DNA from: Macrostomum lignano
Taxonomy: Eukaryota
DNA: 64,000 bases
Assembly: GCA_002269645.1 (NCBI GenBank)
Contig: NIVC01001046.1
Span: forward strand, 1 to 64,000
Direction of reading: 5' to 3'
Positions 1 through 64,000 of the stretch are shown here, piece after piece. The notes below the pieces were generated by a model. The model saw only the letters and a program-made list of their open reading frames with translations, was not told the origin of the DNA and made no database searches. The position numbers and the translations under genes are program-made. The stretch's first letter is position 1. Every line of letters begins with the position of its first letter.

Positions 1-952
1 AATACAATACATATATATAACATAGATAGGCCTATGATATAACACTTCGTTAAAAGTTTAGCTTTCTAAAAATTCACAACATTTTGGACCGAAACTCTTT
101 TGTCTTCAGAGCTGATGCATCGCCGATGATAGCTAAGCCGCTAAGCGGAGCTCGGTCGGTTCCATTCCTAATTTCCTATAGCTACAATCGATGTACGAGC
201 TACGTGGTTTTAAATTTTCGAAGTTGTTTAAATTAATGAAAGTAAGATTCCATGTGATAAAACAAAATTTATATCAATACAAAGCATTTTAATTGACAAA
301 ACAATAAATCAAAAACTATTTAGTGGCAAGTGCATGTGTTAAAACGGTAATAAATTAAACCATGAAATAATATAGAATACAATAGGTGATATCATGATAT
401 CATGAGTGTTGCATAAAAAAGCTATAAAATAATCAGAAATGGTTTACAAAATCCAAGGAATATGCAACCTGGGTCCCCTATTATTCCACTTTTAGCTAGG
501 CCTATGGCATTAGATAGTCTAGCTCACGATAGTGAACTATTTTTAATAAAATTTATAGCATATTAACTATAAAATAAGCCTACTTATAAATTTTTCTTCT
601 TTAAAGTAAAAAAAATGAAAAAGGTTGTCCAAGTCAATATTTATATTGTCTTAAAATTGTTAGGCCTAGCTTAGCATATAAATTATGCTTTGATATAGAA
701 CTATAAGGTTATAATTTTTGTGCAAAATAAATTTAAATCTTATATTAGATATAGTAGAAATGGAGGGCAAGTGGGACTATATCTTTATCTTTGCAAGTTT
801 TAAGCACAATGTATTATTCATACTTATACTAGGCACTATATAATATAATTATAAGAAGCTATAAGAGTACTTTGCTATTTTCACTTTGCCTTGTTTATTA
901 TTACATCATTTAATTTCAAATTAAAACTAATAACATTCATGAGTCTACTACA

Positions 953-2438
953 ATGTCTGCCAGTTCTAATATTATTAATATTAATGAACCTATTAAGCCT
1001 CAGCTACCACTGCATCTATTTGTCTATGGCACTCTGAAATTTGGCCAACCAAATCAACATGTGCTGCTTGGTGCAGGCGGTGAAGGTGGCGCTGTATATG
1101 TATCTGGCGGCCGCACCTTGGAGTCCTATCCCCTAGTGATCAGCAGCAGCGCCAATATTCCATTCCTATTAAATCGGCCTGGCTTGGGACATAGAATATT
1201 TGGTCACATTGTCTGCGTGAGAACTTTGGCCGCCCTATCAACTCTGGACGAATTCGAGGCCTGCCCGGAGCTCTACCAGCGGCTGTCTGTTCCAGTGGAA
1301 GCTCTGCCGGCACCCGAGTCTGATTGGGCCGTCAAACATGCGGGGTGTTCCCTGCCAGTGCAGCAGCCGGGCCAGACTGTTTTCTGTCAGGTTAGCTCGA
1401 AATTAGATGAGCAAACATGTTGCTCTACTAATATTTTCACGTCTTGTCAGTAGCAATGCTGGACTTTTATTTTCGTAGCTGACCGAGCTAACATGCAGTT
1501 AAGAAAATAGTAAACTTTTTTAAACCTCTACTTTTGCCGTTTTGTGTCTACCCCTCACTTCCGCCCCTCTAAACACCCGCCCCTCTCACCCAGCCCTCTT
1601 CCACCCCCTACATCTGCCCCTCTACACTCAGCCCTCTTCCGCCCCTTTACATCCACCCTTCTATACACCCGCCCATCTACAGCCGGCCCTCTTCCGCCCC
1701 TTTACATCCGCCCTTCTATACACCCGCCCATCTACACCCAGCCCTCTTCCGCCCGTCAACATCTGCCCATCCACTTCCGCCCCTCTACTTCCGCCCCTCT
1801 ACATCCGCCCCTAAACACCCGCCCCTCTCACCCAGCCCTCTTCCACCCCCTAAATCTGCCCATCTACACCCAGCCCCTTCCGCCCCTTTATATCCGCCCC
1901 TCTACATCCGCCCATCTACTTCCGCCCCAGCTCTACTTCCGCCCCTCTACTTCCGCCCCTCTACATACGCCCCTCTATACACGCACCCCTCTAAACCAAA
2001 CCCTCTTCCGCCCCTCTACATCTGCCCCTCCATATCCGCCCCTCTACATCCGACCTATATCAGCCTCTAGATCCGCTTCGTTCGCGCCCACTTTCTTTTG
2101 CATCCATGCACCGCCTCTAATTCTCTCTATAATTAAATGACTATATAAAAAACTTGTGCTGTCAGCAACAAGACAGGTGTTAGGGATAGATAAGTACACC
2201 TTATCCTGCAATATGCTGTCCCGAACTTGCTAATATAAGTATATCTCAATAATTTTCTTCATCTGATAATCAGATTTACGTCTACAGCGGACCAGACGAA
2301 AAACTGTTGAGACTGCCTCACTTGGCCGACTATCGATCTGACGGGGACCACGGGCGGCCCTACCTGGCTGAGGTGGACGATGTCGCTTCACCGGAGCAGC
2401 TGGAGGAACATGAAAAAATTGACGCTGCATGTAGCTAG
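953..2438 (+). CDS. GGACT: Gamma-glutamylaminecyclotransferase (AIG2-like/GGCT fold); exons 953-1390 and 2274-2438, 200 aa
   Basis: Exon 1 has LFVYGTLKxGQPN, GRTLESYPLVI, NIPFLL and LDEFEACPELYQR, all matching human GGACT. Phase-0 donor CAG|GTTAGC at 1391 and acceptor AATCAG| at 2273. Exon 2 reads IYVYSGPDEKLLRLPHLADYRSDGDHGRPYL...S*, matching the GGACT C-terminus. Exon 2 is absent from the ORF track. Confidence 0.93.
1545..2060. repeat. Degenerate C-rich minisatellite (core CCGCCCCTCTAC) in the GGACT intron
   Basis: Repeated ccgcccctct(a/t) units; source of the Pro-rich spurious ORFs 1542-2140. Confidence 0.9.
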
Positions 2439-2749
2439 AGGTCAAATTGCTCTGCAATGCCCGATTCTGCTAGGACAATTTTAAAAAGGACTACCACTAT
2501 TAAGAGGACATGAGCACTTGGAAATTGTGGACGATTAATGCTTCAGAAGGCGTTACAGAGACAACAACTTTTCCGATTTTTTACAATAATTCAGCAGTTC
2601 CTTATCGTCTGGTCTGAGCTTCCCAATGCGTAGTTGCTTGTTGTTTTAGTTTGCAGGTGGCTGTAGGTACCGCAATTTCAAACATTAACAATTAAAATTC
2701 GCTAATGGAGAAGAAAAACTACAACTAAGAAATGTATTGAAGAGATGGG

Positions 2750-4330
2750 AGAGCTGAAATTTTTCTTGGATTTAGCTTTTCTGTGAAGGCTTCGGTAGTG
2801 GTGTTTTGTCAATAATCAAAATCGATAAACTTGTTTGTGAAAGCACCTCGGATCGAACGCATGATAGTATCAGTGCAGAAAAATTCCAAATTTTAGTCTC
2901 ATGTCTAGTATTGCTCATCAAGTCTTGCGGTTACTGCATGCATGGGTCATCTGTACCTATATAGTTATGTCCAAATTTTTCGACTTTCGGATTTCCGTCA
3001 CGTGCCTACTTTAAAAGATGCGATTTTTTTGTGTCCATTTCTTTTATGCGAGGCTTTTTTTACATCCGGGATGTTGTCGGTGGAACATTTCTTTGCTAAT
3101 CGGGACGCATGTTTTTCTAGTCGTTATGAAATTATTTCCACCATTTTAAGCATGATTATTCATAATTGCCAACATAGTTGCAGCTGCGTCTGCCTGCAAT
3201 TTAGAGGGCTGCTGCTTGCAAAATTTAGCCATTCAAATTGCCTACCAATTATTAATAATCACCTTATGTGCGCACCTGCCGACTTTCACTATACAGATAA
3301 AAAATATTTCCTTATATTTTCGTAGAACAGGCTTTTGAAGCCGGAACCCAAGCCTCACCTGTGCAGCGGACGGCTGGTCCGCAGCAGTTTTGCCAAAACC
3401 TTGCAATTGCAGTTCCGACAGTTTAAAAACTTCAATGTCTGAGGATTCGATAATTTCAGCAGGTTTTTCCTAACCATTTATCCACAATAGCCTCATCGAG
3501 TTTTACACAGAGCGAACTACAATATTTTCAAAATTGCATGGCTGTAGATAAAAACCAGTGTAAAATATTGTGCTCGCACTTCTGAAAACCTTGTGAGTTT
3601 CTGCAGAAACATTCGTGAGTTGCTTGTGATCTTCGTGCGGGAGCGATGGCTGCAGGTTTCTTTTTATATGATCTTGGTGAGACCATCGCGGTTGGAAGTC
3701 CTTGCGAGATCTTTGTGAGCTTTGATGGGAGCCTTCCTTAGGTTCTTGTTAGGGCTTTGGGAGTTGGTGGTGTGACCAAATAAAATCACCCTCCGTGCAG
3801 AAATCTTGAGCTTATGGGAATACGAGTAAGTGCATGAAGAAGTTTTCTGGAACTTGCAAACAACCATGCACAGGTGTTCTTAGATTTTCAAGCCTCACAA
3901 GCCAGACAAATTAAATCTGCCGCGTGACTTCGGAGGCCCCTAATTGTTATCAAGGAGGCGGACAGACTCGATAATTTTTTACCCTTCAAATATGCAAAAA
4001 CAGCGCTTTGACCAGAAAGATGTTTAGATGGTCTAATCCGACTAAAAGCCATTTTTTCAAAAAAAGCAGACTAAAAAGACCCAGACGGCTCTTTGAGACC
4101 CAGTGCAGCTGTGGACTGGCCTAGGTTTGAGGAGACTTGTCGATAATTTTGTGAGCAGACTCTCGGTGTGTGGGCTGGCTTTCGAAGAAAATCTATTCGG
4201 GCTCGGATTAAAAGCAGCCTGAATTCAACAGGTTTTCTGGCGCGTTTCCAAGCGGATAGACAGACGCCGAAAGGGACAGCTGGACTTGTTCCTATATCCT
4301 GTCCGCTGCCAGATAGAAATGACGCACGAA
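2750..4330 (+). mobile_element. Possible heavily decayed hAT (ZNF862-like) transposase remnant
   Basis: Stop-riddled fragments such as FLGFSFSVKASVV, EKIPNFSLMSSIAHQ and (K)YAKTAL*PERCLDGLIRLK resemble the hAT catalytic and C-terminal dimerisation segments. No intact ORF or TIR found; boundaries approximate. Confidence 0.3.
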
Positions 4331-5025
4331 CTTAAATTATTCTAGATGCAGTCGTATTAGGAATCGTTGCATTCAACTCAGTCAAAGCTTTTTCAAAAAT
4401 TGGAACTTCACTTAATTAAGTGTCCATTAATGCTTCAAGCTAATTATACATTATTCGCTGGGTTTTTTTTAACAATAGAGACTCATCTCACCTGAGCTTC
4501 TAAATCGAAAGTAGAGGTTTGAAAAATTACATTTAACCTTTTCATGCCAAGGCCAGAAAATTAGAAACTCCGTTCCGGCCGACTTGGTCAGCAGGGCTAA
4601 CCATACTCGTAGACTATTGCATGAAAATTTGACTGCTGATTTGCAAAGTCCTTGTAGCCGAGAAGGATTAACAAAACCATCTCGCTTGCACAGTGGACTG
4701 TCAGGCCAGGGTAGAAAGTGTGAATGTACATGGCCTGGACAGAAATTAAAAGCTGGCCATAGACTATAAAATTTCAGGAAACCAATTTAGACAGGCATGG
4801 CTCTCTAAACATATTCTGTACCCTTTTACATTAAGGCTGATGTTGAGAGTTGAGTGTGGATGTACATGTATAGCTTGAACAAAAGTTTAAAAGCTGGCCA
4901 TATGCTATATACTATTATCTTTAAAAACTAAAAAGCAGGCCTAGCTGTTTTAATGTTTCTGTACATTTCTATCGAGCATTAGCAGAGCAGAGTCAACTTT
5001 AAATATCTATATCTACAATTATACT

Positions 5026-6998
5026 ATGGACGATGTGCTCTTCACATCAGATTCTGACAGCGACATCGCCATCACAGACGATTCTGATCCAATGCAGTCT
5101 GCTGAAGAAGGAGACGATTTGCAGGAAAGTGGTGAAGATGTCGCTATCGATGAAGAAGGAGACGATTTGCAGGAAAGTGGTGAAGATGTCGCTATCGATG
5201 AAGAAGGAGACGATTTGCAGGAAAGTGGTGAAGATGTCGCTATCGATGAAGAAGGAGACGATTTGCAGGAAAGTGGTGAAGATGTCGCTATCGATGAAGG
5301 AGACGATTTGCAGGAAAGTGGTGAAGATGTCGCTATCGATGAAGGAGACGATTTGCAGGAAAGTGGTGAAGATGTCGCTATCGATGAAGGAGACGATTTG
5401 CAGGAAAGTGGTGAAGATGTCGCTATCGATGAAGGTGACGAGTGGCTGGAAGTAGAGCCTGGCAATGATGTTGGCGGCGGTGGAATAAACTTTGTAAGCA
5501 TTACTGGAATAAACCCGAGCATTGAGCTTCCTGACGATCCGGAAACATTGACTTCTTTCTGAGACTATTTCTGACCATGCAACCAGCTACTAAACAGCAT
5601 TGTGCAGTGGACGAACTCAAAGGCATGGTTCGAATATGAACAAACATCTCTCGACGGCGAAGAACTGCCGACAGTTCTAAAGTCATGGAAGGATACTAAC
5701 CGTGACGAGATCTCCAAGCTTCTGGGCGTGCACCTGTTAATGGAAATATCCCGAAAGCCGGAGTTACACGACTACTGGAGCACCAGTGACATTCACTGCA
5801 CACCGTTTTTCCAGTCTCCATATGCCCTCACACGTGACAGATTCATACAGCTGCTCTCGTTTCTTCGGTTTTACGAGGCACGCAAACCAGTCACGGATGA
5901 TCCGCTGCACAAAATCCGTCCACTAATTCAACTGGCTCAGCGGCTCTGCAGCAACGTTTACCAGCCAGAGCAGCAACTTAGTGTTGATGAGTCTCTCATT
6001 CTGAACAAAGGAAGGCTGCAGTTCAGACAGTATATACCATCAAAGAGAGCACGAGTTGGTATAAAATTGTACTGCGCTTGTGAATCGACTTCTGGATATT
6101 TATACAGCTTTCTGGTGCACTCGACTGCAGAAGAAAATTCCCGCTTAGGTGAAGACCTCGGCTGCGATCAACTGTCTCTGAGCGAGAGATAGTAGTTGAA
6201 CTGTGTAAGGTTCTGCTTGATTTAGACTACCACGTTTTCGTGGACAAGTGGTTCGCCTCTGCCAGACTTGCCAGTGTTCTGTACGAGCGCAGCCCACTTT
6301 TCACAGGAACTGTTCGAGCCGACCGCGGAGTGCCTTTGTCGCTCCGTGGACGCCAGGTGCCAGCAAACGACGTTGTCTTCATGAGAAAGCAGCCTCTGCT
6401 AGCCATGAAGATCTCAGAGCGGAAAGAGAGCGACTTGAAGACGATCTTCATGCTTGACACCCATGGCTCAGCTGACAAAGCCCAGGTACCGCGAATTCGC
6501 AAGAGCGGTAAAGTGGTGCTGGTGCAGAAGAGCGCATCGAATTCGCTATTCGATCGCTGCATGGGAGGTGTTGACCGACTAGACGCCATGCTGAAGCCAT
6601 ACGACAGCTGTCGAAAAACGTGTAAGTGGTTTCACAAGTTGGGATTGCACCTCTGCCAGCTTCTCGTACACAATGCGTGGGTTGTGTATTCAAAGAACGG
6701 TGGTCGCTTGCCATTCGTAAAGTTTCTGGAGCGATGCATTGTTCATTTGGTGGAATCGACTGGCCCTGGCAGGCTGAGAGCAGTGCCCAGGATGCTGACA
6801 GGTGCCGCTGCCCAGCAGGAACGCCACTTTCCATCAAGGCTTCCACCAAACGACTCCACACCTAGACCGGCAAAGCGCTGTCGCGTGTGCTACAGCAGGG
6901 GCAATGCAAAGCGCACTGTTTTCTGCTGCACCGTGTGCCCAGGCGCCCCTGGACTTTGTCCCAGCCCCTGCTTCAGGGAGTGGCATGCGAATCACTAA
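5026..6998 (+). pseudogene. piggyBac transposase (DDE_Tnp_1_7 plus C-terminal Cys-rich domain), frameshifted
   Basis: Motifs LSVDESLI, FRQYIPSKRARVGIKLYCACESTSGY, DKWFAS, MGGVDRLDAMLKPY, WFHKLGLHL and C-terminal CRVC...CCTVC...LCPSPCFREWH. 5026-5562 and 5602-6192 share a frame and are separated by a short compensating frameshift with stops; a 1-nt frameshift near 6190 leads to 6240-6998. Confidence 0.92.
5104..5430 (+). repeat. In-frame tandem repeat in the transposase N-terminus: 4x48 bp plus 3x45 bp ((E)EGDDLQESGEDVAID)
   Basis: Read directly from the DNA and the translation; copies are identical apart from the 3-bp unit length difference. Confidence 0.95.
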
Positions 6999-7814
6999 GT
7001 AACTGAAGCTACCATCATAGGATGCGTTTCGAATGTGTCTGAGTTATTGTCGGTTGCAAGCTGTTCTATATTTTCTTTACATCTCTTCTGAATTTTCACT
7101 AACACCGTTATTTATCACTATGCTGCTCTCACTTAAATTTGATAATTTTGAGCATGTGCTCATATTTGGTTCTTAATATTTTTTCTAACATAAGAAGTTA
7201 ATGCTTGCAATGCGTTTTGCTACAAAAATCATTTTTTCGCTCGTTAAAATAAACTACTCGCATTTTACATATCAGTCAGTAAGTTTACTGCATATTCCTT
7301 CGCTCATATTCACTTGTAGTAAACTCGTGGCAGGCAAACGTATGCAAGATAGACACATTTAGCCGTATTATCTACCTTGGCCAGCGTTGCTGACCATGAT
7401 CGTCAGGAAAGGCTCTGCTTCTTTGAAACTTTTCTCGCCCATAGACAGCACGAAATTTTCTCGGCAGATAGGGCTTTTAGTCTATGGTCAGCTCTGCTGA
7501 CCATCCGGCAGCTTGAAGTTAAAGAGCGACAGCGTCTAGCACAGATGATGCGGCCTGACAGCTTGAGTCACCAATCTTGAAGTTCATTCAGACCCTATGA
7601 ATAAAGCCGCGAATTCTGCCAAATTTAATAATGCCCTCAAATACGAGCCAATGCGATCTGTGTCATCGGTTGATGCTGACTCCACTGATGAACGAGACTG
7701 ATACAATTTTGAAGCGTTATTATTTAGCTAATATCTGTGTAATGGGATTTTCGTTCAGCAAAGCAGAACAGCTGCAGTTGTATTAGCGGTTTGTGGGGTC
7801 CCTGCCAGCATGCT

Positions 7815-8190
7815 TCGGTCACTGCTCCCACCAGCTCCGGTCACTGCTCCCACCAACTCCAGTCACTGCTCTCACCAGCTCCAGTCACTGCTCTCACCAG
7901 CTCCAGTCACTGCTTTCACCATCTCCGGTCACTACTCTCACCAGCTCCAGTCACTGCTCTCACCAGCTCCAGTCACTGCTTTCACCATCTCCGGTCACTG
8001 CTCTCACCATCTCCAGTCACTGCTCTCACCAGCTCCAGTCACTGCTCTCACCAGCTCCAGTCACTGCTCTCACCAGCTCCAGTCACTGCTTTCACCATCT
8101 CCGGTCACTGCTCTCACCATCTCCAGTCACTGCTCTCACCAGCTCCAGTCACTGCTTTCACCATCTCCGGTCACTGTTCCCACCAGCTCG
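7815..8190. repeat. About 22-bp minisatellite (CCAGCTCCAGTCACTGCTCTCA and variants)
   Basis: Tandem units visible; open ORFs in all three + frames. Confidence 0.9.
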
Positions 8191-8606
8191 ATCCGTTCTT
8201 CGCTACTCTATCTAGCAAAAAATTAAGAGATTCTGTGCTTGACATTCTTACTGTGCAGTGCTCGACAGTTTGTTACCAAGGCGACGGTTTAGTTTGAGAA
8301 CTGAAAATGAACAGACCCGACCAGCTCCGGTCCCCATCACGGTCCCTTCGGCGGCTCCTATCACTGTCGGGAGCTGCTCCCAGTCGCACCATCAAAGACA
8401 GACAGACACTAACAAGACAGGCAGCTAGAACATGATATTTGAGGACGAGCTTGTAAAGTTTTTCTAGCAACCTTGCATCCGTTTGCTTTGCGGGACTAAA
8501 GCACAGAACCTATCACCTGTCTTCCTAAAGCCCCATTTTCATTCACACTTTTTACTTACGAGCTTACTAGAACTGGTCGATGACTCGTCTGATGAGTCTT
8601 ATTTGA

Positions 8607-8695
8607 CCAATCAGAGTGCTTCTAGGGTAAGGCAACAGTCAGCCACCCTCGTATTTTTCTGTCGTTTTCTGTTGTCGGGAAATTTTCTATAAATA
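8607..8695 (+). promoter_or_regulatory. CCAAT box (8607-8611) and TATA box (TATAAATA 8688-8695) upstream of the secreted-protein gene
   Basis: Canonical motifs with typical spacing, about 110 bp before ATG 8804. Confidence 0.55.
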
Positions 8696-8803
8696 CGAGT
8701 AAAAATTCGGTGCCCAGCAAGGCCTCACAGACCCCGGAGATATACTCTCTCAATCTCTACTCAGCTCTGACTAGACGCGAGACTCTCAGCTCCTCAACCA
8801 AGG

Positions 8804-9368
8804 ATGTCGGCCGTATCCGCTGCACTGCTCCTGGCTGCCACCGCCCTGATGGCGGCCTCGGCCACTGCCAGCTACGAGTGCCTGAGCGGGAACAGCACCG
8901 CCAGTGCTTCTCTGCGCCAGGCCACCCTGCTTGGCCTGGCTCAGCCCATGCCCGGCTGCACCGAGTTCAGGCACTACTGCAGCTCCGTGATCCTGCTGTA
9001 CCCGCAGGCTGGCAGCACCGTCTACATGACGGTGGCCAAGCCCGGCAACTGCGAGCGAGTTAAGGCGCTGATTGTTCGGTAAGTGTGGGGGTTTGGCTCA
9101 AGGTGTGCATGGCTTCATGGGATGCTGATATTCCCCAACCAAAATTGCCGCCTGACTCTGCAGCGCCGCCGAAGACCCCGAGACCCCCAGGAAGGATCTC
9201 AGCCACTGTCTTCGCCTAGACGTGAGTCACGTGATCCACTGGCTGCACCGGGGCTACGAGTACAAGCCTCTGGCCGAATGCGTTGAGAACATCTGCACCG
9301 CTCTGACCAGCCTGCAGACCTGGCAGGTGCGCCAGCGCAGGTTCTGCCGTCACTACTTCCAGGAGTGA
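8804..9368 (+). CDS. Uncharacterised secreted cysteine-rich protein; exons 8804-9078 and 9164-9368, 159 aa
   Basis: Hydrophobic N-terminal signal peptide (MSAVSAALLLAATALMAASATA). Phase-2 intron CG|GTAAGT...CTGCAG|C joins in frame to RAAEDPETPRKDLSHCLRLDVSHVIHWLHRGYEYKPLAECVENICTALTSLQTWQVRQRRFCRHYFQE*. 8 Cys in the mature part, GC-rich third codon positions, AATAAA at about 9439. Confidence 0.85.
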
Positions 9369-10377
9369 GAGCCCGCCACGGCGGCAATGCTGGCGCAACA
9401 ATAGCTGCTGTCTCCATGGAAACAGCTATGAGCAGAGAATAAAGACTGGACTAACTCCGTTTACCCCCGCCCCCATCTTTTTGTGCGTTATTTTTCAATC
9501 CGTTGAAACTACAAGACCAACGAATTTAAAAATTAAGCATTCCCTTCTGTTGTTATTAAATGTTATCTGTTGTTTTCTAATCTTAAAGATGTTTTTTTAG
9601 ACAATTTGAACACAAACGCCTGTCTTTAAGACACACAAGAAGAATAATAAACCCCGAGTTTATTCAATGAAATATTTAACCCCCCTGTTTTTGTTGAGAC
9701 ATAGAAAAGCAAAATAAAAACTATAAAATAAAAAAATAAAATAAAAAACCGACGATGTTACGGCAAATATAAAGGTTGATGTCCCTCTCCAGCATTCAAA
9801 AATGCTTGTCTGACTTCAGGCTTTGTTTATTAATAATAAATTATCAATAAGCTAGGATGTGAGATCGAAAGATTTTTCAGATGTGTTTTTCCTCGACTCG
9901 CGGGCCGCACTGTAGTCGGAATTTGCGCGTTTGTGCCCTGCTTTACTGTCTATGGCGCAAGTCCAGTACGAAACGTGTCGGTGTGCTGGGAGTTGATGGG
10001 ATCGTAGCTCTGTCAATGGAGTCATTGCCACATGGTCGTATAGGCGTGTGCGCTGTAATCCGTCATTGGCCTGTGGAAGCTGCTCATTAGGTATATAGCC
10101 ACGCGCGCTCCAACTTTCTTGATAACCGGTGTTGGCCTGGCAACCTTGTTTCGGTGATGCGCGGCAGTGCAACGTGTGTCGCTGCTCCTTGGTTGATCCC
10201 TATTGACCCGTGACAGTTCTATTTTGTTGCTGTATCGGCCAACGGATTCAACATTCGATGCCCTAGCTGTGAATTAACTGTTAGGATTACTGCACATTAT
10301 GAATAGTTTGCTAGTACAGATATACTGGACGCGGTATCCGTTCTCGATAAGTTCGCGACCACTGTTCCACTGTCTCC

Positions 10378-10660
10378 GCAGGCTGGCAGCACCGTCTACA
10401 TGTACATGGCGCAGATTGTTCGGTAAGTAGGGGTTTGGCTGAAAGTGTGCATGGCTTAATCTTGATGAACACGGGATGCTTATATTCCCCAACCAAAATT
10501 GCCGCCTGACACTGCAAGCGACGCCGAGGACCCCGAAACCCCGGTAAGGAGCTCAGCCTCCTCAGCCTGGACGTGAGTCACGTGATCCACCGGCTGCACC
10601 GGGACTACGAGGCAGCTCTGGCCGAATGCGTTGAGAACATCTGCACCGCTCTGACCAGCG
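10378..10660 (+). pseudogene. Partial decayed duplicate of the secreted-protein gene (end of exon 1, intron, most of exon 2)
   Basis: CGCAGGCTGGCAGCACCGTCTACATG, ATTGTTCGGTAAGT, intron TATTCCCCAACCAAAATTGCCGCCTGAC and GACGTGAGTCACGTGATCCAC...GCCGAATGCGTTGAGAACATCTGCACCGCTCTGACCAGC match 9002-9311, with internal deletions and a mutated acceptor. Confidence 0.9.
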
Positions 10661-10860
10661 GTGTCTACGCCAATTTGTGACTGAGAGACAAGCCAGCCTA
10701 TGGTTGGACATCCATCCAAGCTTGCGGTATATTTCAAACGAGTTGATTAACACCGGTGCTAGATGTTAATTCCGCTGACTCCTGACTCCTGAGCACTCAG
10801 ACAGGCATTCCTACTCATGCTCTCACAGTCTGTACAGCAGCCCTGACTTTCTAATCGTCA

Positions 10861-11165
10861 GGCATGTACACTCTCTGGCTCTGTGGCATGTACACTCTCT
10901 GGCTCTGTGGCATGTACACTCTCTGGCTCTGTGGCATGTACACTCTCTGGCTCTGTGGCATGTACACTCTCTGGCTCTGTGGCATGTACACTCTCTGGCT
11001 CTGTGGCATGTACACTCTCTGGCTCTGTGGCATGTACACTCTCTGGCTCTGTGGCATGTACACTCTCTGGCTCTGTGGCATGTACACTCTCTGGCTCTGT
11101 GGCATGTACACTCTCTGGCTCTGTGGCATGTACACTCTCTGGCTCTGTGGCATGTACACTCTCTG
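10861..11165. repeat. Perfect 24-bp tandem repeat (GGCATGTACACTCTCTGGCTCTGT), about 12.7 copies
   Basis: Identical units; explains the ORFs at 10823-11302. Confidence 0.95.
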
Positions 11166-11330
11166 GGCCCCCGGGGGGGCCCCAGATTAACAGTAGAACT
11201 ACCAAGAGGGGGGATTCCCCCTCTGACATATTTTGCTGCGCCGGAACGGAGCAGCGCAGGCACACGAAATTCAAGAACACCAACTAACTTTTTGTTGCGC
11301 ACCTTCTAAAACAGAAATCAAGTCGCCAGC

Positions 11331-11725
11331 CCTCCGGAGTGTCGAAATATTCGACGATTCTGCCAGAAGGTCGGATTTTTCCCATAAGCGTCAGTGCATT
11401 CAGTACACGCCTGTGCGACAATCAGCATCGCGCCTCAGTGCAGCCTTGCCAAGCCTTCAAATTTCATCAGCACGTCGAACACATGTGTCTGCATCAGCTC
11501 TGACTTCGTTGGTAACTGGCCTTCACCCAAGCGGAGCTTCTGGACCTTCAACAGGTGGCACCAGGTGACTATGGACACGCTGTTGCAAAATTCTCTTAGT
11601 TTCGCCGATCAAGCCTCGACAGTGGGCAAGCCTCAACTGCTGCACATCCTCAGCTGGTCTCTCAAGCATTCTGTCATCACCCCGACGCCGTCGGCTTCTT
11701 CAACAGATGACACCAGGCGACTATA
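11331..11725 (+). repeat. Dispersed repeat, copy 1 (inverted copy at 14266-14625; partial direct copy at 13845-14065)
   Basis: CTCCGGAGTGTCGAAATATTCGACGATTCTGCCAGAAGGTCGG...CATCACCCCGAC matches the reverse complement of 14266-14613; internal periodicity of about 150 bp. Confidence 0.85.
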
Positions 11726-12657
11726 AGAGTTAGAAATCAGAAGTTTTGACCCAAGTTAGAAAATAGGTATAAATTTATGAAATGCCCTGGCGCAGTGAAG
11801 GGCGAGGCAGAAGAGCGAAATGGAACCCCTAGATAGCTATTAGAAGGGCAAACAGAAGCAACATTAAGACAATTATTCAACTGTCAAGTCAGATATGAAT
11901 AACCGAATCTAATAAAGCCTCTTTCCATTCCAGTAAGTAGCAACACCCCGCCGCAGGCACAGTGGCGCTTAAACCGGCTGGGAGAAGCAAACCGAGCAGG
12001 GGCCCGACTTAGACAGCTATGACATCAAAAAAAGCAATCGGCCCGTGGCACGCGTCAGAACCTGGCGAACTTTGGAGGAGAATCGCACGGCCCGCCCACA
12101 GACTCCTACCCAACCCGAAGCGGCCAAGAAGGCGAGATCAACCCCAAGCTGCCTGACAACCGAGAGAAACAGAGGACTGTATAATCATCCATGGACAGAG
12201 TTAAGAGAAGGAAAACTAAGCTCTTTTTCTATAATCTTTCTATCCTAAAATTTATCCAACTCAACTCATAGATTTGCAAAACCCCGAATAATCTCTAACC
12301 CGCACACTTAGCAACCTACTAGAACAAACTAAATACGTGTAAAACTATGGGCACTGAGTCCCAGATTTTTATTGCTTAAACCCCCGCCGTTGCTAACCAC
12401 GCGAAGACACTCCACCGGCGGCGGGGGAGGTCAAAAATGCCAATCGGTATAGAATAGACGCCCATCTCAAACTGGAGCGGCGCTTCGCTTCTGGTTTGCG
12501 TGATTTCAGATCTCAACTCGCTCCACTTGTATTGGTCTCTGGCTATCCAGTTGGCTCAAATCTAAGTCTTTAAACCAATTATATTTGCCTTACAAATTAC
12601 ACAGAGCAAATATTCGTGTGATCAAATTCAGTCTAGATACTAGGAGATCCCGTCAGT

Positions 12658-13674
12658 CAGGGACGTCACCATGGATTTTATGATGGGGGGGGACAAAGCC
12701 AAGAATTCAACATGTACATGTACATGACTAAATTCCTACATTTTCATTATTTTGAGAATCGTGTTGTCAACCCTCATTTTGGCGCCGCAGGCACTCATTT
12801 TGGCGCCGCAGGCACTCATTTTGGCGCCGCAGGCACTCATTTTGGCGCCGCAGGCACTCATTTTGGCGCCGCAGGCACTCATTTTGGCGCCGCAGGCACT
12901 CATTTTGGCGCCGCAGGCACTCATTTTGGCGCCGCAGGCACTCATTTTGACTCCGCAGGCACTCATTTTGGCGCCACAGGCACTCATTTTGACTCCGCAG
13001 GCACTCATTTTGGCTCCGCAGGCACTCATTTTGACTCCGCAGGCACTCATTTTGGCGCCGCAGGCACTCATTTTGACTCCGCAGGCACTCATTTTGGCGC
13101 CGCAGGCACTCATTTTGACTCCGCAGGCACTCATTTTGGCGCCGCAGGCACTCATTTTGGCGCCGCAGGCATTCATTTTGGCGCCGCAGGCACTCATTTT
13201 GGCGCCGCAGGCACTCATTTTGACTCCGCAGGCACTCATTTTGACTCCGCAGGCACTCATTTTAGCGCCGCAGGCACTCATTTTGGCGCCGCAGGCGCTC
13301 ATTTTAGCGCCGCAGGCACTCATTTCACAGCCGCAGGCACTCATTTTGGCGCCGCAGGCATTCATTTTGGCGCCGCAGGCACTCATTTTGGCGCCGCAGG
13401 CACTCATTTTGACTCCGCAGGCACTCATTTTGACTCCGCAGGCACTCATTTTAGCGCCGCAGGCACTCATTTTGGCGCCGCAGGCGCTCATTTTAGCGCC
13501 GCATGCACTCATTTTGGCGCCGCAGGCGCTATATTTTGGCGCCCTGAAGAAAATTTATTGATTACCAGAACGAGTCACAAGGTGGGGTGGGGGGACAAAG
13601 CATTGGCATGTCCCCCCATAGCTTTTACTGGGGGGGGGACATGTCCCCCTGTCCCCCCGGTGGCGACGCGCCTG
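12658..13674. mobile_element. hAT-type MITE carrying a 21-bp tandem array
   Basis: Imperfect 14-bp TIR (CAGGGACGTCACCA / TGGCGACGCGCCTG, 11/14) with a perfect 8-bp TSD CCGTCAGT (12650-12657 and 13675-13682). Internal array TTTTGGCGCCGCAGGCACTCA at about 12772-13527. Confidence 0.88.
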
Positions 13675-14265
13675 CCGTCAGTTTATACGGTTTTCTCTGA
13701 CGGTCTGATAGAAGAAATAAAGAGCTGTAAGAACCTTAGACCGCTAGACCCACATCGTAGGAAGTGAAAACACAAACAATAAAACCCCCAGAGAAAAAAT
13801 AACGTTTTCTAACTATGTACACCCTGATGCGAATTTCTCTAGTTTCTGACGATCAAGCCTCGACAGTGGGCAGTGGACAGTGAGCCTCGACAGTCTCTCA
13901 AGCATTCCGTCATCACCCCGACGCCGTGGGCACCTTCAGCAGGTGGCACCAGATGACTATGAAGATCCTGTTGCAACTATGTCAGATTTTTCTTATCAAG
14001 CTTCAATAATGGGCAAACTTTAACTCCTGGTCATTCTCAGCTAGACTCTCAAACCGTCTATTATCACCCGATGTGATGACCTAATTAGTTAATTGAACTG
14101 AATTTTCGCCTAGAGAAAAAATTACACAAAAAAACTATCAACTTTTCTGGATCGACTCAAGATCAAGTAAAAGTAACTACATTGCTAGAAATAAAAAAAA
14201 CATCTCTTTTGGGTGTCTATAGTAGTTCTATTTTTGTCTTCTTGAAGGTACAGTCGTACAGAGGT

Positions 14266-14625
14266 GTCGGGGTGATGACGGAATGCTTGAGAGACCAGCT
14301 GAGGATGTCCAGCAGTTGAGGCTTGCCCACTGTCGAGGTTTGATCAGCAAAACTAGAGAGATTTGCATCAGGGTGTCCATAGTCACCTGGTGCCACCTGT
14401 TGAAGGTCCAGAAGCTCCGCTTGGGTGAAGTTACCAACGCAGTTACCAACCAAGTCCGAGCTGATGCAGACACATGTGTTCGACATGCTGATGAAATTTG
14501 GAGACTTGGCAAGGCTGTACTGAGGCGCACAGGGGTGTACTGAATACACTAGCGCTTATGGGAAAAATCCGACCTTCTGGCAGAATCGTCGAATATTTCG
14601 ACGCTCCGGAGGGCAACAAAAATTT
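14266..14625 (-). repeat. Dispersed repeat, inverted copy of 11331-11690
   Basis: Reverse-complement match to copy 1, with small indels. Confidence 0.85.
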
Positions 14626-14924
14626 AGCACTACAGCTACATTTGATTGAATTGAATAGCATTAAAATTTTCTATTTCACTTATGTTTTATATTGCACAAA
14701 TTTTCACTAAAATAGCCAACAGCTATAGTATGAACAGAATACTAACTTTGTATCAGAAATTTCGGAAATATAGAATTGCAAAACATGTTGATTAATTATT
14801 AAGTGTCTTAATCCACTTCACCGCTTCGGTGTGTTTGTGCGATTTTGCACTTTAATCAAATTCTTATAGAGAGTGGCGCAATTGCCACAGCACAGTTATC
14901 ACACATTCAAATTAATCACCCACC

Positions 14925-15968
14925 ACAATCACCCACCACGATCACCCACCACAATCACCCACCACAATCACTCACCACAATCACCCACCACAATCACCCA
15001 CCACGATCACCCACCACAATCAGCCACCACAATCACCCACCACAATCACCCTCCACAATCACCCACCACAATCACCCTCCACAATCACCCACCACGATCA
15101 CCCACCACAATCACCCTCCACAATCACCCACCACAATCACCCTCCACAATCACCCACCACAATCACTCACCACAATCACCCACCACAATCACCCACCACA
15201 ATCACGCTCCACAATCACCCACCACAATCACCCTCCACAATCACCCACCACAATCACTCACCACAATCACCCACCACAATCACCCACCACAATCACCCAC
15301 CACAATCACCCTCCACAATCACCCACCACGATCACCCTCTACAATCACCCACCACAATCACCCACCACAATCACCCACCACAATCACCCACCACAATCAC
15401 CCACCACAATCACCCTCCACAATCACCCTCCACAATCACCCACCACAATCACTCACCACAATCACCCACCACAATCACCCACCACAATCACTCACCACAA
15501 TCACCCACCACAATCACCCACCACAATCACCCTCCACAATCACCCACCACAATCACGCTCCACAATCACCCTCCACAATCACCCTCCACAATCACCCACC
15601 ACAATCACCCACCACAATCACCCACCACAATCGCCCTCCACAATCACTCACCACAATCACGCTCCACAATCACCCTCCACAATCACCCTCCACAATCACC
15701 CACCACAATCACCCACCACAATCACCCACCACAATCACCCACCACAATCACCCACCACAATCGCCCTCCACAATCACTCACCACAATCACGCTCCACAAT
15801 CACCCTCCACAATCACCCACCACAATCACCCACCACAATCACCCACCACAATCACCCACCACAATCGCCCTCCACAATCACCCACCACAATCGCCCTCCA
15901 CAATCACCCACCACAATCACCCACCACAATCACCCACCACAATCACCCACCACAATCACCCACCATCA
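14925..15968. repeat. 13-bp minisatellite (CACAATCACCCAC), about 1 kb
   Basis: Tandem units; source of the His/Pro/Thr ORFs 14845-15985. Confidence 0.95.
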
Positions 15969-15995
15969 CCAATTCCAATAAATAAAAACTCTGAT

Positions 15996-16331
15996 GGGGG
16001 GGTTTCACAAACTCGAAATTTCACAACGTAGAAAACTACTGTATAGTTCTTGTTATATTAAATTTTCGACGTTGTGAAATTTCGAGCTTATGAAGTTTCG
16101 ACCTTGTGAAAGTGGCTGCTATTTGATTTTTCGATGTTATGAAATTTCGACCTTGTGAAATTTCGACTTTAGGAAATCTCTTGCTAGAGTTTTCGGTGTT
16201 GTGAAATTTCGACCTTGTGAAGTCCTTTGCTAGAGTTTTCGATGTTGTGAAATTTCGACCTTGTGAAGTTTCGACCTTGTGAAATAATTTACTTTTCGAC
16301 GTTGTGAAATTTCGACCTTGTGAAACACCCC
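15996..16331. mobile_element. MITE with about 40-bp TIRs starting GGGG and an 8-bp TSD (superfamily unassigned, Merlin-like possible)
   Basis: Left GGGGGGGTTTCACAAACTCGAAATTTCACAACGT versus right reverse complement GGGGTGTTTCACAAGGTCGAAATTTCACAACGT. ACTCTGAT flanks both ends (15988-15995, 16332-16339). Internal GTTGTGAAATTTCGACCTT repeats. Confidence 0.8.
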
Positions 16332-17324
16332 ACTCTGATCTATTTCAATGCAAAGCATTTATTTAACTTTTCTATTTAAAAAAAAAGTAGCCAAATGTGC
16401 GCCATTGATATCATATGGGATGCAAAACAAATATTAATAGAATTTTTAGAGCGACAAATTACCGATGGAGTAACAGGCGTACTGTGTCGAGCAGAGTTAA
16501 TGGGGGATCAATAGTTATTGCTAATAGTTCACACATACTAAAAACAAAGGACACACGGGACAGGTTTGCACGGGTTGGCGGAATGAACAGGGGGGGGGTC
16601 ACGAAGCCACTATATGATTTGCAATATAAAAACACTTTGCAGAAATCTCTTCGGATTAAAAGTAAAGAGAAAGTAATTATTTATCTACGCGTTATATAAA
16701 TTCAAAACTCATCAAATGGGTTTATAGCTGACTTACAATGGTCTTTCAATACTACTTTAGTAATTAAGTAGGCTTGGTGTCGACTGAAGTGGCGGGGATG
16801 ACAAATGACAACGAAAATTGCCAGGCGAAGCTGCTTATAGGTTGGAAATTTACTATTAACAATAATTATGCATTTTCGGTATGAAGCATCATCTAATTAT
16901 TCATTTTTCACTATAATCTGTCAGAAATTCCCGCCGCAACTGTAGAATCAAATAGCCGTGCACGCGTCAGTTACTGTTAGTAGCGCAGCAACGAATATTG
17001 CAACCTTTTTGTTATTAATGTCTAAATTTACCAGGGAGCCCCCAACTCTAGGATTTAGGGTGGGAAATATCTGCCTACATGTAAGTCGCAGATAATTGGA
17101 CACATTATTTAAACGACTCTCATCAGCTCAGTTCATATTGATCCCGTATACAGAACTTTACATCAGTTTCCAGATCGAATACAAATTAGGCCATTTTGTT
17201 GGTGGCGGCAAGATATAGGAAATTGCTGCGTATCTCCGGACTTAACAGAGTGCGCGAACTCGCTCCTGCTGTGCACATTGGAAGCATTGTGATTCAGTGA
17301 GCGTCAGCTACATGGGTGCCAAAA

Positions 17325-18112
17325 TTGGGGTATCAGGGGGGTTGATTGGGGTATCGGTATCGGGGGGGGGTTGATTGGGGCATTCGGGGGGTTGATTGTG
17401 GTATCAGGGGGGTTGATTGGGGTATCAGGGGGTTGATTGGGGTATCAGGGGGTTGATTGGGGTATCAGGGGTTGATTGGGGTATCAGGGGGGATTGATTG
17501 GGGTATCAGGGGGTTGATTGGGGTATCAGGGGGGATTGATTGGGGTATCAGGGGGGATTGATTGGGGTATCGGGGGATTGATTGGGGTATCAGGGGGTTG
17601 ATTGGGGTATCAGGGGGGGTTGATTGGGGTATCGGGGGGATTGATTGCGGTTATCGGGGGGTTAATTGGGTATCGGGGGGGGGGTTAATTGGGGTATCGG
17701 TAATGGGGGGGTGGGTTGATTGGGGTATCAAGGGCGGGTTGATTGGGGCATTCGGGGGTTGATTGGGGTATCAGGGGGGATTGATTGGGGTATCGGGGGG
17801 TTGATTGGGGTATCGAGGGGGTTAATTGGGGTATCGGGTATCGGGGGGGGTTGATTGGGGTATTCGGGGGGGTTTGATTGGGGTATCAGGGGGGTGTTGA
17901 TTGGGGTATCAGGGGGGTGTTGATTGGGTATCAGGGGGGGGGTTGATTGGGGTATCAGGGGGGTTGATTGGGGTATCAGGGGGGGGTTGATTGGGGTATC
18001 AGGGGGGGGGGTTGATTGGGGTATCAGGGGGGGGTTGATTGGGGTATCAGGGGGTTGATTGGGGTATCAGGGGGGGGGGTTGATTGTGGGGTATCGGGGG
18101 GGGGGTTGATTG
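17325..18112. repeat. G-rich ~20-bp minisatellite (GGGGGTTGATTGGGGTATCA)
   Basis: Tandem units downstream of the NCS stop codon; G-runs could form G-quadruplexes. Confidence 0.9.
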
Positions 18113-18354
18113 GAGCAACAAACATGGACAATTGAAACCCAACTCAAATTCCCATCACATCATCTTTGCAGTTAAAATTGATCAGGTATTTTAAGTTTTT
18201 TTGCGTTTAAAGTTTCAGTACGAATAAAAACGAAGCTGAGGAGTGGGCCAAGCGAGCCGCTGTTTGAGCTGTGATGAGCTTGTGCTGCGGGTGTGATTAG
18301 TCGGAAAGTCGATTTAGTGAGGAGCTGGGGAGGCTGAGGGCGGCATCGGCCTCA

Positions 18355-21300
18355 TCACTCTGCGGGCTCGTCGGCTAGCAGCATGGAGTAGAGCTGCTTG
18401 TCCGCCAGGCAGCCCTTCATGAACTCGTCCCGGCACAGCACGCCGTCCTTGTTCAGGTCCATCTTGTCGAAGATCTCCTCCGTTCGAGCCTCCGGCGTTA
18501 TGTCGACGTTGGACTCGTCCGCGCCCAGCATGCTGTAGATTGCCTGCGGGCGGGGTGAGGGTGCAGGTGAGGGTGCGGGTGAGGGTGCGGGTGAGGGTGC
18601 GGGGTGAGGGTGCGGGGTGAGGGTGCGGGTGAGAGTGCGGGTGAGGGTGCAGGTGAGGGTGCGGGGCGAGGGCGCGGGTGAGAGTGCGGGTGAGGGTGCA
18701 GGTGAGGGTGCGGGGCGAGGGCGCGGGTGAGGGTGCGGGGTGAGGGTGCGGGGTGAGGGTGCGGGGTGAGGGTGCGGGTGAGGGTGCGGGGTGAGGGTGC
18801 GGAGCGAGGGCGCGGGGTGAGGGTGCGGGGTGAGGGTGCGAGTGAGGGTGCGAGTGAGGGTGCGGGGTGAGGGTGCGGGGTGAGGGTGCGGGGTGAGGGT
18901 GCGGGGTGAGGGTGCGGGGTGAGGGTGCGGGTGAGGGTGCAGGTGAGGGCGCGGGGTGAGGTTGCGGGTGAGGGTGCGGGGTGAGGGTGCGGGGTGAGGG
19001 TGCGGGGTGAGGGTGCGGGGTGAGGGTGCGGGGTGAGGGTGCGGGGTAGAGATGAATCAAATGACAGTTTTATTACCTTGATAATTTCTACCATCTCGTT
19101 GCGCTCGATGGTGCCGTTGCCGTCAATGTCGTACATCTGGAAGGCCCACTCCAGCTTTTCCTGCGGCTTGCCACCCGAAGTGATGTTGATAGCTAGCAGG
19201 AACTCCTTGAAGTCAATCTTACCGGAATTGTCCTTGTCGAAGGTGCGGAACACGTGAGTGCAGAACTCCTCGGCGTTGCCGTCGGGAAAGAAGCCGGAGT
19301 ACACCTCGATGAACTTCTTCTTGCTGAGCTGGCCGGAGGGACAGTCGCGCTGGGGAGTTTTTAGAAGTGGGAGGATCTGCGTCCTTGACTGTTTAACTCT
19401 GTGTCCTTGACTGTTTAACTCTGTGTCCTTGACTGTTTAACTCTGTGTCCTTGACTGTTTAACTCTGTGTCCTTGACTGTTTAACTCTGTGTCCTTGACT
19501 GTTTAACTCTGTGTCCTTGACTGTTTAACTTTGTGTCCTTGACTGTTTAACTTTGTGTCCTTGACTGTTTAACTCTGTGTCCTTGACTGTTTAACTTTGT
19601 GTCCTTGACTGTTTAACTCTGTGTCCTTGACTGTTTATCTCCGTGTCCTTGACTGTTTAACTCTGTGTCCTTGACTGTTTAACTCTGTGTCCTTGACTGT
19701 TTAACTCTGTGTCCTTGACTGTTTAACTCTGTGTCCTTGACTGTTTAACTCTGTGTCCTTGACTGTTTAACTTTGTGTCCTTGACTGTTTAACTCTGTGT
19801 CCTTGACTGTTTAACTTTGTGTCCTTGACTGTTTAACTCTGTGTCCTTGACTGTTTAACTTTGTGTCCTCAAAGAGCCACTGGTAGTAAATAATTTTCAA
19901 ATAACATTTTGTTGCTCCATCCCATTATTTCTCCGGTATCTGTGAGTCCCATCTCAGGGCTTCCTAATTAATAAAATTGTACGGCCGATCTCGCAGTCAG
20001 CTGAAGTCTCCCTGCGAGTAAGGCTGTGATGCCGCCCACAGTCATTTAGATGAAGTGCGCTGGAATAAGTGCACTCTCGACCTTCCAGACTCGCTCTCGG
20101 CTCTCGCCACCGCGTCCCCACAGTTTTAGGATTAGTCTCTTGATATATCCGCATTTACTAAATTATTCTATCTGATAGGATGCACTAATACTACTGATAG
20201 AAACTACTGTACCCTAGCTAGCCTGCGGGCACAGCAGCCATCAATCAATTTAAAGTAGCAAACTTTAATAAGGAGGCTAGCATTAGCCAGTAGACCAGTG
20301 AAAGCAAAAACGAACTTGAGGAGTGACACGAGAGAGACATGAGACCGAAGTATTAAGAAGCTGAGATAAGGAGAGGAGATGAGATGAAAAGAGAGGAAAG
20401 GAGATTTTGATACTGTTATACCTTTTATATCTAAAATGAGCATTGGCATTTCAGTGCCAGTATTTTTCAGGGCAGTAGTTTAGGTCCAAAGACAGCAACA
20501 GGATAAAAAAACAATCGATATTGAATTAAAATTCATAAAAATTCAACAAGAAGAGGAGATGAGACGAAAGGAGATAAGAGGTAAAGAGATGAGAGGAGTG
20601 GAGAGAAGAGGAGAGGAGAGGAGAGGAGAGGAGAGGAGAGGAGAGGAGAGGAGAGGAGAGGAGAGGAGAGGAGAGGAGAGGAGAGGAGAGGAGAGGAGAG
20701 GAGAGGAGAGGAGAGGAGAGGAGAGGAGAGGAGAGGAGAGGAGAGGAGAGGAGAGGAGAGGAGAGGAGAGGTGAGGAGAGGAGAGGAGAGGAGAGGAGAG
20801 GTGAGGAGAGGAGAGGAGAGGAGAGGAGAGGAGAGGAGAGGAGAGGAGAGGAGAGGAGAGGAGAGGAGAGGAGAGGAGAGGAGAGGAGATGAGAGGAGAG
20901 GAGAGGAGAGGAGAGGAGAGGAGAGGAGAGGAGAGGAGAGGAGAGGAGAGGAGAGGAGAGGAGAGGAGAGGAGAGGAGAGGAGAGGAGAGGAGAGGAGAG
21001 GAGCGGAGAGGAGAGGAGAGGAGAGGAGAGGAGAGGAGAGAAGGCAGTCTAATTGGCTGCAGAAGTGCCAGGCTGAGCCAAGTGCCTAATTTAATTGGCA
21101 AGGGGGCGCTGCCACAAAGCTGGGCCGGCGACAGCCAAGCCGCAGCCAGCGAGGAGGCCGGAGGTCGTGTCCGATCCGCTGACCTCCGAGCGCGCACAAG
21201 CTCACACAGGGTGTACAGCATGTACACACTCTACGCTTTGGGGGTTGGCCTTCATAGACGTAAATCTCTGACGTCAAGCCCCAAGGCCCATTTCCGTGTA

Positions 21301-24300
21301 GGAACCTGAATTAATTTGCCCGCGCACGGAATCGAACCCAGGCCTACTGGCCCGAGAGTCATACGCGTGGCCTCTAGAAAATGCATTTGCACACTGTGTC
21401 TGGGAAGCCAAAATTTATTGGCTACTATAATTTATTGCGTCCGCACAAAAATAACGAGGATCAGGTTGAGTCGGTGTTTTAAATACTGCCGTCTGGTTTC
21501 CTGAGCTCAGTGCCTATTGGCTAGCATTGCCAGGGTTTAATTAAATGCGTTTGGCTTATACTGATGAGCGGGCTTGGGCGTGGTGGCCGAGGCGCTTGAG
21601 GGCACAGGGGAGCTGGGGTCAGTCAGTCAGTCAGTCAGTCAGTCAGTCAGTCAGTCAGTCAGTCAGTCAGTCAGTCAGTCAGTCAGTCAGTCAGTCAGTC
21701 AGTCAGTCAGTCAGTCAGTCAGTCAGTCAGTCAGTCAGTCAGTCAGTCAGTCAGTCAGTCAGTCAGTCAGTCAGTCAGTCAGTCAGTCAGTCAGTCAGTC
21801 AGTCAGTCAGTCAGTCAGTCAGTCAGTCAGTCAGTCAGTCAGTCAGTCAGTCAGTCAGTCAGTCAGTCAGTCAGTCAGTCAGTCAGTCAGTCAGTCAGTC
21901 AGTCAGTCAGTCAGTCAGTCAGTCAGTCAGTCAGTCAGTCAGTCAGTCAGTCAGTCAGTCAGTCAGTCAGTCAGTCAGTCAGTCAGTCAGTCAGTCAGTC
22001 AGTCAGTCAGTCAGGTGGAAAGCAGAGAGGGAGAAGCAGAGGGGAAGAAGCAGAGGGGGAGAAGCAGAGGGGGGAAGCAAAGGGGAGAAGCAGAGGGGGA
22101 GAAGCAGAGGGGGAGAAGCAGAGGGGGAGAAGCAGAGGGGGAGAAGCAGAGGGGGAAGCAGAGGGGGAGAAGCAGAGGGGGAGAAGCAGAGGGGGAGAGA
22201 CGGAGGGGAGAAGCAGAGGGGAGAAGCAGAGGCGGAGAGACGGAGGGGGAGAAGCAAAGGGGGAGAAGCAGAGGCGGCGGAGAGACGGAAGGGGAGAAGC
22301 AGAGGGGGAGAAGCAGAGGGGGAGAAGCAGAGGGGGAGAAGCAGAGGGAGAGAAGCAGAGGGGGAGAAGCAGAGGGGGAGAAGCAGAGGGGAGAAGCAGA
22401 GGGGGAGAAGCAGAGGGGAGAAGCAGAGGAGGGGAAGCAGAGGGGAAAGCAGAGGGGGAGAAGCAGAGGGGAGAGACGGAGGGGGAGAAGCAGAGGGGGA
22501 GAAGCAGAGGGGAGAAGCAGAGGGGAGAAGCAGAGGGGGAGAAGCAGAGGAGGAGAAGCAGAGGGGAAGCAGAGGGGGAGATGCAGAGGGGGAGAAGCAG
22601 AGGGGAAGCAGAGGAGGAGAAGCAGAGGGGGAGAAGCAGAGGGGGAGAGACGGAGGGGGAGAAGCAGAGGGGGAGAAGCAGAGGGGGAGAAGCAGAGGGG
22701 GAGAAGCAGAGGGGGAGAAGCAGAGGGGGAAGCAGAGGAGGAGAAGCAGAGGGGGAGAAGCAGAGGGGGAGAGACGGAGGGGGAGAAGCAGAGGGGGAGA
22801 AGCAGAGGGGGAGAGACGGAGGGGGAGAAGCAGAGGGGAGAAGCAGAGGGGGAGAAGCAGAGGGGGAGAAGCAGAGGAGGAGAAGCAGAGGGGGAAGCAG
22901 AGGGGGAGAAGCAGAGGGGGAGAAGCAGAGGGGGAAGCAGAGGAGGAGAAGCAGAGGGGAGAAGCAGAGGGGGAGAGACGGAGGGGGAGAAGCAGAGGGG
23001 GAGAAGCAGAGGGGGAGAAGCAGAGGGGGAGAAGCAGAGGGGAGAAGCAGGAGGGGGAAGCAGAGGAGGAGAAGCAGAGGGGGAGAAGCAGAGGGGAGAG
23101 ACGGAGGGGAGAAGCAGAGGGGGAGAAGCAGAGGGGGAGAAGCAGAGGAGGGGAAGCAGAGGGGAAAGCAGAGGGGAGAAGCAGAGGGGAGAGACGGAGG
23201 GGGAGAAGCAGAGGGGGAGAAGCAGAGGGGGAGAAGCAGAGGGGGAGAAGCAGAGGAGGAGAAGCAGAGGGGGAAGCAGAGGGGGAGAAGCAGAGGGGGA
23301 GAAGCAGAGGGGGAAGCAGAGGAGGAGAAGCAGAGGGGGAGAAGCAGAGGGGGAGACGGAGGGGGAGAAGCAGAGGGGGGAAGCAGAGGGGGAGAAGCAG
23401 AGGGGAGAAGCAGAGGGGGAGAAGCAGAGGGGGAGAAGCAGAGGGGGAGAAGCAGAGGGGGAGAAGCAGAGGGGGAGAAGCAGAGGGGGAGAAGCAGAGG
23501 GGTAAGCAGAGGTTGGGAAGGAGAGGGGAAGAGGAGTCACCCTCGCCGCATTCCAGGCTTATCTGACCCTGGGCATCTCTCAGTCCGGACCGTGGCAATA
23601 AATTCGCCTGGCCTTAGTGACGGCCCGGCAGGGCAGGGTGGGGGGAGGGCAGCAGCCGTTAGCGAGGTGCGGCGCAGCTAGCTGTGAAGGCAAAACATTG
23701 GATCGTATCGGATGCAGGCAGCTTCAGGGGAACGAATTGGTGGTGGTGGGACGGGGGTGGACCGTGTAAAATCAGACGTATAAACTAGTGTATAAGTTTT
23801 CCTGACTACCATAAGTGACAATGACAAGAATGGTTAGGATAGTATGGGAAAATTGATACTTGATTTATGATGGGATTTTGAGATATGATTGGGAATTTGG
23901 GTGAGAAAGTATATATAATTAAGGAATGTTCAGTGAAGAGGGTAGGGAGAGGTGGGTAGAGAGAGGTGGATAGAGAGAGGAGGGTATAGAGGAGGGTAAA
24001 GAGAGGAGGGTAGAAAGGAGGGTAGGGAGGAGGGTAGATAGGAGGGTAGAGAAAGGAGGATAGAGAGGAAGGTAGAGAGAGAGGAGGGTAGAGAGGAGGG
24101 TGGAGAGGAGGGTAGGGAGAGGATGGTAGAGAGAGGAGGGTAAAGAGGAGGGTAGAGAGGAGGGTAGGGAGGAGGGTAGGGAGGAGGGTAGGGAGAGGAG
24201 GGTAGGGAGAGGAGGGTAGAGAGGAGGGTGGAGAGGAGGGTAGAGAGGAGGGTAGGGAGGAGGGTAGGGGGAGGGTAGAGAGGAGGGTAGAGAGGAGGGT

Positions 24301-24761
24301 AGAGAGGAGGGTAGAGAGGAGGGTAGGGAGAGGAGGGTAGGGAGAGGAGGGTAGGGAGAGGAGGGTAGGGAGAGGAGGGTAGGGAGAGGAGGGTAGGGAG
24401 AGGAGGGTAGGGAGAGGAGGGTAGAGAGGAGGGTAGAGAGGAGGGAGAGAGAGGAGGGCAGATGGAGGCAGTCAAGTTTGCAGGAATAGTGAGGCGGTAA
24501 TGAGCGTCAGAAAGTTAAATAAGCGAACTCTCCCCGTGACTGGGGGTGACTTGACGGCAACAGAGAAGAGTTGAAAGACGGCAGAACTGAGGAATGAGAA
24601 GAATCGCCATCAATAACAGTGAGTAGCACTATTGTTCGGCAACTCACAATAAATCCGCGGTACCACTGTTTGATCTGCTTCTTAGTAAAGTTGGTATTAG
24701 TCATTAGGAACTGCATGTCCTCCTTTGGCAGTTTTTTTCTTGGCCCGATGGCGTTTCCCAT
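18355..24761 (-). CDS. ncs-2: Neuronal calcium sensor (frequenin/NCS family, most like NCS-2); exons 24761-24648, 19349-19077, 18543-18355; 191 aa
   Basis: MGNAIG N-myristoylation-type start; [20 protein letters not shown]|[13 protein letters not shown]; EF-hands [27 protein letters not shown] and [14 protein letters not shown]. Both introns are GT-AG phase 0; ends ...ADEPAE*. The subfamily call rests on recalled similarity to C. elegans NCS-2. Confidence 0.93.
18548..19047. repeat. 12-13-bp G-rich repeat (GGGGTGAGGGTGC) filling NCS intron 2
   Basis: Tandem units between exon boundaries 18544 and 19076. Confidence 0.93.
19381..19868. repeat. 22-bp minisatellite (GTCCTTGACTGTTTAACTCTGT), about 22 copies, NCS intron 1
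   Basis: Near-perfect tandem units. Confidence 0.95.
20585..21040. repeat. (AGAGG)n pentanucleotide microsatellite
   Basis: Seen directly. Confidence 0.95.
21235..21380 (-). mobile_element. tRNA-derived SINE copy
   Basis: GGAATCGAACCCAGG is the reverse complement of a Pol III B-box. Shares TTGGGGGTTGGCC, CCAAGGC and AATTAAT blocks with the copies at 36318-36470 and 28160-28207. Confidence 0.6.
21618..22013. repeat. Perfect (CAGT)n microsatellite, about 99 units
   Basis: Seen directly. Confidence 0.97.
22018..23510. repeat. GA-rich 14-15-bp minisatellite (GAGAAGCAGAGGGGG)
   Basis: Tandem units; the same unit recurs at 25303-25706. Confidence 0.95.
23940..24455. repeat. Purine-rich repeat (GGAGAGGAGGGTAG)
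   Basis: Tandem units in NCS intron 1. Confidence 0.9.
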
Positions 24762-24991
24762 TGCTTGGCTGCTCCGAGAGTTCAGCTGAAAAATAAATGC
24801 TGTTCGCTGTGCAGGAGGGGAGCTGCCGCACTGCCAGCCTTACCCCCCTATTTATACTGCACAGGCCTTTCTGGCACCCCGTGCGTCTCTCTCCCGGAGA
24901 GGAGGAAGTGGCCGGTCTGTGGGTGCAAGGGGAGGTCCCTGATCCCCTCGTCCAATCCTTCCAATAGTTTCCCATTTGATTGGGGACTGGC

Positions 24992-25070
<79 letters not shown>

Positions 25071-25302
25071 CGTATTCCAAAGCCGCAGAGCTTTCGGACA
25101 GAGCGTCCGGAGTGTGGAAACTTCGAATCAAGGAGTGCCAGACGAAGCTCTCTGGAGCGTTTGGCAAGCGCGGAGGGTCCATGATCAAACACAACTCCTG
25201 TGGGCGAATCTATGGAAGATGTGACCTTAGTAGTGACCTTAGATGTGACCTTAGTTCTTTCCCTATGTTCCATAGAATCTACTCTGACTTTAAAATTTAA
25301 AG

Positions 25303-25706
25303 TGGAGAAGCAGAGGGGAGAAGCAGAGGGGAGAAGCAGAGGGGAGAAGCAGAGGGGGAGAAGCAGAGGGGGGGAAGCAGAGGGGGGAAGCAGAGGGGAG
25401 AAGCAGAGGGGAAGAAGCAGAGGGGGAGAAGCAGAGGGGGAGAAGCAGAGGGGGAGAAGCAGAGGGGGGAAGCAGAGGGGAAGAAGCAGAGGGGGAGAAG
25501 CAGAGGGGAGAAGCAGAGGGGGGAAGCAGAGGGGGGGAAGCAGAGGGGAGAAGCAGAGGGGGGGGAAGCAGAGGGGGGAAGCAGAGGAGGAGAAGCAGAG
25601 GGGAGAAGCAGAGGGGGAGAAGCAGAGGGGAAGAAGCAGAGGGGGAGAAGCAGAGGGGGAGAAGCAGAGGGGGAAAAGCAGAGGGGGAGAAGCAGAGGGG
25701 GAGAAG
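25303..25706. repeat. GAGAAGCAGAGGGG minisatellite, second array
   Basis: Same unit and orientation as 22018-23510. Confidence 0.93.
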
Positions 25707-26446
25707 CTCTTCCCATGTTGATCGGGAGTCAGAGGGGGGCTAAAATGCATAGGTGTACACACACACACACGCACACACCAAAAGTTCACTTTGCAACTGA
25801 TTGCCAGCGGGACAGCGTCTGTAAAACCGGGCGCCGCAGCGGCTTCCTCGTTTCTTCCCGTTCCCATTTCGCATCCCCAATTGAGGATTCTGGGCTGGCA
25901 GCAGCAGCTTCCTTGCTCCCCTAACTCCCTTCCCCATCAGAGTGTGCCTTGGTTGGGCCGAGGGACAAGCATTGAAAGAATTGACTGAAGAAAAACAGGG
26001 GGGGGGGGGCAGACAGGCAGTCAAAAGAGGGAGCGAGCGGTGGTGGTTTTATAAGCGGAAATGATTACTTGCTTCGCCTGCTCAGCGGCTCATCGCTCAC
26101 TTCGCCCCCTTGGCAACAATAACAACAGCTAATCCTCAGCGCGCGGTCTCCTCCACTTGGCTTTGAAGACTGCTTGAGCTGCCAGGGAACGGAGGCATTT
26201 TGAAAATTTGCATAAAGTAATTTGGCCGCAGCCAGGCAGGCCTGAGAGCGGACAAGCAGGCCGGCTGGCTCCTTTTGCCAGTTTAGCCATCAAACGAGGG
26301 AACAAGTCGAATGGGCCGCGTCCCCAGTTCGAATTGGGTTATGATGGAATTTCTGCCTGCAAACTGATCCGCCAGTGCACTCCTAGGGCTCCGCGCAGCA
26401 AGTGCAGCCGAATCGCGAATATTCTCACTCAACCCGGCCCTTGCGC

Positions 26447-27598
26447 TGTCTCTCACCCTGTCTCTCACCCTGTCTCTCACCCTGTCTTTCACCCTGTCTT
26501 TCACCCTGTCTTTCACCCTGTCTCTCACCCTGTCTCTCACCCTGTCTCTCACCCTATCTCTCACTTTGTCCTCTTACCCTGTCTCTCACCCAGTCTCTCA
26601 CCCTGTCCTCTCACCCTGTCCTCTCATCCTGCCTTTCACACCTGTCTCTCACCTGTCTCTCAACCTGTCTCTCACCCAGTCTCTCACCCAGTCTCTCACC
26701 CAGTCTCTCACCCTGTCTCTCACCCTGTCTCTCACCCTGTCTCTCACCCTGTCTCTCCCCCTGTCTCTCACCCTGTCTCTCACCCTGTCTCTCACCCTGT
26801 CTCTCACCCTGTCTCTCACCTGTCTCTCAACCTGTCTCTCACCCAGTCTCTCACCCAGTCTCTCACCCAGTCTCTCACCCTGTCTCTCACCCTGTCTCTC
26901 ACCCTGTCTCTCACCCTGTCTCTCACCCTGTCTCTCACCCAGTCTCTCACCCAGTCTCTCACCCTGTCTCTCACCCAGTCTCTCACCCTGTCTCTCACCC
27001 AGTCTCTCACCCTGTCTCTCACCCTGTCTCTCACCCTGTCTCTCACCCTGTCTCTCACCCTGTCTCTCACCCTGTCTCTCACCCTGTCTCTCACCCTGTC
27101 CTCTCACCCTGTCCTCTCATCCTGCCTTTCACACCTGTCTCTCACCTGTCTCTCAACCTGTCTCTCACCCAGTCTCTCACCCAGTCTCTCACCCAGTCTC
27201 TCACCCTGTCTCTCACCCTGTCTCTCACCCTGTCTCTCACCCTGTCTCTCCCCCTGTCTCTCACCCTGTCTCTCACCCAGTCTCTCACCCTGTCTCTCAC
27301 CCTGTCTCTCACCCTGTCTCTCACCCTGTCTCTCACCCTGTCTCTCACCCTGTCTCTCACCCTGTCTCTCACCCAGTCTCTCACCCTGTCTCTCACCCTG
27401 TCTCTCACCCTGTCTCTCACCCTGTCTCTCACCCTGTCTCTCACCCTGTCTCTCACCCTGTCTCTCACCCAGTCTCTCACCCTGTCTCTCACCCTGTCTC
27501 TCACCCTGTCTCTCACCCTGTCTCTCACCCTGTCTCTCACCCTGTCTCTCACCCTGTCTCTCACCCTGTCTCTCACCCTGTCTCTCACCCAGTCTCTC
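26447..27598. repeat. 12-bp minisatellite (TCTCTCACCCTG)
   Basis: Tandem units; the reverse-complement array is at 31295-31960. Confidence 0.95.
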
Positions 27599-28024
27599 AT
27601 CCAGGCCTTATACCTGGATTAAAAAATTTAAAATCAACACACTCGTAAAAACGTCACTTCAGTCAGGCAGAAACTTGCAAAAAGAATTATTTTATATAAA
27701 GTTATTTTTTTCCCAGGTGCAACTGAGAGCGCAGCTGTAGCGACTGCTTACCTGTGTCCCCTATTCACTTTTCAGCCCTTTACCCAGCCGCAAACCTCCC
27801 CGTGCAAGGCCTTCTAAAAGCAATAGGGTTATTGCTAGCAGCTGCTGCGCTGTGCCCTGCATTCGCCCTCCCGAAGCAGGCGTGGCTGCTCAAAGCGAGA
27901 TCAATAGGAGCCAGGCAATGCAGTTCGCCCACTTAGCGCTCTCGATTTCACTTTCAAAGCTTAAAGGCGGTGAAGTGAAACCAAAAACTCTTGCAACAAC
28001 TCCAGCAGTTTCTCTGGCGCTTAT

Positions 28025-28038
28025 TTCCCCATGGCAAC
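28025..28038. promoter_or_regulatory. RFX X-box-like site TTCCCCATGGCAAC
   Basis: 13/14 match to GTYNCCATGGNAAC. Lies upstream (minus strand) of a strong donor CAG|GTAAGC at 27751 that could end a non-coding NCS exon. Confidence 0.35.
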
Positions 28039-28159
28039 CTGGCGCCAGGGCTGTAAAAGTTGTGATTTCACAATGCTAAAATGCGTGCTTTCTGAACGCA
28101 TTCCGAACTGGCTTGTAGTTCTGGCATTTGGCAATACAACAATGGACGCCCTGGTACAA

Positions 28160-28207
28160 CCTTGGGGGTTGGCCATCATGGGTTTGAATAGCACGACAAG
28201 CCCCAAA
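28160..28207 (-). mobile_element. Fragment of the tRNA-derived SINE (3' part)
   Basis: CCTTGGGGGTTGGCCATCA matches the reverse complement of 36452-36470. Confidence 0.45.
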
Positions 28208-28706
28208 TGAAGGAACCGAATCCGCATGCGCGCTATTACAAGTATTGCAAGAGTCTCATGAGCACACTGGAGTTACAGAGAAGCTCAGGAAGTTTACGCC
28301 GGGCAATCCAAAGTAATTCTAATGCGCTGCAATACAAGTGCATATATATATATGCGTATTTCACAACTCGCGACTCCGTCGTTGCCACAAAATACACAGG
28401 CCGCTCACCAACCGATGGCGGCGACCTTCGTCTCTCTCGCTCTCTGTCTCGACTCCAAATAAAAACGATCCGCCCGCATCCGGTCCAGCGGCATCCCGCA
28501 GCTCCCATCCGCCCCCGGGGCTTTCAGATTAGGGAGATGAAATGCGAGCCGTCTGCTGCACTCAATGCAGGCCCTGCGGGGGGTCGCGCCCGGCTCTTGA
28601 TAGCTATGGAGCATGGCGTGCGCTGTGCCAGCTGAGTCGCTCCACATCCTCCTCTGCTCCCCCCACTCGCGACAAGCATAGCCAAGGGGGGCTGGCGTTC
28701 CATTGC

Positions 28707-29960
<1,254 letters not shown>

Positions 29961-30387
29961 TTATCTCAAGTTTCCTTGTCTAGATGCCCAGCAGTGCAAC
30001 ACGAGAAAGCAACGACAGGCTGCATAATGTAAAAGGAGACCGCGGTGCTGCAGGGATAAATTAATTTGCATAAAATTAGCTATCAGAAGAGAGATGATCA
30101 GCTTCCAATCTCGTGTCCTCACATGGAAGCAGGACAGTTGACAGACCGATGCGAGCTATGAGAAGCATTTCCAGCAGTTAAAGTACATTTCATTAGAAAT
30201 ATTTAACAGCTTAATATAGCTCGTAGTTTAGGTGTCCAGTCTAGTTGATGCAGACTATGCTACTGAATCCGAAAAACTAGTAGTAAATAGCGGACTTCAA
30301 TGCACTGCAGCCTTCAACTACGAGTATATAGTCTATAGATTTGTAATATCATGTCCGTTTTAATAGCTGAATGGTGAATTCGCAAAC

Positions 30388-30922
30388 TAGAGAGGAGAGA
30401 GGAAAGAGGAGAGAGGGAAGTGGAGAAAGGAGCGGAGAGAGGAGAGGAGAGAGGAGAGGGGAGAGAGGAGAGGAGAGAGGAGAGAGGAGAGTGGAGAAAG
30501 GAGCGGAGAGAGGAGAGGAGAGAGGAGAGAGGAGAGGAGAGAGGAGAGTGGAGAGTGGAGAAAGGAGCAGAGAGAGGAGAGGAGAGAGGAGGGAGGATAT
30601 AAGAGAGGAGGGGAGAGGAGAGGAGAAAGGAGAGGGGAGAGGAGAGAGGTGAGAAGAGAGGAGAGTGGAGAAAGGAGCGGAGAGAGGAGAGGAGAGAGGA
30701 GAGGGAGAGGAGAGAGGTGAGGAGAGAGGAGAGTGGAGAGTGGAGAAAGGAGCGGAGAGAGGAAAGGAGGGTAGGGAGAGGAGAGGAGCGTAGGGAGAGG
30801 AGAGGAGGGTAGGGAGAGGAAAGGAGGGTAGGGAGAGGAAAGGAGGGTAGGGAGAGGAGAGGAGTGTAGGGAGAGGAGAGGAGGGTAGGGAGAGGAGAGG
30901 AGGGAAGGGAGAGGAGAGAGAA
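30388..30922. repeat. GA-rich low-complexity repeat
   Basis: GGAGAGAGGAGA and GGAGGGTAGGGAGA units. Confidence 0.9.
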
Positions 30923-31294
30923 GAGAAGCACACTGTCAACTGCACTCACAACAATCAGCTTTCATTACCGTATGAAACGAGAAACGGCAGTATTATTAAA
31001 TTATCGACTGTTATTTTCATTTTATGTTTCTCTCACTTGCTGGCGAAGCTGCAAGCCTGCAATCTGTGTAGCGAGTCGAGCAGCTCTGGGTGGAACAGAA
31101 CAAAATGCTTGTAGCGTTCTGCTAGTCAAGCCAGCAGGCCACGCAGCCAGCAGATCAAGTAGCTATTCGAATTTCTGCTTGTTCAAGAAGCCCCTGCTGC
31201 AGCCAAACTGTGCATTGCGACGTCAAGGAGATTTAAATACAGAATTTAGAGTGAAAAAAATTTCAAAAACTTTTAAGCACGTCTCAGAACATCT

Positions 31295-31960
31295 CAGACA
31301 GGGTGAGAGACAGGGTGAGAGACAGGGTGACAGACAGGGTGAGAGACAGGGTGAGAGACAGGGTGACAGACAGGATGAGAGGACAGGGTGAGAGACAGGG
31401 TGACAGACAGGGTGAGAGACAGGGTGACAGACAGGGTGAGAGACAGGGTGAGAGACAGGGTGAGAGGACAGGGTGAGAGGCAGGGTGAGAGACAGGGTGA
31501 GAGACAGGGTGAGAGACAGGGTTAGGGACAGGGTGAGAGACAGGGTGAGAGACAGGGTGAGAGACAGGGTGAGAGGACAGGGTGAGAGGCAGGGTGAGAG
31601 ACAGGGTGAGAGACAGGGTGAGAGACAGGGTGAGAGACAGGGTGAGAGATAGGTGTGAGAGACAGGGTGAGAGACAGGGTGAGAGACAGGGTGAGAGATA
31701 GGGTGAGAGACAGGGTAAGAGGCAGGGTGAGAGACAGGTGAGAGACAGGGTGAGAGACAGGGTGAGAGAGAGGGTGACAGACAGGGTGAGAGACAGGGTG
31801 AGAGATAGGTGTGAGAGACAGGGTGAGAGACAGGGTGAGAGACAGGGTGAGAGACAGAGTGAGAGATAGGTGTGAGAGACAGGGTGAGAGACAGGGTGAG
31901 AGACAGGGTGAGAGATAGGGTGAGAGACAGGGGGACAGACAGGGTGAGAGGCAGGAGTGA
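31295..31960. repeat. 12-bp minisatellite (CAGGGTGAGAGA), inverted relative to 26447-27598
   Basis: Unit is the reverse complement of TCTCTCACCCTG. Confidence 0.95.
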
Positions 31961-32342
31961 GAGGCTGGGTGAGACAGATAGAGACACACCGTATAAGAGT
32001 TAAAGGCAACTCCAGATAGCAGATCCGTGGTACTCGTAGGCCTGCTTGGTTCCTTCACTTTCTTGGATATTAATTTCAAGATGTAGAAAAATATGGAAAA
32101 GGAAATGTAATATTGCACCCCACAGACACTGAGACAGGGTATGCGAATGAGTGAGTTCATCTCTGTTTAACATTGTAAACAGTGATTCAGTGCGACACTG
32201 ACTGTTGACAAAGTTTTTTTTCGGATGCATAGACTGTGGTGCTGGCTATAATGTAGGCAACCTTTCCGCTTGGAATCTACTTTTTTGTAGCCAGCTTAGT
32301 GTGCATGCCGACTGGCTCCGGTGGATACCGCAGAGCCACAGG

Positions 32343-33265
32343 GGGAGAAGGAAAAGAAGGCAGGAAGGGAGAGACAGAAGGGAAGACAGGAAGGGAAGAC
32401 AGAAGGGAAGACAGGAAGGGAAGACAGAAGGGAAGACAGGAAGGGAAGACAGGAAGGGAAGACAGGAAGGGAAGACAGGAAGGGAAGACAGGAAGGGAAG
32501 ACAGGAAGGGAGAGACAGGAAGGGAGAGACAGGAAGGGAGAGACAGGAAGGGAGAGACAGGAAGGGAGAGACAGGAAGGGAGAGACAGGAAGAGAAGGCA
32601 GGAAGGGAGAGACAGGAAGAGAAGGCAGGAAGGGAGAGACAGAAGGGAAGACAGGAAGGGAGAGGCAGGAAGAGAAGGCAGGAAGGGAGAGACAGAAGGG
32701 AAGACAGGAAGGGAGAGACAGGAAGGGAGAGACAGGAAGGGAGAGGCAGGAAGAGAAGGCAGGAAGGGAGAGACAGAAGGGAAGACAGGAAGGGAGAGGC
32801 AGGAAGGGAGAGGCAGGAAGGGAGAGACAGAAGGGAAGACAGGAAGGGAAGACAGGAAGGGAGAGACAGGAAGGGAGAGACAGGAAGGGAGAGACAGGAA
32901 GGGAGAGGCAGGAAGAGAAGGCAGGAAGGGAGAGACAGGAAGGGAGAGGCAGGAAGAGAAGGCAGGAAGGGAGAGACAGGAAGGGAGAGGCAGGAAGAGA
33001 AGGCAGGAAGGGAGAGACAGGAAGGGAGAGACAGGAAGGGAGAGGCAGGAAGGGAGAGGCAGGAAGGGAGAGACAGAAGGGAAGACAGGAAGGGAGAGAC
33101 AGGAAGGGAGAGACAGGAAGGGAGAGGCAGGAAGGGAGAGGCAGGAAGGGAGAGACAGAAGGGAAGACAGGAAGGGAGAGACAGGAAGGGAGAGACAGGA
33201 AGGGAGAGGCAGGAAGGGAGAGGCAGGAAGGGAGAGACAGAAGGGAAGACAGGAAGGGAAGACAT
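32343..33265. repeat. Purine-rich 13-15-bp minisatellite (ACAGGAAGGGAGAG)
   Basis: Tandem units. Confidence 0.93.
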
Positions 33266-33588
33266 GTAGACTGAAAGAGACGGAAGAAATGACGCGGGAG
33301 GGAAACAGAGGGAGAGATCTACTAAAAATGAGGGTAGGAAGAGTGACAGAAGTTCGTACGCGGATTTAGACAGCATGCAGTGTTTCTATATAGCTCATCA
33401 AATCTATAGTTGTCAGGATTACTTCAAGAGACCATTTGACGCCATTCCCCCGCTGCTAGTTCAAACTCTAACTAAAAGAAGCCCATGCTTTCCGCTAGCC
33501 AATCAGAGGGATTCCAGCTTAAAGTACAAGCCATTATAAAGTATCGCTAACGCTGAATGACGCCACCAGACGGACAAGACTGTGAGAA

Positions 33589-33927
33589 ATGCCGGCAGAC
33601 TCGGAGCTCAGGCGGCAGCGGCTGTTTGAAGGCATTCGGGGCGGCGATCTTCGATCAGTTCGTCGACAGCTGATTGGCGCGGCGGCCAGACGGGATCTCG
33701 ACAGTTTCATCGACGAGGACGGAGCGACACCGCTGATGGCAGCTTGCGCGATCGGGCACCTGGCGATGGTGAAGCTGCTGGTCAGGCTGGGCGCCAGTGT
33801 CAGCACCTGCGACAGCATTGGCTGGGACCCGGTGACCACCGCCTGCTGGCATCATCAGCCGCGTGTGCTGGAGTTCCTGCTAGCGGTCAGGCGGCTGCAG
33901 CACGCTCGAGACAGGCGCTACGCTTGA
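33589..33927 (+). CDS. Small ankyrin-repeat protein (112 aa if single exon; may be the first exon of a longer gene)
   Basis: DEDGATPLMAACAIGHLAMVKLLVRLGASVSTCDSIGWDPVTTACWHHQPRVLEFLL gives two clear ANK repeats plus a capping helix. CCAAT (about 33499) and TATAAA (33535-33540) lie upstream. Confidence 0.8.
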   Translation: MPADSELRRQRLFEGIRGGDLRSVRRQLIGAAARRDLDSFIDEDGATPLMAACAIGHLAMVKLLVRLGASVSTCDSIGWDPVTTACWHHQPRVLEFLLAVRRLQHARDRRYA

Positions 33928-34004
33928 GGACTGCGCGTTGGGACTTGGCTTGAATTTCACTACAGAGATGCACTTCAAGGAAGGGTGCTGAAGGATTGCG
34001 GGAA

Positions 34005-34650
34005 GGTGCTGAATGACCGGGGAAAGGGTGCTGAATGACCGGGGGAGGGTGCTGAATGACCAGGGGAGGGTGCTGAATGATCGGGGGAGGGTGCTGAATG
34101 ATCAGGGGAGGGTGCTGAATGATCGGGGGAGGGTGCTGAATGACCGGGGGAGGGTGCTGAATGATCGGGGGAGGGTGCTGAATGATCGGGGGAGGGTGCT
34201 GAATGATCGGGGGAGGGTGCTGAATGACCGGGGGAGGGTGCTGAATGATCGGGGGAGGGTGCTGAATGATCGGGGGAGGGTGCTGAATGATCGGGGGAGG
34301 GTGCTGAATGATCGGGGGAGGGTGCTGAATGACCGGGGAGGGTGCTGAATGATCGGGGGAGGGTGCTGAATGACCGGGGGAGGGTGCTGAATGATCGGGG
34401 GAGGGTGCTGAATGATCGGGGGAGGGTGCTGAATGACCGGGGGAGGGTGCTGAATGACCCGGGGAGGGTGCTGAATGATCGGGGGAGGGTGCTGAATGAC
34501 CGGGGGAGGGTGCTGAATGATCGGGGGAGGGTGCTGAAGGATCGGGCGAAGGTGATGAAGGATTGGAAGGATTAAGGAGGGTGCTGAAGGAGTAGGGAGG
34601 GTGCTGAATGATTGGGGGAGGGTGCTGAATGATCGGGGGAGGGTGCTGCA
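34005..34650. repeat. 21-bp minisatellite (GGAGGGTGCTGAATGATCGGG)
   Basis: Tandem units (the LNDRGRV translation is an artefact). Confidence 0.95.
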
Positions 34651-35199
34651 GGGTTGGGTGGTTGCCATTGAAGTGAGGACCGGAAATGCAGCCGTATTAC
34701 ACGTGAATGTTTGGAATGTACATGCCTATCCATCTCAAAGCTCTTTAACGCCACGTATACTTTTTAAAACAATTTTCATTGCAATATCGTTTCGAGCCTA
34801 CGCCCAATTACATTTATGTCTTCTTTTTTATTACAAACTAATCTGTCTGCATGCGATGTCAGTCTGCTGCACTGCACATGCGCCATTCTGCACGCGCTGC
34901 ATTATCTGATGAAAAATCGCCTAATGCAGGCAATTACGCTTGTACTTTAATGAAAGTGCACTATTTTAGTATTGGTTGCCATCAGGTACATGTATATATT
35001 GCTGCTTGAATTTTAAACAAACAAGAAAACGAATTCATAAATAACTGCCTGTCACTTTCTTGAGGAACAGGTGAGTTACCTTCAGTGATTGCGTTAATTT
35101 CTATCGAGGGACCGCGGAGTTTAACCATTTGACTACCGAACGTAAACCTGATCTAAGCCTAAGCTGAACCTTATATTACACTGTAAATCTAATTCCTAA

Positions 35200-35655
35200 A
35201 CCCGTACCTGAATTCCTAAACTCATACCAAAATTCCTAAACCCAGACCTAAACCCAAACCCGGACCTAAACCCAAACCCAGACCTAAACCCTAACCCAGA
35301 CCTAAACCCAAACCCAGACCTAAACTCAAACCCAGACCTAAACCCAAAGCCTAATTTCTAAACCCAAACCCAGACCTAAACCCAAAGCCTAATTTCTAAA
35401 CCCAGACCTAAATCATAATTTCTAATTCCAAACCTACGAGTATATAGATATATATCATAGTATTAAACCCAAACCTAAACCCATACCTAAAGCCATATCT
35501 AAACCCTTAACTAAACCCAAACCTAAACCCATACCTAAACCAATACCTAAAATCATATCTAAACCCTAAACAAAATCCAAACCTAAATCTAATTCCTAAA
35601 CCGAAACCTGAACCCAAGCTTAAACCCTAATTCCTAATCCAAACCTAAACCCAAA
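35200..35655. repeat. Degenerate telomere-like CCTAAACCC(A) array
   Basis: Repeated cctaaacccaaa and ccctaa units. Confidence 0.8.
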
Positions 35656-36317
35656 AAATTTGACAAGCCAAATTACGCGCACCTGATGCACTACCCCTCT
35701 CAAATACATGTGATGCAATGGAGACCATCATGGGTTTTAAGAGGGTCAAAGCGGTCAGATAACCCAGGAAACAACAGAAGTCTCTCTGCCTACGGTGCTA
35801 AAAGCCAAAAATAACACAGAATCTCGCCTGCGGCGCTAAAATTTCAATTGAAATTCTACATTGATTTGAGCCATCTTTGACCCTCAGTTTATCAGGTATC
35901 AGACAGTGCCTTCTTGGAATCTCGCATGTGAAACTGGAGAGTCAAAAAATGAGGTCAACAAGTCCGGCCCTCAGCTGTAACTGCGTCAGAATCACAATGC
36001 GACTGCGTGCCATCCCCAGAACAGCGGCAGTGCGGTTGCACTAAAGACCAAGTCTCATTCTAAAGCGACCTCGCTTTGCACTGCAGACGCAAAAAACTTC
36101 AACTGCCCCCCCCCGTTGCTTGAGCCGAACGATAAGCGTGCAGCTGTGCGACTATAATCAGTTTTATTTTCCATTTGGAATGCACAATTTTCACGATGCT
36201 ACTGACATATTAATATCATCAGCAAATAAAAGACACGAATTCATAAATTGATTATCAATATCAGTTCTCTTATCGAAACTCATAGCAAAAAATGTAAGTT
36301 TATCAAGTTGTAAGGGG

Positions 36318-36470
36318 GCGTAGCCTTTGTGGAGCCTAGCGCAGGCTCTGGTGTGCCAGCGGCCCAGGCTCGATTCCAAGTGCAGTCACATTAATTTGGG
36401 GCTGAATTGGAATCTCGCCTTGGCTCTGCTCGTGCAATTAACGACCCCTGATGGCCAACCCCCAAGGCAC
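36318..36470 (+). mobile_element. tRNA-derived SINE copy
   Basis: B-box-like GGCTCGATTCC at 36367-36377; colinear with the reverse complement of 21235-21380. Confidence 0.6.
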
Positions 36471-36666
36471 AGTGAAGTGTACATGCCTAAAGATAAATAA
36501 AATAAGGGCCGCTGTACACTCCTGTGTGAGTGTGTGTCTGTGCGTATGACTGCGTACGTATCCGCGCGCTTGTGTGCCTGCTCAGGGGAGTCGGCGGAAT
36601 GGGCAGCAATGCCTCTCGCAGGTTGTGTGACAATGTCGCACAGGATGGCGCCAGGAATAGGATGCA

Positions 36667-37123
36667 CCACAGATACTAGAATAACTGGATGGGCCACTCA
36701 GGCACATATACTAGGTAAAACAGCTTTCTACTTTCAGTTCAGTAGCAAAGAAGAAAACATAAGCTATTTTATAAAAATAAAGCCAGCTCAAATGACCTTG
36801 AGTTTAGAAGTTTAGAAGCCCAAGCTTGCAGGCGTAAATAGCTTCCTAATTGGTTCAGCAGTGATGTACATTAGCCAGTCCACTGAAATGTACATGGCAG
36901 CTTTAGGCTGGAATTCCGAGAAAGGCAATAAAAATTGGGGTGCGCGGAGGAGGAGGGTAGCGTGGAAAGGCGCGGTTGGAGGGTTTAAGCTGGGGTAAGA
37001 GCCAATAAATGAGCCTTGGCTTTAAAAATACATTAAAATGCTTCTGTTTAACTACTACTGAACTGAAAGTAGCTTACACGCAAATGTGCTGAGTGGTCCA
37101 TCTAGTTATTCTAGTATCTGTGG
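36667..37123. mobile_element. MITE, 457 bp, 35-bp TIRs, apparent 6-bp TSD GATGCA
   Basis: CCACAGATACTAGAATAACTGGATGGGCCACTCAG (36667-36701) versus the reverse complement of 37089-37123 (33/35). GATGCA at 36661-36666 and 37124-37129. A related inverted copy lies at about 59135-59585. Confidence 0.88.
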
Positions 37124-37439
37124 GATGCACACAGCCACCTTGCCTCTAATAAAAAATTATCAAGCTTTAAGTCGCAAAAATTTCATGTTAAGTTTTCAGC
37201 AATCACTTAATATTTATTAAATGCACTAACAATCAGCAGTTAGTTAAAAGCATTCAAGCTCAAGTCAGCAAGCCGATACAGTTGCTATGTACACACACAG
37301 GTGAATACGTCACAGATGAATGCCTGCAACATCTTTTAGATAGCCAAAAGTTACGACACAGCCGTGAAGTAGACCGAGACTGATCCGAACACACACAGGC
37401 AGACTTGGGGCAGACACACGTACAAAAAGACACTACGGA

Positions 37440-38117
37440 CAGAGATAGGCAGACACAAACATTATGGACGGAGACAGACAGACAGAAGTACAGAAAGAGA
37501 CAGACAGACAGACAGACAGGACAGACAGGCAAGACAGACAGAGACAGGCAGACAGGCAAGACAGATAGAGACAGGCAGACAGGCAAGACAGACAGAGACA
37601 GGCAAGACAGGCAAGACAGACAGACAGGCAGACAGGCAAGACAGGCAGAGACAGGCAAGACAGGCAAGACAGACAGACAGGCAGACAGGCAAACAGACAG
37701 AGACAGGCAGACAGAGACAGGCAAGACAGACAGAGACAGGCAGACAGAGACAGACAGACAGAGACAAACAAACAGACAGAGACAGGCAGACAGAGACAGG
37801 CAAGACAGACAGACAGACAGACAGGACAGACAGACAGAGACAGACAGACAGGACAGAGACAGGCAGACAGACAGAGACAGACAGACAGAGACAGGCAGAC
37901 AGGCAGGAAAGACAGGCAGGACAGAGACAGGCAGACAGAGACAGGCAAGACAGACAGACAGACAGGCAGGCAGACAGGCAGACAGGCAAGACAGACAGAG
38001 ACAGGCAAGACAGGCAAGACAGACAAGACAGGCAGACAGGCAAGACAGGCAAGACAGACAGAGACAGGCAGACAGGCAAGACAGACAGACAGGCAGACAG
38101 GCAAGACAGAGACAGGC

Positions 38118-38178
<61 letters not shown>

Positions 38179-38208
38179 GGCAGACAGGCAAGACAGACAG
38201 AGACAGGC

Positions 38209-38239
<31 letters not shown>

Positions 38240-38307
38240 GACAGGCAGACAGGCAGGAAAGACAGGCAGGACAGGCAGGACAGGCAGGACAGAGACAGGC
38301 AGACAGG
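37440..38307. repeat. Degenerate (GACA/GGCA)n repeat
   Basis: Seen directly, immediately 3' of SNAPC1 exon 2. Confidence 0.93.
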
Positions 38308-38309
38308 CC

Positions 38310-39799
38310 TCATTCGTTGTCCCCAGCGGGCCCGGCGCCGCCGCCATCCCCCGCAGGCAGCCCGGCCCACCTGTCGCAGGCCCGCTCGACCCGCTCAGTC
38401 GCCAGTTCGTCGACGACGCGCAAAGCTGGTGCGTCGGCCGCTAGCGGCGTCTTCAAAGCGACGTACTGGGCCAGCAGGGCGCGCATGGTCTCGAGGCGCT
38501 CCTCGCCCAGCAGACAGCGCAGCGGCTCGCGGTCCCCGGCGAGTCGCCTGCGAGCCTCCTCGGCGGCCGAGCAGAGCGGAGGCGGGGCGCTGGGGTAGCA
38601 GGGCAGCGGCTGGGCGCACAGCTGGAAGGCGCCGCGCAGTTGCAGGTAGCGCAGACAGTAAAGAGCGTCGCAGTGGCCCTCCTGGCAGAGCTGCTGGCGC
38701 AGTTCGGACAGGCGCTGCCACTGGGAGAGGCTCAGGCGGATTAGCGTGTTCACCTGTGTAAATTAAGTCATTAATCCAAATTCCCTTAATATTATTAAGT
38801 AAATAATAGTAGTTGATATTAAAATACCAGGTTTTGATTTGTTGAACTTAGATACTCAAATTATAGAATTCTAAATACAATTCCCAAGTCCCCAATCTAC
38901 ATCCTTAACCTGGATCTAAATTCAGATCCTCATGAAATTACATTGAGGATCTGGGAGTCTGATTGAGGATCTGGGATTTTGATTGGGGATCTGGGATTTT
39001 GATTGGGGATCTGAGATTTTGATTGGGGATGAGATTTTGATTGGGGATCTGGGATTTTGATTGGGGATCTGGGATTTTGATTGGGGATCTGAGATTTTGA
39101 TTGGGGATCTGGGATTTTGATTGGGGATCTGGGATTTTGATTGGGGATCTGAGATTTTGATTGGGGATCTGGGATTTTGATTGGGGATCTGAGATTTTGA
39201 TTGGGGATCTGGGATTTTGATTGGGGATCAGGCATTTTGATTGGATATCTGTGATTTGAGACCCCAAGAGAGAATCCTACGCACTAAAATATCAGTGAAA
39301 ACATTATAAAGAGTCGTCATCTTGCCGGAGAACTCACCATTGGCGCCAGCTGTACATAGTAGGCGTACATCAGATACAGGGCACCAATTCGCAGCAGTGT
39401 AGAGTAGGGCGGCTGGCTATACAGAGCCAGGAGATGGAACAGGCATTGGGAAAAGTCCAGCAGCTCCTCCACGCTGCCGCGGCCTCGGCACAGTTCGGCC
39501 ATGCCTCGTTGGGTAAACAGGGCGCCGAAAGCGGCGAATCTGGCCACGCCGGCCTCCGAGAAGGCGCGCAAAAAGCTGTCAATGTCTTCTTGAAGACCGG
39601 CAGCGGGATGTTGCTGTTGCTGCTCCTGCTGCAAAGATTGATCCACCCGCTCTCTCACCGCCTGTTTATCCGTGGCATGACGGCGCATTCGGCTAGCGGC
39701 CGTAATCAAGTCGTCCTCGTCGATAGAAGAGTCTGTGGAGGCGGCTGCATAGTCGGGATCGCTGCTTCCGCCAGTCGGGTCTGCGTCTGCTGATGCCAT
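38310..39799 (-). CDS. SNAPC1: snRNA-activating protein complex subunit 1 (SNAP43); exons 39799-39338 and 38753-38310 (3' end uncertain)
   Basis: PAAGLQEDIDSFLRAF..VARFAAFGALF, YSQPPYSTLLRIGALYLMYAYY and exon 2 IRLSLSQWQRL...HCDALYCLRYLQLRGAFQLCAQP align with the human SNAPC1 N-terminal domain. Phase-0 intron ATG|GTGAGT...ACAG|GTG. Exon 2 may instead end at the donor AG|GTGGGC at 38371. Confidence 0.88.
38945..39250. repeat. About 20-bp minisatellite (GGGATTTTGATTGGGGATCT) in SNAPC1 intron 1
   Basis: Tandem units. Confidence 0.93.
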
Positions 39800-39881
39800 C
39801 GCCAGAGCAGAGCCAAACTGGAAGGCGTATCAATACTGACTTTACATGCTGGCGTATGGACAGCGTGCGTGTTGTTTGCGG

Positions 39882-40910
39882 ACACATCCTGGAGGCTGGG
39901 GACATCATAAAGGACACATCCTGGAGGCTGGAGACATAATGAAGGACACATCCTGGAGGCTGGAGACATCATGGAGAACACATCCTGGAGGCTGGAGACA
40001 TCATAAAGGACACATCCTGGAGGCTGGAGACATAACGAAGGACACATCCTGGACCTGGTGGTTGGGGACATTATAAAGGACACATCCAGGAGGCTGGAGA
40101 CATCATAAAGGACACATCCTGGAGGCTGGGACATCATGGAGAACACTTCCTGGAAGCTGGAGACATCATAAAGGGACATCATGGAGAACACTTCCTGGAA
40201 GCTGGAGACATCATAAAGGACACATCCTGGAGGCTGGGACATCATGGAGAACACATCCTGGAGGCTAGGGACATCATAAAGGACACATCCTGGAGGCTGG
40301 GGACATCATGAAGGACACATCCTGGAGGCTGGGACATCATAAAGGACACACTATGAAGGCTGGAGGACATCATGAAGGACACACTATGAAGTCTAGAGGA
40401 CATCATGGAGGACATACTATGAAGGCTGAAGGACAACCTGAAGGACACACTATGAAGGCTAGATGGCATCATGAAGGACACACTATGGAGGCTAGAGGAC
40501 ATCACAAAGGACACATTCTAGAGACTAAAAGACATCATGAAGGACACACTATGAAGGCTAGATGGCGTCATGAAGGACACATTAATAAGGCTAGATGACA
40601 TCATGAAGGACACACTATGGAGGCTAGAGGACATCACAAAGGACACATTCTAGAGACTAAAAGACATCATGAAGGAGAAGGACACACTATAAAGGCTAGA
40701 GGACATCATGAAGGACACACTATGAAGGCTAGAGGACAACATGAAGGACACACTATGGAGGCTAGAGGACATCACAAAGGACACATTCTAGAGACTAAAA
40801 GACATCATGAAGGAGAAGGACACACTATGGAGGCTAGAGGACATCACAAAGGACACATTCTGGAAACTAAAAGACATCATGAAGGATACACTCCAGGGGC
40901 TGAAAGACAT
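39882..40910. repeat. Two adjacent ~30-bp minisatellites (GGACACATCCTGGAGGCTGGAGACATCATAAA; GAAGGACACACTATGGAGGCTAGAGGACATCAT)
   Basis: Tandem related units upstream of SNAPC1. Confidence 0.9.
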
Positions 40911-42453
40911 GAAGAACAGTCATTTATTGTTTTAGCTATCTATTATTATAAGTTATCTAGGGCTAAATTGTCTCTTTTAATAAAACTATTATTGCTATAT
41001 TTTAATGACTTCCCAATTCCCATATATTATTAGTTTATAACTATAAGCTAGTTTGTTTTGAACTTTGAATTGGTTCATTCTGCTAAGTAGTCTAACTTTT
41101 TTATTGATTTATTGATCTCTACCCTAACTTTAGCCCTAGTACAGTTTTTGAAATTATATAAGCTAATCTCTCTATTTGACTTTAAAAATATATACTTGGT
41201 CTATTTATAAATTGGTATTATTTTATTTTATTTGTAAAAATTTGACCAAATATAATTAATATAATAGACAATTGAAAATGAAAGTTTAAGCAATTTTTTA
41301 TATAATATTGATTAAAAATGATTATGGAAAACTTATAAATTTTATGCTATACATTGATTTTTTATTCCTAAACCTTAAATGAAAAAAGCCATAACAAGCT
41401 TATAAAATATAGTTATCATAAAACAATAAATAAAAATTACAAATTTTTCATTTGACTTTGACCTATTAGTATTCATTATCTAATGCAAATATATCTTATA
41501 ACAATACCATAGGGCTTATAGGCCTACTTATAGTCAAACATTAAAAATGCATATAATATAATTTTTGAGCTTATTTGATAGAAACCAAATGAATTACAAT
41601 TGCTCTTATCTTTAAAATTAGTCAATGATAACAAATAGGCCTAAACTGATATAAAAATATTATACATGAGTCAATTAAAATATAAAAGAATAACCTTTGT
41701 TCTAAAACCATTAAATATATTTTATATTGCACTGCATACTTATTTTAACCAATATCAATACTTTATAAGAACTAAGGGCTTTGTATAAGTCCAGTCAAAA
41801 GGCCAAATATTGGCTTAATATCTTAAGCATTAAATATTGAAACTTGGAATGATCTCACACTTTCATTCAATAAAATAGTTTGACTTCAAATTTATGCTTA
41901 CAAAACAATTCTACAATTTTCTATAGTAAAACAAACATTGACAAATTTATATTCAGTTTAAAAGCATAGGGCTAATGTGACAAGGCCCTAAGGCCAATAT
42001 CAATATGATATGGTCTATGATCTAGTGATTCTAGTCTATGAAAATATGGCAAAGGTGGCTTTGATATGATATTAGTCTGTGATCTAAACCAAAGCACCTT
42101 GGCCCACATAAAATAAAAGTTTTGTAACATGCATGGCATGAATAACATTCTATTCAATGCATATATAAAGAGTTTTTGTAGCATCACTTTTTCTACTGGA
42201 TAGACCTAGGCCTAGGCCTAGCCGCCTAGCACACTACTATCCACATTTATTCTTTTTTGACTTTGAATGAAAAGTACTGAACTCTATTTGGCTATCCTAC
42301 ACTTTCAGATTAGTTTAGTTTTTAGTTTATAGCTCCTACTAGGTATATAAACATATGTGCAACCCCCCCCCCCATTTACACCAGCTGTGCGAGTGTGCGA
42401 CTTGCTTTTTGACCAAAAATGCAACTTACCTATGAAAGTAATGTCTTCTCTTT

Positions 42454-42713
42454 GGGCCTTTTCATATTGCTTGCTCTGGTTCCAGAACCAGAACCAATTT
42501 GTGAAGTATAACTTTTTGTCTCCATAACTAGAGGGAGATACGTGCTATAAAGTTTTTATTATTGAATGACAATCGCCAAGAAGAAAGTGAAAAATTGTGC
42601 TAAGTTAGGTTGTTAAGGCAGTCAAATATTAACAGAGTTTAATAGTTATACTGCGCTTTTTCTTGGAATTCCGAACCGATTCTGGTTCTGGAATTGGTAA
42701 TATGAAAAGGCCC
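42454..42713. mobile_element. PIF/Harbinger-type MITE, 260 bp
   Basis: Perfect 15-bp TIR GGGCCTTTTCATATT / AATATGAAAAGGCCC with 3-bp flanking TTT on both sides. Confidence 0.8.
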
Positions 42714-43179
42714 TTTGAGTCCCAAAATCTTCCAAGAAACATATAAAAAGTTATTAAACCTATTAAATGTTTATTTATGTCTTATTTTTTTACGCGAATC
42801 ATGGATCTCTAAGTGTATTAAACTTTGCAAAACATTTATCATAATTTCAATGTTATATTTGTTTTACCGACTCATTTCACTAAATGCGGAGGCTCCAGTT
42901 ACAAACTTCGGTCCTCTGTTAACTCGGTCTGCTCTTTGAATGCTCTTTTCGTGCTCATGTAAATCCGATTTGGTCATGTGGGCTATGGTTTTGGAGTGTT
43001 ACGTATGTATCATGAGCAGATTATGGAGTGTATCACCACGAATTGTAGCGAGTATCCTGAGCTGATTACAGGCCGGGTTTATCAGGGGAGGGTGTATCAG
43101 GAAGTGAACTGTGAGGATCTCTTTTTTGAAGTCTAAATATACGGCTTAATATATAACCGTTAAAATTGTTTCCCACTTT

Positions 43180-43570
43180 CTTCACAGCCCGAAGGTAGCT
43201 GCTGGCGAGGAACCGCTTTCCATTTGTGAAGCACATCCTGCAGCTAGAGAATAATCATGGTACCTGGGGCAGTACATGTACCTACGGCAGCAGGCTGAGG
43301 CCAACAGCAGAACGAGCTCGAGATCCAATTATAGCAGCAGCTTGAAACTCGATCAACACATCAGCTCTGCACTCTCAACTCAACACCTCAGCTCTGCACT
43401 CTTAACACCTCAGCTCTACGCTCTCAATACCTCAGCAGCTCTGCACTCTCCGTTGTAATGCATAATTAAAAGTCTCGTATGGAACGCTTAATTTTGTTTC
43501 AAGCACTTAACAATTTTGCTTTAAAATTTCATCAAGTGAAAATCAATGGAAAATAATATATTCAATAGGC
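43180..43570 (+). pseudogene. nanos: Decayed nanos copy: exon-2 acceptor, N-terminal part and 3' UTR, zinc finger deleted
   Basis: TTCACAG|CCCGAAGGTAGCTGCTGGCGAGGAACCGCTTTCCATTTGTGAAGCACATCCTGCAGCT matches 57918-57980 with a frameshift. It then joins CAGCTCTGCACTCTC/TTAACACCTCAG and CTTAATTTTGTTT...GCTTTAAAATT...AATATATTCAATA, matching the nanos 3' UTR 58436-58632. Confidence 0.85.
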
Positions 43571-43999
43571 GGGTTCTGCAATTACGAATGATCGGAGCGA
43601 AGAAGGCGGAAAGGAACGGAGTCTCAATCTCATCCACCTCTCCAGTCTCATCCCATCAGTCTCACTTTTTAATGTGACAGAAGGCCCGCCAGACTTACAG
43701 ACGCCGCACAGGGACGCAACCCGTTCGTGGAGTGAACTCAGATCCTCCCCGAGATTCCCCACCGCAGCTCTCGAGGCCTCAGCCAATGGCGGCAGCGCTG
43801 CGGCAAAACTCAAAGCGCTCAGTAGCGAGTTGCGGGGCCATAAATCACAGGTGGGCAGCCGCTTTGACAAACAGCAGCTCACATCCCGCACGAGCTGCGT
43901 GTGTGGACTCTCAGCTTTCTTTTCCTCATTTTTAGCAACTTGTCTACCAGTTCAGTCTCAGTTACAACAGGTTTCAGACATGCAGAGCAGCTTGTCACA

Positions 44000-44725
44000 C
44001 AGATTGGCAGAGGGGGTGGGGGATCAGCAGGGGGTCAGATTAGCAGAGGGTTGCGGATTGGCAGAGGGTGAGAAGGGGTGGATTGGCAGAGGAGGCGGAT
44101 TGGCAGAAGGAGCGGATTGGCAGAAGGGCAGATTGGCATTAGCAGGGGGGGGCGGATTGGCAGAGGGTTGCGGATTGGCAGAGGGTGAGAAGGGGCGGTT
44201 TGGCATAGGGGGCGGATTGGCAGAGGAGGCGGATTGGCAGAGGGGGCGGATTGGCAGAGGAGGTGGCGGATTGGCAGAGGGAGCGGATTGGCAGAGGGGG
44301 CGGATTGGCAGAAGGGCAGATTGGCATTAGCAGGGGGGGGGGCGGATTGGCAGAGGGTTGCGGATTGGCAGAGGGTGAGAAGGGGCGGTTTGGCATAGGG
44401 GGCGGATTGGCAGAGGAGGCGGATTGGCAGAGGGGGCGGATTGGCAGAGGGGTCAGATTGGCAGAGGGGGCGGATTGGCAGAGGAGGCGGATTGGCAGAG
44501 AGGCGGATTGGCAGAGGGGGCGGCGGATTGGCAGAGGGGCAGATTGGCATTAGCAGGGGGGGGGGCGTATTGGCAGAGGGGGCGAATTGGCAGAGGAGGA
44601 GGATTGGCAGAGGGGCGGATTGGCAGAGGGGCAGATTATCAAAATCGGTGGCAGCAAACGAAAGTTCTGCCAATCCGCCCCCTCTGCCAATCCGCCCCTT
44701 CATCCAATCCACCCCCTCTGCCAAT
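44000..44725. repeat. G-rich ~17-bp minisatellite (GGCGGATTGGCAGAGGG); the last units are inverted
   Basis: Tandem units; CTGCCAATCCGCCCC at 44668-44728 is the reverse complement. Confidence 0.9.
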
Positions 44726-45111
44726 CCGCCGCTCTCATATTGACCTTACCTCTGATGTGAGAAACTGAGAAATGCAGAGGAAAATAAATCATTTCACTGT
44801 CAGATCTTCGGGTGTCGCGAAGCAAGTTGAAGCAAGGCTTAGAATTGGACAGGACCACCCATGGCGAGGGACAATGGGAATGACAGCTTTTGGCTCCGCT
44901 TCTGCATTCTTCCACTCTGACTTCCCTCTCACTCACCTTCAAATGAAACAGTAAAGCTCAGACAAGGACTTCTAGAGCTAGCGCCATGCTATTTTGCACC
45001 TGAGCTATTTTTAGGAGTCCCCGGCTCAGATCATGGAGTCCCACCTGGTGTTAACAACGCCGGCGATCTTCACTTAAAAATGTAAAGAAACCGAAAAGCC
45101 TATTCTGGCTC

Positions 45112-45950
45112 TCCCTCTACCTCTCCCTCTCCCTCTCTCTTCCTCTCATTCTCCCTCTCCCTCTCCCTCTCCTTCTCCCTCTCCATCTCCCTCTTCCTCT
45201 CCCTCCCTTCTCTCTCTCCCTCTTCTCCCTCTCCCTCTCCCTCTCCTTCTCCCTCTCCATCTCCCTCTTCCTCTCCCTCCCTTCTCTCTCTCCCTCTTCT
45301 CCCTCTCCCTCTCTCTTCCTCTCCCTCTCCCTCTCTTCACCCTCTCCCTCTCTCTTCCTCTCCTTTTCCCCCTCCCTCTTCATCTCCCTCTTCCTCTCCC
45401 TCCCTTCTCTCTCTCCCTCTTCTCCCTCTCCCTCTCCCTCTCCTTCTCCCTCTCCATCTCCCTCTTCCTCTCCCTCCCTTCTCTCTCTCCCTCTTCTCCC
45501 TCTCCCTCTCTCTTCCTCTCCCTCTCCCTCTCTTCACCCTCTCCCTCTCTCTTCCTCTCCTTTTCCCCCTCCCTCTTCATCTCCCTCTTCCTCTCCCTCT
45601 CCCTCTCCCTCTCCCTCTCTCTCCCTCTTCCTCTCTCTTCCTCTCCCTCTCCCTCTCTTCACCCTCTCCCTCTCTCTTCCTCTCCTTCTCCCTCTCCCTC
45701 TCCCTCTCCTTCTCCCTCTCCATCTCCCTCTTCCTCTCCCTCCCTTCTCTCTCTCCCTCTTCTCCCTCTCCCTCTCTCTTCCTCTCCTTTTCCCCCTCCC
45801 TCTTCATCTCCCTCTTCCTCTCCTTCTCCCTCTCCCTCTCTCTCCCTCTTCCTCTCCTTCTCCCTCACCCCCTCTCTCTCCCTCTTCCTCTCCCTCTCCC
45901 TCTCTTCTTCCTCTCCCTCTCCCTCTCTTCACCCTCTCCCTCTCCCTCCC
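45112..45950. repeat. CT-rich low-complexity array
   Basis: Seen directly. Confidence 0.93.
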
Positions 45951-46811
45951 CATGCAACACAAAACCTCGAACTTTCACTTCTCTCCCTCAGCTGCCCTCA
46001 CCCAATTCAAATCTCACTGCTCCTCAGGCCGGCATGGCAACTCCCAGATCGCTCGAGTCGCTCCAGCAGCCGCAGACACCTGGGCTGGCCGAGAGGCGAC
46101 CGCGAATTCCCGCTTGGAAACCGCTTGGCAACGGAGAGCCGTCTCCAGCTGCAGCCAGCCTGCGGCCTCTCAACCCCGCTACCCTCAACCTTTAAGTCCA
46201 CCTGGAAGTCGAGCCTTCAAACCGGTTCGAAAACCCAGAGCTGCCCTTAGCAACCGCCGCAGACCCACCTGTGGAGTCTCAACTCGACTGATTCTAAAAC
46301 TGAGCCGGCAGTGCAGGCGTCCTTGAACCTCACGCAAGGAGCAAGGACCCGAATAACTCTTGGTCTGTCCTTGCGGACCCTCAGCCACTGAGGCCCATCC
46401 CTCTGTGTAATATCCCAAGCTTTATTTAGCGTTAATTTCAGTCTTAAAACAAGCGCTGCATCTTTTTAATGAATTCAACAAAATTTAGCAAAGATAATTG
46501 CATAGAAAATATTTACTAAGGCTTTGTACAAAGCAGCATATTGAGTTTATTTTATCCTACTTATATTAACTGAATGTAATTACAAGTGGGCAAAAATTAC
46601 TGGTTGTTATACTTTTAAAGTCATGCAGCTGAGCAAGAAAGTTGCGGTTATTTGCTTTGAAAATTACAAGCAGACAACTACAGAATCGTGTAACTCATGC
46701 AAAATCGAAGATGTAAGAAGCGATTCGGAAACAGTTTGGCCTTAAATGTGCAATCGAAATATTTTATGCGATGCGCCGATGGGAAATCAATTCAGAAGAG
46801 AGGCAAAAGCA

Positions 46812-47040
46812 AAGGGGTCAAGGGAGTCATTAGGGTCAAGGGGAGTCAGTGGAGTCAAAGGGAGTCAGTGGGGTCAAGGGGAGTCAGTGGGGTCAAAGGG
46901 AGTCAGTGGGGTCAAGGGGAGTCAGTGGGGTCAAGGAGAGTCAGTGGGGTCAAGGGGAGTCAGTGGGGTCAAGGGAGTCAGTGGGGTCAAGGGGATTCAG
47001 TGGGGTCAAGGGGAGTTAGTGGGGTCAAGGAGGGTTAGTG
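46812..47040. repeat. 18-19-bp repeat (GGGGTCAAGGGAGTCAGT)
   Basis: Tandem units. Confidence 0.9.
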
Positions 47041-47212
47041 GAATAAAGGTCAGCGATGCAATTGAGGATTACAAGTACTTGGTACATTTTTTGTAAACAA
47101 AAATGAGCGCATCCGACGTCCTTAGTTCGATTCGCGTGCTATGTAACAATAAGGCAACAGTAATAGTAACTTTTTCAACTCAAATCCCAATTTTTTAGAG
47201 GCCTTCTCTAGG

Positions 47213-47362
47213 GGTGTCCTGGGGTGCCGCTGTCTTGGGTGTCCTGGGGTGCCGCTGTCTTGGGGTGTCCTGGGGTGCCGCTATCTTGGGTGTCCTGGGG
47301 TGCCGCTGTCTTGGGTGTCCTGGGGTGCCGCTGTCTTGGGTGTCCTGGGGTGCCGCTGTCTC
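47213..47362. repeat. About 25-bp repeat (GTCCTGGGGTGCCGCTGTCTTGGGT) in the 3' UTR region of tandem-CCCH gene 1
   Basis: About 6 tandem units starting 20 bp past the stop codon. Confidence 0.88.
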
Positions 47363-47380
47363 TTCGGGTGTCTTCCATGT

Positions 47381-49266
47381 TCAGTGCAGAAAGGCGCATC
47401 GGCGGCCGAACCTGCAGTGCCCCGAGCTGAAGGCCAGGCAAGGCACGGTGCGGTACAGTGGGTGTCGAACCACCGACCTCAGCTCGGATTTTCCGTGGGC
47501 GAACCGGCACTTCGGACCGTAAGGACAGCTGCCGCTCTCCTGCGATGGCGATTTCGGTGGGCCATGAGTATGACCGGGCTGAGGCTATCTATGACCCATG
47601 CCTGGCCTATGATGCCCATGACCTATAATATCATGACCTATGCCTGGCCTATGATGCCCATGACCTAATATCTATGACCTATACCTGGCCTATGATGCCC
47701 ATGACCTATAATATCATGACCTATGCCTCGCCTATGATGCCCATGACCTAATATCTAAGATCTATACCTGGCCTATGATGCCCATGACCTAATATCTATG
47801 ACCTATACCTGGCCTATGATGTCCATGACCTAAAATCTATGACCTATACCTGGCCTATGATGTCCATGACCTATAATATCATGACCTATGCCTGGCCTAT
47901 GATGCCCATGACCTAATATCTATGACCTATACCTGGCCTATGATGCCCATGACCTATAATATCATGACCTATGCCTGGCCTATGATGCCCATGACCTAAT
48001 ATCTAAGATCTATACCTGGCCTATGATGCCCATGACCTAATATCTATGACCTATACCTGGCCTATGATGCCCATGACCTATATTTGGCATTTGATGCCCA
48101 TGACCTATAATATCGTGACCTATACTACCAATTACTTATAATACTTATGACCTATACTTTCTATGACTACTAGCCTCTCCGACGACCAATCCATATGACC
48201 ACTGTATTCCAACCCATTTATATGACCATCAATCCATATGAGCATCAATCTCGATGAGCAGCCACTTCTATGACCATAAATCTCAATAACCAGAAGCCAC
48301 TATGACGATCAATATCTATGTCCATCACACCATACGACCACGAATTTTTATGACAATCCTGTGACCATCAGCCTCCATGACCATCAATCCATGACTACGA
48401 ATCGTTATGACCCATTAGTCTGTGGCTCTCAGACCCTATGACCATTAAACCCTATGCTTTACCAATGCATTTCTATAAGCCAAGATGCAGTCTACTTCGC
48501 ACTCACAGAGTAGTTCAGGCAGAGCTCTGTTTTGTACTTCTCAGTGTCCAAGTCTCTTCTCCTTGAGCCCTCCTGTTCCTCCAGCAGCAGGTCGCTGACC
48601 AGCCGGTCGATGAGGCAGAAAGTGTCTTCGTCCGTGATGACACTGGCTTGCTCTGAAATATGAAATTTGGATGATGATTGTTTGGGATTATTGGCTGAGT
48701 TCTAATGTGTTGGGTATGTTGTAAACATGTGTTGTGACTCCAGACTTGATGTGTGCTGAATGTGTGCTGAATGTGTACTGAATGTGTACTGAATGTGTGC
48801 TGAATCTGTACTGAATGTGTGCTGAATGTGTACTGAATGTGTGCTGAATGTGTACTGAATGTGTGCTGAATGTGTACTGAATGTGTGCTGAATGTGTGCT
48901 GAATCTGTACTGAATGTGTGCTGAATGTGTACTGAATGTGTGCTGAATGTGTGCTGAATGTGTTCTGAATGTGTGCTGAATGTGTACTGAATGTGTACTG
49001 AATGTGTGCTGAATGTGTGCTGAATGTGTTCTGAATGTGTTCTGAATGTGTGCTGAATGTGTACTGAATGTGTTCTGAATGTGTGCTGAATGTGTACTAA
49101 ATGTGTGCTGAATGTGTACTGAATCTGTAATAAATGGGTGCTAAATGTGCAATAAATTCAATGAGCTGTCAATCAAAAATCCAGGTGCAGCAGAAATTTG
49201 CTTACCTTCGCTCAGTCGCAGCTCTCCATAGGCGGTCAATCCGGAACTGGAACTGCAGCTGCTCAT
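47381..49266 (-). CDS. TIS11/ZFP36-type tandem CCCH zinc-finger RNA-binding protein 1; exons 49266-49206, 48652-48507, 47539-47381; 121 aa
   Basis: [21 protein letters not shown]|GTAAG (phase 1); TTTCAG|[50 protein letters not shown]|GTGAGT (phase 0); CGCAG|[58 protein letters not shown] lead-in, C-x8-C-x5-C-x3-H, 18-aa linker, second finger C-x7-C-x5-C-x3-H. Not in the ORF track. Confidence 0.92.
47590..48125. repeat. About 41-42-bp minisatellite (CATGACCTATACCTGGCCTATGATGCCCATGACCTATAATAT) in intron 2 of CCCH gene 1
   Basis: Tandem units. Confidence 0.9.
48755..49125. repeat. 11-bp repeat (TGTGTGCTGAA/TGTGTACTGAA) in intron 1 of CCCH gene 1
   Basis: Tandem units. Confidence 0.93.
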
Positions 49267-49729
49267 GGCTGGCTATCAAAATTGCTGAGCTGTGGTGAAA
49301 AGTTGAGTAGTGAGTTCGGATGATTTTCAGTTTCAAGCCGCACAGATCCTCAGGCCGCTTTTATCGCCTTTGAAGGGAGGGGGCGCCTCCTGAGCCAATG
49401 GGGGAAGCAAGGAGAACCTCCGGGCCCCTTGAACCAATCCCTCACCTTAGCGAATGGGAATCGCCCAGTTTCGAGCAAGCTTTGGGGTGAATAAATCTTG
49501 TATAGAAACTGGTGGCTGAGTGAAAATCAATGCTTAACTTTCTGGAGATAAGAGAATCCCGGTCTGATGACCCCCTCCCATTATGAAAGGCAAATCGCAA
49601 TCGCAAAAAGGCAGCAGAAAGCAAAATTAAGGAAATTACACGATAACACCATGAATCAAATGAAAACGAAGCTATGAAACTATTTCCTCAAATGGATTTG
49701 GGGAATTCACTCTGACACACTTCATGTCA

Positions 49730-52700
49730 CTCTGACACTCCTCAATCCGTCCATCTGACACTCCTCAATCCGCCTCTCTGACACTCCTCAATCCGCCTCT
49801 CTGACAGTCCTCAATCCGCCCCTCTGACACTCCTCAATCCGCCCTCCGACACTTCCTAATCCGCCCCTCTGATACTCCTCAATCCGCACCTCTGGCAGTC
49901 CTCAATCCGCCCCTCTGACACTCCTCAATCTGCCCCTCTAAAACTCAATCCGCCCCTCTGACACTCCCCAATCCGCCCCTCTGACACTCCTCAGTCCGCC
50001 CCTCTGACACTCCTCAATCCGCCCCTCTGACACTCCTCAATCCGCCCTCCGACACTTCCTAATCCGCCCCTCTGATACTCCTCAATCCGCACCTCTGGCA
50101 GTCCTCAATCCGCCCCTCTGACACTCCTCAATCCGCCCCTCTGACACTCCTCAATCTGCCCCTCTAAAACTCAATCCGCCCCTATGACACTCCCCAATCC
50201 GCCCCTATGACACTCCTCAATCCGCCCCTATGACACTCCTCAATCCGCACCTCTGACATTCCTCAATCCGCCCCTCTGACACTCCCCAATCCGCCCCTAT
50301 GACACTCCTCAATCCGCCACTCCGACACTCCTCAATCCGCCCCTCTGACACTCCTCAATCCGCCCCTCTGACACTCCTCAATCCGCCACTCCGACACTCC
50401 TCAATCCGCCCCTCTGACACTCCTCAATCCGCCCCTCTGACACTCCTCAATCCGCCCCTCTGACACTCCTCAATCCGCCACTCCGACACTCCTCAATCCG
50501 CCCCTCTGACACTCCTCAATCCGCCCTCTGACACTCCTCAATCCGCCCCTCTGACACTCCTCAATCTGCCCCTCTAAAACTCAATCCGCCCCTATGACAC
50601 TCCCCAATCCGCCCCTATGACACTCCTCAATCCGCCCCTATGACACTCCTCAATCCGCACCTCTGACATTCCTCAATCCGCCCCTCTGACACTCCTCAAT
50701 CCGCCCTCCGACACTTCCTAATCCGCCCCTCTGATACTCCTCAATCCGCACCTCTGGCAGTCCTCAATCCGCCCCTCTGACACTCCTCAATCTGCCCCTC
50801 TAAAACTCAATCCGCCCCTCTGACACTCCCCAATCCGCCCCTCTGACACTCCTCAGTCCGCCCCTCTGACACTCCTCAATCCGCCCCTCTGACACTCCTC
50901 AATCCGCCCTCCGACACTTCCTAATCCGCCCCTCTGATACTCCTCAATCCGCACCTCTGGCAGTCCTCAATCCGCCCCTCTGACACTCCTCAATCCGCCC
51001 CTCTGACACTCCTCAATCTGCCCCTCTAAAACTCAATCCGCCCCTCTGACACTCCCCAATCCGCCCCTCTGACACTTCTCAGTCCGCCCCTCTGACACTC
51101 CTCAATCCGCCCCTCTGACACTCCTCAATCCGCACCTCTGACACTCCTCAATCCGCCCCTCTGACACTCCTCAATCCGCCCCTCTGACACTCCTCAATCC
51201 GCTCATCTGACACTCCTCAATCCGCACCTCTGACACTCCTCAATCCGCCCCTCTGACACTCCTCAATCCGCACCTCTGACATTCCTCAATCCGCCCCTCT
51301 GACACTCCTCAATCTGCCCCTCTAAAACTCAATCCGCCCCTATGACACTCCCCAATCCGCCCCTCTGACACTCCTCAATCCGCCCCTATGACACTCCTCA
51401 ATCCGCCCCTATGACACTCCTCAATCCGCACCTCTGACATTCCTCAATCCGCCCCTCTGACACTCCTCAATCTGCCCCTCTAAAACTCAATCCGCCCCTA
51501 TGACACTCCCCAATCCGCCCCTATGACACTCCTCAATCCGCCCCTATGACACTCCTCAATCCGCACCTCTGACATTCCTCAATCCGCCCCTCTGACACTC
51601 CTCAATCTGCCCCTCTAAAACTCAATCCGCCCCTATGACACTCCCCAATCCGCCCCTATGACACTCCCCAATCCGCCCCTATGACACTCCTCAATCCGCC
51701 CCTATGACACTCCTCAATCCGCACCTCTGACATTCCTCAATCCGCCCCTCTGACACTCCTCAATCTGCCCCTCTAAAACTCAATCCGCCCCTATGACACT
51801 CCCCAATCCGCCCCTATGACACTCCTCAATCCGCCACTCCGACACTCCTCAATCCGCCCCTCTGACACTCCTCAATCTGCCCCTCTAAAACTCAATCCGC
51901 CCCTCTGACACTCCTCAATCCGCCCCTCTGACACTCCTCAATCCGCCCCTCTGACACTCCTCAATCCGCCCCTCTGACACTCCTCAATCCGCCCCTCTGA
52001 CACTCCTCAGTCCGCCCCTCTAAAACTCAATCCGCCCCTCTGACACTCCTCAATCCGCCCCTCTGACACTCCTCAATCCGCCCCTATGACACTCCTCAAT
52101 CCGCACCTCTGACATTCCTCAATCCGCCCCTCTGACACTCCTCAATCTGCCCCTCTAAAACTCAATCCGCCCCTCTGACACTCCTCAATCCGCCCCTCTG
52201 ACACTCCTCAATCCGCCACTCCGACACTCCTCAATCCGCCCCTCTGACACTCCTCAATCCGCCCCTCTGACACTCCTCAATCTGCCCCTCTAAAACTCAA
52301 TCCGCCCCTATGACACTCCCCAATCCGCCCCTATGACACTCCTCAATCCGCCCCTCTGACACTCCTCAATCCGCACCTCTGACATTCCTCAATCCGCCCC
52401 TCTGACACTCCCCAATCCGCCCCTATGACACTCCTCAATCCGCCACTCCGACACTCCTCAATCCGCCCCTCTGACACTCCTCAATCCGCCCCTCTGACAC
52501 TCCTCAATCCGCCACTCCGACACTCCTCAATCCGCCCCTCTGACACTCCTCAATCCGCCCCTCTGACATTCCTCAATCCGCCCCTCTGACACTCCTCAAT
52601 CCGCCACTCCGACACTCCTCAATCCGCCCCTCTGACACTCCTCAATCCGCCCCTCTGACACTCCTCAATCCGCCCCTCTGACACTCCTCAATCTGCCCCT

Positions 52701-54182
52701 CTAAAACTCAATCCGCCCCTATGACACTCCCCAATCCGCCCCTATGACACTCCTCAATCCGCCCTATGACACTCCTCAATCCGCACCTCTGACATTCCTC
52801 AATCCGCCCCTCTGACACTCCTCAATCTGCCCCTCTAAAACTCAATCCGCCCCTATGACACTCCCCAATCCGCCCCTATGACACTCCTCAATCCGCCACT
52901 CCGACACTCCTCAATCCGCACCTCTGACACTCCTCAATCTGCCCCTCTAAAACTCAATCCGCCCCTATGACACTCCCCAATCCGCCCCTATGACACTCCT
53001 CAATCCGCCCCTATGACACTCCTCAATCCGCACCTCTGACATTCCTCAATCCGCCCCTCTGACACTCCTCAATCTGCCCCTCTAAAACTCAATCCGCCCC
53101 TATGACACTCCCCAATCCGCCCCTATGACACTCCTCAATCCGCCACTCCGACACTCCTCAATCCGCCCCTCTGACACTCCTCAATCTGCCCCTCTAAAAC
53201 TCAATCCGCCCCTCTGACACTCCTCAATCCGCCCCTCTGACACTCCTCAATCCGCCCCTCTGACACTCCTCAGTCCGCCCCTCTAAAACTCAATCCGCCC
53301 CTCTGACACTCCTCAATCCGCCCCTCTGACACTCCTCAATCCGCCCCTATGACACTCCTCAATCCGCACCTCTGACATTCCTCAATCCGCCCCTCTGACA
53401 CTCCTCAATCTGCCCCTCTAAAACTCAATCCGCCCCTCTGACACTCCTCAATCCGCCCCTCTGACACTCCTCAATCCGCCACTCCGACACTCCTCAATCC
53501 GCCCCTCTGACACTCCTCAATCCGCCCCTCTGACACTCCTCAATCTGCCCCTCTAAAACTCAATCCGCCCCTATGACACTCCCCAATCCGCCCCTATGAC
53601 ACTCCTCAATCCGCCCCTATGACACTCCTCAATCCGCACCTCTGACATTCCTCAATCCGCCCCTCTGACACTCCTCAATCTGCCCCTCTAAAACTCAATC
53701 CGCCCCTATGACACTCCCCAATCCGCCCCTATGACACTCCTCAATCCGCCACTCCGACACTCCTCAATCCGCACCTCTGACATTCCTCAATCCGCCCCTC
53801 TGACACTCCTCAATCCGCCACTCCGACACTCCTCAATCCGCCCCTCTGACACTCCTCAATCCGCCCCTCTGACACTCCTCAATCCGCCACTCCGACACTC
53901 CTCAATCCGCCCCTCTGACACTCCTCAATCCGCCCCTCTGACATTCCTCAATCCGCCCCTCTGACACTCCTCAATCCGCCACTCCGACACTCCTCAATCC
54001 GCCCCTCTGACACTCCTCAATCCGCCCCTCTGACACTCCTCAATCTGCCCCTCTAAAACTCAATCCGCCCCTATGACACTCCCCAATCCGCCCCTCTAAA
54101 ACTCAATCCGCCCCTCTGACACTCCTCAATCCGCCCCTCTGACACTCCCCAATCCGCCCCTATGACACTCCCCAATCCGCCC
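49730..54182. repeat. About 4.45-kb satellite of 23-bp monomers (CTGACACTCCTCAATCCGCCCCT) with higher-order structure
   Basis: Diagnostic variants (20-bp CTAAAACTCAATCCGCCCCT, ATGACACTCCCC, CCGCACCT, GACATT, TCTGCC) recur in a fixed order; for example TAAAACTC at 51481 and 51616 are 135 bp apart (20+5x23). Confidence 0.95.
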
Positions 54183-54705
54183 CAGTTTCCGAATTCGAGT
54201 CCGGGAAACAAAAGGGCGGCTCGGGAAATCCCACCAGACTTTGAGATGCCGTGCAGGGAAGCAGCAGGCAAAGCGTGGGCGGCCAGCATTTCGTGCGGGG
54301 GACTCGCACTGATCCTCCACAACCGCAACCTCAGCCAGGACTCAACCCCCGCAGATCCCCGTAGACTCCGGCTGCCTGTCTGCGGTCGGCCTCAGCTCCG
54401 ACCTGCGAGCTCTCAAAGCCAATGGCGGAGCGCTGCGGCAAAACTCAAAGTGCTCAGTAGCGAGATGCGGGGCCATAAATCACAGGTGGGCAGCACAAAC
54501 AGCAGCTCACACCTCACACCAGCTGCCTGCGTAGAATCAAAGCCCGGGCTTGCAAGCTGTCTGTAGGGTGGTGCATGTACTTTTAAACTCACCGCTTACA
54601 GTTGATCAAACACTAAACTACTAAAGTTTAGTTGAGTTGGTTTTGCTGGGCTTTGGTCTTTGTTGGAATTGGAAAACTAACAGCTGTGTGAATTAGCTTT
54701 TTGGG

Positions 54706-55105
54706 TTCAGGTCATTCAGATTGAAGTTCAGGTCATTCAGATTGAGGCTCAGGTCATTCAGATTGAGGTTCAGGTCATTCAGATTGAGGTTCAGGTCATT
54801 CAGATTGAGGTTCAGGTTATTCAACTTGAGGTTCAGGTCATTCAACTTGAGGTTCAGGTCATTCAGATTGAGGTTCAGGTCATTCAGATTGAGGTTCAGG
54901 TTATTCAACTTGAGGTTCAGGTTATTCAACTTGAGGTTCAGGTCATTCAACTTGAGGTTCAGGTCATTCAGAGTGAAGTTCATGTCATTCAGATTGAGGT
55001 TTAGGTCATTGAGATTGAGGTTCAGGTCATTCAACTTGAGGTTTAGGTCATTGAGATTGAGGTTCAGGTCATTCAGATGGGGGTTTAGGTCATTCAGATT
55101 GAGGC
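54706..55105. repeat. 21-bp minisatellite (TTCAGGTCATTCAGATTGAGG)
   Basis: Tandem units. Confidence 0.93.
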
Positions 55106-55494
55106 TTATAGGTATAGCTCGTAACCGTATTTTACAGAAGAAAATCAATTGGATTTAAACTGCGCAGGACCACCCATTGGGAGAGACAATGGGAATGACA
55201 GCTTTTGGCTCCGCTTCTGAATTCTTCCACTCTGACTTCTCTCTCTCTCAGTCTCTCTCTCAGTCTCTCTCTCGCAACAACCACCCCACCATGCGCACTG
55301 AAGAGGGGGACGCCAAGCGTACAACACAAACCAGAGGGTGCAAGGCACACGACTAACCCTAACACCCTCTAATAGAATTGGGGAGGTCAGATCATGGAGT
55401 CCCGGTCTTAACCAAGCCAGCACGCTTCACTTTAAAATGTAAAAAAAATGAAAATCCCTTCTGACTCTCCTCTCCCTGGCCCTCTCGCTTTCCC

Positions 55495-56770
55495 TCTCCT
55501 CTCCGCCCCTCTCCGCCCCTCTCCGCCTCTCTCCGCCTCTCTCCGCCCCTCTCCGCTCCTCTCCGCTCCTTTCCGCCCCTCTCCGCTCCTCTCCGCCCCT
55601 CTCCGCCCCTCTCCGCTCCTCTCCGCCCCTCTCCGCTCCTTTCCACCTCTCTCCGCCTCTCTCCGCCCCTCTCCGCTCTTCTCCGCTCCTCTCCGCCCCT
55701 CTCCGCTCCTCTCCGCCCTTCTCCGCTCCTCTCCGCCTCTGTCCGCCCCTCTCCGCCCCTCTCCACTCCTCTCCGCCCCTCTCCGCTCCTCTCCGCTCCT
55801 CTCCGCCCCTCTCCGCTCCTCTCCGCCCCTCTCCGCTCCTCTCCCTCTCCGCCCCTCTCCGCTCCTCTCCGCCCTTCTCCGCTCCTCTCCGCTCCTCTCC
55901 GCCCCTCTCCGCCCTTCTCCGCTCCTCTCCGCCTCTGTCCGCCCCTCTCCGCCCCTCTCCACTCCTCTCCGCCCCTCTCCGCTCCTCTCCGCCCCTCTCC
56001 GCCCTTCTCCGCTCCTCTCCGCCTCTGTCCGCCCCTCTCCGCTCTTCTCCGCTCCTCTCCGCCTCTGTCCGCCCCTCTCCGCCCCTCTCCACTCCTCTCC
56101 GCCCCTCTCCGCTCCTCTCCGCCCCTCTCCGCCCTTCTCCGCTCCTCTCCGCCTCTGTCCGCCCCTCTCCGTCCCTCTCCGCCTCTCTCCGCCTCTCTCC
56201 GCCCCTCTCCACCTATCTCCGCCCCTCTCCGCCTATCCCCGCCCCTCTTCGCCTCTCCCCGCCTCTCTCCGCCTCTCTCCGCCCCTCTCCGCTCGGACCC
56301 CTCTCCGCTCCTCTCCGCCCCTCTCCGCTCCTCTCCGCTCCTTTCCGCCCTTCTCCGCTCCTCTCCGCCTCTGTCCGCCCCTCTCCGCTCTTCTCCGCTC
56401 CTCTCCGCCTCTGTCCGCCCCTCTCCGCCCCTCTCCACACCTCTCCGCCCCTCTCCGCTCCTCTCCGCTCCTCTCCGCCCCTCTCCGCTCCTCTCCGCCC
56501 CTCTCCGCTCCTCTCCGCTCCTCTCCGCTCCTCTCCGCTCCTCTCCGCCCCTCTCCGCTCCTCTCCGCCCCTCTCCGCTCCTCTCCGTCCCTCTCCGCCC
56601 TTCTCCGCTCCTTTCCGCCCCTCTCCGCTCCTCTCCGCCCCTCTCCGCCCCTCTCCGCTCCTTTCCACCTCTCTCCACCTCTCTCCGCCCCTCTCCGCCT
56701 CTCTCCGCCCCTCTCCGCATCTCTCCGCCTCTCCGCCCCTCTCCCTCCCCTTTCCGCCCCTCTCCGTCCC
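55495..56770. repeat. 10-bp repeat (CCGCCCCTCT/CCGCTCCTCT), about 1.3 kb
   Basis: Tandem units. Confidence 0.95.
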
Positions 56771-57512
56771 TCACCGCGCTTTCAACAACTCCAATCTCCT
56801 CTCCTCTCTCTCAATCTTCCTTTCGCTCCTCAGGCCGGCATGGCAACTCCCAGATCGCTCGAGTCGCTCCAGCAGCCGCAGCCACCTGGGCTGGCCGAGA
56901 GGCGACCGCAAATTCCCGCTTGGAAACCGCTTGGCAACGGAGAGCCGTCTCCAGCTGCAGCCAGCCTGCGGCCTCTCAGCTCCGTCACCCCCCTTCCCAA
57001 TCCGAGTCTCGTTTGGTTGCTGGGGCCATGGGAGTTGGGAGACGGCCTGGAGACGCGTCGGTCTGAGATGGCCAGTCGAGTCCACCTGTGTAAAGCTGAG
57101 TTCTCGGCATCTCAACATTTCAAGATGGAATTGTATAAATGTATGCTAAAAATCAGGATTCTTTTTAAGTTTCAAGCTGCATAAATACTGAACTCCTGCT
57201 CAAGAAACTCAATTGTCAGTTGTGAAGAAAATATTCAGCTTTAAAATGAGAGAAAGACTGTGAAAACTGTGAAAACTTTGAACTGGCCTCGACTGTCACT
57301 GCCATGCAGTATTCTGTCTCCACCCTCTGTCTCCACCCCCAGTGAAAGCGCGTCAGCCAATAGCAGGCCGCCTCACACCCACAGGTGAAGATGATTGTCC
57401 GCATGGAGTATATTAGAGTGAATAATTTCTCAGATCTCAGGCAGACTAATTCCAATTCTAGGCTAACTGAAATCCGCAACCTACAGCTTCACCCAGCTTC
57501 TCTGCCTCATCA

Positions 57513-58435
57513 ATGCAGCCGTCAAGGAATCGCAGCTTCATTGGCCTGAGGTGAGTTCTGAAAGCAGGTTTGAGTACAGGTGTCAGATTTATGCATATAA
57601 ACTGACAATTAATCGCATCACTTCCTATTTTTTGCGTGTGTTGTGTAGTTTTACCACTTTTAAATATAAGCCAGGCCCCTTCTCTCTCTCACTTCTCTCC
57701 TATTCTATCTCTCCTATCTCGCTCTTCCAATTTTACGACCGATTAAAACTGCCACTGTCCGCCTGTTGCTAAATTTAGCTGTGTTAGCTCATTCTTTGTT
57801 ATTTGTCCCACTAGTAATTGGACAACAGGGCATGCTTTTGAGACCTACTTAGCTCAGCAGTGTATAACCTCCCTGCCGTCCTGATCAAGCCTAAATATAA
57901 AACTTCCCTGCACTCTCTTCACAGCCCGCAGGTAGCTGGAGAGGAACCGCTTCCCATTGTGAAGCACATTCTGCAGCTACAGAATCGGTACCTGCAGTAC
58001 CTGCGGCAGCAGACTGACACCCAGCAGCAGCTCAAGCTCGAGACCCAGCAGCAGCTCCAGCTCGAGACCCAGCAGCAGCACCAGCTCAAGATCCAGCAGC
58101 AGCTCCAGCTCGAGACCCAGCAGCAGCTCCAGCTCCAGTTCCAGCCCGCTGCCGCCCCGCTGCCCAATGCCGCCCTGCAGCGCGCGGTGCTCGCCAGGAA
58201 CGCCAGCCGGCCGCGCCGCCCCGTCTTCTGCGTCTTCTGCCGCAAGAACGGCGAGCCGGAGGCCTTCAGCAGCGGCCACACCCTGAAGGACGGCAACGGC
58301 AGCGTCGCCTGCCCGGTGCTCAGCCGCTTCACCTGCCCGCTGTGCGGCGCCACCGGCGGCAGCGCCCACACCGTGAAATACTGCCCGCTGGGCACCGGCC
58401 ACGGCTGCGGCCGCTGGAAACTGACAGGACAGTGA
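57513..58435 (+). CDS. nanos: Nanos; exons 57513-57550 and 57925-58435; 182 aa
   Basis: Canonical C-x2-C-x12-H-x10-C-x7-C-x2-C-x7-H-x4-C double CCHC finger (CVFCRKNGEPEAFSSGHTLKDGNGSVACPVLSRFTCPLCGATGGSAHTVKYCP). Exon 1 MQPSRNRSFIGL+AG|GTGAGT joins in phase 2 to TTCACAG|C CCG CAG. CCAAT at about 57357 and AATAAA at about 58600. Confidence 0.95.
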
Positions 58436-59134
58436 CAGCCCTGCACTCTCAGCACCTCTTAACACCTCACTCTTAACCTGCACTCTTAACACCTCAGCTC
58501 TGCATGCACTCTCAACTGTAATGCAAACCAACTATAAGTAAAAATTTGCAATACTTAATTTTGTTTTCTGCAACCAACCTTTGCTTTAAAATTAAAATTA
58601 ATAAATAATAAAGGAAAAGAATATATTCAATAAGTAAGTCAATAAGAGCAATTATTGTATGTCTGCAATCGGTCAATTTGCCACATAATTGTATAGTTCG
58701 CCTCTTGTTTTGTCTGAAAGTAATTTTAGGACTTTGTTTAATGAGTATACCGGTGTTCATCGTCCTGAGTTCGAGTTCTTGATGGCAGACAGACTCAGTC
58801 GTTAGACTCTAACGTATTGCGCTATTCGAGATATTCGGCTTTCAATTCAATCAAAGAATCTAAAAATAAAGGTACATATGCGCTTCAGAAAGCAGGAACT
58901 TCTATTAATAACCAGTTGGGATATACAATCGAATTCTTTCAGTTGAACTGAAAACTGCAGTAGAGAGAAACACAAGAGCATCGGGAATCTGTGCGGTGAT
59001 GGGGAATCTCGGGGAGGATCTGTCTGAGTCCTCGCCACCAACCGCTGATAGAAATCTCTGGCAACCACGAAATATTGAGCCGTAAACGTTTGCTGGGAAT
59101 AGAAATATTGAAGCCCATTATAACTTGCTCTATA

Positions 59135-59585
59135 CCAGATACTAGTAACTAGACTAACTACGAGTAGATAGGCCACTCAGCACACTTGCGTGTAAGCTAC
59201 TTTTAGTTCAGTAGTAAGTTAAACTGAAGCATTTTAATGTATTTTTAAAGACAGGCTTTTACCCCCTAAACTTAAACCCTCAAACTCCCCCTACCTCTAC
59301 CCCCGCCCGCCGCCAAAATTTTATTACCTTCCTCGGTGGTTCCAGCCTAAATCTGCCTTGTACATTTCAGTGGACTGGCTAATGTACATTATGGCTGAAC
59401 CAATTAGCAAGCTGTTTTCTTTTGCAAGCTTGGGCTTCTAAATTTATCAAAGTCATTTCATCTGCCTTTATTCTATAAAATAGCTTGTGTATTATTCTTT
59501 ATTGGTATACTGACTTAAAGTTGAAAGCTGTTTTACTAAGTATACATTATGCTTGAGTGCCCCAATCTAGTCATTTGCTCTATAC
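59135..59585. mobile_element. Degenerate inverted copy of the 36667-37123 MITE
   Basis: CCACTCAGCAC..TGCGTGTAAGCTACTTT..GTTCAGTAGTA, TGTACATTTCAGTGGACTGGCTAATGTACAT and GCAAGCTTGGGCTTCTAAA match the reverse complement of the first copy. Confidence 0.85.
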
Positions 59586-59861
59586 TAATCTCATTTCCCT
59601 TTCCCACAGAACCTGCACGCTTTTAAGTGCCGAGAATGAAAAAAAAACTATAATTAGGATTTTGGTTTCATGTAACAAGTTTACCATAAGCACTATTCAC
59701 TCTGACACAACAGTACACTGACACAACAGCACACTGACACAACAACACACTGACACATACATAACTCGCAACAGAAATATCCACCAGTTCTGTCCTGTGC
59801 ATTAACATGGCTCACTATTCTAGAGAAAAGAAATTTTTAGAAACTGCGGTTGCTAAGCTAA

Positions 59862-60000
59862 GCCTTTTCGAACCGATTTGAGGCTGGGGTGGCGGAGCTG
59901 AGAGGCCTCTGGCTAGCTGCAGCTGGGGAAAGCTCTCCGTTGCCAGGCGGTTTCCAAGCGGCAACTTTGGTTGGCCTCTCGGCCCAGGTGGCTGCGTGAA
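59862..60000 (-). promoter_or_regulatory. Third, inverted copy of segment C, followed by CCAAT boxes (60026-60030, 60066-60070) and TATAAAA (60127-60133) of CCCH gene 2
   Basis: CTGAGAGGCC..GCTGCAGCTGG..GCTCTCCGTTGCCAGGCGGTTTCCAAGCGG..GCCTCTCGGCC matches the reverse complement of 46070-46170 and 56880-56980. Regulatory role is inferred. Confidence 0.55.
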
Positions 60001-60351
60001 TGCTGTGTTAGGCTTCTCAATTTCTATTGGTTAAAATTTGCTGACGCGCAGTCTCAGCTGTTCCCATTGGCTGAGAAAGCTTGCAATGACCGCCGAGCCC
60101 CCCCCCCCCGAGGCCTTCGATGGGACTATAAAATGTTTATATTATTCTAATCTAACCGAATTCAAGCAGCACAAAACTGAAACTCCGTAATTATTTAGTT
60201 TACAATCGTAATTTCGATTAAATAAAATAATCTGCGTAGGAACCATCACCGGCTGAAGCGCCCAATACTTACTTAGCTCGTATCAAGAAGAATCTAACCG
60301 AATTCAAGCCAACCTCGATTTTAACAGTTAACTGGAGCATTGTCAGCCAAT

Positions 60352-62657
60352 ATGGCAAGTTATATATCCTGACTGTCTTTAGGCTTCCTGACCCTGACAT
60401 ACCTCTATAGATCCTGGCACACCTCTATAGATCCTGACACACCTCTATAGATCCTGGCACACCTCTATAGATCCTGACACACCTCTATAGATCCTGGCAC
60501 CTCTCTTCTCTAAGATTCTGACACACCTCTATAGATCCTGGCACCTCTCTTCTCTATAGATTCTGACACATCTCTATAGATCCTGGCACCTCTCTATAGA
60601 TTCTGACACACCTCTATAGATCCTGGCACCTCTCTATAGATCGTGACACACCTCTATAGATCGTGACACACCTCTTTAGATCGTGACACACCTCTATAGA
60701 TCGTGACACAACTCTATAGATCGTGACACACCTCTATAGATCGTGACACACCTCTATAGATCGTGACACACCTCTATAGATCGTGACACACCTCTTTAGA
60801 TCGTGACACACCTCTATAGATCGTGACACACCTCTATAGATCGTGACACACCTCTATAGATCGTGACACACCTCTATAGATCGTGACACACATTTACAGA
60901 TGCTGACGCAAAGAAATGGACGCCATTAGATACCCTGCTTGCTATTTTCAAGCCATAAAAATCAATAAAGCAGTCTAGAATCATACCACCAATGCATTTA
61001 TTTTGTAAACCACTCTCAACTCCAAATTTCAGTCCACCTCTCCAAGCACTCCATCAACCGAAGCAGGCAGCCCCTGTATAGGCTCAGCTTCCAGTGCCGC
61101 AGTTTCAGCCGGACTGAAATTTAAAACAGAGTTGTGCCGGAACTTCGAAGTGAGTCCTACACAGCTCTGCTGCTCTTGCTGCTTTATTTTCGTAAAACCG
61201 CCATCTGACACCCCACCCACAACCTGCCCCTATCCTCTCTGACACCCCCAAAATCTGCCCCTATCCTCTCTGACACCCCCAATCTGCCCCTATCCTCTCT
61301 GACACCCCAATCTGCCCCTATCCTCTCTGCCACTCCCACAATCTGCCCCTATCCTCTCTGACACCCCCAAAATCTGCCCCTATCCTCTCTGACACCCCCA
61401 ATCTGCCCCTATCCTCTCTGACACCCCCAATCTGCCCCTATCCTCTCTGCCACTCCCACAATCTGCCCCTATCCTCTCTGACACTCCCACAATCTGCCCC
61501 TATCCTCTCTGACACCCCCAATCTGCCCCTATCCTCTCTAACACCCCACAATCTGCCCCTATCCTCTCTAACACCCCACAATCTGCCCCTATCCTCTCTG
61601 CCACTCCCACAATCTGCCCCTATCCTCTCTGCCACTCCCACAATCTGCCCCTATCCTCTCTGACACCCCCAATCTGCCCCTATCCTCTCTAACACCCCAC
61701 AATCTGCCCCTATCCTCTCTAACGACCCACAATCTGCCCCTATCCTCTCTGACACCCCACAACCTGCCCCTAATCCTCTCTGACACCCCACAATCTGGCC
61801 CTAATCCTCTCTGCCACTCCCACAATCTGGCACCTAATCCTCTCTGGCACCCCCACAATCTGGCACCTAATCCTCTCTGGCACCCCCACAATCTGCCCCT
61901 AATCCTCTCTGGCACCCCCACAATCTGCCCCTAATCCTCTCTGCCACTCCCACAATCTGGCACCTAATCCTCTCTGGCACCCTCACAATCTGGCACCTAA
62001 TCCTCTCTGGCACCCCCACAATCTGGCACCTAATCCTCTCTGGCACCCCCACAATCTGCCCCTAATCCTCTCTGGCACCCCCACAATCTGCCCCTAATCC
62101 TCTCTGATGGGGTCCCTTGACAAGTCCCCATCCGCCCCTGACAAGTCCCAATCCGCCCCTGACAAGTCCCCATCCGCCCCTGACAAGTCCCAATCCGCCC
62201 CTGACAAGTCCCCATCCGCCCCTGACAAGTCCCCATCCGCCCCTGACAAGTCACCATCCGCCCCTGACAAGTCCCCATCCGCCCCTGACAAGTCACCATC
62301 CGCCCCTGACAAGTCCCCATCCGCCCCTGACAAGTCACCATCCGCCCCTGACAAGTCACCATCCGCCCCTGACAAGTCACCATCCGCCCCTGGCAAGTCA
62401 CCATCCGCCCCTGGCAAGTCACCATCCGCCCCTGACAAGTCACCATCCGCCCCTGACAAGTCACCAGCCGCATCCACCCCGCACTCCCGCAGCTCAGCGG
62501 CAGCTGCCCTTTTGCCAACCGGTGCCAATTCGCCCACGGCCCCGAGGAGCTGCGAGGCCGGCCCGACCGGCACTGGCTGTACAAAACGGAGCCCTGCCGC
62601 GCTTTCCATGGCGAAGGACTCTGCCGGTACGGCGGCCGCTGTCATTTTCTACACTGA
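60352..62657 (+). CDS. TIS11/ZFP36-type tandem CCCH zinc-finger RNA-binding protein 2; exons 61033-61149 and 62493-62657, with the start codon probably at 60352-60354; about 94 aa
   Basis: TTTCAG|STSPSTPSTEAGSPCIGSASSAAVSAGLKFKTELCRNFE|GTGAGT (phase 0); CCGCAG|LSGSCPFANRCQFAHGPEELRGRPDRHWLYKTEPCRAFHGEGLCRYGGRCHFLH*. Two C-x8-C-x5-C-x3-H fingers, and the intron splits finger 1 at a closely equivalent position to gene 1. First exon inferred from ATG|GCAAGT (GC donor). Not in the ORF track. Confidence 0.88.
60395..60895. repeat. 20-bp minisatellite (CACCTCTATAGATCGTGACA)
   Basis: Tandem units in the putative intron 1 of CCCH gene 2. Confidence 0.93.
61205..62105. repeat. About 30-bp C-rich minisatellite (CAATCTGCCCCTATCCTCTCTGACACCCCC)
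   Basis: Tandem units in the intron of CCCH gene 2. Confidence 0.93.
62120..62465. repeat. 21-bp minisatellite (CCTGACAAGTCACCATCCGCC)
   Basis: Tandem units ending just before the 62493 exon. Confidence 0.93.
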
Positions 62658-63044
62658 TTGACTTATGTGCATAGTTGTATGTATGTTTGTATTTATGTGT
62701 ATATACGTCCATATGCTTAAAAATACAGACTTTACAGACTTATTTAAAAAATAATCCAACATATACTCAATTCCCGTTAAATTCTATTTAACTGACTTAT
62801 TTTCTTGAAAATCAAATTTTCATACTGCGGTGAAGCTGATAAACTAAGAAGAGAATGCAACAAGGGAGGAAATAGGAGAGGAAATGGCGGGAGGCAACTT
62901 AGCGTCGGTTCGATATTCGGTGCCGCTCAGCTTAAGCTATTCGCCTCACTTATTGTACTCATGTTTCTCTGTACTCGTGCTTTGAAATCTGTGACAATGA
63001 ATTCATAGATGGGTGGACCTTTTTTCTAAACCTTTCTGCAAAGT

Positions 63045-63720
63045 CTCCGTCTCATTCTCCGCTCCTCTCCGATCCCTTCGCCCGCTCTGCCCCTCTCCGC
63101 CCCTCTCCGCCCCTCTCCGCCCCTCTCCGTTCCTCTCCGCTCCTCTCCGCTCCTCTCCGCCCCTCTCAGCCACTCTCCGCCCCTCTCAGCCACTCTCCGC
63201 CCCTCCCAGCCACTTTCCGCCCTCTCCGCCCCTCTCCGCCACTCTCCGCTCCTCTCCGCCCCTCTCCGCCACTCTCCACCCTCTCCGCCCCTCTCAGCCA
63301 CTCTCCGCCCCTCTCAGCCACTCTCCGCCCCTCTCAGCCACTTTCCGCCCTCTCCGCTCCTCTCCGCCCCTCTCCGCCACTCTCCGCTCCTCTCCGCCAC
63401 TCTCCACCCCTCTCCGCCCCTCTCCGCTCCTCTCCGCCCCTCTCCGCCACTCTCCACCCCTCCGCCCCTCTCAGCCACTCTCCGCCCCTCTCAGCCACTC
63501 TCCGCCCCTCTCAGCCACTTTCCGCCCTCTCCGCCCCTCTCCGCCACTCTCCGCTCCTCTCCGCCACTCTCCACCCCTCTCCGCCCCTCTCCGCTCCTCT
63601 CGGTCCCTCTCCGCCACTCTCCAACCCTCTCCGCCCTCTCAGCCACTCTCAGCCACTCTCCGCCCCTCTCCGCCACTCTCCGCTCCTCTCCGCCCCTCTC
63701 CGCCCCTCCCCGTCCTCTCT
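63045..63720. repeat. 10-bp CCGCCCCTCT-type repeat
   Basis: Same core as 55495-56770. Confidence 0.93.
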
Positions 63721-63769
63721 GCTCCTCTCCAGAAAAAATCAGAAGGGTGGGGACGGGAGAGGAGAGCAG

Positions 63770-64000
63770 GAGAGAGTGACAGGGTGAGAGAGAGTGACAG
63801 GGGGAAAGAGAGTGACAGGCCGGGAGAGAGTGACAGGCCGGGAGAGAGTGACAGGCCGGGAGAGAGTGACAGGGGCCGGGAGAGAGTGACAGGCCGGGAG
63901 AGAGTGACAGGCCGGGAGAGAGTGACAGAGGCCGGGAGAGAGTGACAGGGGCCGGGAGAGAGTGACAGGCCAGGAGAGAGTGACAGGCTGGGAGAGAGTG
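63770..64000. repeat. 18-bp repeat (GGCCGGGAGAGAGTGACA), runs to the window edge
   Basis: Tandem units. Confidence 0.9.

Follow-up and report, generated by a model that had tools for sequence, protein, structure and literature searches.

Gene content and arrangement of the locus

We analysed a window of 64,000 nucleotides (NIVC01001046.1, 1-64,000) from Macrostomum lignano, a neoblast-bearing flatworm; all coordinates and strands below are those of the window. It contains, in this order, a nanos remnant, a tandem-CCCH gene on the minus strand (TZF-A), an intact nanos gene on the plus strand and a second tandem-CCCH gene on the plus strand (TZF-B). A sequence-only reading had claimed all four elements (a finger-less nanos copy at 43180-43570, nanos at 57513-58435 and the tandem-CCCH genes at 47381-49266 and 60352-62657), and we found them where it had placed them, almost base for base.

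43174-43567, +, nanos remnant (pseudogene fragment, from alignment to intact nanos)
43772-46184, +, duplicated non-coding segments, overall (sequence similarity)
43772-43915, +, segment X', similar to 54406-54543
44836-46184, +, segment Y' plus satellite, similar to 55151-56990
47381-49266, -, TZF-A gene, three exons, 121 aa (predicted), TIS11/ZFP36-type
49730-56777, no strand, TZF-A/nanos intergenic minisatellite arrays (repeat analysis)
49730-54183, intergenic array, 23-bp unit
54704-55104, intergenic array, 21-bp unit
55498-56777, intergenic array, 10-bp unit
57513-58435, +, nanos gene, two exons, 182-aa spliced product (predicted)
60352-62657, +, TZF-B gene, 94 aa (predicted), TIS11/ZFP36-type

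The arrangement also agrees with what had been described. TZF-A and nanos are divergent, lying head to head with 8.2 kb between them, of which more than 6 kb is minisatellite, and the distance from the nanos stop to the TZF-B start, claimed to be under 2 kb, is 1917 bp. Of the repeated non-coding segments, X' and Y'-type elements also stand ahead of the intact nanos (54406-54543 and 55151-56990). All TZF introns are packed with minisatellites with units of 11 to 41 bp, and neither TZF gene is present in the list of open reading frames of at least 60 aa in the finger frame; their exons are hidden from it, as had been noticed. No further nanos or TZF pieces were detected by tblastn of the window.

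The nanos gene and its remnant

57355-57361, +, putative nanos promoter, TCAGCCAATAG CCAAT box
57409-57415, +, putative nanos promoter, TATATTA
57513-57550, +, exon 1, coding part (MQPSRNRSFIGL + 2 nt), ATG...CTGAG, donor GTGAGT
57925-58435, +, exon 2, acceptor cacag, CCCG...TGA
58019-58135, +, (QQQLQLET)n Q-rich coding minisatellite in exon 2
58229-58390, +, two CCHC fingers in exon 2
58591-58612, +, cluster of poly(A) signals ATTAAA/AATAAA in the 3'UTR

The upstream exon 1 is needed because the exon-2 frame has no in-frame ATG. The putative promoter elements stand 100-156 nt upstream of the ATG. The encoded domain matches Pfam zf-nanos (E=2e-23) and the zebrafish Nanos structure 3ALR (E=1.3e-18). 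It is the complete C-x2-C-x12-H-x10-C, C-x2-C-x7-H-x4-C domain of the Nanos family (Drosophila, zebrafish, Smed-nanos, Sma-nanos-1 and Sma-nanos-2), sharing about 55% identity with the Nanos proteins of zebrafish and Drosophila, and the closest relatives are M. lignano UniProt entries (91-95% identical). In contrast to the rest of the family, the gene is short, has two exons and encodes a Q-rich octapeptide repeat. The 24-bp minisatellite behind this repeat varies in length among copies, from about 5 units in the window to about 14 in the sister copy. In the literature searched we found no description of nanos expression or role in M. lignano.

The remnant aligns in two parts, 43174-43367 with 57911-58087 (74% identity) and 43334-43567 with 58407-58632 (67% identity). 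It retains the exon-2 acceptor, the first ~60 codons, which are broken by frame-shifting indels and stops, and the 3'UTR, while exon 1 and the finger-coding part (about 58090-58405 of the intact gene) are gone.

Two small tandem-CCCH genes

47381-47539, -, TZF-A exon 3, second half of finger 1, linker, finger 2, ending ..CAFLH and stop
47540-48506, -, TZF-A intron 2, phase 0, inside finger 1, mostly 41-bp minisatellite (47586-48082)
48507-48652, -, TZF-A exon 2, N-terminal region, KYKTEL lead-in, first Cys of finger 1
48749-49149, -, 11-bp satellite in TZF-A intron 1
49206-49266, -, TZF-A exon 1, coding part (20 protein letters), donor GTAAGC
49364-49359, -, putative TZF-A promoter, TATA-like ATAAAA
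49393-49399, reverse orientation to the gene, putative TZF-A promoter, AGCCAAT box
60345-60367, +, TCAGCCAAT-ATG-GCAAGT-TATATAT (CCAAT box, ATG, TATA-like run)
60352-60354, +, TZF-B coding start ATG, used by the GenBank model of the sister locus, GC donor next
60395-60891, +, 20-bp minisatellite in TZF-B intron 1 (outron if trans-spliced)
61033-61149, +, TZF-B exon 2 (STSPS...KFKTELCRNFE), acceptor TTTCAG phase 0, donor GTGAGT
61150-62492, +, TZF-B finger-1 intron, almost all 31-bp and 21-bp minisatellites
62493-62657, +, TZF-B exon 3, rest of finger 1, 19-residue linker, finger 2, ending ..CHFLH and stop
62690-62696, +, UAUUUAU (ARE core) in the TZF-B 3'UTR
62698-62705, +, UGUAUAUA (Pumilio response element consensus) in the TZF-B 3'UTR

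TZF-A is spliced in the model with GTAAGC/GTGAGT donors and CAG acceptors, and its putative promoter elements stand about 95-130 nt upstream of the ATG. Pfam recognises a pair of zf-CCCH stretches in each TZF protein (E=1e-15 and 9e-17), and the finger domain of TZF-B matches the TIS11d tandem-finger structure 1RGO with E=6e-20. TZF-B is also known from GenBank. The protein BOX15_Mlig028414g1 (P0152, 94 aa) of the sister locus equals M plus our 93-aa model apart from one substitution, which confirms the 61149/62493 splice junction; the genome annotation behind it is described as transcriptome-guided (PMC5730564).

The two proteins are 58% identical over the 65 residues of the finger domain, with dN=0.36, dS about 1.4 and dN/dS about 0.26. 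They have in common a phase-0 intron in finger 1, four residues past the first cysteine, and in all copies of both genes the stop codon directly follows the last zinc-ligand His. Judged by identity, intron position and phase, and stop position, TZF-A and TZF-B are old paralogues, and each consists of hardly anything beyond the tandem CCCH RNA-binding domain.

How close are these proteins to known CCCH proteins? Like TIS11/ZFP36 (tristetraprolin; TIS11d 1RGO), both have two CCCH fingers, (K)Y/FKTEL-type lead-ins and aromatic RNA-stacking positions, the aromatics (Y/F after the second Cys, F before the His) being kept in all four fingers, and both are 55-58% identical to TIS11d across the domain. 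The Pfam and structure matches bear out the membership in the nanos and TIS11/ZFP36 families that had been proposed. In contrast to TIS11/ZFP36, the proteins (94 and 121 aa) end at the last zinc ligand and lack the CNOT1-binding motif, neither has tetraproline motifs, and finger 1 is split by an intron in both. Finger 2 of TZF-A is C-x7-C with LYRTVP as the second lead-in, and the linker of TZF-B has 19 residues, not 18, so that the binding specificity may differ from that of tristetraprolin.

Nematodes have small tandem-CCCH proteins without a tristetraprolin-type tail, namely POS-1, MEX-5/6 and OMA-1/2, whose action on 3'UTRs takes place in the germline and early embryo. By analogy, the mini-TZFs of M. 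lignano may work like them. However, the MEX-5 match is weak (E=4e-5, one finger), and the TZF-A and TZF-B fingers are of the canonical TIS11 type, unlike those of the nematode germline proteins.

The sister locus

A sister locus (L001, GenBank NIVC01001363.1) is 93-98% identical to the window and has the order TZF-A(-), nanos(+), TZF-B(+), nanos'(-, decaying), TZF-A'(+). Where the window stops, the sister locus continues into a second, inverted arm, and as a whole it reads TZF-A <- nanos -> TZF-B <- nanos' -> TZF-A'. The left-arm nanos is intact (254 aa), and nanos' is truncated and frame-shifted. Physical linkage of the three genes, as claimed for the window, therefore recurs here, and nanos-TZF linkage is found also in the read-through UniProt models P0002, P0005, P0006 and P0007. 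This recurrence says little about selection for linkage, because it comes from one recently duplicated genome in which unique DNA is about 98% identical. With the decaying nanos' of the sister locus and the nanos remnant of the window, the region also has the look of a hotspot of duplication and decay.

Between window and sister locus, coding sequence has 9 mismatches in 1080 positions and no indel columns, against 79 mismatches in 4272 and 172 indel columns in unique non-coding sequence (Fisher p=0.016 and 5e-17, respectively), a constraint test that rests on few substitutions. None of the three TZF-A copies is damaged, their splice sites are identical, and the three amino-acid changes among them all fall outside the fingers. 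At the sister locus GenBank calls TZF-B as a gene but neither nanos nor TZF-A. The annotation procedure dropped transcripts overlapping repeats (PMC5730564), which could account for the missing calls; low expression could explain them too.

Probable origin and possible function of the linked genes

The locus consists of three intact, separate coding genes for sequence-specific mRNA-binding proteins together with debris of local duplications; the explanation as a whole, with the steps that follow, we consider fairly probable. Nanos, TZF-A and TZF-B would each be driven separately from their own CCAAT-box promoter and not as one operon. In all three genes an AGCCAAT (NF-Y-type) box stands at most 160 nt upstream of the start codon; the window has 15 such sites, which puts the chance of this at about 5e-5. 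Nanos may act as a partner of Pumilio on 3'UTRs, and the mini-TZFs may bind UAUUUAU-type AU-rich elements via the conserved finger aromatics. There they would be expected to occupy sites, the C-terminal CNOT1-binding tail of tristetraprolin being absent, and so either block translation or compete with ZFP36-type proteins of full length. Alternatively, they may employ the short N-terminal region; direct recruitment of deadenylase is not expected. This mode of action is inferred from what the predicted proteins lack. Most likely the adjacency originated when nanos came to adjoin a local TZF duplication and then spread by segmental and whole-genome duplication.

The genes are new members of known families, and their arrangement is undescribed: we found no description of a nanos-TZF gene cluster in the literature searched, as the sequence-only reading had expected. 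That reading stands for genes, families and linkage. Its further claim of action through CCR4-NOT deadenylation has no backing from the sequences; this mechanism cannot be assumed for TZF proteins without the CNOT1-binding tail, and in the N-terminal part of the window nanos we see no NOT1-interacting motif of the vertebrate type. Genes and linkage are real; functional coupling is possible but unproven.

Such coupling, which the sequence-only reading had put forward, is proposed in a rather unlikely alternative, by which linkage has been kept through shared switching-on, for instance by factors of the NF-Y type in neoblasts or germline stem cells, and the proteins have overlapping mRNA targets. 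It has in its favour the AGCCAAT boxes of the three genes and the 10-mer TCAGCCAATA that nanos and TZF-B have in common. At the two nanos loci of Schistosoma mansoni the accessible sites are marked by NFY motifs, and knocking down nfy ablates the male germline (PMC11398382). By the same account the TZF-B mRNA would itself be a target of Pumilio/Nanos and TZF, its ARE core and Pumilio-type site lying 33-48 nt past the stop where the whole window, both strands counted, has only 7 Pumilio-type sites. The nanos-TZF unit was duplicated as one block, and homologues named NANOS1, ZFP36 and ZFP36L1 are in one list of M. lignano genes rising with age (PMC5946080), which makes no tie to this locus. However, CCAAT boxes occur in promoters generally, copies as recent as these (about 2% divergence) are expected to stay linked without selection, and each locus has a decaying nanos copy.

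Could nanos and TZF-B instead form an operon? Their common precursor RNA would be trans-spliced at 61033, freeing TZF-B with the AUG of the spliced leader as start, a reading to which we give little credence. They are same-strand neighbours, as in known M. lignano operons, and the acceptor (61032/61033, TTTCAG) fits the reported motif [T/C]TNCAG (PMC8629364). The leader ends ...TTGCATG (PMC5173321), and its AUG would be in frame because the acceptor is phase 0. Trans-splicing (38.8% of genes) and polycistronic units (about 7% of transcriptional units) are established in M. lignano (PMC5730564). A first gene without trans-splicing, as in 18% of its operons, and spacing inflated by repeats would fit this case too. 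TZF-B exon 2 encodes no methionine and is preceded by an in-frame stop; translation can reportedly start from a flatworm leader AUG. On the other hand, poly(A) signals belonging to nanos itself precede the acceptor by 2.4 kb, the repeat-subtracted gap of about 1.1-1.3 kb exceeds the 1-kb operon threshold for M. lignano, and a CCAAT box and TATA-like run lie directly 5' of TZF-B. The GenBank CDS of the sister locus begins at the genomic ATG equivalent to 60352, implying a cis-spliced exon. This start sits between the CCAAT box and the TATA-like run and requires a 3-nt coding exon and a GC-AG intron (ATG/GCAAGT). Within 700 bp, chance alone is expected to supply an ATG with GC or GT after it. 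Neither start model is therefore proven, and the TZF-B 5' end is ambiguous.

In a third alternative, which we hold very improbable, the genome is rich in repeats and recently polyploid, the copies here are redundant, silent or decaying paralogues, and functional nanos and ZFP36-type genes lie elsewhere. The nanos remnant, the broken nanos', the missing gene calls and the satellites throughout the region might suggest this. Against it, the window and the matching copies keep intact frames, splice sites and zinc ligands throughout, coding sequence diverges less than non-coding and is free of indels, dN/dS is about 0.26 across the old TZF duplication, and transcript-based annotation exists for TZF-B.

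Nanos and two short tandem-CCCH genes

The nanos gene and the two TIS11/ZFP36-type genes flanking it, here called TZF-A and TZF-B, have the following structure.

57513-58435, + strand: nanos, two-exon model, 182 aa
47381-49266, - strand: TZF-A, three coding exons with consensus splice sites, 121 aa
61033-61149 and 62493-62657, + strand: TZF-B exons, 94 residues including the start methionine

All three genes had been proposed in the sequence-only reading. The nanos model at 57513-58435 holds, as splicing restores the frame, the domain matches and the ligands have canonical spacing. The long frame that bears the fingers is without methionine; the ATG lies at 57513, a GTGAGT donor follows 38 nt on, and the acceptor (cacag/) at 57924 puts the frame right, giving 182 aa. 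The product matched Pfam zf-nanos over profile positions 1-53 of 54 (E=2e-23) and, as its best PDB match, the zebrafish Nanos structure 3ALR (1.3e-18). Its two consecutive CCHC knuckles, C-x2-C-x12-H-x10-C ... C-x2-C-x7-H-x4-C (CVFC-RKNGEPEAFSSG-H-TLKDGNGSVA-C-PVLSRFT-CPLC-GATGGSA-H-TVKY-C), have the spacing common to the Nanos family. In a full-library search the finger region found three proteins with 91-95% identity, two of which have named entries in UniProt, from Macrostomum lignano; the next-closest nanos relatives are proteins from metagenomes or read archives. A word-index protein search with the entire ORF gave no match, probably since Q-rich words dominated, while the finger region used separately had a sponge nanos as its sole match.

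A 24-bp minisatellite at 58019-58135, repeating the octapeptide QQQLQLET, codes for the Q-rich part. The repeat units are always in frame and number about 5 in the window, about 14 in the intact copy at the sister locus described below and about 19 in the decaying copy there (7409-7741 and 16347-16799 in the coordinates of that locus). The N-terminus (MQPSRNRSFIGLSPQVAGEEPLPIVKHILQLQNRYLQYL) lacks the vertebrate-type NOT1-interacting motif (F-x-x-W-x-D-Y-L-type), in contrast to vertebrate Nanos1-3, in which this motif was defined. It is not universal in invertebrate Nanos, so the protein can still belong to the family. Nanos proteins are partners of Pumilio on 3'UTR elements and repress the bound mRNAs; with the nanos domain complete, the same role on 3'UTRs would be the default expectation here.

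TZF-A and TZF-B also proved to be real genes of the named family, with consistent splice models and two Pfam zf-CCCH stretches in each protein. As the same reading had supposed, neither gene appears in the ORF listing, because minisatellite DNA fills every intron. In both, a phase-0 intron interrupts finger 1 four residues past the first cysteine, and the stop codon immediately follows the last histidine (..FLH-stop), in the window as in every sister copy. The TZF-B finger domain matched the TIS11d tandem-finger structure at 6e-20. Both fingers of TZF-B follow C-x8-C-x5-C-x3-H, as does finger 1 of TZF-A, finger 2 being x7-x5-x3. The linker between the fingers has 18 residues in TZF-A and 19 in TZF-B (GPEELRGRPDRHWLYKTEP), the fixed length in TIS11/ZFP36 being 18. 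Of the family lead-ins, (R/K)YKTEL before each finger, the first is kept (KYKTEL in TZF-A, KFKTEL in TZF-B) and the second is degenerate (LYRTVP and LYKTEP, respectively). The aromatic RNA-stacking positions of TIS11d are present in all four fingers. In metazoan TIS11/ZFP36 members, a C-terminal CNOT1-binding motif couples binding to deadenylation, and this motif is absent from TZF-A and TZF-B, which have no residue past the last zinc ligand.

The two finger domains are 58% identical (dN 0.36, dS about 1.4), values that mark them as old paralogues under purifying selection. The best relative of TZF-B is a GenBank protein of the same species, BOX15_Mlig028414g1 (94 aa), which is identical to a methionine plus the 93-residue TZF-B model except for one substitution. 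The genome annotation that it belongs to is described as guided by the transcriptome (PMC5730564), so the junction inside finger 1 is independently supported. Two unnamed proteins from read-archive or metagenome contigs (P0165 and P0182) carry a 12-residue stretch, CRNFELSGSCPF, identical to TZF-B finger 1; unlike TZF-B, they run on beyond finger 2, and they may be relatives from a different flatworm or some other animal.

The start of TZF-B and the operon question

TZF-B exon 2 contains no methionine and has an in-frame stop just upstream. The GenBank CDS at the sister locus begins at an ATG equivalent to 60352, followed by GCAAGT, so that in this model a 3-nt coding exon precedes a GC-AG intron (predicted junction ...CCAATATG to TCCACC). 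The start coordinate of the sequence-only reading, 60352, agrees with this model, and ATG/GCAAGT gives the correct phase. A CCAAT box precedes the same ATG, and a TATA-like run follows it (TCAGCCAAT-ATG-GCAAGT-TATATAT). Possibly the start codon is donated by the spliced leader instead of by the genomic ATG: the M. lignano leader has a terminal ATG (PMC5173321), 38.8% of the genes are trans-spliced (PMC5730564), and the TZF-B acceptor TTTCAG is in phase 0, in frame with the leader AUG and compatible with the trans-splice motif of PMC8629364. We favour the annotated cis start with moderate confidence, as it is the output of a transcript-based pipeline. The choice of start makes no difference to the protein of 94 residues.

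Operons in M. lignano are called for same-strand neighbours with a trans-spliced downstream gene and a repeat-adjusted spacing below 1 kb (PMC8629364). TZF-A, on the opposite strand, is outside any operon of nanos with TZF-B. The latter two lie on the same strand; the ATTAAA/AATAAA signals of nanos are found 160-175 nt past its stop, and the TZF-B acceptor follows them after 2.4 kb, a distance that falls to about 1.1-1.3 kb without tandem and dispersed repeats, which is slightly more than the limit. An AGCCAAT box is located at most 160 nt upstream of the ATG in all three genes; with 15 such sites in the window, the chance of each gene having one is about 5e-5. Separate promoters for the three genes are a simpler reading than one operon.

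Sister locus and evolution of the block

M. lignano is a regenerating, neoblast-bearing flatworm whose genome is more than half repetitive, with simple and tandem repeats making up 15%, and which has undergone a recent genome duplication, 180 Mb lying in non-repetitive blocks at least 95% identical (PMC5730564; PMC7053086). The nanos/TZF block has itself been duplicated as one unit within this genome. The sister locus (NIVC01001363.1:36589-58947, own coordinates 1-22359) is colinear with window positions 46073-62747 at 93-98% identity and extends beyond the point where the window ends. Its genes follow in the order TZF-A(-), nanos(+), TZF-B(+), nanos'(-), TZF-A'(+), the last two forming an inverted second arm. 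The left nanos is intact and codes for 254 aa, the extra length coming from the additional units of the coding repeat. The right copy, nanos', has lost exon 1 and has acquired an in-frame stop and a frame shift, with its finger region still open; both TZF-A copies are intact. The window ends in 230 bases of an 18-bp satellite matching the one that precedes nanos', which suggests that the second arm is probably present at the window's own locus too. UniProt read-through models from an older assembly mix pieces of nanos, TZF-A and TZF-B in sense and antisense, in agreement with the inverted-arm arrangement. One of these gene models (P0006) was considered as an older, more divergent copy and was not relied on, since it derives from the ML2 assembly, of lower base accuracy, and errors of assembly may account for its extra differences and its frame changes.

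Differences between the window and the sister locus (mismatches / positions; indel columns)
Coding parts of the three genes: 9 / 1080; 0
Unique non-coding DNA, same alignments: 79 / 4272; 172

Coding and unique non-coding DNA differ both in mismatches (Fisher, p=0.016) and in indel columns (p=5e-17). Two changes, both synonymous, are all that separates TZF-A of the window from the left sister copy. Relative to the right copy it has two synonymous changes and three replacements, the latter all outside the fingers. We conclude, the numbers being small, that the genes are functional and not debris.

The GenBank annotation of the sister locus calls only TZF-B and leaves the intact nanos and both TZF-A copies uncalled. 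Filtering of transcripts that overlap repeat annotations may be responsible; tandem repeats occur in the nanos exon as well as in the TZF-A 3'UTR. Because nanos and TZF-A are apparently missing from this gene set, and the exons of all three genes are easily lost among satellites, expression studies that rely on this annotation may overlook them.

A 217-bp segment of the sister locus (14443-14659) repeats the upstream region of TZF-A (window 49528-49312) with 98.6% identity. It includes the CCAAT box and not the ATG, and it stands inverted between TZF-B and nanos', among rearranged fragments absent from the window.

The window also contains a finger-less nanos copy, recognized in the sequence-only reading and confirmed here: the parts around the acceptor and the stop align, the fingers are missing and the frame is broken.

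43174-43367: nanos remnant, part 1, corresponds to the acceptor of exon 2 and the first codons
43334-43567: nanos remnant, part 2, matches the stop region and 3'UTR

Elsewhere in the window no additional nanos or TZF pieces were found. The decaying nanos copies at both loci show continuing duplication and loss.

Linkage and possible action of the encoded proteins

The region at 43180-62657 had been interpreted as a possibly co-regulated post-transcriptional module of the germline or stem cells, with TZF proteins acting through CCR4-NOT. The genes are real, belong to the named families, are truly linked and come from a flatworm, and to this extent the interpretation stands. The CCR4-NOT route for the TZF proteins was extrapolated and has no support in the sequence: the proteins end at the last zinc ligand and so lack the tristetraprolin-type CNOT1-binding motif, which makes a deadenylation mechanism doubtful. 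Binding to UAUUUAU-type elements is likely, since the stacking aromatics and the first KY/FKTEL lead-in are kept. Such occupancy would most likely act by competition with full-length ZFP36-type proteins or by translational block, in a manner comparable to that of nematode germline CCCH proteins. Alternatively, an effector function may lie in the short N-terminal regions; that of TZF-A has an acidic, leucine-rich stretch.

Two adjacent TZF paralogues are explained by local duplication, and the only coincidence needing explanation is the location of nanos between them. The copies of the block are very recent, so the linkage would persist without selection. Several observations are leads to coupling of the genes, not evidence for it: the CCAAT boxes common to the genes, the dependence on NFY of the nanos loci in schistosomes (PMC11398382), and the TZF-B 3'UTR, in which a UAUUUAU core adjoins a Pumilio-type UGUAUAUA 33-48 nt past the stop (62690-62705). 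This pair is conserved at 12396-12411 of the sister locus; such Pumilio-type sites number only 7 in the entire window on both strands. A further reading, which seems to us improbable, makes the unit a post-transcriptional cassette under selection, with NF-Y-type promoters driving the genes together in germline stem cells or neoblasts. In that case ARE-mediated decay would be gated or antagonised by the tail-less TZF proteins in the cells where Nanos and Pumilio repress, the two sites past the TZF-B stop would expose its mRNA to feedback from Nanos/Pumilio and TZF, and the palindromic block would have been amplified because dosage matters.

The genes add new, uncharacterised members to two families that are well known, and their arrangement, partly palindromic, is an undescribed one. 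The earlier statement that no nanos-TZF cluster was known agrees with the searchable literature, which describes neither the cluster nor these genes; 'Mlig028414' is mentioned in no searchable paper, and the supplements to the M. lignano papers on neoblasts and germline, on the genome and on ageing give GO-term lists only, with no gene-level expression. M. lignano is a tractable flatworm model with transgenesis, RNAi, in situ hybridisation and expression atlases of stem cells and germline, so the idea of co-expression is directly testable. If nanos and the tail-less TZF genes are co-expressed, the locus would offer a compact case of how germline or stem cells combine two classes of 3'UTR regulators and would reveal the role of a tandem-CCCH domain without a deadenylase-recruiting tail.

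Other content of the window

Rfam and tRNA scans of the window detected no RNA gene, and exact protein look-up of a GTG-start ORF and of the GGACT-like ORF returned no record. The remaining genes are of ordinary kinds; they and the other features are as follows.

953-1453, + strand: GGACT/AIG2-like gamma-glutamyl cyclotransferase ORF
5026-6998, + strand: broken piggyBac-type transposase (DDE_Tnp_1_7 and its zinc finger), in two frames, 5575-6189 and 6153-6995
5103-5441: acidic ORF from a 45-48-bp tandem repeat, ahead of the transposase
11329-11689 and 14263-14614: inverted dispersed repeat pair, 88% identical
18501-24839, - strand: neuronal-calcium-sensor-type EF-hand gene, about 60% identical to hippocalcin-like/neurocalcin proteins
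33586-33924, + strand: ankyrin-repeat exon
36680-37104 and 59165-59575: inverted dispersed repeat pair, 80% identical, one member between nanos and TZF-B
38313-39829, - strand: SNAPC1-like gene, two exons
43723-43915, 54406-54543 and 58993-59042: element X, short dispersed repeat
45950-46190, 56780-56990 and 59881-59996: element Y, short dispersed repeat

None of the cyclotransferase, ankyrin and SNAPC1-like neighbours is tied to germline RNA regulation. The minisatellite load is extreme, with 71 Tandem Repeats Finder rows of score at least 200. The EF-hand gene has its MGN... first exon near 24740, and its introns are packed with kilobases of purine-rich satellites. Translated elements X and Y turn up in several M. 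lignano UniProt gene models (P0002, P0005, P0007) and are probably genome-wide repeats drawn into gene predictions.
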